Shown: positions 1 to 64,000 of the stretch, piece after piece
Layout: each line of letters starts with the position of its first letter
Numbering within the stretch: the stretch's first letter is position 1
Source of the DNA: a virus
DNA: 64,000 nucleotides
Virus record (IMG/VR): IMGVR_UViG_3300032024_000295
Direction: 5' to 3' (one strand)
Translations under genes and position numbers: made by a program
Notes under the pieces: generated by a model
What the model was told of the DNA's origin: nothing
The model's input: the letters and a program-made list of their open reading frames with translations, nothing else
Databases searched by the model: none

Positions 1-265
1 GAGCTCGTAAGTCATCATATAACTGTTTAGATGTGGGATTTTCGTTGATACCACGAGGAGAAACAGAATGTAGATTAAACGGAAGTGGGTGCTCTTTCTC
101 TTTTTCCTTCAGGGTATCTAATTTAAAAAGAGATACTAATTGCGCAAGGACAATGTATTGCGCCATATTGGTCACTTTTTCAGCTTTGACAACTTCACGC
201 AGCAGCATTGTTACATGGATAGGAGTGACTTCTTCACTAATAGGTTTAATTTCTGCAAGTTTCAT
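1..265 (-). CDS. Partial hypothetical protein (runs off window start) with MKLAEIKPISEE capsid-targeting-like N-terminus
   Basis: Manual translation from ATG at 265: MKLAEIKPISEEVTPIHVTMLLREVV..., open to the window edge; CATAAATA late promoter at 307-314. Confidence 0.7.
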   Translation of the reverse strand, partial: MKLAEIKPISEEVTPIHVTMLLREVVKAEKVTNMAQYIVLAQLVSLFKLDTLKEKEKEHPLPFNLHSVSPRGINENPTSKQLYDDLRA

Positions 266-306
266 TAGGGTATTCCTGGTATAAGAATTAATTTTTGGGT
301 ATTAGC

Positions 307-314
307 TATTTATG
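307..314 (-). promoter_or_regulatory. T4-like late promoter CATAAATA
   Basis: One mismatch to T4 gp55 consensus TATAAATA; the same NATAAATA core precedes most structural genes here. Confidence 0.55.
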
Positions 315-340
315 GCAGTCAAAAAAATGATTGATTTTTC

Positions 341-506
341 TAAGTTATTGATTTCATTACACTTTTCCTTTTAATAGAAAGCCCTAAGTTATTGATATTA
401 AAGGGCTTTCTGGAATCATCAAAAAGAGTAACCTATCTAGCCTTCTTTTTCACACAAAAACTGACAGGCTATATAATACATTTGTCTTTCGTCTAAGTTA
501 TTGATT
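341..506. promoter_or_regulatory. Cluster of three IHF-consensus sites
   Basis: Reverse complements at 341-353, 385-397 and 494-506 read WATCAATAACTTA, matching WATCAANNNNTTR; the middle site is flanked by the inverted repeat AGAAAGCCCT/AGGGCTTTCT. Confidence 0.6.
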
Positions 507-537
507 TGGTTAAAAGAAAAACTGACAGGCTAATGGT
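456..537 (+). repeat. ~80 bp element (AAAAACTGACAGGCTA x2 around an IHF site); inverted copy at 25714-25793
   Basis: Direct repeats at 456-471 and 517-532; near-identical reverse-complement copy at 25.7 kb. Confidence 0.85.
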
Positions 538-556
538 CTTGCTTGTGTGTCTTTTT

Positions 557-2095
557 CTACATCACTAAGAAAGGAATTGGCTCGTCATCGTTTTCTGCAC
601 TTCCGTCATTTTCAATGTAATCACTTTCTTCATATGCGTAAAGTTTCTTTCTTGCTCCGTCATCAAATTCAGATAGATGTTTTAGCAATCTCACTACGAG
701 TAGAAGAGATGAAATACTATCATCAGTTGCACCTGATTTAGCTGCATATGAGCCACCTGAAGAGATGAAGTTTTTCAATTCAAAGATATTGATATCAGAG
801 CGAAGTGTCATTCCATTCTTAACTTTCTCAATCAGTGATTTCAATTGCAAACATGCAATAACCTTATTGCGGTTTGTCGTGACCATACCGTATTTGTTTG
901 GCACATCATTAATCAACTCAGCATGCTCAGGTTGGTCATCATCAGTGTGGTATAGGGCCCCAAGGGCTTCGCCGACTCCATTTCGCTCAAAGGTCCAGAA
1001 GACTTCAGGTCGTCTATTGCCTTCGCCTTTTGATAGTTTGGCCAATACCCACTTAATCTTATCATACAATGAGGGGATATTCAGAGAGTTGGTCCTAAAC
1101 TCTGCAATCTGACACATCGACGGAAACTCAAACACTTCAATCACGCTAAAGTCTTTACCTGACCCCGTTGCAACGTCAACGCCCACAAGATAGATTGATG
1201 ATGTGCGTATCTCATCCCAAACCTTGAATCCTTGGTCTTCGAAAGATGGCATCATTGGCTTCAACTCAATTAATCGTTGAGAGCTAACAAGCAATGCGTC
1301 TGATGATAGGAATTCGCAGTCTAATTCCACTCTGACTTTCAATTCGCCAAGTTTTCCTAACATCTCTTCACGATATCCAGATTCAACCCCTCGCTCAGGA
1401 TGCTCAGTGTAGAGTGCAATGATATGAGCAAAGCTATTGATACCAGAAACAGACTCACGCCATAGTCGAGCGAATAGGTCAGTATCGCCATTAGGAGTAG
1501 TTGAAAGAATCAACTTACCACCAGTAGAAAGAGATGGCGCAATAGATGCCCAAATACCATCTTGGATACGTGGATTGATAAACGAAATCTCGTCTAACAT
1601 CAAAACTGAGGGTGAGCTACCTCGACCAGTCTTGTCAGTGGTTGCTTGTGATTTGATAACTGAATCATTATCAAACTCAATGGACGTACGATTGTAGAAT
1701 TTGCAACCAGGTTTTAGCCAGAATGGCAACTCCTCATATGCAAACTTGATTTTCGACATAATGTCTGTCGCATGGTCCATATTCTTGGACGCGATAACAC
1801 AGAATTTGTCTTCTTGGAATGCGGCCATCCAAAGGATATACATGGCTGCAGTTGTTGTTTTACCTAACTGACGAGAGCAGAGGACGAGTGAATCCTTGTT
1901 ATTATGGATGGTATCAACAATTCTTTCTTGATATTCGAAGAGGTCAAAAGACACAGTGCCTTTAGTAGGATGTTGAATCTTGACATAGTTTTTCATGAAA
2001 TAGATAGGGTCGTCTTGACACTTTTCTAATTCCATGAATTGCCAAGGCTCAAAACTATCTTGCGCATTAGCTCTTTTAATATACGGATTAGCCAT
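557..2095 (-). CDS. terL: Terminase large subunit (T4 gp17-like)
   Basis: Walker A SRQLGKTT, Walker B LMLDE, RNaseH nuclease motifs GVDVATGSGKDFS and DDSI, N-terminal CQDDPIYFMKNYVKI. Confidence 0.97.
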   Translation of the reverse strand: MANPYIKRANAQDSFEPWQFMELEKCQDDPIYFMKNYVKIQHPTKGTVSFDLFEYQERIVDTIHNNKDSLVLCSRQLGKTTTAAMYILWMAAFQEDKFCVIASKNMDHATDIMSKIKFAYEELPFWLKPGCKFYNRTSIEFDNDSVIKSQATTDKTGRGSSPSVLMLDEISFINPRIQDGIWASIAPSLSTGGKLILSTTPNGDTDLFARLWRESVSGINSFAHIIALYTEHPERGVESGYREEMLGKLGELKVRVELDCEFLSSDALLVSSQRLIELKPMMPSFEDQGFKVWDEIRTSSIYLVGVDVATGSGKDFSVIEVFEFPSMCQIAEFRTNSLNIPSLYDKIKWVLAKLSKGEGNRRPEVFWTFERNGVGEALGALYHTDDDQPEHAELINDVPNKYGMVTTNRNKVIACLQLKSLIEKVKNGMTLRSDINIFELKNFISSGGSYAAKSGATDDSISSLLLVVRLLKHLSEFDDGARKKLYAYEESDYIENDGSAENDDEPIPFLVM

Positions 2096-2126
2096 AATAT
2101 ATGTTATTAATTATTAATATTACACG

Positions 2127-2134
2127 TATTTATA
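2127..2134 (-). promoter_or_regulatory. T4-like late promoter TATAAATA for terL
   Basis: Perfect consensus 32 bp upstream of the terL ATG; overlaps the TAA of the upstream gene. Confidence 0.7.
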
Positions 2135-2780
2135 ATCGCGCATATTCCTTCAATCCTGCCTCTATTAGCTCTTCTTGACAAGCCAAGATATCTCTATTGC
2201 CCTTATTGTGGTTATTGATAATAGAAATCATCTTTGATAGTTTATCATAATCAGGATGATTTTTATCTGACGCATCACTAGAAACCATTCCTAAATCTTT
2301 TATTTTAAGAAGCCCCAATGTAGAAGATTGACAATTTACAGGAATCATAATACGACCAACTTTATTGATATGCTTATAGATACCTGAGAAAGAAGCAATA
2401 GGATTGCGAATCAAATCTAATACGCCATCAATTTCTCGTGGCACGCCTTCAAATGATGTAATTTTGTTATTATAGCACTTAACATCGCCTCTTACTGTAT
2501 CAGGAAAGTTTTTGAATGAAATCAAATCGCAATCCTCTACATTAAAATTGCCAAGAGCCAGCGCAAAATTCCATTGTAATTCCGCGGTCATACCTTGTTT
2601 TAAACGTAAAATCAAATTAGCAACAGACTTCACTTTGAAACTAGAAACAGTGTATAAGTCGCCATCAATGTTTTTACGCACTGTGCCACCAGTGCGATTA
2701 TGCACAACTTTATATAAATCATCTGGCATTTTTTCTTCATCATCCAGCATCTCATTAATGAATAATTCTCTCAGTTTCAT
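2130..2780 (-). CDS. CQEELIEAGL-family protein, LRR-like body
   Basis: True start MKLRELFINE at 2780 (ATGA overlap, AAGGAG SD); FPDTVRGDVKCYNNKITSFEGVPREIDG repeat; ends RDILACQEELIEAGLKEYARL. Confidence 0.85.
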   Translation of the reverse strand: MKLRELFINEMLDDEEKMPDDLYKVVHNRTGGTVRKNIDGDLYTVSSFKVKSVANLILRLKQGMTAELQWNFALALGNFNVEDCDLISFKNFPDTVRGDVKCYNNKITSFEGVPREIDGVLDLIRNPIASFSGIYKHINKVGRIMIPVNCQSSTLGLLKIKDLGMVSSDASDKNHPDYDKLSKMISIINNHNKGNRDILACQEELIEAGLKEYARL

Positions 2781-3535
2781 AGTCGAGCAAACTCCTTTAG
2801 ACCTGCCTCTATTAATTCTTCTTGACAAGCGAGAATATCTCTATTGCCCATTAAATGTCTATTTAGAATAGCCAATGCATTATTAAAATCTGTTGTATTA
2901 TTTTCCCACGGCTTAAGCGAATTTGCAACATACACTACAATTTCTAATTTTTTAATTTTTAACAAACTCAGAATATGGCTTTTGATATTATGACAGTTTA
3001 TTAATTCTATTTGCTCAATTTTAGAATCACCCAAACCTGATAATTTTTCTAAATTAGGATAGCTTAATCTCAACATAGGAGCTTCAATACTTAAATTGGT
3101 AATTGATTTAGCATAGCTTTGAATACTGCAAATCGATTCAACAGACTCAGGACCGTCAGAAAAGTCGGTAATCCCTGATGCTACTAGATTGAAGTTAGTT
3201 TTAATTCGTTTAGGAAAGTTTTTTAATGATTTTAAAGTGTTAGCATTAAGATTTTCAACATACTGAAAGTGGCCGCCATCAAAATCATCTATCTGAAAAG
3301 GTAATTCTCTATTGTATAATAATGATGCATCGAATTTAGGATGATTACAATTTATTATAGAAATTGAATTAGAATCTTCACTATATTCTGCTGCATTTAA
3401 TCTAACCCGTTGCGAGGTATTAATTGACTTATTGCCCAAAAACACTTTATGCAATAATAGAATATACTTTTCCGGGTCAGTATATTCTTCAGAATCGTGT
3501 ATGCTCTCGTTAATGAATAATTCTCTTACTTTCAT
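2777..3535 (-). CDS. CQEELIEAGL-family protein, LRR-like body
   Basis: Start MKVRELFINE at 3535; LKSLKNFPKRIK..ITDFSDGPE repeats; ends RDILACQEELIEAGLKEFARL. Confidence 0.85.
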   Translation of the reverse strand: MKVRELFINESIHDSEEYTDPEKYILLLHKVFLGNKSINTSQRVRLNAAEYSEDSNSISIINCNHPKFDASLLYNRELPFQIDDFDGGHFQYVENLNANTLKSLKNFPKRIKTNFNLVASGITDFSDGPESVESICSIQSYAKSITNLSIEAPMLRLSYPNLEKLSGLGDSKIEQIELINCHNIKSHILSLLKIKKLEIVVYVANSLKPWENNTTDFNNALAILNRHLMGNRDILACQEELIEAGLKEFARL

Positions 3536-4053
3536 AGTCGTGCGTATTCCTTTAGTCCGGCTTCTATGAGCTCTTCTTGACAAGCCAAGATATCTCTATC
3601 AGATTCAAGATGCTTATTGATTATATCTCTAACTTTGCGATTAAAGTTAAAATGAATACGATCGAGTTTTTTAATTTTTAGAATACCCAACATATGCGAT
3701 TTAATAGGGCATCTGTCAATATCTAAGAATCCATTTATCTCTACCGAATAATCTTTTCCAATGCCTTTCAAATGTTGAATAGGATTGTCATATGCCCAAA
3801 CATTATATCCTACAATCATAGGAGCACCTTCAAGAGATTGAAGTTTATTGGAATTACATCTAAAAGACTGACCAACTTTTGGTGGTGAGTTTTTAAGTGA
3901 CCTCAATTGTATATCGGCACCATCAAAATCGCCATTCACATTCATAAACCGACTTTTAAACTCCCCATCGATTACCCTGAATGGAGGAAATCGAATGTCC
4001 CATGATGGCTCAACTTCTCCTTCATTCTCGTTAAATAATTCTCTTATTTTCAT
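3532..4053 (-). CDS. CQEELIEAGL-family protein, LRR-like body
   Basis: MKIRELFNE; LRSLKNSPPKVGQSFRCNSNKLQSLEGAPMIVG repeat; ends RDILACQEELIEAGLKEYARL. Confidence 0.85.
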   Translation of the reverse strand: MKIRELFNENEGEVEPSWDIRFPPFRVIDGEFKSRFMNVNGDFDGADIQLRSLKNSPPKVGQSFRCNSNKLQSLEGAPMIVGYNVWAYDNPIQHLKGIGKDYSVEINGFLDIDRCPIKSHMLGILKIKKLDRIHFNFNRKVRDIINKHLESDRDILACQEELIEAGLKEYARL

Positions 4054-4718
4054 AAATCCCCTTCGCTTCCATATTTTGCTGTCCTAAATGCGCCAGGTAA
4101 TTGACAACTTCCTTCAAGCCATAAGTTAAACCATTTTTCATGATCAGGATGATAATTTTCCATCTCCTCTTTAACAACCTGATTTGAGGTAGCTAACCAA
4201 AAATAACGGTGCTCATTGTCATTAATGCTATCGTCTTGTTTGGGTCTTTCGTCCATATCCGAAATAGAATTAGTTTCTTTATCCCAAGTGCTAACACTAA
4301 CAAACTGAGGTAGCTTTCTCCAAACCTTCTCAATTTCTGGAGATAGTGAATAACCATTGACTAAGTTGAATCCATTTCGTATAAGCTTAACATATAAATC
4401 AAGACCTAATCCTTGCTTCTGATATTGTGGATAGATAGTAATATCCATAACCCTCCAATAGTCTCTATCCCTTTGCAGCCACATATAGCCAACGATATCT
4501 TCTCTATCTTCTCTATCGACCAGAATAATGAATTTGTCTTTAACTCCAAATTCATCATATTCAAATACTACAATATTTTTCTTATTCGGAATAACTAATT
4601 GTAATTTCAATTGTTTTGCATCTGGTAGCCACTGTAAAATTTGATTCTTATCAAAACTACCACCTTGAGGCGCAGACCTAAACTCCTGAATTAAGGGCTT
4701 TATGTCTAACAATTTCAT
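4050..4718 (-). CDS. GNAT-fold acyltransferase-like protein; paralog of 15549-16220
   Basis: Acetyl-CoA motif A VMDITIYPQYQKQGLGLDLY; extensive similarity to the 15.5 kb ORF. Confidence 0.7.
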   Translation of the reverse strand: MKLLDIKPLIQEFRSAPQGGSFDKNQILQWLPDAKQLKLQLVIPNKKNIVVFEYDEFGVKDKFIILVDREDREDIVGYMWLQRDRDYWRVMDITIYPQYQKQGLGLDLYVKLIRNGFNLVNGYSLSPEIEKVWRKLPQFVSVSTWDKETNSISDMDERPKQDDSINDNEHRYFWLATSNQVVKEEMENYHPDHEKWFNLWLEGSCQLPGAFRTAKYGSEGDL

Positions 4719-5194
4719 TCTTGAGATTCCTTTTTCTTCTCTGCCATCATTCGTAGTATTTCATTTCTGTCTGCAACTACCACATTGCTACCTGAAATAT
4801 TTGTCGTATTATTAAATGGAATAAATTGTGATGATTTTCGTTTGTCATTCTTAGTGCGAGCTTTCAATGCTGTTGCATTCAATGCGAGACTTAGATACTG
4901 TGCAGCCACTTCAGCATTACGAGCTGCGTATCGAGGCTCTACTATCTCAGACAATCCTACCTGATTCTCATATGCTGCTAACGCGGAATCATAGATAGTT
5001 TCAATCTTCTCATTGATATCAATATCCTCAGCATCATCTTTATATTCTTGGGTGACCGCCTGAGCAGGCACTGCCATATAGTTGTCATCATCCATTGTAT
5101 CGCCAACACCACTAGAAATCGGTGAAAAGTCAGTCGAACCAGGAGTGATATTGAAGGTGGCTTCCAGTGGATGCTCTAGTATTTTAGTATTCAT
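4715..5194 (-). CDS. Probable terminase small subunit (T4 gp16-like)
   Basis: PRYAARNAEVAAQYL helical core and C-terminal NVVVADRNEILRMM resemble gp16-family motifs; close to terL. Confidence 0.55.
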   Translation of the reverse strand: MNTKILEHPLEATFNITPGSTDFSPISSGVGDTMDDDNYMAVPAQAVTQEYKDDAEDIDINEKIETIYDSALAAYENQVGLSEIVEPRYAARNAEVAAQYLSLALNATALKARTKNDKRKSSQFIPFNNTTNISGSNVVVADRNEILRMMAEKKKESQE

Positions 5195-5739
5195 TTTGAT
5201 GTAATTCGCTTTCTAGTTGTGGTCGGCGCTTTAGGTTGTTTAATGCCTTTAGGTTTAGCAGCTGCTTTTACGGCTCTAGGTTTCTTAGGAGCCGTTGATT
5301 TAACTTTAGGCTTTTTAGGCGGAGCCATCTTATAGATATCCAACTCAGTGATAACCCTAAACTTCATATTATTTACAGCAGCAAACTTTCTAGCTGCATC
5401 CCATTTAGCTTCATTAATTGCAACATTCAACTTATCGTGAAGTGTTTTAGCGTGGTCATAGCTTGTTTCTTTCAGGGGCTTTACTTCTATCAACCACCTC
5501 TCTAATTCTTGTTGCGCATTTATCAATTCACAGAAGAAGTCAGGATAGTATCGATGGACTCGTCCATCTTTAGGTGAAATATAAGGCACAATTATGGTCT
5601 CCGACGCCCACCTCATGACGCTAGATGATTTATCAAAAAATTTCATCACTGTTAATTCCCAGCTCGACCTAAAAAATATTTCACTAGGATTGCCCATATA
5701 TTTCTGAGGATTAGTTGGGATAAATCTTCCTTTAGCCAT
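5191..5739 (-). CDS. Head completion nuclease (T4 gp4-like, TnsA-type PD-(D/E)XK)
   Basis: GRFIPTNPQKYMGNP..FRSSWE..WASE..PYISPKDGRVHRYYPDF..IEVKP. Confidence 0.93.
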   Translation of the reverse strand: MAKGRFIPTNPQKYMGNPSEIFFRSSWELTVMKFFDKSSSVMRWASETIIVPYISPKDGRVHRYYPDFFCELINAQQELERWLIEVKPLKETSYDHAKTLHDKLNVAINEAKWDAARKFAAVNNMKFRVITELDIYKMAPPKKPKVKSTAPKKPRAVKAAAKPKGIKQPKAPTTTRKRITSK

Positions 5740-5744
5740 CTGAG

Positions 5745-6995
5745 TTAGTCCTCATTTACCATAGGCATGCCTCGGCCACCACTGTTTATCACATTGTATG
5801 GTGTCGTCTGAGGATTGCCAAAGAGCGTGTTAGTTGCAGTTTGCTGAGCAGAATTTGTAGTCTTATAGATAACATCTCTGGCTACAGTATTAAGAAATGG
5901 ATTTGCAATTCCACTCAAAACATTAGTTGAAACTTTATTAATAGCATTTCCAACAATCCCACCTATAGTGCCTTTTAAAATATTAGTAATTGGACTGAAT
6001 CCGCCACCGTTAGACCCTAAACTGTATCCGCCAAATCCATTAACCCCGCCGGCTATTTGATATCCAGCATCATAATCATGGCTAGTATTCAAGATGGAAT
6101 TGTCTGATTGAGGACCATACATGTCAGTGCCAACAGCGGCATACGGGGAGCGCTGAGCTGATGTTTCCTGTTGGTCAATATGGAGAATGTCATAATCAAA
6201 ACGGATAGTGGCATGATTACCAGGGTCTCCGCCTTCATGATGCGTCTCATCAAAACTCATATCAATGATACGTGGATTGACGAAGATAAAGGTATTCTGT
6301 TGAGCAGCATGGCCAAAGTATTGAATCAATCGAATAGCTTTAAGAGGATTAAATGTCCCATCTCGTAGTATTCCCCTAATAGCAGAATCTGACCTATCAG
6401 TTTGTTTTTCAGCGAAATTCATCCCGCTAGCTTCTAATTGAGCAATTGACTGCTGTTTATTCCACGTCCTAGAAGCAGGAGACCAGGCTTTAAGATAACG
6501 TCTGTAAAACTCTTGGAAGGTATCTTTGATATCGTCGATTAGAGTAATAGTAAGTGGCTCATGATGAATTGTCTTTAACACTTTTGTATGGAAGTTATAC
6601 ATATTGACATCTTCATAATCAAATGTTATCTTAGGTCTATCAATATGTTTTATGACATATTGAAATATATCGCTTCTAGCCGCGAGGTCAGTATAAGATG
6701 GGTCAAAATCAAAGATGACCCTAAACATAAAGCGATGTTTAGGTTGATATGCAATTAAGTCAGCAGCATAGTTTGTTGGTTGCCAGGTGTTATAGCTGCC
6801 AATAGGAGAGCCAGCGATAGACATCGGCCCACCATTAATAACGTTGTATTCTACACCACCACCGATTGGGTTATTCTGACCAAGCAATTGACCTGAGAAT
6901 TGACTGACTGCTGCGCCAAAAGTATTGTATGCGGTTTGCTGTAGTTGGACTCCAGCACCTGCTAGAGCACCAGAAAAATCTAAAACTGATGACAT
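5745..6995 (-). CDS. Tail-tube-fold protein, probable baseplate/tube initiator (gp54/gp48-like)
   Basis: gp19-fold signature IKHIDRPKITFDYEDVNMYNFHTKVLKTIHHEPLTITLIDD with long N- and C-terminal extensions. Confidence 0.6.
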   Translation of the reverse strand: MSSVLDFSGALAGAGVQLQQTAYNTFGAAVSQFSGQLLGQNNPIGGGVEYNVINGGPMSIAGSPIGSYNTWQPTNYAADLIAYQPKHRFMFRVIFDFDPSYTDLAARSDIFQYVIKHIDRPKITFDYEDVNMYNFHTKVLKTIHHEPLTITLIDDIKDTFQEFYRRYLKAWSPASRTWNKQQSIAQLEASGMNFAEKQTDRSDSAIRGILRDGTFNPLKAIRLIQYFGHAAQQNTFIFVNPRIIDMSFDETHHEGGDPGNHATIRFDYDILHIDQQETSAQRSPYAAVGTDMYGPQSDNSILNTSHDYDAGYQIAGGVNGFGGYSLGSNGGGFSPITNILKGTIGGIVGNAINKVSTNVLSGIANPFLNTVARDVIYKTTNSAQQTATNTLFGNPQTTPYNVINSGGRGMPMVNED

Positions 6996-7022
6996 GTTAA
7001 ATTACTCCTTGTAAGATAGGAG

Positions 7023-7030
7023 TATTTATG
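7023..7030 (-). promoter_or_regulatory. Late promoter CATAAATA
   Basis: NATAAATA core about 28 bp upstream of the 6995 start, AAGGAG SD downstream. Confidence 0.55.
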
Positions 7031-7080
7031 GAGTTAAATAAATGGTGTCAAAGTGTCTTATAATGTGATATAATAACAAT

Positions 7081-8598
7081 ATGATAAAAGATAAAATAAA
7101 ATTACAACTTTTTGATGCCAAGGGATATGTGTCAGCAGCTAAGCTTCGCAAGATTTCTGAGGAATTAAAATCTGAAATATTGGCATTTGAAATTTCAAAC
7201 ATTGCAAGTAATGCTTCTTTACAAGAAAGAATTCATTGGATTTTAACTGACCGAAAAGATTATCCTAAATGCAAAAACTGTGGGGATAATTGCGTTTCAT
7301 TCAGGTCTATTAATGGTATCGGTTATGAAAGCACTATTTGCTCACGCGCGTGTCAATATGAAATGCGTGCAAAAACTAAAAAGCCAAAAATTATAATATC
7401 TAATGAGCAAAAACTGATTAATGCTGAGGATAGGAAACGTAAGCATATTGCTTCAATACAATCGGCTTTTGGCGTAGATTATCCTATGCAATCTTCAGAT
7501 GTTAGACGGAAAATGCTGAATACCCGATTACGAAATTGGTTTGAAAGACGAATAGAAAGTTGCTCAGCTATTGCTAGCCCATTATTTACCTTTGAGGAAT
7601 ATAAGTATTCTAAATCTTTACACCCCTGGGAATGCAAAACATGTGCCACTATTTTTAATGATACTATTGCAAATGGGTCTAATCCGCGATGTCCTAAATG
7701 TTTTCCTGCTTCGGTATCAAAACCGCAACAAGAAATAATTAACTTCATTCAATCTGAATTGGATGAGACATTGTTAATTAATGACAGACGGATAATTTAT
7801 CCATTGGAATTAGATATAGTTATTCCTTCTAAAAAATTATCTATCGAAGTTAATGGTGTTTATTGGCATTCAGAAAAATCTCAAACGTTTGAAAATAATC
7901 ATTTACAGAAGAAGCAAAAACTCGCAAAAGAAGTTGGATATGATGTTATATTCATTTTGGATAGTGAATGGTATTATCATCAAGAATTAGTTAAATCACG
8001 AATACGCAGCAAGTTAGGAAAATGCAAAACTATAATGGCACGAAAGTGTAATATTAATTTAGTGCCTCACCAAGTTGCTAAAAGCTTTATTCAGAATAAT
8101 CATATTCAAGGCAAAGATAATGCAACAATTTACTTAGGGCTCTATCACACTAATATTCTTATGGCGATAATGAGCTTTGGAAAATCACGATATAACAAAA
8201 ACTTCGAATGGGAATTACTTAGATATTGCACTACGCAAAATTATTCAATAACTGGCGGGGCACAGAAGCTATTGAAATATTTCGAAAATACTTTTTTGCC
8301 AAAATCTATAATTACTTATAGTGATAATAGATGGAATACTGGGAATTTATACAATCACTTAGGTTTCAATTACGATGGTGAAACTGGATTAGGATATTGC
8401 TACGTTGATAATAGAGGAAATATGCATTCACGTCAATCAATGCAGAAACATAAGCTTATGACAAAGCTAGAAAACTATAATAGCGATTTAACAGCCCATC
8501 AAAATCTACAACAACATGGTTATTATAGATTGTGGAATGCAGGGAATAAGCGATGGATTAAAACTTATTCCCTGCATAGCCAAAGATTATTAAGCTAA
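7081..8598 (+). CDS. Hef-like homing endonuclease (PD-(D/E)XK/DUF559-like)
   Basis: PLELDIVIPSKKLSIEVNGVYWHS, ARKC, NHIQG, WELLRYC, GGAQKL, TYSDNRW; CxxC Zn-finger pairs; opposite strand to its neighbours. Confidence 0.75.
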   Translation: MIKDKIKLQLFDAKGYVSAAKLRKISEELKSEILAFEISNIASNASLQERIHWILTDRKDYPKCKNCGDNCVSFRSINGIGYESTICSRACQYEMRAKTKKPKIIISNEQKLINAEDRKRKHIASIQSAFGVDYPMQSSDVRRKMLNTRLRNWFERRIESCSAIASPLFTFEEYKYSKSLHPWECKTCATIFNDTIANGSNPRCPKCFPASVSKPQQEIINFIQSELDETLLINDRRIIYPLELDIVIPSKKLSIEVNGVYWHSEKSQTFENNHLQKKQKLAKEVGYDVIFILDSEWYYHQELVKSRIRSKLGKCKTIMARKCNINLVPHQVAKSFIQNNHIQGKDNATIYLGLYHTNILMAIMSFGKSRYNKNFEWELLRYCTTQNYSITGGAQKLLKYFENTFLPKSIITYSDNRWNTGNLYNHLGFNYDGETGLGYCYVDNRGNMHSRQSMQKHKLMTKLENYNSDLTAHQNLQQHGYYRLWNAGNKRWIKTYSLHSQRLLS

Positions 8599-9225
8599 AC
8601 TACCAGCATTAAATCCTGAGCCAGAGCTCAAAAATCCATTTGTTGCATTGATACCGAATGAGCCAGCCGCTGCATTGTTGATTGCTTGCCATGCGTGGTC
8701 ATAACGAATCGTTAATGAGATTGTAACCTGTCCTGAGTCAGCGTAGTCTAAATCACCATATTCAGCAGTTTTTATCCAGCAACCTTCCATATTCCATTCT
8801 TCAGATACGACTTCATTACCATCCAACATTTGAAGTTGTGATGAGAATTTGTAAGCAGAAGCAGTTGGTGCTGCATTCAACCATTGACCAGCTGTATGGT
8901 CTGCACCAATCAAACGTTGTTGCAATTCTAATTGACGTTGAATAACAGTTGAAGCTAAACCGGTTAAGTCGTCTTCGAGAGTTACTTGGAATTCAGTCCA
9001 TGAATGTTTGCCAGCTACGAAAGCAACTGAGTTATAACGGTCAAGTTTGATTTCTTCGAATTCAAGTGTAGGACGATTAGCAGTTACAACTTGACGAGTC
9101 AAGTTTGTGCCATTGCTACTGCCTGCTGCGATATTAACGAAGCGCACTTGGAAGCGGTTTTTATGCTTGGGATGTAAAATGCCGGTCCCAGCTGATGGGA
9201 TACCTACCTGTGAAAGAGTTGCCAT
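8590..9225 (-). CDS. Tail tube protein (T4 gp19-like)
   Basis: PKHKNRFQV, RPTLEFEEIKL, AGKHSW, LDG..EEW..EGCWI..GDLDYA..ISLTIRYD. Confidence 0.9.
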   Translation of the reverse strand: MATLSQVGIPSAGTGILHPKHKNRFQVRFVNIAAGSSNGTNLTRQVVTANRPTLEFEEIKLDRYNSVAFVAGKHSWTEFQVTLEDDLTGLASTVIQRQLELQQRLIGADHTAGQWLNAAPTASAYKFSSQLQMLDGNEVVSEEWNMEGCWIKTAEYGDLDYADSGQVTISLTIRYDHAWQAINNAAAGSFGINATNGFLSSGSGFNAGSLA

Positions 9226-9261
9226 GAGATATTCTCCTTGTTGTATAAATTTCTCTAAGGA

Positions 9262-9269
9262 TATTTATC
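9262..9269 (-). promoter_or_regulatory. Late promoter GATAAATA for tail tube
   Basis: NATAAATA core 37 bp upstream of the start; AAGGAG SD follows. Confidence 0.55.
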
Positions 9270-9371
9270 ATGATGACATATATTGTTTAATATACACTTT
9301 TTAAAAAATCGACTTTTTCAATAAATAAATAATTAGGGCTCAAATTTTAGAATAAATACAGAGAGAATACT

Positions 9372-9641
9372 ATGATACTCCAAATAATTAATACCCTATT
9401 CAATAACCATAAGGAAAAGCAAATGTCAACAAACCCATTCACAGACGAGCATTATGAAAGATTGCAACAGGAATATGATTTCGTAGCTCAAACGATAGGC
9501 CATTTAAGAGAGCACTTTCAATATTTTGCAGTATCTAATGGAGGCATACCGAATGCAGATGAGGCGCTAAGACAACTTACAATAGAAAAGCTGAAATTAT
9601 ATGCGCAGATTGATTTCTTAAGAAATTATTTAGTTAACTAA
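9372..9641 (+). CDS. Hypothetical protein (start may be 9423, MSTNPF)
   Basis: ORF with AAGGAA SD before the second Met. Confidence 0.5.
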   Translation: MILQIINTLFNNHKEKQMSTNPFTDEHYERLQQEYDFVAQTIGHLREHFQYFAVSNGGIPNADEALRQLTIEKLKLYAQIDFLRNYLVN

Positions 9642-10402
9642 AACTTAGCAAATTGCTTTAAGCCTGCCTCAAGTAACTCTTCCTGGCAGGCTAAAAGGTC
9701 TCTATTCTTAAGAAACTTTTTCACAATCGCGAGAGCTCTTTCCCCATCATTAGCAAAGTTTGAGCTGTTTCCATTAGTCTGAAAGATAAGTGTTTCAAGG
9801 TGTTTCAATTTCAGTATCCCTAAAACATTCGATTTAATATCACACGCATTAATTTGAAGTGTTAGAAGATTTGGGCAATTGATATGAATATCATGTAATG
9901 TTTCAAGACCTGTGGCTGGTGCTCTTAAGCTTCTTAGTTTCGGCATTGATGCATCAATAGCTGTTAGTGCTTTTGATGCAAACAATGATAAGTTTTCTAC
10001 ATCAGGATGTATGCCTTTCAATGAAACCAATTTGTAAGAATATTGAGCTTCTAATTCTCTGACTGATGGGCAGTTTTCAAAATTGACAATATCATTATCC
10101 GATACTGTCAATGTATCAACTCTATCCACATTCAATTGAGATAGATTCACAAATCCACGGCATCCAGCAACATTATAAATCGTAACTTCGCCAAATTGCA
10201 CAGGCAATGGTTTTTTAAATATTGTTATTAATTTGCTAAACTTAACTCTGGCCGCAGATATCTTATAGGGCGGTTTTTCATCTACTTTATATCTATCATC
10301 ATAATGAATTCGACCTGAATTAATCTGTTTAACCCCCCACGCCTTAACTGCCTCATAAGTCATATCTACAATGGCATCTTCAAATAGCTCTTTAACTTTC
10401 AT
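9638..10402 (-). CDS. CQEELIEAGL-family protein, LRR body
   Basis: MKVKELFE; LxxLxLxxN-type repeats; ends RDLLACQEELLEAGLKQFAKF. Confidence 0.85.
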   Translation of the reverse strand: MKVKELFEDAIVDMTYEAVKAWGVKQINSGRIHYDDRYKVDEKPPYKISAARVKFSKLITIFKKPLPVQFGEVTIYNVAGCRGFVNLSQLNVDRVDTLTVSDNDIVNFENCPSVRELEAQYSYKLVSLKGIHPDVENLSLFASKALTAIDASMPKLRSLRAPATGLETLHDIHINCPNLLTLQINACDIKSNVLGILKLKHLETLIFQTNGNSSNFANDGERALAIVKKFLKNRDLLACQEELLEAGLKQFAKF

Positions 10403-10403
10403 T

Positions 10404-12233
10404 TTAATCAGCCTCTACGTAAGTGATATAGGCAGTTGAAAACTTAGCATTCTGTCTAAACTTGATGTAAGTCGTTTTGCTATCGAAGATGATGAATAGT
10501 TTTCCACCAGATACTTTGAATAGTTTCAATAGCTCTGTTAAATTCTCACCGTTAGTGATATCAGAGTCAGAGAATATCATCACATTGTATTTGTTTTTCA
10601 GTAAGGTTGATAAATCTGCTACTAATTCAGGAGTAAAGTTCGTCACAGAGCCAAAATGCTCTTTGAAGACCTGACTTAGCTTCTTGTCAAATGAGCGAGG
10701 AGACTCATTAATAGACTTAACTTCAACTGCTTTATCACCCTTGAAGATAGCTTTATAGATGTTATGCACACCGCTAAACTTCATCAATGTAAATTCAGCT
10801 GATTGCAATGGAGCATTCGACCTTAACAAGTTATTGATGTTAGCATAAACTGATTCAATGATGTGGCTCATAGAGCCTGAGCTATCAATACAGAATGCTA
10901 TTTTGGCTTTCTTTAGGTCAAGTGGCATCTCACCAGGTTTCATAGCACCGGCACCCATTTGAGCAGCTGTATGCATACCAGAGATACTTCTTCTAGAAGG
11001 CTTCATATAAGTCTCTTCTGTTTCAACATCAGCGGTTGAGATGAATTGCTTAATCAATTCTTTCCAATTAAACTTGGGTTTAATTTTAGTATAATCAATC
11101 TCACCAGGTTTAACTGCTTGTCTCTCACCACGATTTGAAGTTTCAGAAGGCGGTTTTTTCTATCTGTCAATTTCACGAGCTTCACCAGGAGTTTTGTCGC
11201 GAGAGTCCTTCATCTGTCTTTCGACTTTGTCATTCTGCTTATCGATATCATCTACTGGCTCGCCTTCACCCTCCTCCATTTCTCCGCCTTCACTAGTGCC
11301 TGGCGCATGGTCATCTGACTGCTCATTTAGTTTATTCTTAACTTTCTCCTGCTCATCTTTGCCAAGCTTCTTAAACTCAGCTTCAACCAAATCATACATC
11401 TCTTTGTAAGTTTTCTGACGGTCATAGTTTATCTCGTCATTGAAAAGGCCCATTGGCAATTGCTCATAGCCCGATTTGACTAGCAAGTAGTTAGTCCTGA
11501 AATCTCCTACCCAGTTGATGATAGTTGCATTGGCATTAGGTATCATCTTTTGATAATGGAAGTCATCATAGGTATAATGCATGAATTCGTGGATGATAAC
11601 AAACTCAATGTAGCAATACTCATTAGGGATATCACCACCGTTTGCCACATACTTCAGACCTTTAGGTTGCACATTCTTGATATGCGCCCAATCTATTAGC
11701 TGTTGCATGAAGTGACCATTGAAAGCGAAAACACCTTTAGGAGTGGCGCAAGCAGTTGTGCAACTGTTTAGATACTTAAACTTTGCATCTGGCGTAATGA
11801 CAATGGTTGGCTCATACAATCTTTTGTGATTAAGAAACGAGCGCATTGGGAAAAACTGCTCATGGTCAGCCTTAATACGTCTAATCAATTTGAAGAAGAT
11901 AGTCCTATCAAACTTAGGAGCAGTCTCTACTAAAGCTTGATGCTCTTCCATTAAATTGAAAGAGGTATCTTCTACGATATTCTTAACGATGGTGCCATAC
12001 AGTAGAGGAGCTTTTTGAGCAATATCAGCAAACTCTGCGACTTTATCAGCCACCTGTTTTTCCAATTCAGCTTTAGGCAACTTAGTCTGTTTGACGATGA
12101 TGTCGATTGCTTTTTGGATATGTGGGTCTGTTATTTGGTGGGCAGAGAAATTAACTCTACCACTTTGAAACTTACGCGCTTCAAATGCTTCATTTAATCG
12201 AGTGTATCTATCTAACTTTTTTATTGATGACAT
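10404..12233 (-). CDS. DUF2201-like metallopeptidase (HEFMH) plus VWA protein, interrupted by one in-frame TAG at 11160-11162
   Basis: The two ORF-track pieces are in the same frame and joined by KKPPS...KPKFNWKELIKQF; HExxH motif and MIDAS-like CIDSSGSMS. Confidence 0.8.
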
Positions 12234-12275
12234 GAATAAACCTTAATGGGTTTTAGAATGTAGAATATGTGATTA

Positions 12276-12283
12276 TATTTATC
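12276..12283 (-). promoter_or_regulatory. Late promoter GATAAATA
   Basis: NATAAATA core 43 bp upstream of the 12233 start. Confidence 0.5.
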
Positions 12284-12297
12284 ACATACCTTATAGC

Positions 12298-12867
12298 TTA
12301 GCATATTCCTTTACTCGTACCAAATACCATTCCGGCTAATAATTGCTCCACACCTTGCACTTTCAAGAAACCTAGTAGAGGTCCTACATAATTGCCTGAA
12401 AGCGCCACCTGGCCGTTGAGAGTATGGATATGTCTATGCACATTACTAAAGGATACTTGAGGCAATCCTTCAAAATCGGCAGAGCCGTCTATGTGAGGTG
12501 TTATGCCTTCAAGTGATGTAATGTGAAAGTTTTTGAAGAAAGCAGAAATGACGAGAGCGTAGTGGAATTTGCTACCCGACTCCGCCATTCGTGTATCAAC
12601 TCTATCTGGAAAGTTTTTGAATGATTTACAATATTCGGCCATTACCATAAACTGACCAGTATGACCAAACTTGAATGGTAATTCTCCTTCTTCATCTAAC
12701 CAAGGACGTGTGATAACAACTTGACCATTCACATTGGCTTTTCTATCCAATACTTGGACAGAATTCACTTTGATAGTTGTGTTAAGACCTTTAAATTTTA
12801 CCCACGCCTTAAACTCTTTTTGAATACGTTGGTCTGAAATGCTTTCAAACAGCTCTCTTATCTTCAC
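12298..12867 (-). CDS. CQEELIEAGL-family member with C-terminal deletion
   Basis: GTG start (V)KIRELFE; LRR-like ITSLEGITPHIDG; GPLLGFLKV; out-of-frame remnant AAG GAA TAT GCT AAG CTA TAA (KEYAKL*) at the 3' end. Confidence 0.75.
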   Translation of the reverse strand: MKIRELFESISDQRIQKEFKAWVKFKGLNTTIKVNSVQVLDRKANVNGQVVITRPWLDEEGELPFKFGHTGQFMVMAEYCKSFKNFPDRVDTRMAESGSKFHYALVISAFFKNFHITSLEGITPHIDGSADFEGLPQVSFSNVHRHIHTLNGQVALSGNYVGPLLGFLKVQGVEQLLAGMVFGTSKGIC

Positions 12868-13127
12868 AGTTTAGCAAACTCCTTTAGACCCGCATCTATC
12901 AACTCTTCCTGACATTTTAACACATCTTTGTCGCCGCGTATATGATTTTGCACGATTTTGAGCCATGCTTCTTTACTTGACCCATTAAAATGGATGTCTG
13001 TGGTCCTAGCGAGTTGCAATAGACTTAGCACTGGTCCTTTTACACGGTCTGCATAATAGATACCGAGCTGTTTAGCTGTTGGAGTCTCTGCTTCTGTTAG
13101 TAGTAGAAATTGCTTAAAGCTTTGCAT
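12864..13127 (-). CDS. Minimal CQEELIEAGL-family protein (leader plus C-terminal module only)
   Basis: MQSFKQFLLLTE ... KDVLKCQEELIDAGLKEFAKL, 87 aa. Confidence 0.8.
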   Translation of the reverse strand: MQSFKQFLLLTEAETPTAKQLGIYYADRVKGPVLSLLQLARTTDIHFNGSSKEAWLKIVQNHIRGDKDVLKCQEELIDAGLKEFAKL

Positions 13128-13839
13128 GTTGTTTTAATCCTGCGTCTAATAAATCGTCTTGACAACCAAGAAGGTCTTTAGTATTTAGATGTTTTTTAAC
13201 AATTCTCAACCATTGGTCTTTAACAAATCCTGAGTCTAATGATATAAGATTTTTGAGAGACTTAATATTTAGAAGACCTAAGCCACCTGATTCTACTTGG
13301 CCTGCGCCGAATATCAAAATGGTTTGACAATCTAGAAGCTTATCAATACCTAACAATGAGACTTTTCTAGACAAATCACCATTGTAAGAAAGATTGATTT
13401 CAGGCCACTCGATTCTAGTTTTCAATGTCTCATTAATCCAAACTTTTTCTGGATAAGCAGAAACGAAGGCACTACCTAAAGCTTCATGGCAGAATGTAAT
13501 ACTTTCATTGAAAAACTTCTTCAATACATCGTGAGCCCCTTCAGCATCTTTTCTAATCGAATAGTTGAGTTGCACCTCTTCAATTGACATATCATCTGTG
13601 ATGACCTTTGCCTCAATGTTTGGCATCCCTAAATGTTTACGAAGAGCCGATGTTAGCTTCTTCTCAAGATACTCAGGATTCCATCTATAAACCCCCTTGA
13701 AATGACCAGGCTTTAACCAATGATCAGATAGACTCACTTTACTGACAGTGAAAGAGGTTGTGGCTAATGGGTATTTGTAGGTCTGATAATCTTCCCAAGG
13801 TTGAGAGACTTCAGTGATTAGCTCTTCTAGTATATTCAT
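13114..13839 (-). CDS. CQEELIEAGL-family protein
   Basis: True start MNILEEL at 13839 (ATGA overlap); ends KDLLGCQDDLLDAGLKQHAKL. Confidence 0.8.
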   Translation of the reverse strand: MNILEELITEVSQPWEDYQTYKYPLATTSFTVSKVSLSDHWLKPGHFKGVYRWNPEYLEKKLTSALRKHLGMPNIEAKVITDDMSIEEVQLNYSIRKDAEGAHDVLKKFFNESITFCHEALGSAFVSAYPEKVWINETLKTRIEWPEINLSYNGDLSRKVSLLGIDKLLDCQTILIFGAGQVESGGLGLLNIKSLKNLISLDSGFVKDQWLRIVKKHLNTKDLLGCQDDLLDAGLKQHAKL

Positions 13840-14450
13840 AGTTTCGCGTATTGTTTTAGTCCTGCTTCGATTAGCTCTTCTTGACATCCTAAGATATCAT
13901 GCGACATTGTATTTAGATACTTATCAACAAACTTAACCCAGGTTGGTTTAATATGGCCAACAATCGTAACAATATTCTTCATTTTGACTAATGTTAAAAC
14001 CCCGCCTGTAACATTCATCGGTTTGTTAAGATAGAAACTTCTGCATTTGATTACTTTATCAAGCCCAGAAATCGACGTATCAGGAGCTTCTGCAAAAAAC
14101 GCTATTGAATCGGCTTCTATTAAATGGTCAGGGACGCTAGTAATATCTATTATATCCAAAACAAATGGCATATCTAATTCATATTCTACCAATATTGCTT
14201 CTATTTCTTTTCTAACTTTTTCAATATTCTGCTTATTTAATTCTTTAGCTGGCACGTATCCGAATTTAATTTTGCATCTCTTTGCAGTATTAAGAATATG
14301 TTTGCTAACCCAATTACCTAATTGAATTTTTAAAATCTTTTGCCAAGCACCTGCGAAATAGAATGACTCCATTTTTGAAGTATCAAAAATAAATGTTAAT
14401 TCACCAGTTGCATTATTGTCCGCTTCAAAAAACAATTCTTCAATTCTCAT
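13836..14450 (-). CDS. CQEELIEAGL-family protein
   Basis: MRIEELFFE; ends HDILGCQEELIEAGLKQYAKL. Confidence 0.8.
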   Translation of the reverse strand: MRIEELFFEADNNATGELTFIFDTSKMESFYFAGAWQKILKIQLGNWVSKHILNTAKRCKIKFGYVPAKELNKQNIEKVRKEIEAILVEYELDMPFVLDIIDITSVPDHLIEADSIAFFAEAPDTSISGLDKVIKCRSFYLNKPMNVTGGVLTLVKMKNIVTIVGHIKPTWVKFVDKYLNTMSHDILGCQEELIEAGLKQYAKL

Positions 14451-15145
14451 AATTTTGCATAGTCCTTAAATCCCGCTTCTAGTAAATCTTCTTGGGATTT
14501 CAACATATCTTTACCATTATCAAAGTTGTAAATTATAATTTTTAACCACGTATTTGGGGCCAAAGTGGAAGTAAGTGTTTCTAATCCCTTGATTTTAAGT
14601 AATCCTATCCCACCATCAATTATAAAACTTTGGCGAGAAATTTGCAGTTTTCGACAATGAGATATTTGTTTGTGGATATTTCGAAGAGATATCTTCTGAC
14701 CTGTATATGCCGAAATTTGTATACTCGGATAATCAATTACCATTGACGGGTCTAGTGTTGCAACAATCCAAACATATTTGTCAAATGAGGTGAAGGCTTC
14801 TGGATAATGGTCAGACATTTCACCCAACATAAATTCGTGAAACAATTTATCAAACTCTTCCAATGTTTTTTCGATAGCGTCTTCAGTCCCTTGAGAAGCA
14901 CTTTCGATATCAATTAACACTGATATTTCGCCACGTCCATATATAGCTTCAATAGTGCGACCCATCTGTTGGCCGATTATATTATGGCTAATATCGGTAT
15001 TGAGGGCACTACCATTCAAGTTTTGATTATTCTCATCATAGAAATACTTACCAGGAATGTCCTTTAGTGGGACAGTATAGGTCACGTGTATCTTAGGAAG
15101 TGTACCACTAATCCCTTCGCTAATAAAATGTTTGAATGATTTCAT
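14447..15145 (-). CDS. CQEELIEAGL-family protein with T4 IP-like leader
   Basis: MKSFKHFISE (cf. T4 IPIII MKTYQEFIAE); ends KDMLKSQEDLLEAGFKDYAKL. Confidence 0.8.
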   Translation of the reverse strand: MKSFKHFISEGISGTLPKIHVTYTVPLKDIPGKYFYDENNQNLNGSALNTDISHNIIGQQMGRTIEAIYGRGEISVLIDIESASQGTEDAIEKTLEEFDKLFHEFMLGEMSDHYPEAFTSFDKYVWIVATLDPSMVIDYPSIQISAYTGQKISLRNIHKQISHCRKLQISRQSFIIDGGIGLLKIKGLETLTSTLAPNTWLKIIIYNFDNGKDMLKSQEDLLEAGFKDYAKL

Positions 15146-15484
15146 TTAATCTTCGTCCGCTTCTTCTTTAATACGTTTAGCTAACATATGAAGAGCTGAT
15201 GAATAATGCGCATGAATATCGGCATTCTTCTTAAACTCGTCAAGTAGTTTAGTGCCTTGATATATTTTGCCTTCATGAGTTATCTTGTATGATTTATGTT
15301 TGTAAGAAAACTTTAATAGCCCTCTACCTAAATCATGGTCGGAAGATTTTAATACAAATGGCATTGTATTAAAATGAGAGCCATGGATTACTTTTTTAAT
15401 TGATGATATTAAATCATTTTCAGAATGAGTCCTAAAAGCTTTTGGAGTTTCTAATGATTTATCAAATAAGTCGGCAAGTTTCAT
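15146..15484 (-). CDS. Hypothetical protein, MKLADLFD leader
   Basis: ORF tightly packed in the operon. Confidence 0.6.
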   Translation of the reverse strand: MKLADLFDKSLETPKAFRTHSENDLISSIKKVIHGSHFNTMPFVLKSSDHDLGRGLLKFSYKHKSYKITHEGKIYQGTKLLDEFKKNADIHAHYSSALHMLAKRIKEEADED

Positions 15485-15548
15485 ACTACCTCTGGTTTTA
15501 ATATTAATTAATAGTTAATGTGTGTAATGTTGCACAATTATAGAATTT

Positions 15549-16220
15549 CTAAAATTCGCCTTCTTCGCCAAATTTGAAAGTACCAAAACCTCCAGGTGTT
15601 TTGGTACTTCCCTGTAGCCAATCCAAATACCAATGAATTGTAGATGGGCATTTGTTTGTTAAACTTTCCTGCAAATTATCATCTTTTTGAGTAGCTAGCC
15701 AAAAATATATTTGCGAATTATCATTTGCTGTATCATCTTCTTTAGGTCGCTCATCAAATTCTGATATTTCATTAGTGTGTAAATTGAGAGTATTTACGCT
15801 AACAAATTGATGAAGTTTTCTCCATACCTTTTCAATTTCTGTAGAGAGAGAATATCCATTTACTAATTTATATCCTTCATTTACCATTTTGGTATATAAA
15901 TCAGTGCCTAGACCCTGCCTTTGATATTCTGGAAATATTGTCACATCTCTCACTTGCCAATAATCTGATTTAATATTATGAATCCACATATAGCCAACAA
16001 TATCGCTTTTATTAACTCTATCAGTCAGTATAAAAAATATATCCTTATTTTCTATTTTATACTCATATACGGTAATAGCTTTTTGACCTTTAATTGTAAA
16101 TTGTATATGTAATAATTTACTATTAGGAATAAAGCTAACTAAAGTATCTCTATCAAAAGAGGCTGCTAATGGAATGTTGCTTCTAAATTCAGAGATAAAT
16201 TGTCTAAACGTTGATTTCAT
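15549..16220 (-). CDS. GNAT-fold acyltransferase-like protein; paralog of 4050-4718
   Basis: Likely start MKSTFRQFISE at 16220; VRDVTIFPEYQRQGLGTDLY motif A. Confidence 0.7.
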   Translation of the reverse strand: MKSTFRQFISEFRSNIPLAASFDRDTLVSFIPNSKLLHIQFTIKGQKAITVYEYKIENKDIFFILTDRVNKSDIVGYMWIHNIKSDYWQVRDVTIFPEYQRQGLGTDLYTKMVNEGYKLVNGYSLSTEIEKVWRKLHQFVSVNTLNLHTNEISEFDERPKEDDTANDNSQIYFWLATQKDDNLQESLTNKCPSTIHWYLDWLQGSTKTPGGFGTFKFGEEGEF

Positions 16221-16398
16221 TTTCTTCAAGTATCGGGATGTAGAAGTTTTCACCAGGTCGAGGGGCGCGTAGTCCATTCTTCTCATTGAAAAGACTCATT
16301 AGCTCACTCAGTTTTTCACCATGAATGTAGTTATTCTTCATTCGAATAGCAGCCTCAATTGTCATACCTGGCATGAAGAGGAATGGCTCGTATCTCAT
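16204..16398 (-). CDS. Small LysM-like protein
   Basis: LSELMSLFNEKNGLRAPRPGENFYIP resembles the C-terminal half of LysM. Confidence 0.35.
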   Translation of the reverse strand: MRYEPFLFMPGMTIEAAIRMKNNYIHGEKLSELMSLFNEKNGLRAPRPGENFYIPILEENEINV

Positions 16399-16399
16399 A

Positions 16400-17560
16400 T
16401 TAGATTTTCATGAATTTGGTAACATTGATATTGTCAGGGACAATGTTGCCTTTATCGAATTTCAAGAAGATGTAAAGGCTTGATGGCATTTTAAACTTCT
16501 CACGCATTTCCCGATAGTCTTCATCATCTTTTGCTAATTCTTTAAGATGCATAAGTTTCTTTTTCAATTTTTCATATTCAGGAGTGAATTCGTCTAAACG
16601 ATATTCAATGTAGGCTCTTTTCCAAGTATCAACCCCTTCAGTTTGTTTCAATCTATCCATTGTAATTATTTCATTTTTCAATTCATACATTTGCTCATTA
16701 ACTTTGATTTTATCTAGATAGCCAGACTTTTTGATAAGGTCTATAAACTCTTCAGGGGTGCCAGCAGAAGGAGCGTTAAAAGCCTTAAACTTTTGTAATC
16801 GAGCTTTCAAAGAATATTTGAAATTGTTAGCCATTGTTTCTTCTTCTTCCTGAGTCGGCTTTCTACCAGATTGTGGGGCCGTAGCAGGGATTGGATGATC
16901 ATCCAAAGAGTTTTTAACAGAGCGAGCGGCTTCTCTTTCTTTAGCGCGTTTTATTCTGTCTTGGTCTTTCTTAACTACTAAGATTTCGAAAGTTTTATTG
17001 CCTAATGATTTCAATACTTTGGTCAATACTGTTAGCACTTTATACAATTGTGATTCATTACCTTCAGCAGTTGCACCATCTTTAATATCAGCGCCACGAA
17101 GAGCGACTGCATTTTCAGAATGCTCTGATGCGATATCAGCAGTGCCGAATATTCTTTCCCAAGAAGATGTCCAGATGTAATCAGAAGTTGGGCCTTGATT
17201 GCCACCTCTTTTGAATTTAAGTGCTACGAATACCTGAGCGCCGCCGACTTTAACAACAAGCGCTCTAACATTCACGTCTTCTTTGATAGCACGATGAATA
17301 TCAGCGGCTGATTTGCCTGTTAGACTTTCCACTGGCGATTTGGCACCGATATCAGATGGCAAATCAACTTCTACTTTACGAGTATAAGAAGGACTACCAC
17401 CGTACCCTCTATCGCGACTATGAGTGATTTTACGTTTGATGACTTTTAGAAACTCAGGGTCAATTTCTTTCAATTTACCAAAGTCTTCACATAATAGATT
17501 TTCTATTAAGAAATCATTGTAAGAATTAATGTTTGATTCAAATAGCTCGAATATTTTCAT
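16400..17560 (-). CDS. Hypothetical, probable head-internal protein
   Basis: MKIFELFE...LIENLLCE leader rich in L/I-x-E prohead protease-like sites; late promoter upstream. Confidence 0.55.
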   Translation of the reverse strand: MKIFELFESNINSYNDFLIENLLCEDFGKLKEIDPEFLKVIKRKITHSRDRGYGGSPSYTRKVEVDLPSDIGAKSPVESLTGKSAADIHRAIKEDVNVRALVVKVGGAQVFVALKFKRGGNQGPTSDYIWTSSWERIFGTADIASEHSENAVALRGADIKDGATAEGNESQLYKVLTVLTKVLKSLGNKTFEILVVKKDQDRIKRAKEREAARSVKNSLDDHPIPATAPQSGRKPTQEEEETMANNFKYSLKARLQKFKAFNAPSAGTPEEFIDLIKKSGYLDKIKVNEQMYELKNEIITMDRLKQTEGVDTWKRAYIEYRLDEFTPEYEKLKKKLMHLKELAKDDEDYREMREKFKMPSSLYIFLKFDKGNIVPDNINVTKFMKI

Positions 17561-17604
17561 ATTAGTACGGGGTCCTGATAAAAAGTTAATGGTAGCGCAT
17601 TAGA

Positions 17605-17632
17605 GGTATTTATCGGGCTCCTCATAAATACC
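17605..17632. promoter_or_regulatory. Back-to-back divergent late promoters (GATAAATA minus, CATAAATA plus) forming an inverted repeat
   Basis: GGTATTTAT-10 nt-ATAAATACC between divergent late genes. Confidence 0.65.
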
Positions 17633-17675
17633 TTATTAAATAATGACACACCTACAAACAAAAGGTATTTAACAT

Positions 17676-19181
17676 ATGTCAACAACTATTGAGGCATCAA
17701 CTGCGCAACTTTGGGAAGAAGGCCGTCAAGTCCAATTGACTTTGGCTCGCTCTGCACCAACACCTCTTACTATCAATTGGGTTATTCCGCCAACATCAAC
17801 GCCCTTTAAGGGCTATGTTGTCCTTCTCCATACGTCAATGCTGGAAGCTGCTCAACAACCTACTGACGGTGTTAGATATCTCGCATCATCAAATGCGTCT
17901 ATCCCAGCTGATACCATTGGTGGGGCTCAGGTCATTGCTTCAGCCTATTGGATATTCCAGGACCCACTAACTGCAACTTCTGTAGTAGTCACCAATGTTG
18001 ACCCTAATCTGGTGTATTATGCAAGCATTCATATCTGCTCTAATGTCATTCAATACTATCCATTTGGCGCTAAATCTTATGCATTAGACGGAGCTAGAGT
18101 AGAGCAACACGTTGATGGTTTTACTGGCTCGATTCCACAATCATTAGCACCTCCAACTAATCCTAATATCGGTCAAGTCTATTATAACCCATCAGCAAAT
18201 TCAGTGTCTATGTGGAATGGCGCTGCATGGATGCCAGCTTCTACAACGACCGTTATTACTGGAATGACATTCCCAGTGACGCCTGTTGCAGGCCAATTTT
18301 TCTATCAAACTTCAACACACGTCCTATTCATATGGAATGGCACATCTTGGACACAAGCAAATACTGACCAAATTGGCACACCTTCATATGACAAGACGCC
18401 AATCGGCTCGACTGGGTCTCTCGATGAAAGAGTTAGGTTAGTCAATGACCTAAAAGCCCAATTAGGTTGGCCTGCAGTTTGTGTAGAATTGGATGAGCAG
18501 AATTTTGATGTTGCAATCAACATCGCTCTTGGTGAGTTTAGAAGACGCTCTGATAGTGCATATGAGCATAAACATGTGCTATTCACCATTCTTGAGGGGC
18601 AACCGACTTACTATCTAAATGACCCAGTTGTAGGGACAGACCGAATTGTGGATATTCAAAAAATTCACCGTGTTTCAACCATAGGTTTGAATGTATTAGG
18701 TGGCGATAATGGTATCTATTCTCAAATCTTCTACAATCAATTCTTCTATGGCGCTATGATTGATGTATTGTCTATTCATCTTGCTAACTCAATGGCTGAA
18801 GAGTATGAAAGGATTTTCGCAGGCAATCTAATGTTTGAGTGGAATGAAGCCAAACGTGAATTGAAAATTTTAAGAAAACTCTACAAGCAAGAGAAAGTCG
18901 TATTGGAATGTTATATGGAAAAGACAGAGCAAGAGCTATTGACGGATAGATGGGCTAAACTTTGGATAAGAGATTGGGCTCTTGCTAAATGTTTTGAAAT
19001 GTTAGGAATGTCTCGCACGAAATACGGCTCACTTCCTGGCGCGGGTGGTGGACTAACTTTGAATGGCGACACTTTGCTTCAGAAATCAGAAACTATGTTT
19101 ACTGAATTACAACGACAAATCAATGATTTCGAAGTTGGTAACTTGACTGGAGTAGGCAACTGCGCATTCCTCTGTGGTTAA
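17676..19181 (+). CDS. Neck protein (T4 gp13-like) with N-terminal extension
   Basis: C-half LGWPAVCVELDEQNFDVAI ... WIRDWALAKCFEMLG..RTKY..LPG.GG.LTLNG is typical of gp13. Confidence 0.85.
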   Translation: MSTTIEASTAQLWEEGRQVQLTLARSAPTPLTINWVIPPTSTPFKGYVVLLHTSMLEAAQQPTDGVRYLASSNASIPADTIGGAQVIASAYWIFQDPLTATSVVVTNVDPNLVYYASIHICSNVIQYYPFGAKSYALDGARVEQHVDGFTGSIPQSLAPPTNPNIGQVYYNPSANSVSMWNGAAWMPASTTTVITGMTFPVTPVAGQFFYQTSTHVLFIWNGTSWTQANTDQIGTPSYDKTPIGSTGSLDERVRLVNDLKAQLGWPAVCVELDEQNFDVAINIALGEFRRRSDSAYEHKHVLFTILEGQPTYYLNDPVVGTDRIVDIQKIHRVSTIGLNVLGGDNGIYSQIFYNQFFYGAMIDVLSIHLANSMAEEYERIFAGNLMFEWNEAKRELKILRKLYKQEKVVLECYMEKTEQELLTDRWAKLWIRDWALAKCFEMLGMSRTKYGSLPGAGGGLTLNGDTLLQKSETMFTELQRQINDFEVGNLTGVGNCAFLCG

Positions 19182-19870
19182 TCATTCAATTTCGTAGTAA
19201 ATCCTACAACTCCGGCGAATTCATTACCGGAGTTTCTTTCAGGGACAATCACCCCCACATACGGTCTAAAGTTAGAAGTTAACTTGTAGAAGACGTTGAA
19301 GGTTGTGCCTGACATATTGTTATTGCCAGAGTAATAGTCTGCTAATACGACTACATCTTTGTAGTGATACTTAAATCCTGTTGAGAAGTTATACGGTTGA
19401 TGGATAGTTGCTAAGACATCATTCACATAATATCCGCCAAAGTGAATGTTTAGGTTTTTTGAAACCTGATAGTTGATGTCCATAGTTGCTGTCGCATGGA
19501 GTTGTTGAAGATTATCATTCATATTGGTGCCAATCATTGCGCCTGTCTCAAATTTCAAATCTTCTGAGATATCAAAAGACCGACCTATGTTGATGTAAGT
19601 ATCACTCTCGTAATTCTGTGCTTGCTTACCAGCCAATCTGATATTCGCTGACTGCAGCCCAAATGACCACGATGACCCGTAATACTGCAATGATAAGGTA
19701 TCATATACAGTATTACGGTAAAGGTTAAGCTCACTACCTAGGATGACCTTGTAGAGATGTGTGTCATCTTGCATTCGTTTAGGGCGAATAGCTATCTCAG
19801 CATTTACACTTGCCGATATCAGAATTGCGCAAAAGCCTTTAAGCCGGCGTCTATTAATTCTTCTTGACAT
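19178..19870 (-). CDS. Putative outer-membrane beta-barrel / exported protein
   Basis: Signal-peptide-like N-terminus ending VNA|E; alternating amphipathic strands rich in Y/F/G; start uncertain. Confidence 0.5.
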   Translation of the reverse strand: MSRRINRRRLKGFCAILISASVNAEIAIRPKRMQDDTHLYKVILGSELNLYRNTVYDTLSLQYYGSSWSFGLQSANIRLAGKQAQNYESDTYINIGRSFDISEDLKFETGAMIGTNMNDNLQQLHATATMDINYQVSKNLNIHFGGYYVNDVLATIHQPYNFSTGFKYHYKDVVVLADYYSGNNNMSGTTFNVFYKLTSNFRPYVGVIVPERNSGNEFAGVVGFTTKLND

Positions 19871-19965
19871 TGAAGGATATCTACTTTTTTGGTTGCTAAG
19901 TGCTTATTCATAATATGAGTGGCCGTTTCGCTCACCTGATGTATTAGCAAAAGCGCAAAAGCCAT
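19819..19965 (-). CDS. 48-aa mini-gene consisting of the CQEELIEAGL module
   Basis: Manual translation MAFALLLIHQVSETATHIMNKHLATKKVDILQCQEELIDAGLKAFAQF*; GAAGGAA SD; below the ORF-track cutoff. Confidence 0.6.
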   Translation of the reverse strand: MAFALLLIHQVSETATHIMNKHLATKKVDILQCQEELIDAGLKAFAQF

Positions 19966-20002
19966 CGTTGTTAATTCCTTCTATATGGTCAGAGAATTAA
20001 AA

Positions 20003-20260
20003 CTACTGGACGATAAACTCAGGTTTAATTGGAGCGTCCATATTAGCAGGTTTGCCTTCCATAATCTTATTTGCAGGCACCGCAATTTCAGGTTTATCGA
20101 TAGCATCAGAAGGAATAGAATCTTCTGCTGGCAACATACCATCAGACTTCATTACTAATGCTGCGCCTGCTACTCTACGCTCAGGTTGAGTAATTTGTGG
20201 TGTAGCAAATAGCAATTGACTTACTGACAGCAGTGTTAGTATAGCATACATTTTTTTCAT
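20003..20260 (-). CDS. Small exported protein
   Basis: Sec signal MKKMYAILTLLSVSQLLFA. Confidence 0.6.
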   Translation of the reverse strand: MKKMYAILTLLSVSQLLFATPQITQPERRVAGAALVMKSDGMLPAEDSIPSDAIDKPEIAVPANKIMEGKPANMDAPIKPEFIVQ

Positions 20261-20279
20261 GTGTGTAATCTCCGTAGTT

Positions 20280-20801
20280 TTATTCAGGTAGAATTGTTAG
20301 TATCGTACCGTCTGGCACAGTATTTAAAACAGTGTAAAAGAAATCAGAATCAACATTAATACAACCCTGAGTTATTCGATTGTCATCAGCAGTGGAGCTT
20401 CGTAACCGTTGAATTCGACGCTGGTCTTTATTACCTTTCCAAACGGGATGAATGGCCAAAATTGTCGACTTACCTTCAATGAATGCAAGCACATGCTCAT
20501 TCAATCGCCAGCTCACCATCTTGGTAACTGGAAAAGAGCCGGATGGCGTTATACCAGTGAATTTGCCAGGAATGTCAAAACTGCTCAAGTCTACAGTATT
20601 TGTTTTAACTTTTCCGAATAATGCAGGCTGAGTAATGGTCTGATTTGTTGCAGGGAAATAAACTGATATTGTCCCATTGACTTTATCAGCTGTAATTGTT
20701 GGCTTCTGCTCATCTGCTTTCTTAGTCTCTTCAATTATAGCGAAATCACTAGCAGAACTTTTAAAAGCAACAAGGATTAAAAGAAGAGTTAATAGCTTCA
20801 T
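20280..20801 (-). CDS. L,D-transpeptidase (YkuD-like) family exported protein
   Basis: Signal peptide; AIHPVW...RITQGCINV resembles the His/Cys LDT catalytic motif. Confidence 0.6.
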   Translation of the reverse strand: MKLLTLLLILVAFKSSASDFAIIEETKKADEQKPTITADKVNGTISVYFPATNQTITQPALFGKVKTNTVDLSSFDIPGKFTGITPSGSFPVTKMVSWRLNEHVLAFIEGKSTILAIHPVWKGNKDQRRIQRLRSSTADDNRITQGCINVDSDFFYTVLNTVPDGTILTILPE

Positions 20802-20810
20802 ACGCGCTAA

Positions 20811-21344
20811 TTATTTTGGTTGGTCAATTTGGTTATCAGTCATTTCACAAGTAAATTTTTTGGTTTTCTTATCGTAATCCGCATCTCGAACATCCATCTT
20901 ATTCACATATCCAGATGGTGGTAGTGCTACTGCAGTCTCATCAAAACTCCAAATAGTTTGCGTCATTTTGCCAACTCTCAACACTCGATTTCCAAAAATT
21001 AAGAATTCGAACGGCTGTGAAGTTTCAAAATTGAAGTCCATTAGACGCCAATCAATTTTGACACATTTGGGATCGGCGGTGCGATTAGTTGCAGTAACTT
21101 TCCACACATCCAATACAACACCTTCTCTACCTTTGATAGGTAAAAGCTTATCGACTTCGACGACTATACCGTCATTATCAGCAACCTTAACATAATCAGG
21201 CGTTGGTTGTAACTTTGTGGCCTGCGCCGCTTTAATACGAAGAGCTTGTTCGCGATCCATTTTACCCGTATCGTAGTTGCGAACGGTTGCTGAACAACCT
21301 ACAAGCATCATTAATATTGGTACTATAAAAATATTTTTATACAT
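20811..21344 (-). CDS. Lipoprotein
   Basis: Lipobox LVG|C after a hydrophobic stretch. Confidence 0.65.
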   Translation of the reverse strand: MYKNIFIVPILMMLVGCSATVRNYDTGKMDREQALRIKAAQATKLQPTPDYVKVADNDGIVVEVDKLLPIKGREGVVLDVWKVTATNRTADPKCVKIDWRLMDFNFETSQPFEFLIFGNRVLRVGKMTQTIWSFDETAVALPPSGYVNKMDVRDADYDKKTKKFTCEMTDNQIDQPK

Positions 21345-21375
21345 AAATTACTCCGCTTTTCTAACATCTTAAACA

Positions 21376-21413
21376 GATAAAGCCGGTATCATTTGCTGAT
21401 TACCGGCTTTATC
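21376..21413. terminator. Intrinsic terminator-like hairpin
   Basis: 13-bp stem GATAAAGCCGGTA/TACCGGCTTTATC after the 21442 ORF stop. Confidence 0.6.
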
Positions 21414-21441
21414 ATTTCTCTCGTACGATCGAGTAGTTAGT

Positions 21442-22032
21442 TTAGAACCCTTTAGCTCTCATAGAAGCTGCAGATTTTTCCGCTTCGTCTAACATCATTT
21501 GAGTTTGTTTTGCCATTTCGTCAGACTCGTCACCGACTTTTTTATCAGTTGCAGGCTCAGCAACTACAGGAGCGGCGACTGGTGCAACAGCGACAGGAGC
21601 GGCTACAGTGTAGATACCACCATCGTCAGCGCATGGGCGACCAACTTTCTTGAATGCTTCACGAACGGTGTCGTTAGAGCACATGATCTCTTTAGCGGCT
21701 TGTACGTCGCCGTATGTACGAATTTCACGAGCATTCAGACGATTAACGCACTCGGTATCTCTCCATGTAGTACCGAAGCTGAAAGAACCACCAGAGAAAC
21801 CAGCACCGGCAGAAGTAGAACCCATACAGGTTTCAGTCAAAGTAGTAGTTAAAGCGGGAGCAGCAGCGAAACCAACAGATTTAGACAAGTCTGAACCAAT
21901 TGCAACACTTTGATTTCTGGCATCAACTGAAGTTGTAGCATTTACGCCTAAATCAACAGCTTGAGTTGTATCAACAGCAAAAGCTGTACTAGTTGCAAGA
22001 GCTAGCATCAATGTAAAAAATATTTGTTTCAT
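21442..22032 (-). CDS. Exported Cys-containing phage protein
   Basis: Signal peptide STAFA|V; TC.GS.S.G.G.SGG..SFGTTW.D.EC..RL.A motif recalled from many phage envelope proteins. Confidence 0.6.
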   Translation of the reverse strand: MKQIFFTLMLALATSTAFAVDTTQAVDLGVNATTSVDARNQSVAIGSDLSKSVGFAAAPALTTTLTETCMGSTSAGAGFSGGSFSFGTTWRDTECVNRLNAREIRTYGDVQAAKEIMCSNDTVREAFKKVGRPCADDGGIYTVAAPVAVAPVAAPVVAEPATDKKVGDESDEMAKQTQMMLDEAEKSAASMRAKGF

Positions 22033-22110
22033 AATTATATTCCTCTGCTTTGTAAATAAAAAATTAAAATTAAGGGACTATTTCTAGTCCCTTAAAATAA
22101 CGACTAAAAA

Positions 22111-22545
22111 TTAGTGGCTAGAGTGTCCACCATTACCGGAAGTAATTACAGTTACTGGAATTGGAAAGTTAGTGATAGTGGTGTGAGCCGCTACACCAAC
22201 AATAGCTGAAGCTGGGTGACCAGCAACAGTCCAAGAAGGTAACACAAAACCATTACCGGATGGTTTTGAACTTGCATTGCCAGTGATAGAAGAAGTAATT
22301 ACTGGAGCAACAATGCTTGAACCGGAACGTTCGCCATATGATTGGCGGCCTTGTGAAACAGTAGTATAGCTAGTTACGGAACCAACAGAAATTTGAGTTT
22401 CGTGTTGGCCTGGAGCTGCACCAATGTAAGTACCAACATCGATAGAACCATTCAAAACGGTTGTTACGGTTGGAACTGGTTGAGTTGCAAATGCTGCGCC
22501 AGAAACTAAAGATGCTACTGCGATTGCTAGAATTGAAGTTTTCAT
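22111..22545 (-). CDS. Exported protein
   Basis: Signal peptide MKTSILAIAVASLVSGAAFA. Confidence 0.6.
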   Translation of the reverse strand: MKTSILAIAVASLVSGAAFATQPVPTVTTVLNGSIDVGTYIGAAPGQHETQISVGSVTSYTTVSQGRQSYGERSGSSIVAPVITSSITGNASSKPSGNGFVLPSWTVAGHPASAIVGVAAHTTITNFPIPVTVITSGNGGHSSH

Positions 22546-22873
22546 AAGAGTATTTTCCTTTATTGGAATTAAAAAGTAAAACCTCTATGAGACCTTCCTT
22601 ACTCATCATCCATGAAATATACTGAGATATTTCATCTCTCCTCTTGAAGATAGGTAACATAAAAGTAAAGAATGTTAAGTATCTCCTCCGAACTACCATT
22701 TGACTGGTATTCTCACCGTACAATGACTAGATTAGATTAGGTATTCACATACATAAGTAGTCGTATCCATTCTAATTCACCAATACCTCGGTGAATTAGA
22801 ATAGCTTTGCGCTATTCTTCCTTTAGTCTGCATTTTTAAGAGTAGGTATCTTAAAGAATGTTAGTGTGAGTAA

Positions 22874-23164
22874 ATTATACACTAATTTTCAGTAGATGTA
22901 AATTTAAATTTGAATTTGAATTTGAATTTGAATTTGAATTTGAATTTGAATTTGCGGGGTAAACTTGTTTTCGTTTTTAAGATGGAAATATCTCTAAACG
23001 TTGAAGATATTATACTCCATCTTCACTCTAGTGTAAACAACTTTTTTACGGTGGTTTTTACTAGAAATTTTGTAGCGCAACTTCATTTCATAAGAGTGTT
23101 GTGCATCAATGCTTGCTCTCTTGAAAGTATGAAGCTATTATAGACTATGGTTGTGGGATGTAAA
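22874..23164 (-). promoter_or_regulatory. Three tandem sigma70-like early promoters (TTTACA-16/17-TATAAT)
   Basis: -35/-10 pairs at 22897-22902/22874-22879, 23032-23037/23009-23014 and 23159-23164/23137-23142. Confidence 0.7.
22907..22954. repeat. Hexanucleotide microsatellite (AATTTG)8
   Basis: Eight perfect copies directly upstream of the -35 box at 22897-22902. Confidence 0.95.
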
Positions 23165-23179
23165 CTGTTTTATGATATG

Positions 23180-23220
23180 AAAGAGGCGGTGTTTTTGATG
23201 AGGTGAAACACCGCCTCTTT
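23180..23220. terminator. Bidirectional intrinsic terminator
   Basis: 15-bp stem AAAGAGGCGGTGTTT/AAACACCGCCTCTTT. Confidence 0.75.
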
Positions 23221-23297
23221 GCTGAGGTCGTCTAGCGAGCAAAAGTGCTACTTCCGGTTAGACGTCTTGTATGACATTTGATTATCCGTATCACTCT

Positions 23298-23305
23298 TAT
23301 TTATA
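23298..23305 (-). promoter_or_regulatory. Late promoter TATAAATA facing a terminator (candidate sRNA)
   Basis: Perfect consensus; no ORF over 10 aa seen before the terminator at 23180. Confidence 0.55.
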
Positions 23306-23354
23306 GGAGTGCTAAATAGACTATCGACAAACAACACACGTAAATTTACACGCT

Positions 23355-25145
23355 ATGGCAACACCTATTGCACCGTATACACCGCCAAGTCTTTGCATCG
23401 GCAATTGGACTATCCAGAATGATTGCACCACAGGGTCAGATAGCAAGACCATTGAAAACCAGGTTGCAGAAAGCCTTGAGATTGCGGGCGCTCCGATTGC
23501 TATCTTCAAGTTGCTTGGAGTCCACGAGCAAGGCAAACTGATTGACCTGACAGGTCAAGGCTCTCCTCTATCGAATGGCACAGGAGCCGGCTCAGATGTG
23601 ACCAATGCTTTTGACATCTCTTCATCCTCTTGGAAGTCTGCACAAACTGGCACTGATGTTGTAGTTGCTCCTGCCTACCTTGGCTACAACTTTGGCACGA
23701 AGAAGACTGCAACTGGGACTGAGCGATACGCGCCATCTGCCAACATCATCCAACACATCACAACCATTCGCATTCAACAAGGGGCTCTACCTCAAAACCG
23801 AGCGCTTCAGATACGAGTGGATAGAGCAACAGGTCAAGTGTTTCCGAATGTGAGTTTTGCTGGGACAGGAAATGGACAGCTAACACATTCGCTACAACCT
23901 GTGTATGCACCGAAAGAAAGCACTACCCTTATCACGTCAACCTCTCCGACAACGTTCTCCGTTATTAGCTCACTTGAAGGGCCATTAGGGACTGCAACTC
24001 TCGGCCAACCATTCGCTTCTCAATCGGTCCGTTTCACCATTCTCGCAGGGGCAATACCTTTCGTAGTTGGAGATACTTTCACAATCAAATTACTTTTAGA
24101 TTGGAAACGAGTTGATGTGGTCAATTTGCCAGACACGTCAAACCTTGAAACTATTTCAATTCAAACCTCATCACCTTCTACCTTCTGGCGTATAGTCCCA
24201 TTGCTATTCTCGGGAGGCCTGGGTGATGCCTGGGAAATAACCAAACTCGAGATGATAGACTATCAGTCTACCTCAATCAATAATATCCAAGACACCCTCT
24301 TCCTCGAAAACAGAGATAGAGATTATTCACAATCTTCAATTACACTCAAGTGTCAGTATCAACCATTTGACAGCGTAGGGGACCTTGGAAAGTTTGGCTT
24401 CTCTATCCTCGATCAGTATATCTTCACTTGCTCTTTCGCAAGAATGGTGGAATTACTGGGAAGACCCATTGTTGTTGGTGATATTCTGGAAATTACACCA
24501 GAATTACAATATGACCAAAATCTAAACCCTGTCAAGAAGTTTCTAGAGGTAACAGATTGTGGATGGTCCGCTGAAGGCTATACTCCTCAATGGAAACCAA
24601 TCCTGTATCGCTTTCAGGCTATCCAGTTGCTACCTTCTGTAGAAGTCCGTGATATCATCAAGATGCCAGAAGAAGAATTATTCACGGTATCTGATGGCAC
24701 CTTCTTTGACAAACTTTCTTCTCAGACGCAAACTACTCCTACTCTCGTATCTGAAACTATTGCCGCTGAAGCTGCTGATAAAGTGCCAGAAAGAGGAGAG
24801 GATTTACAAGACGTTGCAGTTGTGCCAGAATTACCAGATGCAAACATCGTGCAGAATTCGATGTTTATCGAAAACGGACTTCCTCCTAATGGGCTTCCGT
24901 ATGGTGAGGGATACAAACTTCCTGACACCGCAACTTTAACCCCAGGAAATGACGGTGATTACTTTAGACTAAACTATGCATCGAATATGAATATTCCTCC
25001 AAGATTGTATAAGTTTAGCGCTCTTAAAGGAAGATGGATTTATGTCGAAACAGATATGAGAGATAGCTACTCAAGCCATAAACCTTCAGTACGAAATGCA
25101 TTAGTCAGCTTGAATAAGAAATCGCTACAAGATACAAACTTATGA
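23355..25145 (+). CDS. Neck/head-closure protein (T4 gp14-like) with inserted beta-domains
   Basis: ESLEIAGAPIAIFKL, LFLENRDRDY, DLGKFGF, GDILEI motifs of the gp14 family. Confidence 0.8.
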   Translation: MATPIAPYTPPSLCIGNWTIQNDCTTGSDSKTIENQVAESLEIAGAPIAIFKLLGVHEQGKLIDLTGQGSPLSNGTGAGSDVTNAFDISSSSWKSAQTGTDVVVAPAYLGYNFGTKKTATGTERYAPSANIIQHITTIRIQQGALPQNRALQIRVDRATGQVFPNVSFAGTGNGQLTHSLQPVYAPKESTTLITSTSPTTFSVISSLEGPLGTATLGQPFASQSVRFTILAGAIPFVVGDTFTIKLLLDWKRVDVVNLPDTSNLETISIQTSSPSTFWRIVPLLFSGGLGDAWEITKLEMIDYQSTSINNIQDTLFLENRDRDYSQSSITLKCQYQPFDSVGDLGKFGFSILDQYIFTCSFARMVELLGRPIVVGDILEITPELQYDQNLNPVKKFLEVTDCGWSAEGYTPQWKPILYRFQAIQLLPSVEVRDIIKMPEEELFTVSDGTFFDKLSSQTQTTPTLVSETIAAEAADKVPERGEDLQDVAVVPELPDANIVQNSMFIENGLPPNGLPYGEGYKLPDTATLTPGNDGDYFRLNYASNMNIPPRLYKFSALKGRWIYVETDMRDSYSSHKPSVRNALVSLNKKSLQDTNL

Positions 25146-25708
25146 AATTAGATGAGATTTTTGATACGAAATTAGATTTATCTTGGCAGCTACACGGGAG
25201 ACATGAGCTTACATCTTTCACCGTTGAAGATAAAACTTTTGTTATCCAGATAGAGAGAAGACCTCTCTCAGAAGTGCCTGAAACTAACGGTCTGAAAACC
25301 GCTGAAGTTTCATTCTATCGACACGACCTAGACAATGATGATGCTTTTAACACAACAAAAGAAAGTCCTAAAATGACAAGCGCAATTTACGGTATCATGA
25401 CAAATGCGGTAGCTGTAAAGTTTGAAAGCTACGATGTATTTTATTTTTCTGCAGAAAGAAAACATTCTTCAAATCAAGAAGAGTATGAAACTAAAGTTCG
25501 AATTTATGATGCACTTTCTAGACGAGTTAAAGGTCGATACAAAAATGTCTTTAGATATGAAGCTGAAGTGCAAGACAAGATGCAGTTTATTGTTTCTAAG
25601 CAAGAGCTAAAAGACGATACCGTATTCAAAGATATGATGAAAGAAGCACTTTTGTTATACACTCAACAACATACAATATTAGAGATAAGCAAGAAGCAAG
25701 ACATATAG
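25142..25708 (+). CDS. Hypothetical protein, MKLDEIFD leader
   Basis: ORF coupled to gp14 by a 4-nt overlap. Confidence 0.65.
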   Translation: MKLDEIFDTKLDLSWQLHGRHELTSFTVEDKTFVIQIERRPLSEVPETNGLKTAEVSFYRHDLDNDDAFNTTKESPKMTSAIYGIMTNAVAVKFESYDVFYFSAERKHSSNQEEYETKVRIYDALSRRVKGRYKNVFRYEAEVQDKMQFIVSKQELKDDTVFKDMMKEALLLYTQQHTILEISKKQDI

Positions 25709-25713
25709 ACAGT

Positions 25714-25793
25714 ACCATTAGCCTGTCAGTTTTTCTTTTAATCAAATCAATAACTTATGCGATAGGCAATGTATATATAGCCTGTCAGTTTTT
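25714..25793 (-). repeat. Inverted copy of the 456-537 element with IHF site (25745-25757)
   Basis: TAGCCTGTCAGTTTTT at 25719-25734 and 25778-25793 around AATCAATAACTTA. Confidence 0.85.
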
Positions 25794-26624
25794 CAATAAC
25801 CGAAATGCTTTTTGTTTCTTTCTATTGACTGCCTAATGGCTGCACGTGTCATAATATATCCATGTTTTTCAAGCCAACTTTGGGCCTCTGAAAGCGTCAT
25901 TAGATTTTGAATGAATGCGTGTATTATAAACTTTTTCGTTTCTAGCGGTATTTTTTGCCTATTCTCGATTTGGCTTCTAATGGATTCACTATTTTCTCTA
26001 TTTCGGCTACTCATTTTTTCTCTTCGAAGAGCATTGCTTTTATCAGTTTTAGGTGGCAACTGTGCAAGATACTCATGAGAATACTTATTTCGGTTTGTCA
26101 ATGCCAGACTTGTTTTTCTCCCACAATTTTAAGATACTCATGGGTTTCTTTAGTCCTACCAATTTTGGCATCTGATATATCTTTGAGATGCTTGTGAGTT
26201 TCTTTAGTGCGGCCTGTCATCGTAGCTGATGTTTTTGCTACTCTTTCACAGTTAGTCTTATTTTGCCCTTTACGGTGAATGCTGAGGGATAGTGCAAATT
26301 CTCGTCTAATCCAAGCATACAATTTATTGTTGATACGATGTCCAGAAGCATCGGTTGTCATAGCAATAGCCACGCTCAACAGCTTATAATTTTTAGGAAA
26401 TATTTTCGCTAGCAATTGATGTGCAACGTAATGCTCTTCAGGAAATAGTCTAACCAGATTATTGGGAATATCGGCGCCACCTAAGCACTCAGGTAGAATA
26501 TGATGATTTTCTGAATATCCTTCAATTGAGCGTGTTTCCCCCGTTCGCACAATGCTTTATAATGAGCTAGCCATTTCTGCTCATTAGTTGATAAGTTTAC
26601 GCAATTATAAATAGGGTTAGGCAT
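25793..26624 (-). pseudogene. HNH homing endonuclease, frameshifted twice in homopolymers
   Basis: MPNPIYN...LCERGK|TRSIEGYSENHHILPECLGG..NLVRL.PEEHYVAHQLL; GRTKETHEYL repeats continue across the second shift; one extra A restores each junction. Confidence 0.7.
26606..26613 (+). promoter_or_regulatory. Late promoter TATAAATA for the gp15-like gene
   Basis: Perfect consensus about 100 bp upstream; lies inside the HNH 5' end. Confidence 0.55.
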
Positions 26625-26716
26625 ATTGTTTCTCCGAAGAAGGACAATGTGATTAGAGATAGTATAAAGTTTGCACCTTTATACTATCTTGATATTTATT
26701 ACATTAGGAGAAAGCT

Positions 26717-27475
26717 TTGGCAATTCAAGAATATTGGTATGATAGACAACTTAGGAATTATATCTTGCAATTTTGCTCAGTTTTCACTGGGCTGAATGTA
26801 ATGACTGGCAAAGGGGAAGATGGTAAACAGGCCATGTTTGGAGTGCCTGTGATTGTTGGAAGTAAAGACCGAGTGGCGGCGGCTTTAATGGCATCTAATA
26901 CCCAAAACAAACCATTCGGAGTGCCTGTAATGGCCGCTCAATTGATTGGTTTGGACTTAGCGCCTGAGAGAAAGAAGGGTGTTGGTGTAGTTGATAGAAA
27001 AGTCTTTTTAAAGACTGGTGGGTTATTTCCTGATGACTTAAATGTTGTCCATCGTATCATGCCTATCCCATACAATGCGAATATGGAATTAACCTTATAT
27101 GCCAGTAATACAGAGCAGCTTCACCAAATGTTGGAGCAGATTTTGCTACTGTTTGACCCAGTGTTGCAGATACAGATATCAGATGCGCCATTTGATTGGA
27201 CTAAAATCACTGACGTTGAGTTGACTGGGATAAGCAATGAGGAGAATTATCCAGTAGGACCTGATAGACGTATCATCAATTGGACACTTAATTTTGTAAT
27301 GCCAATTTATCTATCAGCCCCTATGGACTTAAAAGACGATATCATTAGACAGATAAACATTCGACTTGGTAATATGGCTACCATGACTGTCAATGAAGTT
27401 GATGCTGATGGAGAATTATTACCGTTTGAAGAAGTGTATGGACCAATCATTCAAGTCGATTACACTCATCCTTAA
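26717..27475 (+). CDS. Tail completion / sheath terminator (T4 gp15-like), TTG start
   Basis: YWYD.QLR.YI..F..VF, PIPYN..MEL.LYA.N.EQ..Q.LEQIL..FDP; AGGAG SD 6 nt before TTG. Confidence 0.85.
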   Translation: MAIQEYWYDRQLRNYILQFCSVFTGLNVMTGKGEDGKQAMFGVPVIVGSKDRVAAALMASNTQNKPFGVPVMAAQLIGLDLAPERKKGVGVVDRKVFLKTGGLFPDDLNVVHRIMPIPYNANMELTLYASNTEQLHQMLEQILLLFDPVLQIQISDAPFDWTKITDVELTGISNEENYPVGPDRRIINWTLNFVMPIYLSAPMDLKDDIIRQINIRLGNMATMTVNEVDADGELLPFEEVYGPIIQVDYTHP

Positions 27476-27479
27476 TTTT

Positions 27480-28037
27480 TTACTGGACTACGTTATAACC
27501 ACGGCCTCTCATACACGTAACAAAACCTTTTTTGTAGGCCGTATCCGCAGTTGACGCTCCATACAGTGCAGCGGGGATTGCAGCGATTGAGCCATATTGA
27601 GCACCTTTAGCTGGGTCTCCAGAGATTGCACCAAATGCAGCACCTGCAGCTGCACCACCTAGAGCACCAACAACTCCATTCGTTGCAACTGAAGTGCCGT
27701 AGCTTGCTGCATTTGCTGCTAAGTCTTGGCAATCAACTTCGTCTTGACGAACGTTTTGTACGGGCTGATAATACTGTTGAGGCGCATAATACTGAGGTTG
27801 AGAAGCGTAGTATGGTTGTTGATAGTATTGTCGCTGTTGAGGTTGTTGGTAATACTGTTGCTGACCACCACCAACTTGAGGTCCAGAAATGTAGCCACCT
27901 GAGATAGTGCGACCACCACCAGAATTATAGGAGACGTTATCATATGTTGGTCTATAGCCACCATATTGAGCGCAACCAGAAACTAATACACTGCTGACTA
28001 CTGCTATCATCACTAAGGTTTTCATCTTTATCACCAT
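27480..28037 (-). CDS. Glycine-zipper lipoprotein (YMGG-like)
   Basis: Lipobox VSG|C; GALGGAAAGAAFGAISG zipper; CMRGRGY tail. Confidence 0.75.
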   Translation of the reverse strand: MVIKMKTLVMIAVVSSVLVSGCAQYGGYRPTYDNVSYNSGGGRTISGGYISGPQVGGGQQQYYQQPQQRQYYQQPYYASQPQYYAPQQYYQPVQNVRQDEVDCQDLAANAASYGTSVATNGVVGALGGAAAGAAFGAISGDPAKGAQYGSIAAIPAALYGASTADTAYKKGFVTCMRGRGYNVVQ

Positions 28038-28064
28038 TTAGGGTTTGTTTCAAACTATGATGAT

Positions 28065-28109
28065 ATTGTATACCATTTCTCTAAAATGTAAACAAGAATA
28101 AATGTTAAC
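28065..28109 (-). promoter_or_regulatory. Early promoter TTTACA-16-TACAAT with upstream GTTAAC box
   Basis: -10 at 28065-28070, -35 at 28087-28092, GTTAAC at 28104-28109. Confidence 0.6.
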
Positions 28110-28119
28110 CAGTTATCGT

Positions 28120-28967
28120 TTATCTTGCAAAATCCTTAAATCCGGCTTCAACTAATTCTTCTTGACATAAAAAGATATCTCGCTCAGGAGTGCCAAGATG
28201 TTTGTTGAAAATCTTATTGACTTGTGATGTACCATCTGCATCTAAATCTGTGTTGGAAAACCAAACACGCTTGATGTTTTTAGAGCGAAACACTAAAAGT
28301 GGTCTCCCAGTCTTTGCATTAAAATCCATGATAGATATCATCTGAAGTTTAGGACAAGCCTTGAGAATTGACTGCACATCTGAATACGTATTGAGTGTTA
28401 GATATTCTAATGATGAGGGTATACCCTCAATTGATAATAATGGGGAGCGAATTCCTAACGATACTACATGTGGCATACCTACTAAGTTTTTAAGTGGTGA
28501 AATCGAGCTAATTTCGATATCATAATTAATACCTCCATTATCACTCTTAGATGCCACATGTTTTGGCAATCCGGTACAATCTTCAATATCAACTTTAGTT
28601 AATTTAAGATGGCCTAACATAACATGTGGCAATCCTTCAAGAGATTGCAATCCCCATTCATCTGTTTCAAAAACTCCTGAAATAGCAAATTGCACTGGAA
28701 GCTTCCATTTACCTTCATGTTGCACAAGACCTGCAGTGTTGTCTTTAGCACTCCAAGTCCAAATTCGCACTTCACCTTCTGATGGATGGACTTCTAATTC
28801 TTTTGATATTTGACCTTTAATTTTCATAAGGTCAAGCCACTCCTGTATCTCTTGTTTAGTCTGATACATCCAAGGCTTTAGATTAGGAGCATATGGACTA
28901 GCTGCTTTTTACGAGGAGCTTCGTTAATTATGTTTGGCGATGATGAGTAAAGGTCGTTTAGTTTCAT
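28120..28967 (-). CDS. CQEELIEAGL-family LRR-like protein; 5' end frameshifted at an A5 run (28906-28910)
   Basis: MKLNDLY...APRK|KAASPYAPNLKPWMYQ joins with one extra A; LQSLEGLPHV repeats; ends RDIFLCQEELVEAGFKDFAR. Confidence 0.75.
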
Positions 28968-29074
28968 GATGGAATGATGCCCTCTATTATAGACTTATTA
29001 TTCTATATAGCAATTAGCTCTTTAAGAGCGTGGCTATAAATAACGAAATTTTTTACGGAAATACTACTACTACT

Positions 29075-29082
29075 CATAAATA
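29075..29082 (+). promoter_or_regulatory. Late promoter CATAAATA for tail sheath
   Basis: 53 bp upstream of the ATG; AGGAG SD. Confidence 0.6.
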
Positions 29083-29135
29083 TCTTCAAGACATACAAAT
29101 TATTTACAAACGTCTTTATTAATAGGAGAATTTTT

Positions 29136-31058
29136 ATGGGATCATTAGTCTCGGCCGGAACACTTGTTTCAGTGACGGACCAAAGTTTTTACATACCGGT
29201 AGCAGCTACAACTGTTCCGTTATTTTTCGTTGCTACCCGCGCTAACAAATACCAACCTGATGGTATCAATGTTGCTGATGGAACCAATGAAAGTAGCGTT
29301 GTTAGAACTGTTACTTCACTAGGTCAATCTGTCCAGCTTTATGGTGTTCCACATTTCTGGAAAGATAATTCAGGAGCGGGTACTCCTGCGCAATATCATG
29401 GCGATGCTCGTAATGAGTATGGTCTATTTGCATTAAACCAATTTTTAGGAATAGGTAACCGCGCATTTGTTGTTCGTGCAAATATTGATTTAACTGATAG
29501 CCCTAAAGCTTTTATTTCTGCCAGTATTCCGGTTTATGATGCTACAACATACAATTATGTTGGCGTTGGTAATGGTACTCTTTCAGCAATTACAGTTCCT
29601 TCACAATTAAAGGAACCAGAAGCATTCACTCTTGTTGCTATTGGTGTGCAAACAGGTGAATCGATGATGTCATTTTCTGTAACTGGTTCTAAATCAGGCA
29701 TGATTGGCACCGCAAAAGCCGGTATTCCATTTGTTCATTCTGTAATTAATTTTACAATTACTGCAGGTTTAACTGCGTTCTCGGCAGGTGATTATTTTGA
29801 ATTTGAAACCATTTATGTTCCTACTTCTTATACTGGAACAGGTAATGGACAACTACTGCATTTAACACCTGAAGCAAATGCAATTGAAGAAACTTTTACT
29901 GTAACCTTTACTACAGCAACTGACTTCATAGTTACTGGCGTTGATCATGTATTGGGTTCTATCACTACTGCTCCTACTGCAGGAACTGTTGGTGTATCAA
30001 TTCCATTCTCTGATCTTGGCAATAAAATCTCATTCACTATTGTTGCTGGTACTACAGCATTCGTTGCAGGTGATGAGTTTACAATTGACTTTACTAATAT
30101 CCAAGTATTCAATCAATTGGGTGTTTCTGATGCGCAAAAACGTTCTGCTATCGTAACAGCTCTTCAAGCTGAAATCAATAGCAATCAAGATGTTCGTTCA
30201 GAAGCTTATGAATACAACTTGATTTTGGCTCCTGGTTATCCTGAAGTTGTTGATGAATTGTTAGCATTGAGTGATAGTATCGGTAATGAAGCATTTGTTA
30301 TTGCTGACACATACTGCAATAAAACCCCAGAGCAAACAGCTAACTGGACTTCAGCACCTTCATCTGATCATAGAAAACACAATGATGTTGCTTACTACTA
30401 TCCTTGGGGATTAGCGTCTAACCTAGACGGCTACAATGTCTTGGTTGCACCTTCTGGTATAGCATTAAGAACCTTTGCATATTCTGATAATGCTTCAGAA
30501 TTATGGAGAGCTCCAGCCGGTTTGCGTCGTGGTATTATCACAGGTGTTGATAGCTTAGGCTATGTTACAGGTACTTTAGGTCTTCCAACAACTTACATTG
30601 GTGTAAGTTTGAATCAAGGTCAAAGAGATAACCTGTATGACTTCCCAAAAAATATCAACCCACTTGTTAATTTCCCAAATCGTGGTCTAGTTGTTTGGGG
30701 ACAAAAAACTTCAGTTGGTAATAGCGCATCTGCTCGTGACCGTATCAATGTTGAAAGGTTGCTTTGCTACATCCGCCGTCAATTAAGAAAAAGCTCTTAC
30801 ACTTTCTTGTTCGAACCTAATGACCAAATCACTAGAGACGACTTTAAAGCAATGGTTGATAACTTCTTAGGTGATATCATGATGAGACGTGGCTTGTACG
30901 ACTTCGTTACATTGAGCGATAGCTCAAACAATACACCAGTTCGTATTGACAGAAATGAAATGTGGTGTGATATCGCATTGAAACCTGTTAAAGCAGTTGA
31001 GTTTATATATATTCCTATCAGAGTATTATCCACTGGTGCTAAGATGGGCAGTGCGTAA
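29136..31058 (+). CDS. Tail sheath protein (T4 gp18-like)
   Basis: LVSAGT.VSVTDQS, AYYYPW, APSG, WRAPAGLRRG, INP..FP..G.VVWGQKT, DRINVERL, FLFEPND, LKPVKAVEFIYI. Confidence 0.97.
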   Translation: MGSLVSAGTLVSVTDQSFYIPVAATTVPLFFVATRANKYQPDGINVADGTNESSVVRTVTSLGQSVQLYGVPHFWKDNSGAGTPAQYHGDARNEYGLFALNQFLGIGNRAFVVRANIDLTDSPKAFISASIPVYDATTYNYVGVGNGTLSAITVPSQLKEPEAFTLVAIGVQTGESMMSFSVTGSKSGMIGTAKAGIPFVHSVINFTITAGLTAFSAGDYFEFETIYVPTSYTGTGNGQLLHLTPEANAIEETFTVTFTTATDFIVTGVDHVLGSITTAPTAGTVGVSIPFSDLGNKISFTIVAGTTAFVAGDEFTIDFTNIQVFNQLGVSDAQKRSAIVTALQAEINSNQDVRSEAYEYNLILAPGYPEVVDELLALSDSIGNEAFVIADTYCNKTPEQTANWTSAPSSDHRKHNDVAYYYPWGLASNLDGYNVLVAPSGIALRTFAYSDNASELWRAPAGLRRGIITGVDSLGYVTGTLGLPTTYIGVSLNQGQRDNLYDFPKNINPLVNFPNRGLVVWGQKTSVGNSASARDRINVERLLCYIRRQLRKSSYTFLFEPNDQITRDDFKAMVDNFLGDIMMRRGLYDFVTLSDSSNNTPVRIDRNEMWCDIALKPVKAVEFIYIPIRVLSTGAKMGSA

Positions 31059-31071
31059 TATTTCTCTCATC

Positions 31072-31103
31072 TGAAAAAGGGGGATGTAGTGTCCCCTTTT
31101 TCA
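31072..31103. terminator. Bidirectional intrinsic terminator
   Basis: TGAAAAAGGGGGA-TGTAGTG-TCCCCTTTTTCA between convergent genes. Confidence 0.75.
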
Positions 31104-32699
31104 TTTCTCCAAAATAAATTTGGCATGCCCACAATCAAAAACTTTTAACCATCCATTATTTGCCATATTTTCAGATTGTGATTTTGCTTCATCAAAGTTT
31201 TTTAGTATTTTTGATAGTTTGTGTTTTTGAAATCTTAATCGTGAATGGCGAATTGCTCCAACTTTAGAATTGAAGTAATAGTATCCAGGTTTAGTTTCGC
31301 CGACTTTCGTAAATCCTGATTTGATATATGACGACCCATCTCCCCACCGTAAATCTGCAAAAGTAATAATACTTCCAATGTCTTTAATATGTTTTATTAG
31401 TTTGCTTAAACCTCCAACTATGACTGTATCCAATTTAGAGCAACTTCTAATCAATTCATAATCAGCTTTTTTATCAAATCTTGATTTACTTAGCGTTATA
31501 ATTTGCGCTAATTCATCTTTATAATACAGCCCGTATTGAATACTTGATGGCGCATCTCCATCAATATGATTATCATTGAGAAACTGTCGTTTATCTTTTT
31601 GTGATACTTCTTCAATTCTACATTTTCTTGCAAATATTTTAGTATCGGTTATACCTAATTTTTGTTTTATTCTTGATATAACAATATCAAACTTATCATT
31701 TATTTCGTCTTCAAATATGTGAATTAAATTTACGTCTTTACTGTTTGCATTATTTTGTTTGGTTTTTAAAGCGGTGGATTTATCAAAAAGCTCACTGTGC
31801 CAATATAACCCATTTATTTCAATGCCGAGTCTGTCATTTAACACAAAATCAATTTCTTTGCCATTCAAGATGCTTCTATCATTTTGTTTTATATTGATGT
31901 TCGGTAATAACTTAAGAGCGTCTAATAGTTTTCTTTCGTGGCTTGATGATTTCTTTCTATAAACATCTACATTTTTCTTGTGGAGATGTTTTATTAGAGT
32001 TGTAGTGGTTACTCCTAAATCCTTAGCCATTTCTTCAAAAGATTTTTCGCTATCCTTAATACATTGAAGATTTATATCTTCATCCAAATGCGCAATAAAA
32101 GAAAGTTTATCTTTCTGATTAAAACTGGGCGCTCCATATCTTTCAATATTAGTCTGTTGAATTTTTTCTATAACGTCTTCATTGCTGAATGGGTTTATAC
32201 TACCATATCGTTCCAAATTAGTCGTTTCTATTTTTTTACGAATTACCTTTGACCCTATCCCAATTCCACCATACTTCTGTTTTAATATTTCAAAGTTTTC
32301 AGGAAGTGCTAAATTGCTCTTAACCCCATATTTTTCTAAACATGTCGCTTGTGCTTTTTTGAAAGTATTACTGCCTGGTGAATGAGAGCATTTATGACTA
32401 CAAAATGGAGTAAAACTGAAAGTATCCTTTTTAATAAACTTTGTGGGTTTGCCGCATTTTTCGCACTGTCCCCATTGCGTTATATCATTTTTTAATAATA
32501 ATATTCGTTCAGCGATAGTTGCAGTTTCCGGAAAAGATGACGTTAGTTTGTATAGATGCGACCAAATTTCACTAAATCTTTTACTTCTTGACAACATTGC
32601 ATTTACTCTATTCTTTTTATCAAATAGAATATCATTATAATAAAGAAAGAATTCTTCTCTATTCACAATTTTAGCAACCATCAATGATAAGTTCTTCAA
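31101..32699 (-). CDS. Hef-like homing endonuclease; paralog of 7081-8598
   Basis: KEIDFVL..LGIEINGLYWHS, FARKC, NHIDG, YELIRSC, GGLSKL, TFADLRW; LEKYG/LERYG repeats. Confidence 0.75.
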   Translation of the reverse strand: MKNLSLMVAKIVNREEFFLYYNDILFDKKNRVNAMLSRSKRFSEIWSHLYKLTSSFPETATIAERILLLKNDITQWGQCEKCGKPTKFIKKDTFSFTPFCSHKCSHSPGSNTFKKAQATCLEKYGVKSNLALPENFEILKQKYGGIGIGSKVIRKKIETTNLERYGSINPFSNEDVIEKIQQTNIERYGAPSFNQKDKLSFIAHLDEDINLQCIKDSEKSFEEMAKDLGVTTTTLIKHLHKKNVDVYRKKSSSHERKLLDALKLLPNINIKQNDRSILNGKEIDFVLNDRLGIEINGLYWHSELFDKSTALKTKQNNANSKDVNLIHIFEDEINDKFDIVISRIKQKLGITDTKIFARKCRIEEVSQKDKRQFLNDNHIDGDAPSSIQYGLYYKDELAQIITLSKSRFDKKADYELIRSCSKLDTVIVGGLSKLIKHIKDIGSIITFADLRWGDGSSYIKSGFTKVGETKPGYYYFNSKVGAIRHSRLRFQKHKLSKILKNFDEAKSQSENMANNGWLKVFDCGHAKFILEK

Positions 32700-32916
32700 T
32701 ATCGCTAATGTCAGAATGTTTAGAATCAGTTAGTCGCTCAGTTGATACCGGGCTTAAGACAAACTTAGATGAGCATTTTTCGCACTCGATTAATACCACA
32801 TCATTAGGGCGCGATACTTTGAATGATTGATTGCCACAATCAGGACATACGTCATGATCTAAACTTGCGAGTGCTTGATCTTGATTTGGAGTCTGAGCGA
32901 AGAATTTAAAAGTCAT
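32671..32916 (-). CDS. Small Zn-ribbon protein
   Basis: CPDCG ... CEKC. Confidence 0.55.
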   Translation of the reverse strand: MTFKFFAQTPNQDQALASLDHDVCPDCGNQSFKVSRPNDVVLIECEKCSSKFVLSPVSTERLTDSKHSDISDIEELIIDGC

Positions 32917-32923
32917 ATGAGTA

Positions 32924-33442
32924 TCAATTAGGTAAAATTATATGGGCAGATCCAACATTGATATGTAGAGTACCTAATGGTATGCTACCTAAATGTCTAG
33001 ACATCTCTTGAGCCATCATACTAAGAAGACATAGATTATATGGCCCAAAATGCTCTATTTCCCATGACCTGAAATTTGCTACGATTTCAAGATGCTCATT
33101 TCGTACTAAAAACTGGACAGTCATTAGACATGTTGGTCGATCAGCAACAAAATGGATGATTGCTCGTCGAGTATTCAAATCTTTTAATAGAGATACTGTG
33201 CATTTTGCCAAACCTTTTTTCCATGGCTCCTGATAACCATTGTATCGATCAGACGAACGAAGATCGATTACTTTAAAAGCTTCTTCCATATGTTCCACTG
33301 ACCATACTACTTCAAGAAGAAATTTCAAACTGAAATCAAATCGGACATTGAGAAGCTCTCGATATCGAATACCCTCAATGTCGATTAAACTTCCTGAAGA
33401 AATCTGGCTAATGGGTAATTTTAATAATTCGTTTGGTGTCAT
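32924..33442 (-). CDS. Thymidylate synthase / pyrimidine hydroxymethylase-like protein (short)
   Basis: TRRAII, catalytic PTCL, QFLVR, RSWE, GPYN, NVGSAHI. Confidence 0.7.
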   Translation of the reverse strand: MTPNELLKLPISQISSGSLIDIEGIRYRELLNVRFDFSLKFLLEVVWSVEHMEEAFKVIDLRSSDRYNGYQEPWKKGLAKCTVSLLKDLNTRRAIIHFVADRPTCLMTVQFLVRNEHLEIVANFRSWEIEHFGPYNLCLLSMMAQEMSRHLGSIPLGTLHINVGSAHIILPN

Positions 33443-33540
33443 ATTATATTATATGTGTAGGATTATAAGTATAATTTATTTACGGTGCCCAGAAATGAAG
33501 AAAGGGACCCAAAGGCCCCTTTCAGTGGTAGGTTATCTAC

Positions 33541-34905
33541 CTATTTTTTAGTAGGTGCAAATTTTGCTACAACCGGAGCAGTTTGAGTAAAGGTTTTAAC
33601 AACATCGGATGTATTTTCTACGCCTAAGTAGAATTTTGAGCCTTTAGCATTAGTATAAGCAGTTACATAAGGTGTTGCAAATTTAGCAATTTGCGGAGTA
33701 TAGTAGCTCATGATGTCGCCATAAGCACCTCGGGCACCGTAACCGTAGGAGTATGGGAAAGCACCTGGCATATTACCTGCATGCGCTTTATCATGGTTTG
33801 CACCCAAAACATGACCGATTTCATGAGCCATTGTTGTTTCCATGCATAAGTATCTGCCATCAACGCCGTCACTTACTTCAGCATATGTTAAGGTTGCATT
33901 CAATGCAGCACCTCTTGCGCCATTCAGATAAGATACACCGCAGCTACCTTGGGCTGCCGCTTTCAGAGGTCTCAGATAAATTGAGATGTCAGCGCCCAGA
34001 TTAGCTCTGGTGACATTAGTACCGGCGAAAGTTCTGTAAGCACCTTTCATTTCAGCAAGAGCAGCTTCATTTTTTGTAGTATCTGCGTAGCCTTTAATGA
34101 CTTGAGTACCAACAACTCTCATTGACATTTGGATCAGACCGCTGTCTTTGTACGCAGCATTGGTAACCGCAGTCAAGTTGTTAATACGTGTTACCGCATT
34201 TGGTTCAGTGCTACTGTACATGACAAACACATCCAATACAACCTTAGGAGTTGTTTTGGTGATTCCGTATTGAGCAGCCAGTTTTTCAGCATTTGTTAAT
34301 ACCGCAGCAGCTTGAGCCGTTGCTGTAGTTTTGGTAGTAGCTGTAGCACCGGCGTTTGCAGTGATGGCATCATCACCAATTTCAGGATATTCAACACCGG
34401 CAGCGTTATGGTCAATCACCCAGGTTTCGCCATCAGCATTTGTAGCAATCGAGACTTTGTTACCATCTTGTTCAACAACACCGTAGGTAGCACCGTCTTT
34501 GCCGAAGGTAAAGATTGCACGTTCGCCATCAACATTACCGACAACACTTGTATCACCATTATCATGGCTAACAGATTCTTCAGAAGTAAAATCGACGTCT
34601 TTATTGAACAATTTGACTTTAACACTTTCACCAGTTTTCAATGCAATGAAGGCATCTGAGTCGAATTGAACTTTTGCTAAACCTTTTGCATCAAGGTCTG
34701 CATATGTTTCAGGGATGGTACCAGTCAAGTAAGATACTGCCTGTGGTGATGCTGGCATTTCGCCAATACCGTAAGTGTGATAGACTTTGCCAGTCAGAAC
34801 ATTCTGTACTGTACCTGAGAAGGTAGTAGATGATTCACTAGCTGTCACGATGCTAGTGGCTAATGTAGCTGCGATTGCTACTGCGATTGTGGTTTTTCTC
34901 AACAT
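33541..34905 (-). CDS. Secreted metzincin zinc metallopeptidase (reprolysin/M12B-like)
   Basis: Signal peptide; HEIGHVLGANH; Met-turn DIMSY. Confidence 0.85.
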   Translation of the reverse strand: MLRKTTIAVAIAATLATSIVTASESSTTFSGTVQNVLTGKVYHTYGIGEMPASPQAVSYLTGTIPETYADLDAKGLAKVQFDSDAFIALKTGESVKVKLFNKDVDFTSEESVSHDNGDTSVVGNVDGERAIFTFGKDGATYGVVEQDGNKVSIATNADGETWVIDHNAAGVEYPEIGDDAITANAGATATTKTTATAQAAAVLTNAEKLAAQYGITKTTPKVVLDVFVMYSSTEPNAVTRINNLTAVTNAAYKDSGLIQMSMRVVGTQVIKGYADTTKNEAALAEMKGAYRTFAGTNVTRANLGADISIYLRPLKAAAQGSCGVSYLNGARGAALNATLTYAEVSDGVDGRYLCMETTMAHEIGHVLGANHDKAHAGNMPGAFPYSYGYGARGAYGDIMSYYTPQIAKFATPYVTAYTNAKGSKFYLGVENTSDVVKTFTQTAPVVAKFAPTKK

Positions 34906-34978
34906 GGTAATCTCCTCATATAAACCGTAATTTCTGTTTCCGTGAAGGTGGTTTGCTTCAGCTTCCGTACTTAGATAT

Positions 34979-35142
34979 ATTATAACTTAATTTCTAACTT
35001 TGTACATCTTTGATACTTCCTTTTTGAGAACTGGTTAACATTTTGTTCTCTTTCTTTCTACTTCAGAAGAAAACCTTCTGAATATGGGTATACTATAAAC
35101 CTTTCACCAAAATTGTACACCTCAAAAATAGACCAAGTTAAC
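34979..35142 (-). promoter_or_regulatory. Two early promoters (TGTACA-16-TATAAT/TATAGT) with upstream GTTAAC boxes
   Basis: Pairs 35001-35006/34979-34984 and 35114-35119/35092-35097; GTTAAC at 35034-35039 and 35137-35142. Confidence 0.65.
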
Positions 35143-35158
35143 AGTTTTTACACCCCCA

Positions 35159-35488
35159 TTAATCATTAATATAGGGGAGAAACATTTCAAGTTTGTGTCG
35201 CTTCTCTGCCTTAAACTTTTTAATCAAGTGCCAATGCATGTCAAACTCTGTCTGTTCGTCGAGCACATCAAGCACTGCCAGAAAATCAGCTATCTCTTGA
35301 TGGATAAGTATGTTATTTGTCTGTGGCTCAGGCTCATATGGATTAAAGCTGTATTCGCCAAATCGATTAATCTTGGAAGCAATCTGAATAACCTCAGCTG
35401 CTTCTTCTTGAAGACACTGCAAGACGAGACCCATATCACGCCTCTTCTTTTGTCTAGGACTAAATTCGGTATATTCTTCTTGGGTCAT
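35159..35488 (-). CDS. MazG-like NTP pyrophosphohydrolase
   Basis: LQEEAAEVIQIASKINRFG ... EIADFLAV. Confidence 0.65.
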   Translation of the reverse strand: MTQEEYTEFSPRQKKRRDMGLVLQCLQEEAAEVIQIASKINRFGEYSFNPYEPEPQTNNILIHQEIADFLAVLDVLDEQTEFDMHWHLIKKFKAEKRHKLEMFLPYIND

Positions 35489-35702
35489 TTGTCTTTCTCA
35501 TGTATTCGTCATAATGCTCGGCGAGTGTATTGATATCTCTGACAGCATAGAATGCTTCTCTATCAGGATATAAGATTGCTCGATAATTGTTTTTTGTGTC
35601 AACTAATTCAGCGAAGGTTTGGAAGTAGGTATGCTTTGCTGCGATGTCATTTAATTGACTAAGTTTGGCGGGGTGTAGATATGAAAGGTCTGCACCACTC
35701 AT
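35460..35702 (-). CDS. Hypothetical protein
   Basis: ORF in operon context. Confidence 0.5.
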   Translation of the reverse strand: MSGADLSYLHPAKLSQLNDIAAKHTYFQTFAELVDTKNNYRAILYPDREAFYAVRDINTLAEHYDEYMRKTNDPRRIYRI

Positions 35703-35761
35703 ATGCTGAAAAATCCAGATTAGTAAAAGATAAAACTATTTACTAATCTGGAATGTTGCAT

Positions 35762-36478
35762 TTATTTTTTCTTTGATGAAGATGATGACGCAGGTCGCAC
35801 TCGCACAGGGCTAAAAGATTTCACAGCTGGAGCAGATTGCGTTCTGACTGTAGAAACTGATGGCGCCACTTGTATTGGTCTGAAAGTTTGAGCAGTTGGT
35901 GCTACTTGCTTTGGTACTTCAATTGGCGCTTTAGCTATAGGTGCAACCTGAATCGGTCTGAATGCCTGATTTACAGTTGGAGGAGTAGCTTTGACACCAT
36001 TCTCAACAATTACATTAGGTTGAAACAATGGTTGCACTTTCTGACCAGGTATCAACTGTTGTGTATTTTTGATAGGCGCAGATTTTTCTACAAGCGGTTG
36101 GGTAATATTTGGCACCGTATTTTGAATACCTCCAACTTGCGGAGTTACCCACGTTCTGTTAGGTTGTGAATAGTTTCGTGAATAGTAATCTGGTTGCGAC
36201 AAGTATTCAGGGTGATATACATAAGAAGACTGTCTATTCCACCAATGATTTGCTGCAGCACCAGCCGCAAAAGCCGCAACAGTGCCTAACCAATTGGTAT
36301 CGTTACCATATGGACGACCTGCTTGTTGGAAAGCTGCAGCACATTGAGCAGGTGGAAAGCCCATAGACATACACGGTTGAATGGCTGTCATTGTTTGAGT
36401 ATCATAAACTGGATCACGATTGCATCCAACCACAAACAGTGTTAAAGATAGAATGATCGATAGAGTAAAAGTTTTCAT
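35762..36478 (-). CDS. Lipoprotein with Pro/Ser-rich tail
   Basis: Lipobox VVG|C; low-complexity C-terminus. Confidence 0.65.
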   Translation of the reverse strand: MKTFTLSIILSLTLFVVGCNRDPVYDTQTMTAIQPCMSMGFPPAQCAAAFQQAGRPYGNDTNWLGTVAAFAAGAAANHWWNRQSSYVYHPEYLSQPDYYSRNYSQPNRTWVTPQVGGIQNTVPNITQPLVEKSAPIKNTQQLIPGQKVQPLFQPNVIVENGVKATPPTVNQAFRPIQVAPIAKAPIEVPKQVAPTAQTFRPIQVAPSVSTVRTQSAPAVKSFSPVRVRPASSSSSKKK

Positions 36479-36533
36479 TGTAAATATTTTCCGTAGAGTA
36501 AGTTAGAAAGTAAAGTGTTAAAATTATATGAGT

Positions 36534-36749
36534 TTAGTCGCCATCACTACCAAAATCGCCAAAGTCAAAACCACTACCGAAGCTTGAAGATGAGGAAGAT
36601 GAGCTACCGCCTATTGAATTTATCCGAATAAGTAAGTAGATGAAATTACCAACAGCAAATCCTAAAATAGCCATTTCATGTTTTACTGACTCTAAACTAA
36701 AGTGTCATCCTGCCCAAGTGCAAACACCAACTAATATTAAATACATCAT
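36534..36749 (-). pseudogene. Small membrane protein with in-frame TGA at 36705-36707
   Basis: MMYLILVGVCTWAG*HFS...GGSSSSSSSFGSGFDFGDFGSDGD; GAGG SD. Confidence 0.45.
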
Positions 36750-36831
36750 AAGATACCTCTCTCTTTGTTTATGATGAAGTAATCTTAACACAACTGCTAT
36801 GATAAGTAAACACTAAATTATACGGAGGAAA

Positions 36832-37497
36832 ATGCGTGTGAGAAGCCCAATTGATGTCCATATGCTACATCTACACCGTGACGACAAAGCCTGGATGGCA
36901 GAGTGTATAGACCGTATGGTCAATGAGCAAATCAACATCCACCTGATTGTGGGCCAAGAAGGCAACTTGATGAATGCTAGGATTGGTGGCTACTCAATAG
37001 GACGAGCACCGTATGTTTCGTATGTCGATCCAGATGACCTCATCGAACCTGGAGTTTTTGAGCGATGTTACGAGGATTTAGAGAAGGACAGGGATTTGGT
37101 AGGGGTTTATACACAATCATCCATCATCAACAAAGACGGAACGATCGTCAAAGAGGCAATGCAACCATTTAGAGAATGGCAATACCACAACATGTTTAAC
37201 TCATTGTTTGAGATACATCAATTAGTGGTCATTAGACGTGAGTTTTCAGATATAGTGAATAAACAAATGTCATCTCATTATTCAATAGGACACCCTTATG
37301 TTGAGCATCTTCGTTATGTCTTACTGTCAAAACTGGGACCTTGGAAAGCACTGCCCTTTGTAGGCTATATCAAATGCAACATTCAGTGTTGTAATTTTGA
37401 CATTTCGTTTCACAATATCCATCGTTGTGTGTTGGACTGCATCATCAATAAGGATAATATGCTCATCATTTCGCAACATTCCATATTTAATGAATGA
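36832..37497 (+). CDS. GT2/GT-A family glycosyltransferase, probably 3'-truncated
   Basis: ARIGGYSIGRAPYVSYVDPDD (DxD); the last ~45 aa read into the convergent gene. Confidence 0.7.
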   Translation: MRVRSPIDVHMLHLHRDDKAWMAECIDRMVNEQINIHLIVGQEGNLMNARIGGYSIGRAPYVSYVDPDDLIEPGVFERCYEDLEKDRDLVGVYTQSSIINKDGTIVKEAMQPFREWQYHNMFNSLFEIHQLVVIRREFSDIVNKQMSSHYSIGHPYVEHLRYVLLSKLGPWKALPFVGYIKCNIQCCNFDISFHNIHRCVLDCIINKDNMLIISQHSIFNE

Positions 37498-37836
37498 CCA
37501 AAACTTGCCATTCATTTGCATAAACTCAGAGCGAGAGAAATATCGAGTCTTCTCATACTCATATACCATCAGTCGAATATCTTCGACTGATGGATATTCT
37601 TTAATCTCATAGCCTAATACATCTTCAATGCTTTTCTTCATAGATGAAGAAACAAATTGACTTCTATGTTCTTCATCCCAAATAGCAAATGACCAAATAT
37701 TAATATGAGATGGTTTTATCTTATCGATGAAAGTCTTAATTTTTTGAGTATGTCCAGTAAAGAAACCATCATCCCAATTGTTGATAATGGTTTCTTCTAG
37801 GTCAAGCCAAATAACAGGTGTTTGAGATTTAGGCAC
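37327..37836 (-). CDS. HAD-like phosphatase-fold hypothetical protein
   Basis: IWLDLEETII and LIDD motifs. Confidence 0.45.
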   Translation of the reverse strand: MPKSQTPVIWLDLEETIINNWDDGFFTGHTQKIKTFIDKIKPSHINIWSFAIWDEEHRSQFVSSSMKKSIEDVLGYEIKEYPSVEDIRLMVYEYEKTRYFSRSEFMQMNGKFWSFIKYGMLRNDEHIILIDDAVQHTTMDIVKRNVKITTLNVAFDIAYKGQCFPRSQF

Positions 37837-38005
37837 TTTTTATAACCTTAAACATTTGCTGAATAACAGGCTTTAAGACTTCAGTTTCTGGTAAGCCTTT
37901 AATCATATCTTCAAGTCGTTCAATTTCTAATATACGTTTAGCATGTGTCATACTACAATGCCATTTAGCACAAATGGCATTCAACTTTTCTTCATCGCTC
38001 ATATG

Positions 38006-38416
38006 TTATCTCGCTAGCGGCAAACCTTCTAATACAGCCATAAAATCAAGCTCGGCTTCAGAGTATGTTTCTTCAGCAGTGCCAGTTAGGATAGCTGCGA
38101 TTACGTCAGCCACCTTGTTGGTATACAATTTTTCAGGCACAATTACGCCGATGCTTGTCAATGCATTACCAATACCAGGCTAATAGAAAGTTGCCCATGG
38201 AAGACCCGACGCTTCAACATATGGCAACGCTGTTTCTAAATGCTCAGTCATACCACCGCTCAGGACAATCATGGTTTGGTGGTTTTCGGCCCAGTCCCAA
38301 AGTTGAGGACTGGCAGCTCTGTCGTATTTCACCATCATCGTATGAATGGCGTGTGCAGCCTGAATACCATTTTGGATTGAACTTAGATACATGTTGTTTA
38401 GAAAGTACGCTCTCAT
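38006..38416 (-). CDS. Peptidyl-tRNA hydrolase 2-like protein with in-frame TAG at 38180-38182
   Basis: QAAHA, IVLSG, FY*PGIGNALTSIG (family FxEPxxGxxxTxI); the frame continues 57 codons past the TAG. Confidence 0.65.
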
Positions 38417-38437
38417 TCTTTTGATACTCCAGTTTGA

Positions 38438-38817
38438 CTATCGTTCATATTTTTCCTTTAACCTTAAATACTCTAACTGTTCTCTGTCAGACGTTTCTTT
38501 AGCATAACGTATTCTTTCTTTCAGCGCTTTTTCTTCCGCCTTCCGTTTAGCTTCAGCAATCTCAGCACGTAGTTTTTCTTTCCAGTTTTCAGCCGCTAAG
38601 GTTTCGAATGAGATATTAAAATCGATTTCATGTTCATCATAACAGCCTCTACACCCAGTAGTCCAATGCATCTCAAACGATAAACTGTTGCTATCGAAGC
38701 CAGTAATCCCTATTGTGCCTCCTTGGTCATACTTCTCTTGGGCATACAACTCAGCAAACTCTATGACCTCTTCGCCAATCTGTGAAAACCAGGAAAGTTT
38801 TTCTCTGTTAGTTTCAT
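38438..38817 (-). CDS. Hypothetical protein; 5' end frameshifted at an A5 run (38798-38802)
   Basis: MKLTEK|KLSWFSQIGEEVIEFAELYAQ joins with one extra A. Confidence 0.55.
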
Positions 38818-39149
38818 AATCCTACAAACCTCATATTGCAACTTGAAGAGCAGAAGACGTAATTACTATCAAAGCGGGCTTCTGCTTCTAGGATTCTTTT
38901 ACCGCACTCATCACACTCACATATGCCGTCAAACTCTTCATAGAAGAGCTGAGGTGACTGTTGAGCAATTCGCCGATCGGGAAACTGTTTCACTGACGGA
39001 TCGACAATTCGACCATCAGGATATTCACACCACCATTGTTGTTGTTTGCTAGACCATGTTGTGCAATGGTAGAAGCCTCTAACCAATCGCAATTCAGGGT
39101 CATCATCACACGCTTCTTGAGACAACTCTTTACTCTTTACACTTGCCAC
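38814..39149 (-). CDS. Phage hypothetical protein (WWCxxPDGRIVDP)
   Basis: Cys-rich ORF; motif recalled from phage hypotheticals. Confidence 0.55.
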   Translation of the reverse strand: MASVKSKELSQEACDDDPELRLVRGFYHCTTWSSKQQQWWCEYPDGRIVDPSVKQFPDRRIAQQSPQLFYEEFDGICECDECGKRILEAEARFDSNYVFCSSSCNMRFVGL

Positions 39150-39197
39150 GATACTTCAAGTAGTCATCATTGTCATCATCTTCTTTAACTTGCTCAT

Positions 39198-39422
39198 TCA
39201 TTTGACCTTCAACTCCTCTTCAATCTTATGAAGATACCCGCAGACGGTTTTGTGAAGGGCCATTAGCTCTTTTTCAATGGCGCTCTCCCTGATGAAGGTT
39301 TCTTGATATTTTTTATCATTGGTTTCGGCATACATCCAAGCAAAAGTTGTTGCGGTTTGCTGGCGGCATTTTGCTAAATCTAAGATATGATTGGCAAGAA
39401 GATTACATGTATTATGTTTCAT
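39198..39422 (-). CDS. Hypothetical protein
   Basis: ORF in a co-oriented run. Confidence 0.5.
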   Translation of the reverse strand: MKHNTCNLLANHILDLAKCRQQTATTFAWMYAETNDKKYQETFIRESAIEKELMALHKTVCGYLHKIEEELKVK

Positions 39423-39487
39423 TGTTTAATTCCCATTCCGGTTCTTTCGGCTAAATCTTTAATCTTAGGAGTTATATTATATCACCT

Positions 39488-39742
39488 TTAGTTAAAATCG
39501 AACACACAAAAATGAATCATTAATTTATTTTTTAGCTCGTGTAAAGTTTGACGTTCTGACATTTCACATGATCCAAGTTGGGTGTTAATGACATTAAGAC
39601 ACTCCATTACCAGATTCTTAGCCAAGTTTTCTTCATTTAGCACTGTGTATTCATTTGATGTAGTAGAGCCCCAACAATCATGACTGAATTTTATTTCAGT
39701 ATCATATGATTTGTGAATCAATTTAAGCACTTCATAACTCAT
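39488..39742 (-). CDS. Hypothetical protein
   Basis: ATGA-coupled to the upstream ORF. Confidence 0.5.
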   Translation of the reverse strand: MSYEVLKLIHKSYDTEIKFSHDCWGSTTSNEYTVLNEENLAKNLVMECLNVINTQLGSCEMSERQTLHELKNKLMIHFCVFDFN

Positions 39743-40347
39743 AAAATCTCTCGTAAAATTAATCTGATATTCTTTTTATCAACATTATAAGACCAAACTC
39801 TGTCATCAAAATCCCAATCTTCTAATCCGTGATTATTCATCACGTCTTTTTCTAAGAACGTACCATCTCTAAAATCGATAATGTCAACTATCAGGTCATT
39901 CATTTTGCTCAATTTTGCCCATAGTTTTCTGGCGCCAAAGAATTGCGTTTCATCACCAAGAATATTAAACTTCAATTCTTTTATGAAATAGCGATACATT
40001 ATTAATGCAACTCCAATACCACGTAGAACACTTGGCACTTTAACGCCATCAACATTCATATAATTTTCTGGATGATTTGGTATTTTAGTTTTACTAAAGG
40101 TAATCTGAAAAATCTCTTCAAATTTAGTTTCATCGCCTTTTGAGACAAAATCTCCAACTATATAAAACTCACTAGTATCTATTTTGAATACCTTCTTTTC
40201 ACCTAAACTGGGGATTTTTACATTTCCAATTTGAGAATAATGAGTTTTTAAGACAGTTATTGATCTGTATGCAATGACCGTCTCCCCAAGTTCCCAATTT
40301 CCATAAGCCGCTATTGCATTTTCAGTAAGTAGTTCTCGTAATTTCAT
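39739..40347 (-). CDS. GNAT-like protein with MKLRELLTE leader
   Basis: VPSVLRGIGVALIMYRYF..GDETQFFGARKLW. Confidence 0.55.
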   Translation of the reverse strand: MKLRELLTENAIAAYGNWELGETVIAYRSITVLKTHYSQIGNVKIPSLGEKKVFKIDTSEFYIVGDFVSKGDETKFEEIFQITFSKTKIPNHPENYMNVDGVKVPSVLRGIGVALIMYRYFIKELKFNILGDETQFFGARKLWAKLSKMNDLIVDIIDFRDGTFLEKDVMNNHGLEDWDFDDRVWSYNVDKKNIRLILREIL

Positions 40348-40385
40348 TCTAATTATTCTCCAATCAGTATCTCATAAAACCATAT

Positions 40386-40595
40386 TTAGTTTTGATACTC
40401 TAGATTGTTAGATACGAAACACTCCATGCCCAAGTCTTCAATCACATCTTCGGCATCTCTTCGAGTAGTGAAGACTGCGACAGTAATGCATTTGGTCGTC
40501 GGCGTAATGTCGGCGTAAAGATTACGTCTGATTTGTTCGTCTTGTTCAACGAAGACTCTATTTGGTAAATCTTTTCTTCTTATAAAGAATGGCAT
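40386..40595 (-). CDS. Hypothetical protein
   Basis: ORF in a co-oriented run. Confidence 0.45.
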   Translation of the reverse strand: MPFFIRRKDLPNRVFVEQDEQIRRNLYADITPTTKCITVAVFTTRRDAEDVIEDLGMECFVSNNLEYQN

Positions 40596-40847
40596 TTTAT
40601 TTTATTCCAAAATGTTCATTGATAAGTTCGATATGACATCCCGTTTGAACGTATTGATGATTGACTGACGATGGAAAATTTCATGAAACTCTTCCAGTTG
40701 ATAGCGTGTTGTGTTGTGCTGTACTGTACTGTTCCGCATCTCTAATGATTTGTACTTCGATTCGTTCGAGCGCTTCATCAAGACGAGTATCAACAGTCTT
40801 CTTCAATTCTCTTGCGGATTGTGCGGTAATCATCTTAAAAACTCCTC

Positions 40848-41411
40848 TTAAATTATGAAGTAATTATACACTAAATCCCAGTAATATACACAGCCAAAAG
40901 CGTTAAACAGTTCAATTTCTTCAGCAGTTAAACCGAGTACGCGAGCTTTTTGGAGGACTTCATCTCGTTTACGTGCAAGCTCAGTCTTACGAGCTTCTTC
41001 AGCTTCTTTGACTAAGTCTTCTTTAGATGGAGCAACTACATTCATCGCGGTTCGAGGACCATACCATTTACCGCCAATCCTAATCATAGTGGCTTTTCTG
41101 ACGGTGGCATCTGAGCCTTGGACACCAGCTTTATGAGCCAATCGCAAAGCAGTTGATTGTTTCTCACAAGTATGTTGAGCAAATTGGCTACCACGACCTT
41201 CACAAAGGTCAGTGTTGTTATACACTACCCAGACATTAACCTCTTCTCCAGCGAAAGAAACTTGTGTTTCCTCTCTGACTAAGTCAATCAAATTTTTAAT
41301 AGCTGAATAATAACTGGTGCCGATTTGTGTATTGTCAAAGTTTTCACCAGTAAAACCTGCTCTGAATGCTAATTCTTTTACGCTCGTCAATATGATATTT
41401 CTTCGAATCAT
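40848..41411 (-). CDS. Hypothetical protein
   Basis: ORF directly downstream of the early promoter at 41431-41458. Confidence 0.55.
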   Translation of the reverse strand: MIRRNIILTSVKELAFRAGFTGENFDNTQIGTSYYSAIKNLIDLVREETQVSFAGEEVNVWVVYNNTDLCEGRGSQFAQHTCEKQSTALRLAHKAGVQGSDATVRKATMIRIGGKWYGPRTAMNVVAPSKEDLVKEAEEARKTELARKRDEVLQKARVLGLTAEEIELFNAFGCVYYWDLVYNYFII

Positions 41412-41430
41412 TTTCTTTAAATATGAGTCT

Positions 41431-41475
41431 ATTGTATACCGTTTTTCGATAAAGTAAACAGGAGAATGTGTTAAC
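41431..41475 (-). promoter_or_regulatory. Early promoter TTTACT-16-TACAAT with GTTAAC box
   Basis: -10 at 41431-41436, -35 at 41453-41458, GTTAAC at 41470-41475. Confidence 0.6.
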
Positions 41476-42245
41476 TACTTATCAGTTTTCACTAACTCTG
41501 ACCAATTGATAACCTTGATGATGCCATCCAATGTCTCAACGATGGCAGTGCAGCTCTCAACACCATCACCGCAATTGAGGTATCGCACATCATCAATCAT
41601 CTTATCAGATGCTACATGGATATGACCGGCGATAACACCGTCGAACTTTCGCTTCTTACATTCATGAGCCAAACTTTTCTCAAACGAGAATACGAATTCA
41701 AGTGCAGTCTTCACTTTGTTTTTCAGAAAGCCAGACAATGACCAGTAGCCATATCCAAATTTTGCTCTTGCCCAATTCAGGAGAGAGTTTAGCTCAACCA
41801 GAAAGTTGTAAAGGGTATCGCCTATATGAGCAATCCAGGCATGATATCTTGTAACAGTATCATACATATCACCATGGGTTACCAAAAACTTCTGCCCTTT
41901 GAGTGATAGGAATAGAAACTCATCGCTGATGTAGATGTTGCCAATGGTAGAAAACATGTCATTAAACTTTCGTAGAAACTCATCATGATTGCCAATCACA
42001 TAGTAAATCTTCGTGCCATTCTTAGCCTTTGAAAGAAGCTTTCTGATAGCATTGACATGTTTCTGGGGGAAGTGTGAATTACCTTTAGCAATCGCCCAAC
42101 CATCTATGATGTCGCCAACGAGATACAGGCTATCGCAGGTGAATGATGACAAGAAGTCTTGTAGCTCATTAATCTTACACGCTTTGGTTGCGATGTGAAG
42201 GTCTGAGAGGAATACGGTTTTGTAGTGAGTTTTTGTAGAAGTCAT
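41475..42245 (-). CDS. UDP-2,3-diacylglucosamine hydrolase-like metallophosphoesterase (LpxH/YbbF family)
   Basis: SDLHI, GDIIDGW, GNHD, HGD, GHIH. Confidence 0.85.
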   Translation of the reverse strand: MTSTKTHYKTVFLSDLHIATKACKINELQDFLSSFTCDSLYLVGDIIDGWAIAKGNSHFPQKHVNAIRKLLSKAKNGTKIYYVIGNHDEFLRKFNDMFSTIGNIYISDEFLFLSLKGQKFLVTHGDMYDTVTRYHAWIAHIGDTLYNFLVELNSLLNWARAKFGYGYWSLSGFLKNKVKTALEFVFSFEKSLAHECKKRKFDGVIAGHIHVASDKMIDDVRYLNCGDGVESCTAIVETLDGIIKVINWSELVKTDK

Positions 42246-42248
42246 AAT

Positions 42249-43283
42249 TTACTCAATATCCCAAAGTTTGTTGCTTAATTCTCGAATGGTATGGCATCCC
42301 TCATTCTTAGTAGATGTCAGCCATCGTATCACATGTTTAGCTACATTTGGAAATCTGGTGGATTTGAAATCATTATTTGATGATAACCATTTGTCTATCA
42401 CCTCAATAGACAATTTATCAACGGCCATCCCATACCCAAGTTTCTGAAGAGCTAGCGCATTTGAATGTTGCTCCATTTGACCTTCAACTGGTTTAACAAG
42501 TAGCTTCTTACCAAGATGAATTGACTCAGATGCTAACTCAAATCCCGCATTACAGATAACACCATAACAAGAACGTAAGTCATATAAGAAGTCATCTTTT
42601 GATATTGGCATAATTGAGACATTGTCTGAGGTAACTTTAGTCTCTCCTCGTTTATCATAGATGCGGAAGTTGTATTCAGGAAAGTTTGAGAATATTGTAA
42701 CCATCTTCTCAAGGTCTTCAAATGCAATATAGACGATAATCTTCTTCTCATCTAAATGAAGTGGAGCTAGTTGCTCAATGATAGGTGGCAGTATCGGTTG
42801 GTCAAAGTGTTGCCAATGTAATCCAATCCCTACATCAGCGGGGGCAAACCACTTCATGATAAAAGATGTCACGAAATTTGTATGAGATTTAGGAATATCG
42901 AAGTTGAAAGCGTATTGATGGCCCAAACCATAACACAACTTGTCTTGTATTCTAGCGGCCCATGAAGTGATTGGCTCATAATCTGAAATCACAAAATCGT
43001 ATTGTGAAAGATTTAGATGGTCAATATCTCGTAATAACTGACAGAAATCATTTTTGGTTATAGTTTGTAGAATATCTACTTTGCCATTAGAGATAGAAAA
43101 TGTCAATCCTTTCTTAAAGATTACATTCTCGCCAAATGGCTCCATATCAAAATAGTCGCTTTCTTCTCTTCCAGAAAATAAATATGTGACTTCAATCCCT
43201 GCCTTCTTAAACTCTTTAGCCATAATTCTAGAGCGAGTAAGATGACCATTACCTGTGCCTTGGACACCGTATAATATTTTCAT
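42249..43283 (-). CDS. MJ1255/VC2487-family GT-B glycosyltransferase
   Basis: MKILYGVQGTGNGHLTRSR, ISDYEPITSWAA, NAGFELASE, KP..GQMEQ.SNA. Confidence 0.85.
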   Translation of the reverse strand: MKILYGVQGTGNGHLTRSRIMAKEFKKAGIEVTYLFSGREESDYFDMEPFGENVIFKKGLTFSISNGKVDILQTITKNDFCQLLRDIDHLNLSQYDFVISDYEPITSWAARIQDKLCYGLGHQYAFNFDIPKSHTNFVTSFIMKWFAPADVGIGLHWQHFDQPILPPIIEQLAPLHLDEKKIIVYIAFEDLEKMVTIFSNFPEYNFRIYDKRGETKVTSDNVSIMPISKDDFLYDLRSCYGVICNAGFELASESIHLGKKLLVKPVEGQMEQHSNALALQKLGYGMAVDKLSIEVIDKWLSSNNDFKSTRFPNVAKHVIRWLTSTKNEGCHTIRELSNKLWDIE

Positions 43284-43416
43284 ATGTTTGTGTAACCCCT
43301 TTGTAATATTTCTTTCTCTCATAGAAAATGAGACCGAAGTCTCATTTTGTTTTTATAGTGCTAATGGATAAACTTCAATAATTGTACCATCTTCAGCTTC
43401 CCAAAAGCCAGATGAA

Positions 43417-43719
43417 TCAGGAATTAGAGTATTCACAGAATTCCATCAAAGTTTTTCGTTTAAAACGTGTAGCGATATCGCATAAGGAGCTACGGCCATC
43501 TAAAAAGACTGGCCGTAATTTGAAGAGCGGTATAACCCAAGAATAATCTCCTTTGGATACTATACCCGTCTGTTTGAATGTTTTACCATCGTGCTCAATA
43601 ATAAGGAGTTCTTTTGGTCCACGCCATTTTTCAAAATCAAATTCTACAAAAGCATAAATGCGTTTTGTATAATCTTGATAAATGTATTCGAAGATTTGTC
43701 TTTTATTCATCTTATTCAT
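43417..43719 (-). CDS. Hypothetical protein (start revised to exclude the tRNA)
   Basis: ORF-track start lies inside tRNA-Gln; MNKMNK begins at 43719. Confidence 0.45.
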   Translation of the reverse strand: MNKMNKRQIFEYIYQDYTKRIYAFVEFDFEKWRGPKELLIIEHDGKTFKQTGIVSKGDYSWVIPLFKLRPVFLDGRSSLCDIATRFKRKTLMEFCEYSNS

Positions 43720-43731
43720 CAAAGAGAGAAG

Positions 43732-43806
43732 TGGCGGGCACGGCTGGACTCGAACCCTCGTAATCGCGGTCAAAGCGCGATGCTACTACCTTTGGACGAC
43801 GTGCCT
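43732..43806 (-). tRNA. tRNA-Gln(UUG), degenerate D and T stems
   Basis: Anticodon arm TCGCG-CTTTGAC-CGCGA; acceptor pairs with a 1:72 mismatch; CCA encoded; T stem GAGGG/CCAGC mispaired. Confidence 0.65.
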
Positions 43807-43833
43807 ATATTTGATATGACACGTATAAGAAAT

Positions 43834-43907
43834 TGGAAGCGGAACTAGGAATCGAACCTAGATCGATGGGTTATGAACCCAACATGCTACCGTTAAAATA
43901 TCCCGCT
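43834..43907 (-). tRNA. tRNA-Met(CAU), initiator-like (GGG/CCC anticodon stem)
   Basis: CAT anticodon; CTAGG-TTCGATT-CCTAG T arm; A1:U72 pair; weak D stem; CCA. Confidence 0.75.
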
Positions 43908-43934
43908 TTTGAATTCGTAGATCACTTAATAATT

Positions 43935-44084
43935 CTAAACTAAAACTATTAAGTGATCTACGAACCTTTTTCCACAGTGTTTTTCTTTTCTCTTATACGT
44001 TACTTTTTTATCTTGTTCTACTTTCGGTTTGTTGAATTTACAACAATATTTTGCTACTAAATTCTGTTGTCGCTGGTTTTTCAT
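43935..44084 (-). CDS. Small basic phage protein (49 aa)
   Basis: MKNQRQQNLVAKYCCKFNKPKV..YKRKEKH; AGGAG SD. Confidence 0.55.
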   Translation of the reverse strand: MKNQRQQNLVAKYCCKFNKPKVEQDKKVTYKRKEKHCGKRFVDHLIVLV

Positions 44085-44114
44085 TTTACTTTCTCCTATT
44101 AGATTTCTTTTACA

Positions 44115-44474
44115 CTATTTATTTAACATTTCACGGGTTGAAATTTTACTGTTCCAATATTTTAATAATACATCTTTATTAAGTAAAACCCAATCATAGA
44201 TGTCATCTAATGAATTTTTACCTATTTTTTTAATAACATTTTCTTCTGTATCTCCAGCAACAACTCTCGGCTGAGCATCAATAGAAACTGAAAAGTTTTT
44301 ATTATCATCAAATCTAAGTGAGTTATCAAAATTCACTTTAATACTAGGACCAGCAGAATGTTTTTTAACTGAAACCCAAACGGTTTTATCTAAACCGGTG
44401 TCATGTTTTTGAAGATTAGACATTTCAAATAGATAGTCATCATCTTCTTCTCCAAACAGTTCATTAAGTTTCAT
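44115..44474 (-). CDS. Phage hypothetical (LFEMxNL..TGL family); paralog of 60510-60914
   Basis: MKLNELF..YLFEMSNL..DTGL..VWV..H..GPSIKV. Confidence 0.65.
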   Translation of the reverse strand: MKLNELFGEEDDDYLFEMSNLQKHDTGLDKTVWVSVKKHSAGPSIKVNFDNSLRFDDNKNFSVSIDAQPRVVAGDTEENVIKKIGKNSLDDIYDWVLLNKDVLLKYWNSKISTREMLNK

Positions 44475-44491
44475 TTGACTCTCTTCTTATT

Positions 44492-44566
44492 TGGACGTAC
44501 TGATGGGACTCAAACCCACATATAACGATTTTGCAGACCGCTTCATATTCATTCTGACACAGTACG
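44492..44566 (-). tRNA. tRNA-Cys(GCA)
   Basis: Acceptor CGTACTG/CAGTACG, U73, GCA anticodon, CCA. Confidence 0.85.
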
Positions 44567-44574
44567 AAAATCAT

Positions 44575-44650
44575 TGGAGCCCCGTGTCCGATTCGAACGG
44601 ACTACCTGCTCATTACAAGTGAGCTGCTCTACCAAGTGAGCTAACGGGGC
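44575..44650 (-). tRNA. tRNA-Thr(UGU)
   Basis: Canonical cloverleaf, all stems paired, CCA. Confidence 0.97.
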
Positions 44651-44667
44651 ATCATATACTTTATTTA

Positions 44668-44937
44668 TTAGATAGTGAAAGTCATTTCAGATAATGTGTG
44701 AGTTCGTTTCAGACTCTCACTAGCTTTTTCACTTTCACTATTTAACATTGATACTACTTCTAAAACATATTCATTTGAAAGTTGAATCGATTTCAATTCT
44801 TTCAATGATTCTAAATAGTCTTGGCTAGTGAAATAACTACTGCCTTCTAACTTACAACTATCAATCTTAACTTGTGGCCAAGTTGAGACTTCTCGTTGAG
44901 CTTCAGCTATTTGCTCGTTGAATGTTTTTCTGCTCAT
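44668..44937 (-). CDS. Hypothetical protein
   Basis: ORF between tRNAs. Confidence 0.5.
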   Translation of the reverse strand: MSRKTFNEQIAEAQREVSTWPQVKIDSCKLEGSSYFTSQDYLESLKELKSIQLSNEYVLEVVSMLNSESEKASESLKRTHTLSEMTFTI

Positions 44938-44960
44938 ATTGAAATCTCTTATTATTAAAC

Positions 44961-45035
44961 TGGCAGGCTAGTAGAGATTCAAACTCTAACCACACGGCTT
45001 TGGAGGCCGGTTTGCAATCGTAACACTTCTAACCT
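44961..45035 (-). tRNA. tRNA-Trp(CCA)
   Basis: Acceptor AGGTTAG/CTAGCCT, CGGC-CTCCAAA-GCCG, G73, CCA; TTTGAAT T loop. Confidence 0.85.
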
Positions 45036-45169
45036 AAATAAATCATAAGAATCATTAATGTTTCTTTTCTCTTAAGAAGAAACGTTTATATGTTATTGGA
45101 TCATCAACTATGTCAATACTGTTTAGTATTTTTGGTTCTAAGCTCATTTCATCTTCTCTATTATCAAAT

Positions 45170-45245
45170 TGGGGCGACTGGAGAGTTTCGATCTCTCTAC
45201 CTCCCGGTTCACAGCCGGGAATTCTCCCATTGAACTACAGTCGCC
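45170..45245 (-). tRNA. tRNA-His(GUG)
   Basis: G-1:C73 8-bp acceptor, CCCGG-CTGTGAA-CCGGG, CCA. Confidence 0.92.
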
Positions 45246-45253
45246 ATAAATCT

Positions 45254-45523
45254 TTATGAATCACTTCTTAAAAAACAAACATATGTTGCAGTTTGGTTAT
45301 ACGCATGAATGCTTCTTAGTTCAATACTAAGACCTTCGGTGCTAAAACCATCATTTCTTCTTGGAGCAGCTAATCCTAAATTACCATGCACTTGCTTTAT
45401 TTCTTCAAGAACTTTGATAAGTGCATCAATATTATATGCTCCAAATTCTGTCTGTTCTTCGTTTTCTTCTTTAAGAGTTGGAGTTGTAATTCCAGCAATT
45501 TTTTTCAGATGATTTAATTCCAT
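45254..45523 (-). CDS. Hypothetical protein, MELNHLKKIAG leader
   Basis: Start revised to 45523 because the ORF-track start runs through a tRNA-like element. Confidence 0.55.
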   Translation of the reverse strand: MELNHLKKIAGITTPTLKEENEEQTEFGAYNIDALIKVLEEIKQVHGNLGLAAPRRNDGFSTEGLSIELRSIHAYNQTATYVCFLRSDS

Positions 45524-45601
45524 AGCGTATAGTTCCTTAATTATTAGTGATAGGGTGTTTAAAAACTTATTTATCCCCTTATCACGCTTATCACGCTTAT
45601 T

Positions 45602-45685
45602 TGGCCTCCCTGCGAGGAGTTGAACCTCATGCCGTCCGCCCAATTCTAAGGATGGGTTTAGAAGACCCATATCGGGTTCAGGGAG
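45602..45685 (-). tRNA. D-armless tRNA-like RNA with UCU anticodon loop and long variable region
   Basis: Acceptor CTCCCTG/CAGGGAG, only 9 nt before TGGGT-CTTCTAA-ACCCA, 23-nt variable region, T arm, G73, CCA. Confidence 0.7.
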
Positions 45686-45889
45686 ATAATCACACACGTT
45701 TAAATCTTGGTTTTGTAACATTCGCTTTGTTGGACATACACTATAGCCTTCTGAATATCCCATCCGCAATTTATCAAAGCCTTCTTACATTCCATTACAC
45801 CTTCACCGGTCAATCGCCTTAGCTCTTGAACTATCTTATTCTGTTCTTGCGTAAATGTCATATGTAAATGCGTGTCTCATTATAGTGTG

Positions 45890-45958
45890 CGGCCCCTAGA
45901 AGAGTTGAACTTCTCCATCGGCGTTCGTAGCACCAAGTCCGAATCCGTCGGAGGGGCC
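45890..45958 (-). tRNA. tRNA-Arg(ACG), short atypical D arm, no encoded CCA
   Basis: Acceptor GGCCCCT/AGGGGCC, TTGGTG-CTACGAA-CGCCGA, AGAAG-TTCAACT-CTTCT. Confidence 0.7.
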
Positions 45959-46005
45959 TTAAATCAATTTTACTATCTCATCCATTATCCAAAACTATAC
46001 ACGCA

Positions 46006-46260
46006 TTAACTGGAATAAACTGTCAGTAAAACAAAGTCTTCACATTTACAGCAATATCCATCATCTCCGTAATCCTTTTTAAACTTTTTGAAGTAAGCCT
46101 CAAGCTTACTTTCGGCTTCTTCTACACTATTATATGGCCCTTCATCTAACATGTAATCATCATAATAAGGTCCATGAGATTCAATATCACGAAGCTCGCC
46201 ATTCTTTAACAATTTCCACAAATAACTTTTAGTCATAATATTCTCTACTGTTCGCAGCAA
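46006..46260 (-). CDS. Hypothetical protein
   Basis: ORF in the early operon. Confidence 0.45.
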   Translation of the reverse strand: MLRTVENIMTKSYLWKLLKNGELRDIESHGPYYDDYMLDEGPYNSVEEAESKLEAYFKKFKKDYGDDGYCCKCEDFVLLTVYSS

Positions 46261-46433
46261 TAAAGACCATAATCAACACCGTCACTATGTCCTTCACTAT
46301 ATGCTGCTTGCCGCCAGTCTTCCAATTGTTCCATTGTCAAACGAGCTGGTCTACATTGCAGCAGATAAAAAACTTGTTCAACTGTCAGGTTTTCAACTTC
46401 ACAATCTTGTCCATCAACATATACGGTAGTCAT
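46245..46433 (-). CDS. Hypothetical protein
   Basis: ORF directly after the promoter at 46472-46499. Confidence 0.45.
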   Translation of the reverse strand: MTTVYVDGQDCEVENLTVEQVFYLLQCRPARLTMEQLEDWRQAAYSEGHSDGVDYGLYCCEQ

Positions 46434-46471
46434 CTTTTCTCGCTCTCTTCCTGTTTATCAGCTATGGTTCT

Positions 46472-46522
46472 ATTATAACTTAATCTTCAAACTTGTACAT
46501 CATTGTTTTAGAACTAGTTAAC
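46472..46522 (-). promoter_or_regulatory. Early promoter TGTACA-16-TATAAT with GTTAAC box
   Basis: -10 at 46472-46477, -35 at 46494-46499, GTTAAC at 46517-46522. Confidence 0.65.
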
Positions 46523-46526
46523 AGTT

Positions 46527-46876
46527 TTACCAAGATACCATTATATCATAACGATATGCTTCTTCAGAAGGATTATCATAATCATCTAAACTGCCTAATC
46601 CACCACCTGGATTAAATGTAAAGTGTTTTACAGTAAACCCATACCCTTGATTTTTTAATTCTCTTTCCAGTCTCTTTTGAAACTCTGTCAAATCAGGTTT
46701 AAATTTATTATATCTTGGCTCTCCGCATTGAAACTTATCCCAGCTTCTGAAAGATTCAGAACACAAACACCTTTTTTGGCAGCTTCTTCAATCTTTTCGC
46801 CGGCTTTTTCAAGTAGAGCCTTAAATGCAGCATCACTTTCTTCGGCTATCTTTTTTGCTTCTCTGGCGGTAATCAT
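46527..46876 (-). CDS. Hypothetical protein(s); two overlapping ORFs (46688-46876 and 46527-46766), possibly one frameshifted gene
   Basis: ORF track; first ORF follows the promoter at 46908-46936. Confidence 0.35.
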
Positions 46877-55205: not shown

Positions 55206-56336
55206 CTAAAAGAAGAACTGCATATCGTTTTTGCGCATATAGTCGGTTATCCTGTTGATCCGTTCGGCTTTGATAGCCTCACCGATTGCTTTGCCTTTCA
55301 AGGTCGACCTTTGGTCTTCAGTCAAGGACTCGAAGCTAACGCTCAAGTACTCGAAGTGCAATCTCAACATCACCGACGGTTCGATAGCCAAGTTGGGGTG
55401 TATGATCTCAAACATAGCCTGAGCCTCCCACAACCGACCACCAGAGTAAGAGCCTTTAATCACATCAAACAACTCAACGATCGATCTGGCACTCGAACTA
55501 CCACAGGCAGTTCGAAACTCAAAAGCGTCTTTTGCCAACTGTTTGACTTCGTTTGGGATTTTCATCCTTTCGGAAATTTCGTCAATGGCTTCTTTACGAA
55601 CCGCCAACATCAGCAAGTAGGCCATCCGCTGAGTAGGTGATTCCAAATCGGTCAAGGTATTGATGACTGGAATAATAGCTCTAACTGAATGGCTCATTAT
55701 AGCTTCGTACAACTCTGGAAATACCACCTTCAATGCACCTGAATGTTTCAAACATGCGATGAATCTGAATGGATCGGCCTCAGACATTGCTTTAATGAAC
55801 TCCAAGTAGATGCGCTCTTTAGACAAGTGCTCCAATTCTTTCGCATCAACAATGTCTTTCATCAGCTCCATTGTTTCATCTGCGATTTTGAAGCCTTTAT
55901 AGCGAGCCACAAATCGAGCCACTCTCAGCACTCTCAATGGGTCTTCAGCGAAGGCGGTAGTTGTGTGTCTCAAGATACCCGCGCTCAAATCTGGATAACC
56001 ATTAAATGGGTCGATGATGTTGCCTTCATCATCCATAGCCATCGCATTGATGGTCAAATCCCGCCTCGACAAATCCTCTTTCAAGGTAACTGACACATCA
56101 AACTCGGTCTCAAAGCCATGATAGCCTGCAGCAACCTTACGTTCTCTGCGAGCCAATGCGTACTCTTCTCGAGTTTCAGGGTGCAAAAAAACGGGAAAGT
56201 CGGCGCCGACTTGAACGAAGCCATCAGCCAACATCTCTTCAGGAGTGGCACCTACGACAACATAGTCGATATCTTTAGCAACACGACCCAACAGTCTGTC
56301 CCTCACATATCCGCCACAAATAAAAATTTTTTTCAT
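55206..56336 (-). CDS. cca: CCA-adding tRNA nucleotidyltransferase (lacks an obvious HD motif)
   Basis: GGYVRDRLLG..DIDYVV, VGADFPVFLHP..EEYALARRERK, EDL.RRDLTINAMA, EDPLRVLRVARF. Confidence 0.95.
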   Translation of the reverse strand: MKKIFICGGYVRDRLLGRVAKDIDYVVVGATPEEMLADGFVQVGADFPVFLHPETREEYALARRERKVAAGYHGFETEFDVSVTLKEDLSRRDLTINAMAMDDEGNIIDPFNGYPDLSAGILRHTTTAFAEDPLRVLRVARFVARYKGFKIADETMELMKDIVDAKELEHLSKERIYLEFIKAMSEADPFRFIACLKHSGALKVVFPELYEAIMSHSVRAIIPVINTLTDLESPTQRMAYLLMLAVRKEAIDEISERMKIPNEVKQLAKDAFEFRTACGSSSARSIVELFDVIKGSYSGGRLWEAQAMFEIIHPNLAIEPSVMLRLHFEYLSVSFESLTEDQRSTLKGKAIGEAIKAERINRITDYMRKNDMQFFF

Positions 56337-56500
56337 CTTACTTAACTCCTAAAATCAGGGCAACATTCACTGATATCAACAGCGGTATCCAAATGATTGC
56401 ATCTTTCAGAATGGATTTTTGGATAGGCGTTAAGTTCAAGTACCATTGTTGGATTTTGGCGATCATCTGAAGTGCTCCTCACTCTCTTTAATATTGATCT

Positions 56501-56545
56501 ATCATATCATATTGGCAGTAAATGTACACTGCTAAAAGTGTTAAC
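56501..56545 (-). promoter_or_regulatory. Early promoter TGTACA-16-TATGAT with GTTAAC box
   Basis: -10 at 56501-56506, -35 at 56523-56528, box at 56540-56545. Confidence 0.6.
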
Positions 56546-56547
56546 TG

Positions 56548-56736
56548 CTACTCACTTTTGGTAAAGAAGCAGTCTGGGATAGTGGTGTTATCAACCTTCA
56601 ACTCTGCAACGTCTTCGTAATGACCTGAATACTGTTCGAGGGCTTCATCGATAGCGGCATTCCAGATAAACATCGCCTGATGTTTGCTTACGACTAAATT
56701 AGCCATATACTTCTCATACACTTCTTCAAACTTCAT
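56548..56736 (-). CDS. Hypothetical protein
   Basis: ORF track. Confidence 0.45.
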   Translation of the reverse strand: MKFEEVYEKYMANLVVSKHQAMFIWNAAIDEALEQYSGHYEDVAELKVDNTTIPDCFFTKSE

Positions 56737-56886
56737 CTAACCTTTCTCCTTATCTTACTCGCATTGAATCTAATCTTTGGCCATCTTCTATCGCCAGTAG
56801 CCCACATCATTATGGTGTCTTGACGTGTTAGGTTTAAGTGTATCAGACCAACAATAAACCAAAAGCCGATAAAGTTGATAGCCCCT

Positions 56887-57123
56887 CTAACTTCGCTCTT
56901 GATACAGTTTGCGAAGAAGGTCTTCATATCTCGGGCGAAGCCACTTGACTGGAAACTTGATATCATACACCTCAACCATCTTTGCGGTTGGATGTTTTGG
57001 GACTTGCTCATAGATGACATTTATCCAAGCGTCTTCATTTATCCACCAACCAATATTGATACACTCACGATGGACTTCAATACCGTTTGCATCATAGAAA
57101 ATTGTGCGTGATAGTAGGCTCAT
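56887..57123 (-). CDS. Hypothetical protein
   Basis: ATGA-coupled to the upstream gene. Confidence 0.45.
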   Translation of the reverse strand: MSLLSRTIFYDANGIEVHRECINIGWWINEDAWINVIYEQVPKHPTAKMVEVYDIKFPVKWLRPRYEDLLRKLYQERS

Positions 57124-57332
57124 TGGTCTTCACTCCAGTATTTGCCACATTCAGGGCATTTGTGCTCAATCCAATAGCAATCTGCCGAAGGGTCATAATT
57201 GCCAGTGTTGGATTTGTATTTTGAGGTCTTGTTGGTATGAGGACACGTCTCTTGAAGATAGTGTAACTCTTGCTATAAGGACGCTATCTTCTTCTGAAGT
57301 CGCGTCCTGATTTTGGCAATATCAATTTGCAT
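57120..57332 (-). CDS. Small Cys/His protein with in-frame TAG at 57273-57275
   Basis: MQIDIAKIRTRLQKKIASL*QELHYLQETCPH..SNTGNYDPSADCYW..CPECGKYW. Confidence 0.6.
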
Positions 57333-57696
57333 ACTTTTCATTCTCACTTATTAAATGGACATATACTTTCAATTCCTTCTTGTTGGCTCTCGTAATCATA
57401 TCCTTGGTGCCTCGACTATGACCATCCCAGATAGCAATCAGACCATCTGCATAACAAGCCATCTCTTCATTGCGAATAAAACCTGCAGCTTTTTGATATT
57501 TGTCCCAGTCAGCGGGAAACTTCTTAACGGGGATATCAAACTCTTTGCCTAACCTTTCACCAAGACGATCGACCCCTCTTGCATCGCCAGATACAATCTC
57601 AGTTATGTCAAAGTTAGCAAACAAAACAGCCTTACAGACAGTCTCATAGTTGGTTATTTCTCTACCACCCGCGATAATCACTTTCATTATCCTCAT
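57322..57696 (-). CDS. YspA-like SLOG family protein (DUF2493)
   Basis: VIIAGGR, IVSGDARGVD, ADWDKY..AAG.IRN, WDG.SRGT. Confidence 0.85.
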   Translation of the reverse strand: MRIMKVIIAGGREITNYETVCKAVLFANFDITEIVSGDARGVDRLGERLGKEFDIPVKKFPADWDKYQKAAGFIRNEEMACYADGLIAIWDGHSRGTKDMITRANKKELKVYVHLISENEKYAN

Positions 57697-57847
57697 TCTC
57701 TCTTATCAAAATCTTTAAGGTTTCAATACACTTTCTACAACCTGTCCCCGCTCGAGTCCTACGCATTATTTCCTCTAAAGTTAAGCCTTCCCATACTAAT
57801 TCGGCAATAACTTTATCAGATACATTTGCACATACACATACTATCAT
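57662..57847 (-). CDS. bfd: Bacterioferritin-associated ferredoxin-like [2Fe-2S] protein
   Basis: MIVCVCANVSD ... AGTGCRKC. Confidence 0.85.
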   Translation of the reverse strand: MIVCVCANVSDKVIAELVWEGLTLEEIMRRTRAGTGCRKCIETLKILIRENEDNESDYRGW

Positions 57848-57856
57848 ACACAGATA

Positions 57857-58432
57857 TTAAAACGGGCTAACTGAATGACCCAGGAGAGTGAAATTAGGAA
57901 TAGATGGTGGGACTATCATCTTATAATGGGTAGTGCCCTCAGTGACACAGGTCCTATATTCTTCACGTAATATCATCAGCAATTCACCTAGTATATTATG
58001 ACCGGTCACTGTTAATCCATCCTCACTTGGCTTGGCACCCCAAAAATCATCCTTCTTACTAAACTCTACAATCTCTCTATCCCCAGTTTCAAGTAGCACT
58101 TCGCCAAATGTCTTAGTATGATTTGCAAGTTTCAGTCGCAACACCCACATCATGATGTCCATCTTGACCTCTTCAAAGTCGGCTCTCGTGTAGGTGTTGC
58201 GATACTTCTTAGAAGCCATCTTGGCCCCCATACCACCGCCCGCTGACAAGATTTCCTTCTGGATATCAGGATATTCCGTAAATCTCATGGCTTGATACAA
58301 ACTTTCAGTAGAGCAAACCGGCTTTTCCATAATACGACATGACAACACTCGAAATGGAAAGCCTCCAGTCATATTGCCAAATTCACCCCATTTTTCTTTA
58401 GCCTTTGAGAAAAAGACACACATCACTAACAT
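57857..58432 (-). CDS. NADAR (YbiA/DUF1768) family protein
   Basis: ESLYQAMRF, IM..VLRLKL, LL.TGDREIVE.S..D.FWG, N.LG.LLM..RE. Confidence 0.85.
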   Translation of the reverse strand: MLVMCVFFSKAKEKWGEFGNMTGGFPFRVLSCRIMEKPVCSTESLYQAMRFTEYPDIQKEILSAGGGMGAKMASKKYRNTYTRADFEEVKMDIMMWVLRLKLANHTKTFGEVLLETGDREIVEFSKKDDFWGAKPSEDGLTVTGHNILGELLMILREEYRTCVTEGTTHYKMIVPPSIPNFTLLGHSVSPF

Positions 58433-58736
58433 TATAAGTATTCATACGATTTACTTCTTCTTTTAATTTATTTTATCATAGTTTTATGGAAAAGTAAACA
58501 GATATGCGAAGGGACCTTTAAAGGCCCCTTTTATGTTTTAAACAGGGTGATGTGATAGCTTATAGCATTGCGCCTAAGATTTCGGCCAGAAGCTCAAGGA
58601 CTCCTGCGAAGATTTCTGCGCCACCTTCAGTACGATGGCCTTTAGACAGACGGGATAGTCCAAAAATAATTAACACAACTGCAACAACTGCAAAAATAGT
58701 CAACTTCATATGGTGAAACCGTGAATCTTTGCGATA

Positions 58737-58943
58737 TTAATACCTATGATAAACACTGTGATTGTTACGATTATGTTGCGATATAATAAAAGGCATAGTA
58801 GGTGATACTGCACACATAATCAAACCTAAAAAGCCAAACCCTAATGATGCAAATTGCATATTCATCTCTATTCCTATTGTATAAAATTCGGGGACCTCAG
58901 TATTGAGCACTGTTAGTGTAGACGTCCGTGAGGTCCAATTCAT
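58737..58943 (-). CDS. Small membrane protein (start uncertain)
   Basis: Hydrophobic segment. Confidence 0.35.
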   Translation of the reverse strand: MNWTSRTSTLTVLNTEVPEFYTIGIEMNMQFASLGFGFLGLIMCAVSPTMPFIISQHNRNNHSVYHRY

Positions 58944-58946
58944 TAT

Positions 58947-59252
58947 TTATATTTCGTATACTCTACTGACTTTATCAGCAAACAGCCAGAGTGTATTATC
59001 GCCATTGATATGGTCGGGGCATTCCATAATAGAAAACTCATAGCAGTTTTCTTCATATTCAGGGTCAGCAAACGTGGCAGGTTTCATTTTCTTGATATAT
59101 CGGCCAGTTGGTTCTAAGATAAACACATTGGCTTTTTCTTCAAAGTGGTATGAAATGCCATATTCAATTCCTTGGTTCTTAGCAATATTAACTGTCATCG
59201 TATTATCTCTCTCTTCTGGTAGTTCAAGTTTATAAGTCATTGTATTTTTCAC
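58947..59252 (-). CDS. Hypothetical protein
   Basis: ORF in operon. Confidence 0.5.
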   Translation of the reverse strand: MKNTMTYKLELPEERDNTMTVNIAKNQGIEYGISYHFEEKANVFILEPTGRYIKKMKPATFADPEYEENCYEFSIMECPDHINGDNTLWLFADKVSRVYEI

Positions 59253-60021
59253 GCACTGAATTCAAATGCTCTTGGTCCATAACTTTACCGAAGGTGTTAA
59301 CTGCCAAGAAGGCAGCGTATTTTTCTTTTTCAGTAGAATCTTCTGACATGATACCCAATGAGATGCCATATTGATCGAAATGGATTCGGTCACGAAAAGA
59401 AAGTTGAGAGTAGTAAACACCTTTGTAAGGGAAGCGGTCTTCGTAGAATTCAACCAATGCAGTTAGACGTTGTTTACCATCGATAACTTCGTACATTTTA
59501 CTATATGCTTCGAAAGGGCGTTTTGCCAATACGAACAAACCGATGGTGATGTTGTTGAAGATCGAATCGATCAATTTTTCTTTATCTTCTTGAGACCAAA
59601 CGTAATCACGTTGATACTCAGGAGAAAAGTCAACACCTGCATAATCATACAGGACGATTGAAAGCAGACCATCAATATCGCGGTTTGATTGGCTCATACG
59701 ATATGCAATAGGCACAGTGAAAGAAGTTTCTACACGTGAGTTCAGTTTTTCCAGTTGATGCCAGCAAACGATTTGCTCTTGAGAGTATTCAGTTGGTGTT
59801 CCATAGCTGTTTTTGGTGCCAAAAACATGAACTTTGTAAGCAACACCATCATCGTAGACTTCCAAGATTTCAGTGTTACAGTGGTTGCCATAGCGAACTG
59901 CTTCGCCAACTTCAAAAGTACGAGTAGGTTTGAAACCATCGCGAACTCGCCAATCTTTATCAGAACGTGGATTATATACGATAGGTGCGGGACTTCTACT
60001 TTTTTTTGCTTTAGCAGCCAT
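59230..60021 (-). CDS. DUF262 (ParB/GmrS-like) domain protein
   Basis: PEYQRDYVWS..LIDSI..YEVIDGKQRLT. Confidence 0.85.
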   Translation of the reverse strand: MAAKAKKSRSPAPIVYNPRSDKDWRVRDGFKPTRTFEVGEAVRYGNHCNTEILEVYDDGVAYKVHVFGTKNSYGTPTEYSQEQIVCWHQLEKLNSRVETSFTVPIAYRMSQSNRDIDGLLSIVLYDYAGVDFSPEYQRDYVWSQEDKEKLIDSIFNNITIGLFVLAKRPFEAYSKMYEVIDGKQRLTALVEFYEDRFPYKGVYYSQLSFRDRIHFDQYGISLGIMSEDSTEKEKYAAFLAVNTFGKVMDQEHLNSVREKYNDL

Positions 60022-60057
60022 TATCTTTCTCCATAGCTTTCTTCAGAATATGAAACA

Positions 60058-60108
60058 ATTATAAACTGTTTTCCGTGAAAGTAAACAACTATAAGTGTTA
60101 AGCGCTTA
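60058..60108 (-). promoter_or_regulatory. Early promoter TTTACT-16-TATAAT with upstream palindrome GTGTTAAGCGCTTAACAC
   Basis: -10 at 60058-60063, -35 at 60080-60085. Confidence 0.6.
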
Positions 60109-60147
60109 ACACTTTCTCGCTAGCATATTCTTCAATTAGCAAATTTG

Positions 60148-60225
60148 CTCTGCCTGAGAGACTCGAACTCCCCTATACCGACTGGCCAGTCGGTAACTGT
60201 TGACCCTGTAGCTATTACAGGCAGA
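60148..60225 (-). tRNA. Atypical tRNA-like element (8-bp acceptor, 4-bp T stem); anticodon unassignable
   Basis: TCTGCCTG/CAGGCAGA, GGAG-TTCGAGT-CTCT, palindromic arm TACCGACT-GGCC-AGTCGGTA. Confidence 0.5.
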
Positions 60226-60232
60226 ATAAAAT

Positions 60233-60321
60233 TGAAGCGGCAAGTGGGAATCGAACCAAAGACCCGTCGGTCTCACTCCGCTCGGTTAGGTGCCGAGCGC
60301 ATCGCCTAGTGCTTTCGCCGC
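60233..60321 (-). tRNA. Atypical tRNA with CCU anticodon and long variable arm
   Basis: CTCGG-CACCTAA-CCGAG, CGG/CCG variable stem, GCGGCGA/TTGCCGC acceptor, mispaired T stem. Confidence 0.55.
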
Positions 60322-60509
60322 ATAGTTTATTCTTCAATTGGGAAAAAGGACTCACATGGTTCGTTATTATCTCTGCAAATGTGACAACAATACCAGACTT
60401 CCCACGTATCACCGCCAACATTTACTTCTTCCCAATGGCCTGTACCGGACTCAGGATGGTTAGTACCTTTGAACGGCGTATCGCAATGAGTACAATAAAG
60501 AGCCATATT

Positions 60510-60914
60510 CTACACCTTTTGAAGTCTATCAAAAACGTCATCCATTGATAATACTTCACCGGTATCTTCATCTTTAACGTGAGACGCATTACGTTCAAAC
60601 ATCCACCACAGCAACATTAAATCATCATAATTTGATATAATCCACTTTTTAACTTGTTTCACATCATCATTTGGTATTTTAACTGCGTCAGGGTTTGACA
60701 TTAGTTTTGGGTCTTTGTTATCAATAGATAAAACAAAATAATTAGTTTCTCTCCATCGTCCTTTTATGTTAGACACCTTAACTCGTGGACCATGTTGTCC
60801 ACCAATTCTACCAATCCAGATAACATACTCTAACCCAGTTTCATTAGGACGAAGATTAGCCATTTCAAATAGCGGATAATTGTCAACGTCTGTACAAATT
60901 TCTGTAAGTTTCAT
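60510..60914 (-). CDS. Phage hypothetical (LFEMANL..TGL family), MKLTEIC leader
   Basis: Start revised to 60914 (the ORF-track start lies in tRNA-Gly); paralog of 44115-44474. Confidence 0.65.
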   Translation of the reverse strand: MKLTEICTDVDNYPLFEMANLRPNETGLEYVIWIGRIGGQHGPRVKVSNIKGRWRETNYFVLSIDNKDPKLMSNPDAVKIPNDDVKQVKKWIISNYDDLMLLWWMFERNASHVKDEDTGEVLSMDDVFDRLQKV

Positions 60915-60929
60915 GGTACTGTGAATGAG

Positions 60930-61005
60930 TGGAGCAGGTGACAAGCTTCGAACTTGCAACATCCGACTTGGAAGGACGACGCTCTACCAACTAAGCTATG
61001 GCGGC
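60930..61005 (-). tRNA. Chimeric tRNA-Gly(UCC)
   Basis: D arm, T arm, TCC loop, U73 and CCA intact; acceptor GCCGCCA/CACCTGC has 4 mismatches. Confidence 0.6.
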
Positions 61006-61006
61006 A

Positions 61007-61219
61007 TTATTTTCTTAAATTCTTTTCACCCAATACAATCATTCCAACAAACAGTATTAGAAATATTCCAAACAATCCAACACCTATGAAATCTTGATGC
61101 TGCTTTTCAGCTATCTGTTCAGAAGTTAATGCTGGTTGTTCAGTACTTGTAGTTGTACTATCATCAAGTACTGCTCCCCAATACATCATACTTTGTGCAT
61201 TCGAAAAATCAACTGGCAT
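61007..61219 (-). CDS. Small membrane protein
   Basis: C-terminal TM helix. Confidence 0.5.
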   Translation of the reverse strand: MPVDFSNAQSMMYWGAVLDDSTTTSTEQPALTSEQIAEKQHQDFIGVGLFGIFLILFVGMIVLGEKNLRK

Positions 61220-62027
61220 TGTATTTTTTATCCCATTTTTGTATTCGTTCTAAAAGCTCTTCTAGAGCAATAGAGTTCTTTAAGCCTTTAGACATATTGT
61301 CATTGTGTCGAACTAATCTGCAATTAGCTGGATGAGCTAAGATGTTAGGATCAATTACGTTTTCATGACCATATTTTACACTTACCATATGATCACGACT
61401 AACACCATTCAAATTATTCCCGGCATTAGAAAGATTATACCAACCAATTTCATTTACTAAAGATAAATCAAATTCTTCTGGATAATCTTCACATGTAAAT
61501 CTAAATGCAGCTAATATTCGATATTTTGATATGTTATCTGCTTTTGCTAATTTATAATCATTTTTGCATTTATCACGACAAAACTTTTTAAGCTTAGCAT
61601 TTTTTCCTATTAACTGTGTCTGAAATTCTTTACTGCAATAAATGCACTTTTCGGTCTCATATCTAATATGAGCAAATACCCGTCCTTTTAATGCGATTGA
61701 TTTTTTCTTACGTGTTTCTTCAGAATCCTTTTTATTTTTATTAGAATATGAAGCTGAACACGAACTATTGCAAAACTTACCATTACGTTTATCAAATGCT
61801 AAAATAGCATTGCAGCACAAACACCGTTTAGGATTAAGAAGATATTTTTGTTCTTTATTAAACTTCTTATCCTGTTTAGTTTTTGCTACTTTATCATAGC
61901 TTCCATTGTTACCCTGACAATACTGTGTTTTTCCTAAGTGTGCTCTATCAACATGAGTAAAAATGCCTTTGACACTTTTGACTTCATGACAATAAATGCA
62001 ACTACATAAATTACTAGGCTGTTTCAT
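61209..62027 (-). CDS. HNH homing endonuclease
   Basis: Multiple CxxC; RDHMVS..HPANC.LV.HNDN.SK; TATAAATA at 62055-62062. Confidence 0.75.
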   Translation of the reverse strand: MKQPSNLCSCIYCHEVKSVKGIFTHVDRAHLGKTQYCQGNNGSYDKVAKTKQDKKFNKEQKYLLNPKRCLCCNAILAFDKRNGKFCNSSCSASYSNKNKKDSEETRKKKSIALKGRVFAHIRYETEKCIYCSKEFQTQLIGKNAKLKKFCRDKCKNDYKLAKADNISKYRILAAFRFTCEDYPEEFDLSLVNEIGWYNLSNAGNNLNGVSRDHMVSVKYGHENVIDPNILAHPANCRLVRHNDNMSKGLKNSIALEELLERIQKWDKKYNAS

Positions 62028-62103
62028 AATACTCCAAAAATAAACTTTACATTCTATTTATAGATTTGGTGGATAAATCTATTTTCGAACCTAAGTACAT
62101 TTT

Positions 62104-62176
62104 TGGAGTATAGCGGACTCGAACCGCTCAGGCTAGGATCTTGCAAGGATCCTCCGGGTGCCCATGCCCATACCCC
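62104..62176 (-). tRNA. tRNA-Ala(UGC), atypical D arm, no encoded CCA
   Basis: G3:U70 pair in GGGGTAT/ATACTCC; AGGATC-CTTGCAA-GATCCT; A73. Confidence 0.85.
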
Positions 62177-62528
62177 AATAAATTACATTGGCAATTTTAT
62201 ATAGCGACGCCAAAAACCGCGTTTACTCGTTGTGGCCATTTATATAGACGCTGCCACTAGCGCCATTGTCCCAATATAACATTAACAAACAAAAAATAGA
62301 TTTCCAGTTTAATCACCAAAAGATAATGAAAATCGAGCGGTTTGTCAAATCTTTTAATAGTAGACCGAATGTAAAATCTCACTCGATCTTTCTAATTGTT
62401 TTAGCATATTCGCTAGGGCTTCAGATTGTGTGTTTTTCCAGAGCCACTACTAACTTTTAACATTCCAGAATATTGTTGACGACAAGTCCAAAGTTTAGTG
62501 TTTGGGTCTTGACTATAAACATAATCCA

Positions 62529-62862
62529 TTATTTAGAAACCTCAAGTAATAAGTAAATACTACCATTATAAAACTGAGTGCCAACTTTCAACAGTTTAGC
62601 ATACCCGGCTCTCTTGATGTATTCTTCAGGAGACAAACAATAGCAATGAAGCTGTTGATTGAATCCAATGCTAGTATCAACTGCACATGAAGCTGACCTT
62701 TCTTCCTTGCACGAAATAACATCATTCGTATCTGATACAACAGTAGCACTTTGCTTAAGTGATTCTTTACTTCCATCAGAAGTAAGAGCCGCCCCCAACT
62801 AACATACCTGTTATAAACCCTGCATTTGCTTCTGATTGAAACATTAATTGTAGCTTCTGCAT
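62529..62862 (-). CDS. Hypothetical protein frameshifted at a G5 run (62792-62796)
   Basis: MQKLQLMF...GMLVG|AALTSDGSK joins by removing one G; AAGGAG SD. Confidence 0.5.
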
Positions 62863-62974
62863 TCTACTCCTTCAAATCATGACTAAGAAGTTTCGACTTT
62901 CATTTCGTCCAAGACAAATTTAATTAATCTCTCTTCTTCAATTCAACTAACTGGGATAATTATACTACAGTTGT

Positions 62975-63343
62975 TTAGAATTGTACATCTTTATTTTCAG
63001 TATCAACCAAAACTCTTAATCTAACCGTACCAGGGATATACTCAACATCTACACCGTGCATTCTAAGCGCAGACATTGCCGCTTCCCAATCAACTGAAAA
63101 TCTGTTCAATGTCCGTGCAATGTTGTTCTTACCCATACCTTCTTCTTCAATACCCAATAACTTCAATAGTGAAGTGATGGTAACCGTTGTCCTATGAGCC
63201 CAGAGATGATAATACATATTAATTTTATCATTCAGATGATGCTCATAACTCTCATATTTTGGATTACCGTCAAGGTCTCTAGGTGAGAAATATTCACCGG
63301 TTGTATACGTATGACCTTTGCTATCTACCCATTTCGGATTCAT
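62975..63343 (-). CDS. Hypothetical protein
   Basis: ORF track. Confidence 0.55.
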   Translation of the reverse strand: MNPKWVDSKGHTYTTGEYFSPRDLDGNPKYESYEHHLNDKINMYYHLWAHRTTVTITSLLKLLGIEEEGMGKNNIARTLNRFSVDWEAAMSALRMHGVDVEYIPGTVRLRVLVDTENKDVQF

Positions 63344-63364
63344 CTTTTTATCCCAAAACTCTAT

Positions 63365-63607
63365 CTAACCACCAATGAGGATACTTCTCGTCTTCATACA
63401 ATTCAAACTTTCTAAGATACCTTTCTCAATATCTTCTTTCCACATATTTATCTGTAGATTGAGGTATCGTTTTCCTACATAAAAGCCATTATTGTCAGAG
63501 ACTTCATCTCCATAACTTTCACTGTAGTATAATTCTATCATCATTTCATCGGAAAAGATACAACAATCTTTCCAATCCTGTGCGAATATCCTGTAGATTT
63601 CGCACAT
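63365..63607 (-). CDS. Hypothetical protein
   Basis: ORF track. Confidence 0.45.
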   Translation of the reverse strand: MCEIYRIFAQDWKDCCIFSDEMMIELYYSESYGDEVSDNNGFYVGKRYLNLQINMWKEDIEKGILESLNCMKTRSILIGG

Positions 63608-63904
63608 TCTTCTAAACTTACTACTTACATTCCTTGGCTTGCTTGGCGCTGGGTCATTTCGTTATCCTCCCAGTAATTGTCGAAGTTTTGCTTTGATTTC
63701 ATGAAAGAATTTTTCTTCATTAGATGGAAATCCATCTTCTTTATATTCCATTTCGTTGTTATTGAAAGTCAACGCCATCGGCAACCATTCTCTTCCCATT
63801 TTTTGAGATGTATTCACATTCATTAAGATGAGGTTAATTCAACATCTATCCATTGCTTTTGTATGCCTCTAACTTTAATCATATATCTCTCATCCTAAAA
63901 AAAT

Positions 63905-63994
63905 TGGCGAAAGTCAGTGCAATCGAAGCACAAACGATGTTATCGTTCCCATTGTTTAGCAAACAAGTCTAGCGCCCTGGCTAGTTTAACTTCC
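63905..63994 (-). tRNA. tRNA-Ser(GCU)
   Basis: GCT anticodon, long variable arm AACGAT-AAC-ATCGTT, G73, CCA. Confidence 0.85.
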
Positions 63995-64000
63995 TAGTAA

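What the first reader, a model, noticed from the sequence alone, without database searches (positions are those of the whole stretch)
2130..28967. Expanded family of 11 variable, probably virion-packaged proteins sharing a C-terminal CQEELIEAGL module
Seen: genes ending at 2130, 2777, 3532, 9638, 12864, 13114, 13836, 14447, 19819 and 28120, plus a remnant at 12298, end in [RKHV]D[ILVM]xxCQEE[LI]xEAG[LF]KxxA[RKQ][LF]* (Ser replaces Cys in one). In most members this follows GxLxLLKIKxL...IxxKHL. The bodies are highly divergent, several with LxSLEGxPxxV LRR-like repeats, and the full-length members start with MKxRELFxE or MKSFKxFISE leaders. Third-position codons differ among copies, so selection acts on the peptide, not the DNA. 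Known: T4 internal proteins carry an N-terminal capsid-targeting sequence and are ejected into the host. Inference: a modular effector arsenal (leader / variable binding solenoid / constant ~55-aa terminal domain). The constant tail may be a solenoid cap, an ejection signal or a dock for a shared partner, with the bodies binding diverse host defence proteins. I do not recognise a named family; this is the best candidate for an undescribed system here.
Basis: partly seen in the sequence, partly recalled or inferred. Interest (0 to 1): 0.9.

Follow-up and report, generated by a model that had tools for sequence, protein, structure and literature searches.

The report
Leader-tagged LRR family in jumbo phage
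An uncultured giant relative of phage T4 carries eleven copies (eight intact) of an uncatalogued small leucine-rich-repeat protein with a variable body, a strongly conserved helical end-cap and usually a T4-like head-loading tag. One relative's copy is an abundant virion protein, so these are probably particle-borne proteins, perhaps delivered into the host.

Summary
Ten minus-strand ORFs end in the CQEELIEAGL module and an eleventh (12298-12867) has lost it. Eight copies are intact and three are decayed. Synonymous sites in the tail are saturated (pS 0.74, pN 0.18), so selection acts on the peptide.

The module is not in Pfam or PHROGs. A tail profile finds 2,095 protein clusters (482 at E<=1e-10). 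In the 151 sequences retrieved, the module is always C-terminal, mostly in proteins of about 200 aa. Copies are often tandem and sit between terminase, neck and tail genes.

AlphaFold2 models show a floppy leader, an LRR solenoid of the SDS22 class, then a final LRR turn and three helices. The 'tail' is therefore mainly a family-specific LRR C-cap, not a free-standing signal.

Packaging has real but indirect support. RsoM2USA ORF89 is a family member and is reported among that phage's ten most abundant virion bands. Leaders resemble the T4 capsid-targeting sequence, RsoM2USA encodes a gp21-type protease, and the genes lie in operons with late-promoter-like boxes. Internal location, cleavage, ejection and anti-defence roles are untested.

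This scan has already noted leader-tagged repeat-protein arrays in other jumbo phages on other DNA. Verdict: a new variant of a known kind, of moderate to high interest.

The parts
2130..2780 (-). Family member, 216 aa. MKLRELFINE leader, LRR body, intact tail. Last gene of the operon before the terminase.
   Evidence: (tail HMM E 6e-27)
2777..3535 (-). Family member, 252 aa. MKVRELFINE leader, LRR body, intact tail. ATGA overlap with the next gene.
3532..4053 (-). Family member, 173 aa, the shortest full LRR member. This is the copy modelled: leader 1-25 is floppy, the solenoid runs about 26-135, and the helices are 139-150, 155-164 and 168-171.
9638..10402 (-). Family member, 254 aa. MKVKELFED leader, LRR body, tail ends in F. 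It has a 40%-identical counterpart in a 314-kb ENA phage contig.
12298..12867 (-). Decayed member, 189 aa with a GTG start. Leader and LRR body are kept up to LLGFLKVQ. Most of the tail is deleted, and KEYAKL-stop survives in another frame.
12864..13127 (-). Mini-member, 87 aa. MQSFKQFLLLTE leader, last LRR turn and tail only. Its start overlaps the previous gene's tail by 14 nt.
   Evidence: (E 6e-31), 56 row 3, 107
13114..13839 (-). Family member, 241 aa, class B (non-LRR N-domain, short LRR, tail). Leader-like MNILEELITE.
13836..14450 (-). Family member, 204 aa, class B. This copy was modelled: an alpha/beta N-domain, a short LRR stretch and the tail helices.
14447..15145 (-). Family member, 232 aa, class B. 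MKSFKHFISE leader (closest to the T4 CTS). Ser stands in place of the tail Cys.
19819..19965 (-). 48-aa relic consisting of the tail only. The body has been replaced by an island of signal-peptide genes.
28120..28869 (-). Family member, 249 aa. LRR body; the tail lacks the final Leu. The ORF as it stands has no leader.
28878..28967 (-). Detached MKLNDLY leader ORF of the 28120 member. It is out of frame with the body, and the frames overlap near the A5 run at 28906-28910.
   Evidence: the in-frame counterpart is in L002
17607..17613 (-). Late-promoter-like ATAAATA box, 53 nt upstream of gene 16400-17560. It heads the gene string 17560 to 12298, which contains five family genes.
7023..7029 (-). 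Late-promoter-like ATAAATA box, 34 nt upstream of gene 5745-6995. It heads the gene string 6995 to 2130 (tube-like gene, gp4-like head closure gene, then three family genes).

Best explanation
These genes form an expanded, uncatalogued family of small leucine-rich-repeat proteins found in T4-related jumbo phages. Each protein has four parts:
- a short flexible N-terminal leader, either MK[LIV]xELFxE or M[KQ][ST]FKxF[LI]xE, that resembles the T4 capsid-targeting sequence and contains hydrophobic-x-Glu;
- a linker;
- a highly variable body, either a 22-residue-period LRR solenoid or an alpha/beta domain plus a short LRR;
- a conserved final LRR turn plus three helices (the CQEELIEAGL module) that cap the solenoid.

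Shown here: the family exists, it is under peptide-level selection, the fold prediction is confident, and the genes sit among neck, tail and terminase genes.

From a paper (not tested here): one member in a cultured relative is reported as an abundant virion protein.

Inferred: the genes are expressed late. The leader loads the proteins into the prohead core, where a gp21-type protease trims it. The mature proteins of about 20-28 kDa travel in the particle and enter the host with the DNA. Their variable concave faces then bind different host targets, and an arms race drives the paralog diversity. The tail is primarily a structural cap or folding nucleus. Any docking role is secondary and unproven.
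For: Family and selection:
- Ten tails plus one deleted copy.
- pS 0.74 against pN 0.18 in the tail; identity 0.60 in the tail against 0.18 in the bodies.
- 2,095 clusters match the tail profile. In all 151 sequences retrieved the match ends within 2 residues of the C-terminus; median length is 214 aa.

Fold:
- Model A has pLDDT 89.9, and 97-98 over the tail. The tail helices follow the last strand.
- Best solved matches are SDS22 (Z 11.6, rmsd 2.4 A over 119 residues, reaching model residue 150), U2A' (to 169) and dynein LC1 (to 166), all LRR proteins with C-terminal caps.

Virion association:
- PMC8504454 section 25 lists ORF89 (28.57 kDa) among the ten abundant bands of purified RsoM2USA virions.
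- RsoM2USA_89 is a family member, calculated at 28.56 kDa.
- Virion proteins ORF132 and ORF438 carry related FKQ[FY] leaders. Three of ten, given about 12 of 486 ORFs, gives hypergeometric p = 0.0013, a post hoc figure.

Leader:
- The T4 CTS is MKTYQEFIAE and is cleaved once by the prohead protease (PMC8442874; PMC5694885).
- 94 of 128 full-length family representatives carry one of the two leaders, and 90 of these have [LIFVM]xE within 16 residues.
- The leader is floppy in the model.
- RsoM2USA encodes a Peptidase_S77 (gp21-type) protease at 103 bits.

Timing and context:
- Family arrays lie between TerL, tail tube, gp4-like, gp13-, gp14- and gp15-like genes and the sheath gene, in this window and in many IMG/VR and ENA contigs.
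- ATAAATA boxes sit 34-53 nt upstream of the operon heads and of the TerL, tube and sheath genes.

Precedent: SPN3US packs a 20-member paralog family in its head (PMC5694885).
Against: - No data exist for this phage itself. The window has no head genes and the rest of the genome is not held.
- Virion evidence is one gel-band identification in a relative whose copies share only about 25-30% identity with the window's.
- That identification does not say head versus tail or surface, nor whether the leader is cut.
- The proteins are acidic to neutral (pI 5.5-8.9 here, 4.8-5.1 in RsoM2USA), unlike the highly basic T4 internal proteins.
- The genes lie in the neck and tail module, not with head genes.
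- The MK[LIV]xE[LI] leader type also heads about 40 further ORFs of about 200 aa in RsoM2USA, mostly tandem. That may be too many for all to be packaged, and no protein with this leader type has been detected in virions.
- The overall count of ATAAATA is not above chance (26 found, 27.5 expected). Only its placement is suggestive.
Confidence: 0.5

Rival explanations
1. External virion proteins. The family members decorate the outside of the particle (neck, collar, sheath or capsid). The conserved C-terminal unit anchors them to a common site, and the variable LRR faces act as interchangeable adhesins for host surface structures.
For: - The genes are embedded among neck and tail genes (gp13-, gp14- and gp15-like, sheath, tube) in many contigs.
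- ORF89 is abundant in RsoM2USA virions, with no information on its location.
- An acidic pI fits a surface protein better than a DNA-embedded one.
- The conserved polar tail residues D, Q, E, E and K could form a docking surface.
- Earlier scan notes describe leader-tagged adhesin-like modules on another jumbo phage (e1-168303).
Against: - The leaders resemble the T4 head-targeting tag and contain protease-type sites.
- The lineage has a gp21-type protease.
- The proteins are small and, as far as predicted, monomeric solenoids rather than typical trimeric fibres.
- In the model the tail is packed as a cap on the protein's own solenoid.
Confidence: 0.2
2. Non-structural intracellular adaptors. 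This would be the phage analogue of poxvirus ankyrin/PRANC or F-box proteins. The variable LRR bodies capture different host proteins, and the constant three-helix tail plugs them into one shared partner, such as a host protease or chaperone or a phage factor. Virion detection of ORF89 would then be incidental.
For: - The architecture is a variable repeat body plus a constant helical C-terminal unit of about 45 aa.
- Near-invariant polar positions D55, C59, Q60 and E62 exceed what a hydrophobic cap strictly needs.
- Tail-only mini-proteins recur: 12864-13127 here, and an 88-aa viral Atlas cluster of 79 members at TM 0.96.
- An iterated tail profile reaches 31 ORFs in RsoM2USA, which is more than one would expect to be packaged.
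Against: - No F-box or PRANC hit, or any other Pfam hit, in the tail, and no PDB sequence match.
- ORF89 is one of the ten most abundant virion bands.
- The genes have late-operon placement.
- Conserved caps flanking hypervariable LRRs are usual in diversifying LRR families (general knowledge, for example lamprey VLRs).
- No partner has been identified.
Confidence: 0.15
3. The tail is conserved for DNA-level reasons. Either it serves as a translational-coupling cassette (Shine-Dalgarno plus overlapping start for the next gene), or recent gene conversion among tandem copies keeps it uniform, rather than any protein function.
For: In several tandem junctions the codons for L-K-E/D spell AAGGA about 12 nt before an ATGA or GTGA overlap start.
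Against: - Synonymous sites in the tail are saturated (pS 0.74) while the peptide is kept (pN 0.18).
- The constraint could cover only the last 6 codons or so, not 75 residues.
- The tail is equally conserved in solitary and array-terminal copies (2130, 9638, 28120) and across 2,095 clusters.
Confidence: 0.03

Closest known systems
T4 internal proteins IPI, IPII, IPIII (and Alt) with the capsid-targeting sequence MKTYQEFIAE
   Same: A short N-terminal leader ends in hydrophobic-x-Glu and sits on otherwise diverse small proteins. A gp21-type prohead protease is present in the lineage. The cargo set is variable and lineage-specific. One relative's copy is present in virions.
   Different: The T4 proteins are highly basic, unrelated in fold, number only three, and share nothing but the leader. 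The proteins here are acidic to neutral LRR proteins, also share a C-terminal unit of about 75-90 aa, and occur in arrays of 10 or more inside the neck/tail module. Cleavage and ejection are untested.
SPN3US / phiKZ head paralog families (SPN3US family B has 20 head proteins of unknown function)
   Same: A jumbo phage carries a large family of diverged paralogs that are virion (head) proteins. Member numbers vary strongly between related phages.
   Different: No sequence similarity was detected: tblastn finds the tail only in RsoM2USA among 50,697 phage records. The fold and leader differ, and so does the phage lineage (T4-like XacN1/RsoM2USA group rather than phiKZ-like).
SDS22-class LRR proteins with a helical C-cap (SDS22, U2A', dynein LC1, ANP32)
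   Same: The predicted solenoid geometry matches, and the first tail helix superposes on their caps (Z 10-11.6). The cap closes the hydrophobic core after the last repeat.
   Different: No Pfam or PDB sequence match in the tail. The cap sequence (DILxCQEELIxAGLKxYAKL) is family-specific, far more conserved than the repeats, and restricted to phage contigs. Those proteins are cellular and single-copy.
Injected bacterial LRR effectors (YopM, IpaH/SspH LRR domains)
   Same: A short-period bacterial-type LRR serves as the variable target-binding module of proteins delivered into another cell. SspH1 and IpaH LRR domains are among the top Foldseek matches.
   Different: Those are delivered by type III secretion, not in a phage particle, and IpaH/SspH carry a catalytic NEL ligase domain. 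The phage tail is only about 45 helical residues, and its Cys is replaced by Ser, Leu or Val in some members.
Poxvirus ankyrin-repeat / PRANC (F-box-like) multigene families
   Same: The architecture matches: a variable repeat solenoid, a short constant helical C-terminal module, and many paralogs per large viral genome.
   Different: There is no sequence relation and no Pfam F-box or PRANC hit. Bacteria lack SCF ligases, and no shared partner is known. This is an analogy only.
Leader-tagged DUF285-type LRR arrays in gut and oral jumbo phages
   Same: More than 20 LRR-like paralogs carry a floppy T4-CTS-like leader and conserved ends that were judged to be structural caps.
   Different: This is a different repeat family (no DUF285 hit here), a different cap sequence and a different phage lineage. 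Those notes are unchecked AI findings.

Membership tests
T4-type CTS-addressed internal head proteins | N-terminal leader of about 10 residues resembling MKTYQEFIAE and ending in Leu/Ile-x-Glu | tested here: met
   14447 (MKSFKHFISE) and 12864 (MQSFKQFLLLTE) match closely. Six others carry MK[LIV]xELFxE with an [LIF]xE site. 94 of 128 family representatives carry one of the two leaders. The T4 sequence comes from PMC8442874.
T4-type CTS-addressed internal head proteins | gp21-type prohead protease encoded by the same phage | tested here: inconclusive
   The window has no match to the RsoM2USA protease or major capsid protein, and the rest of the genome is not held. The relative RsoM2USA has PF03420 at 103 bits.
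T4-type CTS-addressed internal head proteins | Physical presence inside purified heads, with the leader removed | not testable with these tools
   Literature only: RsoM2USA ORF89 is reported in virion bands (PMC8504454). Location and processing are not reported.
T4-type CTS-addressed internal head proteins | Small, highly basic, DNA-associated proteins | tested here: not met
   pI is 5.5-8.9 in the window and 4.75-5.08 for RsoM2USA ORFs 88-90.
Leucine-rich repeat proteins (SDS22-like class) | Tandem repeats with an LxxLxLxxN/C-type core, period about 22 | tested here: met
   The consensus of 56 class-A members reads ...LTSLxGxPxxVxGxFxCxxNxLTSLEGxP.... The model shows repeated short strands.
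Leucine-rich repeat proteins (SDS22-like class) | Solenoid fold superposable on solved LRR proteins | tested here: met
   For the predicted model: SDS22 Z 11.6, rmsd 2.4 A over 119 residues; U2A' Z 10.3; LC1 Z 10.3. All top Foldseek hits are LRR proteins.
Leucine-rich repeat proteins (SDS22-like class) | Pfam LRR model above its curated threshold | tested here: inconclusive
   The window's members give only sub-threshold LRR hits. 6 of 56 relatives hit LRR_4, best E 1e-7.
Catalogued LRR C-terminal caps (LRRcap / LRRCT / LRR_9) | Sequence signature of a known cap in the tail | tested here: not met
   No Pfam hit over the tail at E<=1. No PHROG family. The tail profile against PDB sequences gives a best E of 0.05, to a de novo design. 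Structurally, the tail occupies the cap position.
F-box / PRANC repeat-protein adaptors | F-box or PRANC sequence signature in the constant C-terminal module | tested here: not met
   No such Pfam hit in any of the ten members.
DUF285-type phage LRR arrays | Pfam DUF285 match | tested here: not met
   Absent.

The most novel reading that the evidence does not exclude
The conserved C-terminal unit is more than a cap. It would be a portable docking module that plugs dozens of variable LRR binders into one shared partner, such as the prohead core or portal, a host protease or chaperone, or a phage factor. That would give tailed phages a counterpart of the eukaryotic-virus repeat-plus-F-box adaptor families. 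The recurring tail-only mini-proteins could then act as regulators or competitors.
Probability: 0.15. Interest if true: 0.85.

Novelty: new variant of a known kind. Interest (0 to 1): 0.6.

Why it matters
Jumbo phages devote a sizeable share of their genomes to unexplained paralog arrays. This one defines a large sequence family: at least 2,095 clusters at 50% identity, up to 7 copies in 5 kb, and possibly about 31 ORFs in one cultured phage. It has a confident fold, no Pfam or PHROG family, and one member that is reported as an abundant virion protein.

If these are head-loaded, ejected LRR binders, they would extend the T4 internal-protein paradigm (three basic proteins) to arsenals of programmable binding scaffolds. 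They would also offer a ready source of host-target binders and a testable packaging tag. RsoM2USA is a cultured system in which this can be tested directly.

Tried and rejected
- **Complex prediction, two copies of the tail-only mini-protein (residues 18-87):** no verdict, score 0.00, partner pLDDT about 40. This is not evidence either way.
- **Megablast of 20 kb against phages:** no match.
- **tblastn of family members against 50,697 phage records:** the tail is found only in RsoM2USA. Vibrio phages SRILMA and TDDLMA and three uncultured megaphage records match the LRR body only. One metagenomic member found nothing.
- **XacN1:** no tail match at E<=1, so its virion proteome could not be used.
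- **Class-B body:** no convincing solved-fold match. Foldseek TM is about 0.3; the best VIA Z is 7.3 to a STAS-like chain over residues 4-101, within the noise range.
- **Protein Atlas look-up of the mini-protein:** scores of 0.76 or lower, uninformative.
- **Sequencing-run search:** only two DNA holders, a cave metagenome and a biofilm metagenome, both possibly the source sample. No RNA holder is listed, so there is nothing on expression.
- **Exact T4 late promoter TATAAATA:** not enriched (10 found, 6.8 expected). ATAAATA: 26 found, 27.5 expected. Only the placement upstream of structural operons is suggestive.
- **Genome-collection scan:** the tail appears in one 330-kb contig of a MAG labelled Pseudobdellovibrionaceae, at 7 loci. 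I read this as a binned jumbo-phage contig, not as a cellular homologue or a host assignment.
- **RsoM2USA ORF257 and ORF438 masses:** the paper's values (17.57 and 51.69 kDa) do not match the GenBank ORFs (19.65 and 62.43 kDa). I did not interpret the gap as processing.

Full report
**What the window is.** The window has 37.8% G+C. It carries a T4-type large terminase, a gp4-like head-closure gene, tail tube and sheath genes, and gp13-, gp14- and gp15-like neck genes. Homing endonuclease genes are interspersed among them. The closest cultured relatives by terminase are jumbo myophages: Ralstonia RsoM2USA at 42% identity, then XacN1, Xoo-sp13 and PA5oct. There is no nucleotide-level match to any GenBank phage. 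The contig is 132.7 kb. The only runs that hold it are a cave metagenome and a biofilm metagenome. No whole genome is held for the window.

**The observation.** A profile of the last 75 residues scores these ten at E 1e-18 to 6e-31 and nothing else in the window. The true starts are ATGs that overlap the previous stop (ATGA), so the proteins begin with MK[LVI][RK]ELF..., MKSFKHFISE or MQSFKQFL.
- Over 19 tail codons, mean pS is 0.74 and pN 0.18. Third-position identity is 0.48.
- Paralogs share 60% identity in the last 24 residues but only 18% in the bodies.

**Decayed copies.** Three copies are damaged.
- 19819-19965 is a 48-aa relic with no body.
- 12298-12867 lost most of the tail by an internal deletion. 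KEYAKL-stop is still readable in another frame.
- The 28120 copy has its MKLNDLY leader (ATG at 28967) out of frame with the body, near an A5 run. A relative has the leader in frame.

**Is it catalogued?** Pfam and PHROGs give no family for any member, nor for the RsoM2USA relatives. The tail profile finds nothing meaningful among PDB sequences.

**How widespread is it?**
- Against 1.84 billion representative proteins, the tail profile finds 2,095 clusters at E<=1e-3 and 482 at E<=1e-10.
- In the 151 sequences retrieved, the match always ends within two residues of the C-terminus. Median length is 214 aa.
- The ten looked up come from metagenomes. Six are labelled 'hypothetical protein' and four carry no name.
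- Three proteins of about 500-590 aa are natural head-to-tail fusions of two units.
- Among 50,697 GenBank phage records, the tail appears only in RsoM2USA.
- Among 185,579 prokaryote species genomes, it appears only in one 330-kb contig with seven loci, evidently a binned jumbo phage.
- ESM Atlas structural neighbours are viral 'hypothetical' clusters without a Pfam family.

The refutation condition 'already a catalogued generic cap in unrelated single-copy proteins' is therefore not met at the sequence level.

**Copy number and context.** The family is typically multi-copy and tandem.
- At least 9 copies lie in 20 kb of a 314-kb ENA contig.
- At least 11 lie on one 58-kb IMG/VR contig.
- There are 7 in 5.3 kb and 6 in 4.1 kb on two other contigs.
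- The arrays repeatedly occupy the gaps between TerL, tail tube, a tube-like gene, gp4-like, gp13-, gp14- and gp15-like genes and the sheath gene, often next to homing endonuclease genes.
- In RsoM2USA the narrow profile finds 5 copies. An iterated profile converges on 31 ORFs, 24 of them in tandem arrays of about 195-aa MKLxEI proteins at 188-213 kb with a degenerate tail (FDLQxxLIxxGF). These E-values come from a small local database, so that wider count is provisional.

**Structure.**
- *Model A* (3532-4053, 56-sequence alignment) is confident: pLDDT 89.9, pTM 0.81. Residues 1-25 are floppy. Then comes a solenoid of short strands, a last strand at 132-134, and helices at 139-150, 155-164 and 168-171 with pLDDT 97-98.
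- All top solved matches are LRR proteins. On re-alignment the best is SDS22 (Z 11.6, 2.4 A over 119 residues, reaching model residue 150). U2A' and dynein LC1 reach residues 166-169. These are LRR proteins with C-terminal caps.
- The 'tail' is therefore the terminal LRR turn (LGLLKIKxL) plus a three-helix cap (IxNKHL / DILxCQEELIxAG / KxYAKL).
- *Model B* (13836-14450, pLDDT 86) has an alpha/beta N-domain without a convincing solved match. A short LRR stretch and the same cap follow it.
- The window thus holds six members with long LRR bodies, three class-B members, one mini-member (leader plus last turn plus cap) and one relic.

**Why call it a cap, and what remains open.** Conserved caps flanking hypervariable repeats are normal for diversifying LRR families, so the cap reading is the economical one. 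Three things keep a docking role alive as a minority reading:
- near-invariant polar positions D55, C59, Q60 and E62;
- recurrent tail-only mini-proteins (an Atlas cluster of 79 members, TM 0.96);

The Cys is not universal. It is Ser in one window copy and Leu or Val in distant RsoM2USA members. A homodimer prediction for the mini-protein gave no verdict.

**Are the proteins in virions?**
- The RsoM2USA paper excised the ten most abundant bands of purified virions for LC-MS/MS. It lists ORF89 (28.57 kDa) among them, with ORF86, ORF132 and ORF438 as other uncharacterised proteins (PMC8504454).
- RsoM2USA_89 is the middle gene of three tandem family members. Its calculated mass is 28.56 kDa.
- ORF132 (calculated 76.62 kDa, locus tag confirmed) starts MKTFKQFLNTLME. 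ORF438 contains MLTFKQY near its start.
- With about 12 such leaders among 486 ORFs, three in ten has hypergeometric p = 0.0013. This is a post hoc figure.
- The T4 capsid-targeting sequence is MKTYQEFIAE, removed by the prohead protease (PMC8442874; PMC5694885).
- RsoM2USA encodes a Peptidase_S77 gp21-type protease just upstream of its capsid gene.
- In this window the family genes lie in two long overlapping gene strings, 6995 to 2130 and 17560 to 12298. Each is headed by an ATAAATA box 34-53 nt upstream. The terminase, tube and sheath genes have the same box.
- The box is not enriched overall, so only its placement is suggestive.
- SPN3US shows that a jumbo phage can pack a 20-member paralog family in its head.

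**Limits.**
- The virion evidence comes from a distant relative. It gives neither location nor processing.
- The proteins are acidic to neutral, unlike T4 internal proteins.
- The MK[LIV]xE[LI] leader type has no proteomic support. In RsoM2USA it also heads about 40 further ORFs.
- Ejection and anti-defence roles are pure inference.

I therefore give 0.5 to the head-loaded, ejected LRR-binder model, 0.2 to externally displayed adhesin-like proteins anchored by the tail, and 0.15 to non-structural adaptors with a docking tail. A DNA-level explanation of tail conservation gets about 0.03. The last six codons do double as Shine-Dalgarno and start for the next gene, but synonymous saturation rules this out as the main cause.

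**Novelty.** The family and its cap sequence appear undescribed. Full-text searches for LRR ejection proteins, for capsid targeting with jumbo-phage paralogs, and the RsoM2USA and XacN1 papers themselves, describe nothing like it. The kind of thing is known, however: leader-tagged variable proteins in T4-like heads, and paralog families in jumbo-phage heads. This scan has already noted leader-tagged LRR and other arrays in other jumbo phages on other DNA. I class it as a new variant of a known kind, with interest 0.6.

Noticed in passing
window 4050-4718 (-) and 15549-16286 (-; probable start at 16214): Two paralogous GNAT acetyltransferase-domain proteins (Acetyltransf_1 at 22.4 and 28.7 bits, cut-off 20.7). 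Each carries a leader-like N-terminus (MKLLDIK..., MKSTFRQFISE) and sits next to a family array. A homologue lies next to a family gene in L012.
   Followed up: partly
window 15146-15484, 16400-17560, 25142-25708 (+), 39739-40347, 44115-44474, 60510-60962: Unrelated ORFs begin with the same MK[LI]x[ED][LI]F-type leader as the family. 44115 and 60510 look like paralogs of each other.
   Followed up: partly
window 10404-11006 and 11160-12233 (-): A DUF2201_N metallopeptidase-like ORF and a vWA-like ORF (DSSGSM motif) are separate here. In RsoM2USA (ORF85) and in several IMG/VR contigs they form one ORF of about 610-640 aa. In RsoM2USA this gene lies next to ORF86, a 96-kDa virion protein with a Walker A motif.
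   Followed up: partly
window 19178-22545 (-): An island of five or six small genes with signal-peptide or lipoprotein-like N-termini sits between the gp13-like and gp14-like genes. It includes a possible beta-barrel protein at 19178-19870, whose start lies in the alternate frame of the relic tail.
   Followed up: no
window 5745-6995, 7081-8598, 8590-9225; 31101-32681: The tail-tube gene and a 416-aa tube-like gene are separated by a 505-aa homing endonuclease gene on the opposite strand. A second paralogous endonuclease gene follows the sheath gene. Relatives place such endonuclease genes in the same gaps as the family arrays.
   Followed up: partly
RsoM2USA (MG752970.1) 171-214 kb; loci L036-L038: About 40 ORFs of about 195 aa, mostly tandem, start MK/RLxEI. 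Many end in a degenerate version of the tail (FDLQxxLIxxGF). 24 of them are reached by the iterated tail profile. None has a PHROG family.
   Followed up: partly
window junctions 2777/2780, 3532/3535, 12864/12867, 13114/13127, 13836/13839, 14447/14450: The last tail codons overlap the next gene's start (ATGA or GTGA, or a 14-nt overlap). In several junctions the L-K-E/D codons spell AAGGA about 12 nt upstream, consistent with translational coupling.
   Followed up: partly
L051-L057 (CAZFPB010000002.1, 330 kb): A contig filed under a Pseudobdellovibrionaceae MAG carries at least seven tail-family loci. It is probably a jumbo-phage genome binned with a bacterium.
   Followed up: no

What the first reader, a model, noticed from the sequence alone, without database searches (positions are those of the whole stretch)
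19790..19965. Orphan tail-module mini-gene whose alternate frame supplies the signal peptide of a beta-barrel gene
Seen: a 48-aa ORF of module only (19819-19965) overlaps the start of 19178-19870. The shifted frame of the module DNA reads MSRRINRRRLKG, followed by FCAILISASVNA|E. This is a basic n-region, hydrophobic h-region and signal peptidase site, and I see no other ATG that could start it. In the other arrays the same MSRR frame is a meaningless extension. Inference: a repeat fragment either became a secretion signal by overprinting or disrupted the original start.
Basis: partly seen in the sequence, partly recalled or inferred. Interest (0 to 1): 0.65.

Follow-up and report, generated by a model that had tools for sequence, protein, structure and literature searches.

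The report
Porin start overprinted on gene stump
In a giant phage that probably infects methane-oxidising bacteria, an outer-membrane barrel gene takes its start codon and the first two thirds of its export signal from the shifted frame of a 48-codon stump of the upstream gene; related phages show a similar overlap, so it is a tidy variant of a known phage gene layout.

Summary
A 48-aa ORF (19819-19965, minus strand) holds only the conserved tail of a ~10-copy paralog family. The 230-aa ORF 19178-19870 starts at an ATG in the tail's -1 frame. It reads MSRRINRRRLKGFCAIL from tail DNA, then ISASVNA|E from its own DNA. No other start could give a signal peptide.

The product models as a 12-strand KdgM/NanC-like outer-membrane barrel. 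Its cellular homologs are nearly all in Methylococcaceae.

The interpretation needs correcting. The mini-gene is not an inserted orphan. Syntenic relatives (L024, L025, L065) carry a full-length 212-229-aa family gene at that position, so the window keeps its 3' stump. In those relatives the barrel also starts inside the tail (MQT[L/S]KILLIC...), but in the +1 frame with a 32-nt overlap (ATG to stop). More distant homologs have free-standing signal peptides, many of the MKK type.

The chimeric N-terminus has charge, hydrophobicity and a -3/-1 site within the range of the homologs' signals. Its Shine-Dalgarno is weak (-1.8 kcal/mol), as in the relatives (-1.6). The mini-ORF has a normal one (-5.7).

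Most likely (about 0.6) the start is used and the stump persists because it carries that start. The main rival is that re-phasing killed or crippled expression. The closest known layout is the overlapped spanin gene pair. Interest is moderate to low. The scan had noted neighbouring features of this genome before.

The parts
19819..19965 (-). 48-codon mini-ORF. It is the 3' stump of a family gene (C-terminal cap module) and has its own ATG and Shine-Dalgarno.
   Evidence: ORF. Aligns to the family tail. Ortholog of the last ~50 codons of the 229-aa and 212-aa genes of L024 and L025: 66% identity over 29 aa, with a shared Q before the Cys and a shared extra residue. SD -5.7 kcal/mol, close to the gene median of -5.55.
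19966..20002 (-). Spacer holding the mini-ORF's GAAGGAA Shine-Dalgarno and an in-frame TAG 6 codons upstream of its ATG. This is the deletion boundary of the former full-length gene.
   Evidence: The DNA here still aligns with internal coding sequence (..RGLQGISF..) of the L025 gene.
19819..19870 (-). 52-nt overlap. Frame 0 reads CQEELIDAGLKAFAQF*. The -1 frame reads MSRRINRRRLKGFCAIL (start codon, n-region, first half of h-region).
19799..19870 (-). Putative 24-residue Sec signal peptide, MSRRINRRRLKGFCAILISASVNA, with cleavage before E25.
   Evidence: Net charge +6. The uncharged run is 13 residues. Mean Kyte-Doolittle is 2.43 over 10 residues; homologs with a signal peptide score 1.8-2.8 and other window ORFs have a median of 0.89. 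V at -3 and A at -1. The cleavage site aligns with that of homologs.
19178..19870 (-). 230-aa outer-membrane beta-barrel gene with 12 strands.
   Evidence: AF2 pLDDT 80.5 with 12 strands. Foldseek hits KdgM, NanC, VhGalP, OmpG and OMPLA at E about 1e-5. All 35 columns invariant across the 15-sequence family alignment, which includes the window protein, are shared by it.
20003..20260 (-). Upstream 85-aa exported protein. It is the ortholog of the 106-aa gene that precedes the full-length family gene in L024.
17676..19181 (+). Convergent head-tail adaptor gene whose stop overlaps the barrel's stop by 4 nt. It served as the synteny anchor.
   Evidence: phrog_211. 73% identity to L024, with the same 4-nt convergent overlap there.
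22874..23164 (-). Three sigma-70-like promoters (11 of 12 matches each) upstream of the envelope-protein gene cluster that ends with the barrel.
   Evidence: These are consensus matches only.

Best explanation
The 48-codon ORF is the stump of a full-length LRR-type paralog gene. That gene sits, in related phages, between a small exported protein and a host-derived 12-strand outer-membrane barrel gene.

In this phage group the barrel gene has no free-standing 5' end. Its start codon and the first part of its signal peptide lie out of frame inside the last codons of the upstream gene's conserved tail.

In the window the overlap is 52 nt in the -1 frame. The Glu/Leu-rich tail codons (QEELIDAGLKAFAQF), read one base early, give an Arg-rich n-region and a hydrophobic GFCAIL. 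This joins the barrel's own ISASVNA|E to form a Sec-type signal peptide.

The body of the upstream gene was deleted. The tail survived because it carries the barrel's start. The stump keeps a good Shine-Dalgarno and an ATG, so ribosomes still traverse the weakly marked barrel start.

Shown: the anatomy, the synteny, the orthology of the stump, the overlapped start in relatives, the barrel fold, and the signal-like composition.

Inferred: that ATG 19870 is used, that the peptide is exported by Sec and cleaved after VNA, that the barrel is inserted in the outer membrane, and that coupling to the mini-ORF helps initiation.
For: 1. L024 shows the same gene order as the window, with a 229-aa family gene in place of the mini-ORF. 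L025 and L065 carry a 212-aa gene there.
2. Tail identity is 66% with lineage-specific shared features, and DNA homology runs from upstream of the mini ATG to the stop.
3. In all three relatives the barrel ORF starts inside the tail (ATG 32 nt before the stop, +1 frame) and reads MQT(L/S)KILLICSSISIC.A.
4. The window barrel and the L024-type barrels fall in one phage clade with 100/100 support.
5. The chimeric N-terminus has signal-peptide features within the range of 13 database homologs and 5 neighbouring exported proteins. Starts at CTG or at M33 do not.
6. The barrel is full length and shares all 35 invariant columns of the family alignment. It folds as a 12-strand barrel.
7. Only 2 of 10 tail copies offer an ATG plus an open -1 frame.
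8. The barrel start has an equally weak SD in the relatives (-1.6 against -1.8 kcal/mol), so a weak SD is the norm for this gene.
Against: There is no expression data.

The SD at ATG 19870 is no better than at a random ATG of the window (background median -2.2).

The frame of the overlap differs between the window (-1) and the relatives (+1). At least one re-phasing event therefore hit the signal-coding region, and the ORF could be intact only because that event is recent.

No second genome with the window's arrangement was found, so purifying selection on the -1 frame cannot be measured.

SignalP was not available. My scoring is a simple composition test.

The tail's last residues deviate from the family consensus (E/Q/D to A, R/K to Q). 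This fits either dual-coding compromise or decay.
Confidence: 0.6

Rival explanations
1. Recombination scar with a dead or crippled gene. The deletion or re-phasing that truncated the upstream gene also destroyed the barrel's former start, which was in the +1 frame as in the relatives. The open -1 frame with an ATG is luck. The barrel is not made, or is made at trace level, and has not yet decayed.
For: The frame of the overlap differs from L024, L025 and L065. The window's +1 frame is closed by TAA and TAG inside the tail. The SD at 19870 is at background level. The tail's own SD and ATGA coupling site has decayed to AAGGCT..CTGA. The arrangement occurs in a single genome.
Against: The 693-nt barrel ORF in AT-rich DNA is intact and shares all 35 invariant family columns. 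The new N-terminus is not merely open: it has charge, hydrophobic length and a cleavage site like real signals. The relatives' accepted start has an equally weak SD. By my estimate, the chance of ATG, open frame and right phase together is below about 10%.
Confidence: 0.28
2. A mobile or duplicated tail fragment inserted in front of a barrel gene that previously had an ordinary MKK start, and replaced it.
For: More distant phage and bacterial homologs have free-standing MKK-type signal peptides. The tail is a dispersed repeat with about 10 copies.
Against: Syntenic relatives have a full-length family gene at exactly this place, and the barrel start is already inside its tail. The mini-ORF shares lineage-specific features with that gene. 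The homology extends upstream of its ATG into former internal coding sequence. That points to deletion of a resident gene, not insertion of a fragment.
Confidence: 0.06
3. Artefact or recoding. Either an assembly or indel error lies at a repeat, or the barrel is made as a fusion by -1 ribosomal slippage from the mini-ORF at the A-run ACC AAA AAA GTA (around 19885-19896).
For: Repeats invite misassembly. The -1 frame is open from the A-run to the ATG. The contig is a metagenome assembly.
Against: The tail copy here is at most 83% identical to any other copy in the window, so there is no long exact repeat to misjoin. The synteny with L024 is collinear on both sides. The tail's stop is at the family's normal position. 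The A-run is not in the X XXY YYZ phase and is absent from the other copies and the relatives. A fusion would bury the signal behind about 33 extra residues.
Confidence: 0.04

Closest known systems
Overlapped two-component spanin genes (P2 lysB/lysC, T5; lambda Rz/Rz1 as the embedded extreme), PMC6139136
   Same: In both cases the downstream phage gene for an outer-membrane-targeted protein starts inside the 3' part of the upstream gene, out of frame, and runs past its end. Its N-terminal export signal is therefore encoded by shifted codons of the upstream gene. Both +1 and -1 registers occur, and families switch between overlapped and separated layouts. Here too, relatives use +1, the window uses -1, and distant homologs are separate.
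   Different: The downstream product is a 12-strand barrel with an SPase I-type signal, not a lipoprotein, and no lipobox is present. There is no sign of a lysis cassette or of an interaction between the two products. The upstream partner is a dispersed paralog-family tail, and in the window it is reduced to a 48-codon stump.
KdgM/NanC family of small 12-strand outer-membrane channels
   Same: The AF2 model has 12 antiparallel strands. The best structural matches are KdgM (4pr7, 4fqe), NanC (2wjq) and VhGalP (8xua), with TM 0.56-0.65 normalised to the query and 0.66-0.77 to the target.
   Different: Sequence identity is only 11-17%, and there is no Pfam or NCBIfam hit. The family is restricted to Methylococcaceae and their presumed phages. 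The window protein ends in KLND rather than an aromatic residue.
Translational coupling by ATGA/GTGA stop-start overlaps in phage gene arrays
   Same: In the window's arrays the tail's L-K-E codons give AAGGAG, and its stop overlaps the next ATG. The mini-ORF may likewise feed ribosomes to the barrel start.
   Different: Here the coupling site has decayed (AAGGCT, CTGA). The start lies 49 nt upstream of the stop, so classic termination-reinitiation would need backward movement.

Membership tests
Sec-type (signal peptidase I) signal peptide | Positively charged n-region after the initiator Met | tested here: met
   MSRRINRRRLK has a net charge of +6. This is higher than in the homologs (0 to +2).
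Sec-type (signal peptidase I) signal peptide | Hydrophobic h-region of about 7-15 residues | tested here: met
   GFCAILISASV lies in an uncharged run of 13 residues. Mean Kyte-Doolittle is 2.61 over 8 residues and 2.43 over 10. Homologs with a signal peptide score 1.8-2.8 over 10 residues, and other window ORFs have a median of 0.89.
Sec-type (signal peptidase I) signal peptide | Small or neutral residues at -3 and -1 of the cleavage site | tested here: met
   V-N-A|E. The site aligns with the ..A|N cleavage region of homologs.
Sec-type (signal peptidase I) signal peptide | Export and cleavage demonstrated, or called by a trained predictor (SignalP) | not testable with these tools
   No predictor or experiment was available.
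KdgM/NanC-like 12-strand OM barrel | 12 antiparallel transmembrane strands closing a barrel | tested here: met
   DSSP on the AF2 model gives 12 strands between residues 41 and 227. The barrel body has pLDDT mostly 74-96.
KdgM/NanC-like 12-strand OM barrel | Sequence membership (Pfam KdgM family or an NCBIfam model) | tested here: not met
   No family at E <= 0.1 in Pfam and none at E <= 1 in NCBIfam. The likeness is of fold only.
KdgM/NanC-like 12-strand OM barrel | C-terminal beta-signal ending in an aromatic residue | tested here: not met
   The window protein ends ..GFTTKLND and its nearest relatives end ..KLN. Other members end ..K(I/V/L/M)F.
Overlapped phage gene pair of the spanin type | Downstream ORF starts out of frame inside the upstream ORF and extends beyond it | tested here: met
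   52-nt overlap in the -1 frame in the window. 32-nt overlap (ATG to stop) in the +1 frame in L024, L025 and L065.
Overlapped phage gene pair of the spanin type | Downstream product is an OM lipoprotein (lipobox with Cys) and the upstream product is an inner-membrane protein | tested here: not met
   No [LVI][ASTVI][GAS]C lipobox: the residue before Cys is F. The upstream protein is a soluble LRR-type protein with no TMD. This is not a spanin pair.
Window's LRR-plus-tail paralog family | Conserved C-terminal tail ..HL..(R)DIL.CQEELI.AGLK.FA.L* | tested here: met
   The 48-aa ORF has D29, Q34, L37, A40, G41, K43 and A46 of the family.
Window's LRR-plus-tail paralog family | N-terminal MKxRELF leader and a repeat solenoid body | tested here: not met
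   Both are absent from the 48-aa ORF. AF2 of a full member shows the tail as the last strand plus three helices capping the solenoid. The mini-ORF is a fragment of a member.

The most novel reading that the evidence does not exclude
The conserved tail of this phage paralog family may be a multi-use cassette. Frame 0 encodes a structural cap and a Shine-Dalgarno for the next gene. Its shifted frames, which intrinsically read as Arg-rich and then hydrophobic, have been recruited at least twice, in two different frames, as the start and export signal of a host-derived outer-membrane channel. After loss of the upstream gene's body, the 48-codon stump is kept by selection purely as a leader ORF that carries and serves the channel's start. 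That would be a gene remnant preserved by the overprinted gene.
Probability: 0.4. Interest if true: 0.5.

Novelty: new variant of a known kind. Interest (0 to 1): 0.35.

Why it matters
If the shifted-frame start is used, this is a clean natural example of how easily an export signal can be rebuilt from unrelated coding DNA. The same tail has supplied the signal's front end in two frames in two lineages. It would also show how an overlapping gene can keep an otherwise dead gene stump alive.

It has a practical side as well. Gene callers and annotators would either miss the signal peptide or dismiss the mini-ORF. Correct starts matter for predicting which phage proteins reach the host envelope.

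The barrel itself is an uncharacterised envelope protein shared between Methylococcaceae and their presumed phages. It sits in a six-gene cluster of exported proteins that may remodel the host envelope during infection.

None of this overturns existing knowledge. Overlapped phage genes with out-of-frame export signals are well documented for spanins.

Tried and rejected
- **Phage GenBank collection.** No DNA or protein match for the locus or the barrel. The tail sheath places the phage only distantly (about 50% identity) near the RsoM2USA, XacN1 and Rak2-like jumbo phages.
- **Protein family libraries.** Pfam, PHROGs and NCBIfam gave nothing for the barrel or the mini-ORF.
- **Stand-alone 48-aa relatives.** A full phmmer scan of 1.84 billion representatives found only the window's own protein. 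The tail otherwise appears at the C-terminus of 206-591-aa proteins. Sensitivity is limited for so short a query.
- **Contigs of the closest barrels (P0002, P0003, P0005, P0009).** Their upstream context is therefore unknown.
- **Exact junction search in viral contigs.** No match.
- **Whole genome.** None is held for this window.
- **Tat signal.** Rejected. SRRINRRRLK does not fit S/T-R-R-x-F-L-K. The peptide is short with a strongly hydrophobic h-region, and barrels travel unfolded by Sec.
- **Lipoprotein.** Rejected, as there is no lipobox.
- **Xenologous replacement of the barrel.** I considered this as the reason for only 34% identity to L024. The tree puts the L024-type inside the same phage subclade on a very long branch, and other cluster genes are also only 34-57% identical. 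Fast divergence is enough to explain it.
- **Local RNA structure around ATG 19870.** Unremarkable: mean unpaired probability 0.51 against 0.52 for the whole segment.
- **Substitution bookkeeping in the 52-nt overlap.** Some changes are silent in one frame and some in the other. There are too few sites to show dual-coding selection.

Full report
**1. What is in the sequence**

On the minus strand a 48-aa ORF (19819-19965) overlaps by 52 nt the start of a 230-aa ORF (19178-19870).

The 48-aa ORF matches only the conserved C-terminal tail of a paralog family. That family has about ten copies in the window, found as repeat families D1 and D2 and confirmed by protein and DNA alignments. Full members begin with MK(I/V/L)RELF and have a variable body. 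They end in ..HL..RDIL.CQEELIEAGLK.(Y/F)A(R/K)L*.

The 230-aa ORF starts at an ATG formed by the codon pair CAA TGT (Q-C) read one base early. This -1 frame gives MSRRINRRRLKGFCAIL up to the tail's stop codon. It then continues with ISASVNA|EIAIRPK from DNA that is not tail.

**2. The claims about starts**

ATG 19870 is the first start codon of its frame. The next in-frame ATG is codon 33, beyond the cleavage site. The CTG at the place where other arrays have their ATGA overlap would leave only MISASVNA before the cleavage site. Neither alternative has signal-peptide features.

In three other copies (2787, 3542, 13846) the same -1 frame is open and reads (L/M)SRR... into the downstream gene. 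Those genes' conserved N-termini start at the ATGA overlap. That overlap lies 10-11 nt behind the AAGGAG or AAGGAA encoded by the tail's L-K-E codons, except at 13839, where no good SD is present. So the 'meaningless extension' is confirmed.

The Arg-rich reading xSRRxNRxRxKGxC is an intrinsic property of the -1 frame of the Glu/Leu-rich tail and is seen in most copies. Only 2 of 10 copies combine an ATG with an open -1 frame.

**3. What the downstream gene is**

AlphaFold2 on a 15-sequence alignment gives a 12-strand barrel, with mean pLDDT 80.5 and low confidence only in residues 1-36.

Foldseek against the PDB returns outer-membrane barrels only. The best are KdgM, NanC and VhGalP (12 strands), followed by OmpG and OMPLA.

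There is no Pfam, PHROG or NCBIfam match.

Sequence homologs fall into two groups:
- A phage clade at 45-57% identity. Two members could be inspected and lie on T4-like contigs next to gp32- and UvsX-like genes.
- A bacterial clade. All but one of the 16 genome hits are Methylococcaceae or Methylococcales: Methylobacter, Methylomonas and Methylovulum.

In the isolate Methylovulum miyakonense HT12 the gene follows ffh-rpsP-rimM-trmD-rplS. It is therefore a chromosomal gene, and the phage copies are host-derived.

The window itself is part of a jumbo myophage. It has a tail sheath about 50% identical to the RsoM2USA and XacN1 group and carries 14 tRNAs. Its host is probably a methanotroph of that family; this is an inference.

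**4. N-termini of homologs**

Nearly all full-length homologs have ordinary free-standing signal peptides. Examples are MKKIIAILFLFSTKVIA|N and MKTAIALLCLLSTKAFA|N, and bacterial ones are followed by AKGKGK...

**5. The decisive comparison**

I searched viral contigs with the convergent adaptor gene (17676-19181) and found L065. The metagenome scan with the barrel alignment had already brought in L024 and L025.

L024 has exactly the window's gene order:
1. exported protein (57% identity)
2. lipoprotein (46%)
3. YkuD-like protein (55%)
4. small exported protein (34%)
5. a full-length 229-aa family gene ending ..HLSKSKRDILQCQEDLIDADFKDFANM*
6. the barrel (34%)
7. the convergent adaptor (73%), with the same 4-nt stop overlap

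L025 and L065 are similar, with a 212-aa family gene.

The window's mini-ORF is the ortholog of the last ~50 codons of that gene:
- 66% identity over 29 aa.
- A shared Q before the Cys, not seen in any other window copy.
- A shared extra residue before DIL.
- DNA homology that runs from upstream of the mini-ORF's ATG (former internal codons ..RGLQGISF..) to the stop.

The mini-gene is therefore a 5'-deleted resident gene, not an inserted orphan.

**6. The overlapped start is shared**

In L024, L025 and L065 the barrel ORF also begins inside the tail, at ATG 32 nt before the stop. It reads MQT(L/S)KILLICSSISIC(Y/C)A, so its n-region and most of its h-region are encoded by shifted tail codons. 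The register there is +1.

In the window the +1 frame is closed by TAA and TAG, and the -1 frame is used. At least one re-phasing event therefore separates the lineages.

A maximum-likelihood tree puts the window barrel and the L024-type barrels in one phage clade (100/100). The L024-type sits on a very long branch within the subclade that holds the window. This fits orthology with fast divergence rather than replacement.

**7. Is the chimeric signal plausible?**

- Net charge is +6.
- The uncharged run is 13 residues.
- Mean hydropathy is 2.43 over 10 residues. Database homologs with a signal peptide score 1.8-2.8, neighbouring exported proteins 2.1-3.3, and other window ORFs have a median of 0.89.
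- V is at -3 and A at -1.
- The cleavage site aligns with the family's.

A trained predictor was not available.

The Shine-Dalgarno at 19870 is weak: -1.8 kcal/mol, against a gene median of -5.55 and a random-ATG median of -2.2. The undisputed start in the relatives is equally weak at -1.6.

The mini-ORF has a normal SD (-5.7). Local RNA structure is unremarkable.

**8. The tail as protein**

AF2 of a full member (3532-4053) shows an LRR-like solenoid. The tail provides its last strand plus three helices, a C-terminal cap with pLDDT above 90.

A 48-aa cap without a body is unlikely to keep the parent's function. An 87-aa body-less member does exist at 12864-13127.

A full scan of 1.84 billion representative proteins found no other stand-alone 48-aa form.

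**9. Explanation and rivals**

Best explanation (0.6): the overlapped start is the normal design in this phage group. The body of the upstream gene was deleted. The tail persisted because it carries the barrel's start and the front of its signal. The stump's own translation helps ribosomes reach a weakly marked start.

Main rival (0.28): the re-phasing killed or crippled expression, and the ORF is intact only because the event is recent.

Insertion of a fragment (0.06) and artefact or frameshift fusion (0.04) are poorly supported.

**10. Comparison with what is known**

The closest known layout is the overlapped two-component spanin gene pair. There the o-spanin's signal is encoded in the +1 or -1 frame of the i-spanin's 3' end, and families switch between overlapped and separated forms (PMC6139136).

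The present pair is not a spanin. It has no lipobox, no TMD partner and no lysis context. I file it as a new variant of a known kind.

**11. Limits**

- There is one genome only for the -1 arrangement.
- There are no expression data.
- No reads were available to check the assembly.

Noticed in passing
window 19178-22545; L024 90-3645: The cluster of exported proteins is syntenic with relatives L024, L025 and L065 from other metagenomes. The cluster comprises two Sec proteins, a lipoprotein, a YkuD-like L,D-transpeptidase, a small exported protein and the barrel. In L025 and L065 the order of the lipoprotein and the YkuD gene is swapped, and the small exported gene is missing.
   Followed up: partly
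L025 3668-4831 and 240-1100; L065 1216-2379 and 4947-5807; window 7081-8598: L025 and L065 carry two extra genes (387 aa and 286 aa). The 387-aa one sits between the barrel and the adaptor and resembles the window's 505-aa ORF at 7081-8598 (shared ..ELDI..P...L.IE..G.YWHS.. motif). They look like homing-endonuclease-type insertions, and both are absent from L024 and from this locus of the window.
   Followed up: no
L049-L064 (genome contigs); L056 2899-3615: The barrel family's cellular members are almost confined to Methylococcaceae. In Methylovulum miyakonense HT12 the gene lies directly after ffh-rpsP-rimM-trmD-rplS. The bacterial proteins carry a Lys/Gly-rich stretch (AKGKGKAKIK) right after the signal peptide, which the phage copies lack. 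This points to a methanotroph host for the phage.
   Followed up: partly
window 12864-13127 (-): An 87-aa 'body-less' family member, MQSFKQFLLLTE... plus the tail. Its start overlaps the previous tail's HAKL* codons, and it is followed by a GTGA overlap into the next gene.
   Followed up: partly
P0017 (591 aa): In another metagenomic phage, a gene call begins with MPGRTYRSRIKRICEV. This is the same shifted-frame reading of a preceding tail. The call then runs through two family members joined in frame (..IECQEELIESGYSKYARLSRPTKK..). So the open shifted frame and its miscalled extensions are a general trait of this family.
   Followed up: no
window 3532-4053 (-), model me0ffe33251e1: AF2 predicts the paralog family as a short LRR-like solenoid capped by the conserved tail (last strand plus three helices, pLDDT above 90). 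The N-terminal MKIRELF leader is disordered in the model.
   Followed up: partly
window 22070-22095 (-): A terminator-like hairpin (11 pairs followed by a T-run) sits right after the first gene of the envelope cluster (22111-22545). The five downstream genes, including the barrel, may therefore be expressed at a lower level, or from read-through.
   Followed up: no

Follow-up and report, generated by a model that had tools for sequence, protein, structure and literature searches.

Hybrid tRNA genes of a T4-like jumbo phage as probable scars of rearrangement in its tRNA array

Introduction

In integrated islands and prophages, attR-type tRNA fragments are formed by the displaced 3′ end of a tRNA gene, which lies downstream of the incoming DNA. 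The locus described here also has a displaced tRNA 3′ end downstream of what appears to be incoming DNA, but the block concerned carries no integrase, the gene at its upstream end appears to have been replaced wholly, and the tail is fused to another tRNA.

In phage T4, SegB recognises a T-loop motif and cuts after CCA (PMC2330249), and in T6 SegB drives UvsX/Y-dependent amplification in the tRNA region (PMC13096335). As with SegB in these two phages, a putative free-standing nuclease lies within the array here, in a T4-like phage, and appears to move with flanking tRNAs; the SegB core motif recurs at the joint of one hybrid, Phe2. In contrast to SegB, a GIY-YIG enzyme, the putative nuclease adjoining Phe2 is DUF559/Vsr-like, and the T6 junction joins a tRNA to segB; a keyword search of the T6 paper returned no chimeric or hybrid tRNA. 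T4 also recombines through microhomology of 6–10 bp (PMC9391042), with joints at short shared sequence and blocks of genes gained or lost as here, but those repeats flank dmd–tifA in one genome, whereas universal tRNA motifs and diverged alleles are involved here. In the rice plastome, a chimeric tRNA pseudogene (Hiratsuka 1989, as cited in PMC12371153) likewise reflects inter-tRNA recombination with a hybrid at the breakpoint; as summarised there it belongs to one organelle inversion, in contrast to the several events and nuclease cassettes of a phage array. A literature search that covered few subscription journals found no account of hybrid tRNA genes in phage arrays.

The window is the whole analysed stretch of 64,000 nucleotides (virus record IMGVR_UViG_3300032024_000295). 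A preliminary description had proposed that several of its tRNA genes are chimeras of different isoacceptors, with tRNA loops acting as recombination anchors. The comparisons below suggest that these genes are probably non-functional scars, left by rearrangement of the array in a T4-like jumbo phage.

Results

State of the tRNA genes

The five genes named in that description (Gly, Phe2, Met2, Gln, and CCU) lie on the minus strand at the positions it gave, and all have broken stems. Rfam scores are 38 bits for Gly, 29.5 for Phe2, and 28.8 for Gln, compared to 60–72 in intact neighbours. Met2 is uncalled by Rfam; ARAGORN calls Phe2, Gln, Ile, and CCU as genes and leaves Gly and Met2 uncalled. 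RNAfold produced no cloverleaf for Gly, Phe2, Met2, or Gln. In all four, the 7-nt anticodon loop and the CCA end are retained, and these genes share one orientation within the array. Met1 and Trp show damage in the D arm only.

A tRNA was counted as broken by a fixed rule, at least two mismatches in the T stem or in acceptor pairs 2–7. This applied to 4 of the 12 window tRNAs parsed and, across five related phages, to 5 of 91 (Fisher p=0.01), a comparison biased by the selection of the window for this trait and by the removal of false-positive rows by hand. Other hybrids or stubs are present in three uncultured relatives (G001, L147, and G005), different ones at different genes. None of the hybrids turned up a second time in the collections searched, which lack a close strain. 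Among the fetched loci, no full-length relative of the GGCC or the Arg-like gene was found. Scans of viral contigs with a 208-aa protein, DUF932, and the CCA-adding enzyme yielded no relatives, and a metagenome scan with the latter returned mostly unrelated CCA enzymes.

The Phe2 hybrid and its flanking block

48106..48183, minus strand: intact donor-type tRNA-Lys(UUU) at the upstream end of the block, 76/78 identical to L147 Lys
47441..48091, minus strand: putative free-standing homing endonuclease of 216 aa, DUF559/Vsr-like with weak NUMOD3, abutting Phe2
47364..47439, minus strand: Phe2, putative hybrid pseudogene of tRNA-Phe(GAA) nt 1–53 and tRNA-Lys(UUU) nt 61–76
47378..47388, minus strand: Phe2 junction, an 11-nt T-loop motif which in T4 forms the core of the SegB site (PMC2330249)
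47114..47189, minus strand: intact resident tRNA-Phe(GAA) (Phe1), of the allele family of the Phe that follows Lys in G001

The two parts of Phe2 match different intact tRNAs, and the switch point falls in T-loop sequence common to both parents. The 5′ part is identical to the intact Phe of L071 at 47 of 53 positions, and nt 61–72 agree with the syntenic Lys of G001 at 12 of 12. This type of Lys, originally reached via the terminase, is the only one among all fetched loci to contain the 3′ 16-mer of Phe2. Informative sites divide between the parents 30:1 and then 0:7 (p=6e-7). Judged from its sequence, Phe2 is a cross-isoacceptor hybrid. Its anticodon stem has an extra U.U pair, absent from its family.

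The suggested search for parental halves in related phages recovered both parent types of Phe2, along with each link in the donor block. The relatives found are 70–80% identical at the DNA level, and none of them is an actual parental genome. With intact tRNAs, Lys′–nuclease (Lys′ being the donor-type Lys) is present in L147, where Lys precedes a nuclease 74% identical to that of the window, and nuclease–Phe in L148, where the junction from nuclease stop to Phe is identical. The nuclease, which is missing at the same site in G001, appears from these links to move with flanking tRNA genes. It matches Pfam PF04480 (E=3e-9), and its homologs carry a homing endonuclease annotation. No homolog of the 53-aa ORF after Phe2 was found after Lys in G001, so that the Phe1 allele is the sole tie between the right flank and the recipient.

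The comparison indicates that a Lys′–nuclease–Phe block replaced a resident Lys. The upstream crossover lay in shared sequence preceding Lys, and the downstream crossover in the 11-nt motif common to donor Phe and resident Lys. What remained was a complete incoming Lys, then the nuclease gene and, ahead of the resident Phe, a Phe/Lys hybrid that is presumably dead.

The Gly(UCC) hybrid and its neighbour gene

60930..61005, minus strand: putative Gly(UCC) hybrid, its tRNA-Gly(UCC) body bearing a 5′ acceptor strand of Thr or Val type
60510..60914, minus strand: 134-aa gene next to the Gly hybrid, on its downstream side; its surroundings vary among relatives, with several contexts seen

The first 25 nt of the Gly gene correspond to tRNA-Thr in 52 of 60 genome hits and to Gly in none; its 5′ half is 82% identical to G001 Val, and its body matches Gly of Cronobacter phage S13. 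The joint is placed between nt 8 and 34 (about 60998–60972), from the D arm to the anticodon, in sequence common to both parents. These matches point to two parents, less sharply than for Phe2, and the same route probably operated through the shared D arm. The anticodon-stem mismatch, previously read as a sign of chimerism, proved natural: the S13 Gly has an identical U.U pair. A crossover in the anticodon loop was rejected, since S13 has the same arm. Derivation from a host Thr-Tyr-Gly-Thr operon is not supported; the order fits (one Acinetobacter record), but the sequences differ.

Homologs of the 134-aa gene occur at loci without a called tRNA (L018, L022, and L023) or without a tRNA directly upstream (L016), which indicates that tRNA loops are one kind of recombination anchor and are not required.

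Met2 and Gln

49695..49772, minus strand: Met2 (CAU), broken, either because a tandem pair of Met paralogs fused or through local lesions within a single paralog
43732..43806, minus strand: tRNA-Gln(UUG) with breaks in both the D and the T stem; an inner stretch (43756–43787) may be a patch from another Gln lineage

L147 carries a tandem MetA/MetB pair. The 5′ strand of Met2 pairs at 7/7 positions with the 3′ strand of MetA, and Met2 shares the extra T-stem base of MetA, while its D arm and 3′ end match MetB. Pure decay, suggested by comparison with KVP40 and GP100, was reopened to fusion by this pair; a crossover in the anticodon loop, the initial reading, may also apply. For Gln, the G001 gene matches both ends and the middle resembles Gln of the S72 type. 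The A1.C72 pair of Gln was discarded as a lesion, being natural and present in L147. Met2 and Gln appear to be at most same-anticodon mosaics. Each requires only 4–5 lesions, and simple decay fits them nearly as well as recombination.

Insertions, a stub, and nuclease genes

60233..60321, minus strand: tRNA-like gene with anticodon CCU, A33, and a TCA end, its T stem interrupted by an inserted 16-nt hairpin (60258–60273)
51179..51268, minus strand: tRNA-Ile(GAU) with a 15-nt stutter-like insertion (about 51190–51204) between T arm and acceptor
61209..62027, minus strand: HNH-like putative homing endonuclease of 272 aa, by synteny at the site of tRNA-Gly in G001
62067..62093, minus strand: tRNA 3′ stub (T loop to CCA) ahead of the HNH-like gene

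Removal of the 16 nt from CCU leaves a 73-nt body with a 4-nt variable loop and a perfect T stem. No full-length relative of this gene was found, and it reads best as a tRNA with an inserted hairpin, not a hybrid. The Ile insertion is known from sequence only, no listed unitig bridging that gene.

The proposed origin from different isoacceptors therefore applies to two genes only, Phe2 and Gly. In Met2 and in Gln, both sides look like genes with the same anticodon, and CCU is best explained by an insertion. CCU also departs from two further generalisations: its A33 and TCA end run against largely preserved loops and 3′ ends, and its next gene is another tRNA-like gene, where each was said to be followed by an ORF or homing endonuclease gene.

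The HNH-like gene has no Pfam hit; its Atlas feature neighbours are HNH clusters at 0.83–0.90, which serves as a lead only. The two nucleases examined are DUF559-type and HNH-like, not GIY-YIG, and no SegB-type gene was seen in the window. Each close relative carries a nuclease gene immediately behind a tRNA (SegE/GIY-YIG in L147, where it follows Gln; HNH in L016; T5orf172 in G001). The idea that the lesions provide escape from a SegB-type nuclease was rejected, since Phe2, Met2, and Gln retain the core motif and CCA.

Discussion

The case for recombination anchored in conserved tRNA motifs is good for Phe2 and reasonable for Gly; such recombination is possible for Met2 and Gln and unsupported for CCU. 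We infer that the events took place in co-infection through recombination-dependent replication, in which a broken end would invade a non-allelic tRNA gene. Many of the breaks may be supplied by homing nucleases cutting at tRNA genes; by analogy with T4, such nucleases probably stimulate microhomology recombination at the D arm and T loop. Gln and Met2 would probably be same-anticodon mosaics of the same process, and CCU and Ile local insertions. The scars may persist owing to their low cost, and would be a clear case of an already known process.

Such scars offer a natural-genome view of tRNA-array turnover in phages, in which universal tRNA motifs would act as portable homology and thereby allow nuclease cassettes and small genes to enter without long flanking homology. 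Through them, laboratory work on SegB and on microhomology in T4 can be related to variation found in nature in another clade. Hybrids are still called as genes by tRNA finders, so that the phage tRNA numbers on which codon and anti-defence arguments draw come out too high.

Plain decay, that is, point mutations and small indels in dispensable tRNA genes with two-parent likeness arising by chance, is an unlikely account of the cluster. It probably holds for some copies: Met1 and Trp with their D-arm damage, Ile and CCU as local insertions, and Met2 and Gln with their few lesions all accord with it. However, decay cannot yield the complete match of Phe2 to the syntenic Lys or its switch of parent, which refute it for this gene, and four acceptor mismatches in Gly give a Thr-typical 5′ end.

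It is decidedly unlikely that the clade possesses a standing tRNA-shuffling engine, built of tRNA-targeting nucleases and D/T-motif recombination, with some products expressed and kept as nuclease decoys or as tRNAs with new anticodon arms. Candidate products under such a scheme would be the patched Gln, the Thr/Gly hybrid, and the CCU RNA with its hairpin in the T stem.

It is very unlikely that the hybrids are retained because they offer host anticodon nucleases a decoy or an altered substrate, or because they are tRNAs with a new identity. Phage tRNAs are known to counter tRNA-cleaving defences (PMC13096335; PMC12409363), and the retained anticodon loops, CCA ends, and shared orientation would suit this function. 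Retained loops are, however, automatic in recombination between tRNAs, and the extra U.U pair of Phe2, the loss of U33 in CCU, the failure to fold as cloverleaves, and the occurrence of other hybrids at other genes in relatives, with no second copy found in collections without a close strain, argue against it; no support for the decoy function that had been suggested was found.

Insertion of an integrase-type element at the Lys T loop, leaving the displaced Lys 3′ end as an attR-like scar, is highly improbable. Intact Lys, cargo, and displaced Lys tail do resemble the geometry of tRNA-integrated elements, but the upstream Lys is donor-type along its entire length, close to L147 Lys and unlike G001 Lys, with no resident 5′ half, and the 650-nt cargo contains a nuclease gene but lacks an integrase. 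The Lys allele appears largely to refute this reading.

The sequences of Gln, Met2, Phe2, CCU, and Gly were each reproduced letter for letter by unitigs with 0 differences (probably one sample, depth 6–7). A single unitig of 1.5–4 kb crosses each named gene, and no alternative alleles are listed there. On this stretch, runs X3 and X4 gave only matches to other organisms' tRNAs. At 11 and about 19 nt, the motifs common to the parents of the hybrids fall below the usual length of assembly words. Fusion of contigs at tRNA genes by misassembly or strain mixing, raised at the outset and compatible with a metagenomic source from a cave biofilm, low depth, and runs X1 and X2, which probably represent a single data set, that of the source, is rejected as exceedingly improbable, because independent unitigs bridge all named genes and the flanks are syntenic with three relatives. 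At the level of contigs, probably from the same sample, the chimera is present in the DNA and is not a product of assembly.

The tRNA Array and Its Sequence Support

The source of the window is a T4-like jumbo phage that has not been cultured; its terminase (557-2095) is 42% identical to that of Ralstonia phage RsoM2USA and 38% to that of XacN1. Between 43.7 and 64 kb, the minus strand carries about 20 tRNA and tRNA-like genes, with small genes in between. The preliminary description had called several of them chimeras of different isoacceptors. The feature is real and the kind of process was rightly judged, but three types of lesion had been lumped together. Two of the five genes are cross-isoacceptor hybrids, two more may be same-anticodon mosaics, and the fifth has a likely insertion.

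Logan unitigs at a depth of 6-7 cover 43500-44961, 44956-48953, 49000-51199, and 59998-61451 without a differing letter and bridge each of the Gln, Phe2, Met2, CCU, and Gly genes; no fully paired allele of these genes occurs in the unitig listing, and the joint motifs (11 and about 19 nt) are below the usual assembly word length. Misjoining by assembly is excluded for the bridged genes. The unitigs, contigs only, probably represent the source sample (a cave/biofilm run, probably one data set filed twice), which rules out a misjoin but does not amount to a second isolate.

Under a fixed rule (at least two mismatches in the acceptor or T stem), stems are broken in 4 of 12 parsed window tRNAs versus 5 of 91 in the related phages G001, L147, and L019 together with RsoM2USA and XacN1 (p=0.01, a value biased by the choice of the window for this trait and by the removal of false-positive rows by hand). 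In the two cultured phages, RsoM2USA and XacN1, two mismatches occur in 3 of 61 genes, and hybrids comparable to those of the window are absent from the stretches read.

Two Cross-Isoacceptor Hybrids

47364-47439, minus (array) strand: Phe2, Phe(GAA)/Lys(UUU) hybrid
60930-61005, minus (array) strand: Gly(UCC) hybrid, Thr- or Val-type front on a Gly body

Intact genes of both parent types were found for Phe2, whose parental halves were to be sought in related phages. Nucleotides 1-53 match the intact Phe(GAA) of L071, a locus found by pattern search, at 47 of 53 positions, and nucleotides 61-72 match the intact Lys(UUU) of G001, reached via its terminase and hence independently of tRNA sequence, at 12 of 12. 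At parent-informative sites, Phe2 agrees with Phe 30:1 before the T loop and with Lys 7:0 beyond it (p=6e-7). On these alignments, Phe2 is the clear case of a cross-isoacceptor hybrid, with its joint in the T loop.

The window has the order Lys' (an intact, donor-type Lys(UUU)), DUF559 nuclease, Phe2, a 53-aa ORF, and the intact Phe1. The closest homolog of the nuclease (74%) lies in L147, where the upstream Lys is identical to Lys' at 76 of 78 positions and His, then Phe, come behind; the next (65%), in L148, directly adjoins an intact Phe, and its stop-to-gene junction is that of the window. Both links of the block therefore exist in nature, on different contigs. Ahead of Lys, the window and G001 share matching sequence, and both continue to the same Phe allele. 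The window reads as if a Lys'-nuclease-Phe block had entered a G001-like genome, with crossovers upstream of Lys and in the T loop. Intact genes still serve both Lys and Phe. The weak point of this reading is the 53-aa ORF, which has no homolog in G001. A non-coding stretch upstream of Lys (48170-48383), conserved in G001, L147, and L148, is probably an unannotated RNA.

From the D arm onward, the second hybrid corresponds to the Gly(UCC) gene of Cronobacter phage S13, down to a U.U pair in the anticodon stem; the mismatched anticodon strands, taken previously as a sign of chimerism, thus do not mark the joint. Only three of the seven positions in the 5' acceptor strand are paired. The first 25 nt are tRNA-Thr in 52 of 60 genome hits and Gly in none, and over its 5' half the gene shares 82% identity with Val(UAC) of G001, which has the same anticodon stem. 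The front therefore derives from Thr or Val, and the joint falls between nucleotides 8 and 34. In G001, Gly comes immediately after Ala; at that place the window has the 3' stub of a tRNA together with an HNH-like gene, and the hybrid lies one gene beyond.

Possible Mosaics and Insertions

At the Met2 position, L147 carries two tandem Met(CAU) paralogs. The 5' strand of Met2 pairs 7/7 with the 3' strand of the first and Met2 shares its extra T-stem base, whereas the second is the one matched in the D arm and at the 3' end; paralog fusion and local damage would both fit. The two ends of Gln match the Gln of G001, and its middle an S72-type Gln, so that a single internal patch could account for both broken stems, as could four to five point lesions. 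The CCU gene, which has A33 and a TCA end, is likely a tRNA with an inserted 16-nt hairpin (60258-60273), without which the gene has a 73-nt body whose T stem is perfect, a fit with an estimated chance of about 2-5%. Ile carries a 15-nt stutter-like insertion, bridged by no listed unitig.

Probable Scars in Relatives and a Possible Mechanism

L025 10272-10325 (minus), L147 5036-5111, L156 6306-6385 and about 5340-5375 (minus), L148 488-618: further hybrid tRNAs, 3' stubs, and a hairpin insertion in uncultured relatives

The affected genes differ between lineages, and the searches found no hybrid a second time. A stub in G001 joins the 5' end of a window-type Thr to the 3' end of a Met2-type gene; in L147, the position of the window's Thr is taken by a Val body whose acceptor does not pair; G005 has a Leu with a foreign 3' strand plus a 3' stub, and L148 a tRNA with a hairpin in the anticodon loop. 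In every close relative a nuclease gene directly follows a tRNA (GIY-YIG in L147, HNH in L016, T5orf172 in G001).

Comparison establishes the hybrid structure, the joint positions, and the linkage of the nuclease to the tRNAs on either side of it. As a tentative assessment, the hybrids are probably scars of recombination. In this model, a broken end would be cut back as far as the D arm or T loop, then invade a non-allelic tRNA gene in the genome of a co-infecting relative, and prime replication. T4 SegB recognizes the T-loop motif and cuts after CCA (PMC2330249), T6 SegB makes its cuts within tRNA genes and drives amplification that depends on UvsX/Y (PMC13096335), T4 recombines via 6-10 bp of microhomology (PMC9391042), and in plastomes, chimeric pseudogenes result from recombination between different tRNA genes (PMC12371153). 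Neither of the two window nucleases examined is a SegB. No paper on hybrid tRNA genes in phage arrays was found in the searchable literature, but precedents exist for each of the steps, and the window's hybrids are a further case of an already known kind of process.

Decay alone, by lesions such as would fit Met2 and Gln, is unlikely; the informative sites of Phe2 divide at the T loop. A decoy role or new function is more doubtful. Integrase-type insertion is quite improbable. Misassembly by strain mixing, one of the alternatives raised originally, deserves almost no credence, since unitigs with no other letters span all five genes.

Other Features of the Array

Met1 and Trp (43834-43907 and 44961-45035, minus) have intact acceptor and T stems and damaged D arms; an inverted repeat upstream of Met1 (43914-43964) has a counterpart just upstream of the L147 Met. 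A UCU-anticodon tRNA-like gene (45602-45685, minus) has intact acceptor and T stems, an almost absent D arm, and a variable region of 23 nt; at this place L147 carries a normal Arg(UCU). Between two Arg-type tRNA genes, a 53-aa ORF (45700-45861, minus) is similar, at a Pfam E of 1e-4 (below the cut-off), to the N-terminal domain of elongation factor Ts. Another tRNA-like gene (60143-60225, minus) has intact outer stems and an 8-nt palindromic anticodon loop (GGCC), with no relative among the fetched loci. Structured RNAs at 46963-47108 and 49990-50088 (both minus), which have tRNA-like ends or a T arm, recall T4 species I/II RNAs.

Paralogous small genes among the tRNAs (44115-44474 and 60510-60914, minus; 30% identity, similar MKLxE-like starts) have homologs in many contexts. 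Two ORFs at 56733-57123 (minus), a stretch whose letters are confirmed by unitigs, are split by an in-frame TAG, the first matching the start of a 214-aa gene of L016; readthrough is conceivable because XacN1 carries CUA suppressor tRNAs. Asn (in one case Met) genes without CCA occur in four phages (window 49880-49985, L016 10495-10600, L025 11230-11335, L147 5905-6000) each lying within a longer inverted repeat by which the acceptor stem is extended, and the window encodes a CCA-adding enzyme (55206-56336).

Follow-up and report, generated by a model that had tools for sequence, protein, structure and literature searches.

A jumbo phage gene for a probable tRNA-Arg(UCU) with a rewired, pseudoknotted core, and its relatives in phages and soil bacteria

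All known bacterial tRNAs were stated in a 2024 paper to be cloverleaves (PMC11551756). Two described systems are among the closest to the RNA that we report here. The D-armless tRNA-Ser of animal mitochondria is a reduced molecule that is without the G18G19/T-loop elbow signature and is charged with serine by an adapted enzyme (PMC4013460, PMC9427863). The allo-tRNAs keep a D stem-loop like that of tRNA-Sec, with a long stem and a tetraloop, together with a free V-arm hairpin (PMC5389517). With respect to amino-acid identity, the main determinants recognized by E. coli ArgRS are A20 and C35 (PMC9976931). We analysed a stretch of 64,000 nucleotides of viral DNA (IMG/VR record IMGVR_UViG_3300032024_000295; hereafter, the window) and examined an 84-nt RNA that is encoded on its minus strand at 45602-45685 and has a UCU anticodon and an encoded CCA.

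The element keeps three features of canonical tRNAs, an acceptor stem, a 7-nt anticodon loop with U33 and a purine at position 37, and a T arm with a UUCRANY loop, while the canonical D stem-loop (positions 10-13 paired with 22-25 around G18G19) is missing. A first-pass annotation of this DNA had described perfect acceptor, anticodon and T stems with CCA, and we find the same: 7 Watson-Crick pairs in the acceptor stem, 6 bp in the anticodon stem and 5 bp in the T stem, including one U-G. That annotation was likewise right that there is no D arm. A D hairpin is impossible between the acceptor and anticodon stems, where the RNA has only AA and CCCGAU. The pairing that it proposed between CCCGAU and AUUGGG is borne out as well; these strands, which flank the anticodon arm on its 5′ and 3′ sides, form a 6-bp helix (hereafter, the D-type helix) that is part of the minimum free energy fold given by ViennaRNA and covaries in relatives. 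The variable region that it gave as 23 nt spans 22 nt from the anticodon stem to the T stem, and a length of 23 nt is obtained when 5 bp are assigned to the anticodon stem; the G73 that it pointed out is present in the window copy. The segments in Table 1, read in order with a CA dinucleotide between the second strand of the V helix and the T arm, make up the entire RNA. The acceptor/T branch of the window copy is of the 7/5 type, in which A8 faces a G and U49-G65 is paired. All 19 nt of the anticodon arm recur as the anticodon arm of a tRNA-Arg(UCU) in the viral contig L001; this tRNA has an ordinary D-loop and a short variable loop, and the contig ends before its 5′ end is reached.

Table 1. 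Segments of the 84-nt element in the 5′ to 3′ order of the RNA, with coordinates in the window
Feature	Coordinates	Strand	Remarks
Acceptor stem, 5′ strand CUCCCUG	45679..45685	-	Pairs with 45606-45612; 7/7 pairs change on both sides across the family
Connector AA, positions 8-9	45677..45678	-	A8 unpaired in the window copy
D-type helix, strand CCCGAU	45671..45676	-	Pairs with 45639-45644; continues straight into the anticodon stem
Anticodon arm AUGGGU-CUUCUAA-ACCCAU	45652..45670	-	Anticodon UCU at 45660-45662; U33 and A37 present
V helix, 5′ strand CC	45650..45651	-	Pseudoknot partner is 45632-45633
Linker UUAGA	45645..45649	-	A-rich linker of 5-9 nt in relatives
D-type helix, strand AUUGGG	45639..45644	-	Covaries with 45671-45676
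Loop CGGAC with GGA motif, read as G18-G19-A20	45634..45638	-	Directly 3′ of the D-type helix strand
V helix, 3′ strand GG	45632..45633	-	Partner is 45650-45651
T arm UGAGG-UUCAACU-CCUCG	45613..45629	-	Standard UUCRANY loop; inner stem pairs conserved or covarying
Acceptor stem, 3′ strand CAGGGAG	45606..45612	-	Changes on both sides across the family
Discriminator G and encoded CCA	45602..45605	-	Read from the sequence

Standard tools do not recognize the element as a tRNA gene. It is not called by ARAGORN, and the Rfam tRNA model (RF00005) gives no match to it at the gathering threshold (29 bits) or at E values up to 10; the sole Rfam match is to tRNA-Sec, at 21.2 bits compared to a cut-off of 47. 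With default settings, ARAGORN called 3 of the 69 distinct sequences of the family described below (among the matches listed, the window's own included). The folding energy of the element is within the range expected by chance (z = -1.0), and thus folding of this single sequence proves nothing. An alternative fold, in which a D hairpin CCC-GAUAU-GGG is combined with an anticodon stem UUCUAA/UUAGAA and an 8-nt loop, was rejected, as the relatives are unable to form it and the CUUCUAA loop is invariant. Nor do we regard the complementarity of the linker UUAGAA to the anticodon loop as a feature, since UUAAC, UAAAAG or the like stands there in most relatives. Two reading frames that cross the element (45254-45769, minus strand, and 45547-45822, plus strand) are considered spurious, because conservation is limited to the RNA and tracks its base pairing.

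The window is part of a jumbo myovirus, with genes for a large terminase, a tail sheath, a tail tube and large HNH homing endonucleases. The sheath is ∼50% identical to those of Ralstonia phage RsoM2USA and of jumbo phages of Xanthomonas and Stenotrophomonas, and ∼40% identical to those of Rak2/121Q-like phages; the GC content of the window is 37.8%. From 43.7 to 62.2 kb, ARAGORN finds 14 other tRNAs, all on the strand that encodes the element, and Rfam adds a 15th at 60933-61005. The element itself lies between two small minus-strand ORFs (45700-45861 and 45254-45523), and a scan for promoters and terminators near the gene found none above the shuffled background.

Several neighbours of the element deserve mention in their own right. 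The 53-aa ORF directly upstream (45700-45861, minus strand) has a weak match to an EF-Ts N-terminal/UBA domain (PF25025, E 1e-4, below the cut-off) and could encode a small EF-Tu-binding protein; this ORF is not conserved beside the rewired tRNA at other loci. At 45578-45600, right after the CCA of the element, the 9-nt unit ATAAGCGTG stands in tandem, followed by two degenerate copies, and the unit is found nowhere else in the window. Two other tRNA-Arg genes are unusual. One, a very compact 70-nt tRNA-Arg(ACG) at 45889-45958 (minus strand), is called by ARAGORN and falls under the Rfam threshold; its acceptor stem joins the D stem CCGA/UCGG directly, and it has a true D hairpin with the 5-nt loop CGGAU, a 6-bp anticodon stem and a 3-nt variable loop. 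The other, an 86-nt gene at 60236-60321 (minus strand) that ARAGORN calls tRNA-Arg(CCU), has A33 replacing U33 in the anticodon loop CACCUAA, a 6-bp hairpin GAGACC-GACG-GGUCUU after the anticodon arm and a poor T stem. The tRNA cluster includes a gene for a 376-aa protein of the CCA-adding enzyme (tRNA nucleotidyltransferase) type at 55206-56336 (minus strand), which has a poly(A) polymerase head domain and its RNA-binding domain, as well as a GmrSD_N-like gene (59230-60021) and a DUF932 gene (53236-54201). In the structural gene region, two paralogous genes for HNH homing endonucleases of ∼500 aa (7081-8598, plus strand, and 31101-32699, minus strand) form interruptions.

Relatives of the element are found in many viruses. 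We scanned IMG/VR with a pattern composed of the anticodon-arm core, a gap of 20-36 nt and the T-loop, and at least 100 viral contigs matched it. The matches listed comprise 68 distinct sequences, or 69 when that of the window is added, and almost all of these have a perfect 7-bp acceptor stem and no space for a D hairpin; the loci were selected by a UCU pattern, so that the count of UCU members is biased. Two layouts are seen. Type A, the layout of the window, has a strand of 5-6 nt on the 5′ side of the anticodon stem and a long region on its 3′ side. Type B, for example in phage 121Q, has U8-A9 and a strand of 3-4 nt, and its partner strand is followed by AAYUGGA and a short UAUG-type loop. 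The nearest relatives among the matches listed are in contigs L048, L075 and L083, with 90.6% identity over 85 nt; their flanks are unrelated to those of the window, and the similarity does not extend beyond the RNA. Where the window and L048 (nearest among the matches listed) differ, the changes are nearly all paired, at positions 1-2 and their partners, U15 to C with A42 to G, and G18 to C with C32 to G.

Other routes to relatives yielded little. Neither the element nor its nearest relative had a match in near and distant blastn searches of INPHARED, and an exact pattern of the T arm and acceptor stem had none in the viral contigs. Searches with the flanking small proteins returned either nothing or an unrelated contig without tRNAs, while searches with the tail sheath returned distant phages only, with an ordinary UCU tRNA or none. 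Copies of both types are present in cultured phages: type A in E. coli phage Av-05 (NC_025830.1, 7397-7478, minus strand), at 73 bits, and in Salicola phage SCTP-2, at 79 bits, neither of them annotated, and type B in 33 phage records, mostly Asteriusvirus, of which most leave the gene unannotated. The type-B tRNA-Arg(UCU) of 121Q (NC_025447.1, 73585-73666; L117:321-402) is labelled tRNA-Leu(taa) in RefSeq. A tandem pair of type-A genes, one with a UCU and one with an ACG anticodon, is found at L090:6421-6504 and 6509-6592 (minus strand), in a 318-kb record classed as a provirus by IMG/VR.

The family extends to bacterial chromosomes. In a scan of one genome per species, 83 bacterial contigs matched the pattern, and ∼70 of these are from Pyrinomonadaceae and other Acidobacteriota. 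The bacterial copies sit within long tRNA arrays on one strand. In the array of L129, the rewired gene coincides exactly with a gap that ARAGORN leaves between tRNA-Thr and tRNA-Met; among the ARAGORN calls in this array are Arg(GCG), Arg(CCU) and Arg(UCG), but not Arg(UCU). An ordinary tRNA-Arg(UCU) is also present elsewhere in one of the array-bearing genomes. The arrays of three Pyrinomonadaceae chromosomes (L129:2840-7035, L142 and L162) have up to 32 tRNA genes on one strand, and each includes a 92-nt tRNA-Ile(UAU) along with a rewired tRNA-Arg(UCU). Gaps of ∼100-200 nt in the ARAGORN lists of Pyrinomonadaceae arrays may hide further odd tRNAs or structured RNAs.

All of the proposed helices show covariation, in each of two alignments. 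In a MAFFT alignment of 29 type-A sequences, 89.7% of the cells at paired positions can pair, compared to 69.6% in shuffles, and 17 of the 27 pairs change on both sides; the covariation values are above those of all 500 shuffles and of every slid control. For the D-type helix (CCCGAU:AUUGGG), 4 of the 6 pairs change on both sides in this alignment, and 5 of 6 do so in a model-based alignment of 44 distinct sequences, with 88% of cells paired. Alignments made with a covariance model lean toward the structure of the model, but the MAFFT alignment, which is independent of the minimum free energy fold, agrees. In type B, all three pairs of the corresponding split D helix change on both sides. At position 8, type-A sequences (among the matches listed) form G-C with the last T-stem column in 36 of 44 cases, A-U in one and U-G in one; thus, most type-A members have an 8/4 branch, while the window and its nearest kin are 7/5.

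A further helix, the V helix, joins the bases after the anticodon stem to those just 5′ of the T stem. Of the two strands of the D-type helix, only the 3′ strand lies within the V helix, and the fold is therefore a pseudoknot. The V helix is only 2 bp (CC/GG) in the window, and the case for it there therefore rests on the relatives. It is CCU/AGG, GAC/GUC, GGC/GCC, GGCA/UGCC, GUCU/AGAC, ACG/CGU, CUC/GAG or CAC/GUG in viral relatives, and CCU/AGG, CCG/CGG, CCC/GGG, CCUG/CAGG or CCCA/UGGG in bacterial copies. Where the alignment is in register, 2 of 3 pairs change on both sides and 97% of cells pair. The mean length of the V helix is 2.61 bp, compared to 2.20 ± 0.08 bp with permuted partners (maximum 2.41 in 1000 trials).

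Covariance models connect the viral and bacterial copies in both directions. Model R1, built from the viral copies and the window, scored 72 of the 83 bacterial pattern matches at 55-93 bits. Model R2 was built from the bacterial copies alone, with the window outside its training set; it scored the element at 78.6 bits (E 4e-18), whereas the best ordinary tRNA in the window scored 27.7 bits. The covariance-model search for homologues with compensatory changes that had been suggested in the first-pass annotation thus found them in both viral and bacterial copies. Given the 90.6% identity to sequences with unrelated flanks, the covariation and the score of 78.6 bits from an independent model, we conclude from these sequence comparisons that the element is neither a chance arrangement nor a decaying gene and that the D-type helix is real. 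The suggestion that the fold is new also stands, in that we found no description of it in the literature.

Several observations point to arginine as the amino acid. The anticodon is one of the Arg set (NCU or NCG), and the 3′ strand of the D-type helix is followed by GGA in 41 of 44 type-A and 25 of 25 type-B sequences (among the matches listed) and in 56 of 59 bacterial copies. Within type B, this motif belongs to AAYUGGA, which resembles an Arg-type D-loop from A14 to A20 and precedes a UAUG variable loop that L001 also has in its ordinary tRNA-Arg(UCU). In the window, the CGGAC loop of the element can be compared to the CGGAU loop in the true D hairpin of the compact tRNA-Arg(ACG). A scan of 0.94 Mb that was blind to the anticodon returned 48 UCU, 2 UCG, 2 ACG (one doubtful) and 1 CCU, such that all real members have Arg anticodons; its other 3 matches were ordinary tRNAs in which the D arm had been taken as the anticodon arm. 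Single mutations separate the four Arg anticodons, as would be expected if they all descend from one rewired tRNA-Arg. Model R1 found a type-A fold with a Tyr anticodon (GUA, in the loop CUGUAAA) at L112:1957-2044 (plus strand), in which CGGC replaces GGA; this viral contig also has a rewired tRNA-Arg(UCU) at a distance of ∼1.8 kb. When three near-complete IMG/VR phages (93-100% complete) and phage 121Q were searched with a pattern that ordinary UCU tRNAs match as well, the rewired gene was the sole UCU match. It also occupies the UCU place in accessory tRNA arrays that are otherwise nearly complete. The phage studied here was sampled as a 64-kb window, and an ordinary tRNA-Arg(UCU) may lie elsewhere in its genome.

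The first-pass annotation had read the molecule as having a Ser-type body and had suggested that it might be a mistranslating tRNA that inserts Ser at AGA. We consider it extremely unlikely that the element inserts Ser, or another non-Arg residue, at AGA codons. Such a recoding tRNA would be in keeping with the long region after the anticodon arm and with the G73 of the window copy, and it would have precedents both in allo-tRNAs with AGA/AGG anticodons and non-Arg identity (PMC5389517) and in the D-armless tRNA-Ser(UCU) used in animal mitochondria. However, of the features of a bacterial class II tRNA-Ser, the element has G73 and has neither the free variable hairpin nor a Ser anticodon; the V helix of the window is 2 bp and pseudoknotted, the acceptor stem begins C1-G72, U2-A71, and the family has four Arg anticodons and an A20-like GGA. 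Nor is G73 conserved: position 73 is U in 15, A in 15, G in 13 and C in 1 of the 44 type-A sequences (among the matches listed) and is mostly U in the bacterial copies. When rewired and ordinary tRNA-Arg genes from one locus were compared, this position agreed in 30 of 88 cases, which gives no signal, and since the ordinary tRNA-Arg genes of these loci are equally variable, position 73 says little about identity. It does count against arginine that U73 is common in the family, though A73 or G73 is listed for Arg identity. AGA accounts for 139 of the 330 Arg codons in the 20 largest ORFs of the window and is the commonest Arg codon, so that its misreading would harm most proteins; homologues of the sheath have Arg opposite 7 of its 10 AGA codons and Ser opposite none. 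Neither the Ser-type body nor the insertion of Ser at AGA is upheld by these results.

Two other explanations place the element outside ordinary decoding, in whole or in part. In one, which we think unlikely, it is a nuclease-proof spare or decoy: nucleases or defences of the host or of rivals would recognize the D-arm or elbow of tRNA-Arg, and the rewired RNA would either continue AGA decoding when the ordinary tRNA-Arg is cut or soak up the nuclease. Phage tRNAs are known to counter defences that cut tRNA (PMC11555353), the bacterial copies are located in long accessory tRNA arrays, the lone non-Arg member found by R1 has the anticodon of tRNA-Tyr, a known nuclease target, and there is a CCA-adding-enzyme-like gene in the window. 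On the other hand, no nuclease, defence or anti-defence gene is linked to the element in the window, and a pure decoy would give no reason to conserve the GGA along with the acceptor stem, the CCA and the T arm; a spare tRNA could at the same time be a working tRNA-Arg, so that this version does not oppose our main explanation. In the other explanation, to which we assign very little probability, the element is a non-translational tRNA-like RNA, such as a primer, a regulator or a processing signal in the tRNA cluster, or a decaying tRNA gene, as might be suggested by its rejection by the standard finders and its ordinary folding energy. Decay is excluded by the covariation and by conservation across unrelated phages and bacteria, and a non-translational role would leave unexplained the Arg-only anticodons, the intact loop with U33 and A37, the CCA and the status as sole UCU tRNA. 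A decoy or non-translational role thus explains less of the evidence than an Arg tRNA does.

We consider it probable, from the sequence comparisons, that the element is a working elongator tRNA-Arg(UCU) for AGA with a core that is a topological isomer of the cloverleaf, and we infer that it is charged with arginine and decodes AGA. The D stem of an ordinary tRNA leads into the anticodon stem by its 3′ strand, and its 5′ strand lies opposite the point at which the 3′ strand of the anticodon stem ends. In the rewired molecule, the strand after the acceptor stem (CCCGAU) itself runs into the anticodon stem, and its partner (AUUGGG) comes back after the anticodon arm; the D-type helix thereby wraps the anticodon arm and lengthens it, and the CC/GG helix crosses it to make the pseudoknot. 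The chain would then form the GG-A loop near the elbow and join the T stem. Along this path, therefore, the same stacked helices would be possible with different connections. The NGGAN loop would act as the D-loop, with both G residues docked on the T-loop and the A serving as A20 for bacterial ArgRS. With A20 and C35 read by ArgRS, the molecule would keep its L shape and be charged with arginine; EF-Tu would carry it by the 12-bp acceptor/T branch, and U36-A37-A38 of the anticodon loop would remain a substrate for t6A. A tRNA of this kind would supply AGA decoding to an AT-rich jumbo phage. In type A, the GGA loop, which has 5 nt and is predicted to be pinned by the V helix, could instead lie along the helix like a G45-G46 variable loop.

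What might have favoured such a core is a matter on which we offer only a tentative and rather doubtful suggestion, namely that it was selected to hide an AGA decoder from nucleases or defences directed at tRNA-Arg while the contacts with ArgRS, EF-Tu and the ribosome were kept. If true, this would explain the recurrence of the rewired gene in phage tRNA clusters and in chromosomal arrays of spare tRNAs.

If the rewired tRNA-Arg is charged and used, it would be a natural counter-example to the statement that bacterial tRNAs are all cloverleaves, a topological isomer of the tRNA core that selection has maintained across hundreds of phages and a whole family of soil bacteria. Such a tRNA would reveal which parts of the core are truly required by ArgRS, EF-Tu, RNase P, the modification enzymes and the ribosome, and would offer a ready, orthogonal-looking scaffold for engineering of the genetic code. 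The tRNA counts of phage and bacterial genomes would then be systematically short, because ARAGORN calls so few of the family sequences (3 of 69 among the matches listed). Carriers that can be cultured exist for both layouts, in E. coli phages Av-05 (type A) and 121Q (type B).

Compared to known systems, the rewired family resembles the mitochondrial tRNA-Ser(AGY/UCU) in the absence of a D hairpin, the lengthened anticodon helix and an anticodon of the AGN box (PMC4013460, PMC9427863). The mitochondrial tRNA, however, has neither the split D helix nor the pseudoknot, both of which are found in the rewired family, and the element differs further in its position in a phage tRNA cluster and in keeping the standard T-loop and the GGA; if functional, the rewired tRNAs would operate with bacterial machinery. 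We see no sign of common descent between the two. The allo-tRNAs and the 8/4 and 9/3 tRNAs (Mukai et al., PMC5389517) are likewise non-standard tRNAs of bacteria and phages and are extended on the 3′ side of the anticodon arm, the 8/4 branch is shared by most type-A relatives, and some allo-tRNAs have AGA/AGG anticodons (PMC5389517). The element has no D hairpin, no free V-arm, and a 7/5 branch in place of 8/4 or 9/3. As allo-tRNAs retain the tRNA-Sec-like D stem-loop (PMC5389517), the element is not one of them.

Two further comparisons are with tRNA-Arg genes. The type-B rewired tRNA-Arg of Asteriusvirus 121Q, PBECO4 and others shares with the element the split D helix, the anticodon arm and the GGA-bearing loop after it, and is likewise the sole UCU tRNA of 121Q. 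It differs in having U8-A9, a helix of 3-4 bp, the longer AAYUGGA and a short UAUG-type variable loop, and in having no V helix. With the ordinary class I tRNA-Arg(UCU) (RF00005; L001 and E. coli argU), the element shares the 7-bp acceptor stem, the UUCRANY T-loop, the CUUCUAA anticodon loop and the GGA, and presumably the same job, the reading of AGA as Arg. In contrast to that tRNA, the element has no D hairpin; the strands of its D helix are split by the anticodon arm, its GGA loop comes after that arm, and the pseudoknot helix is an addition.
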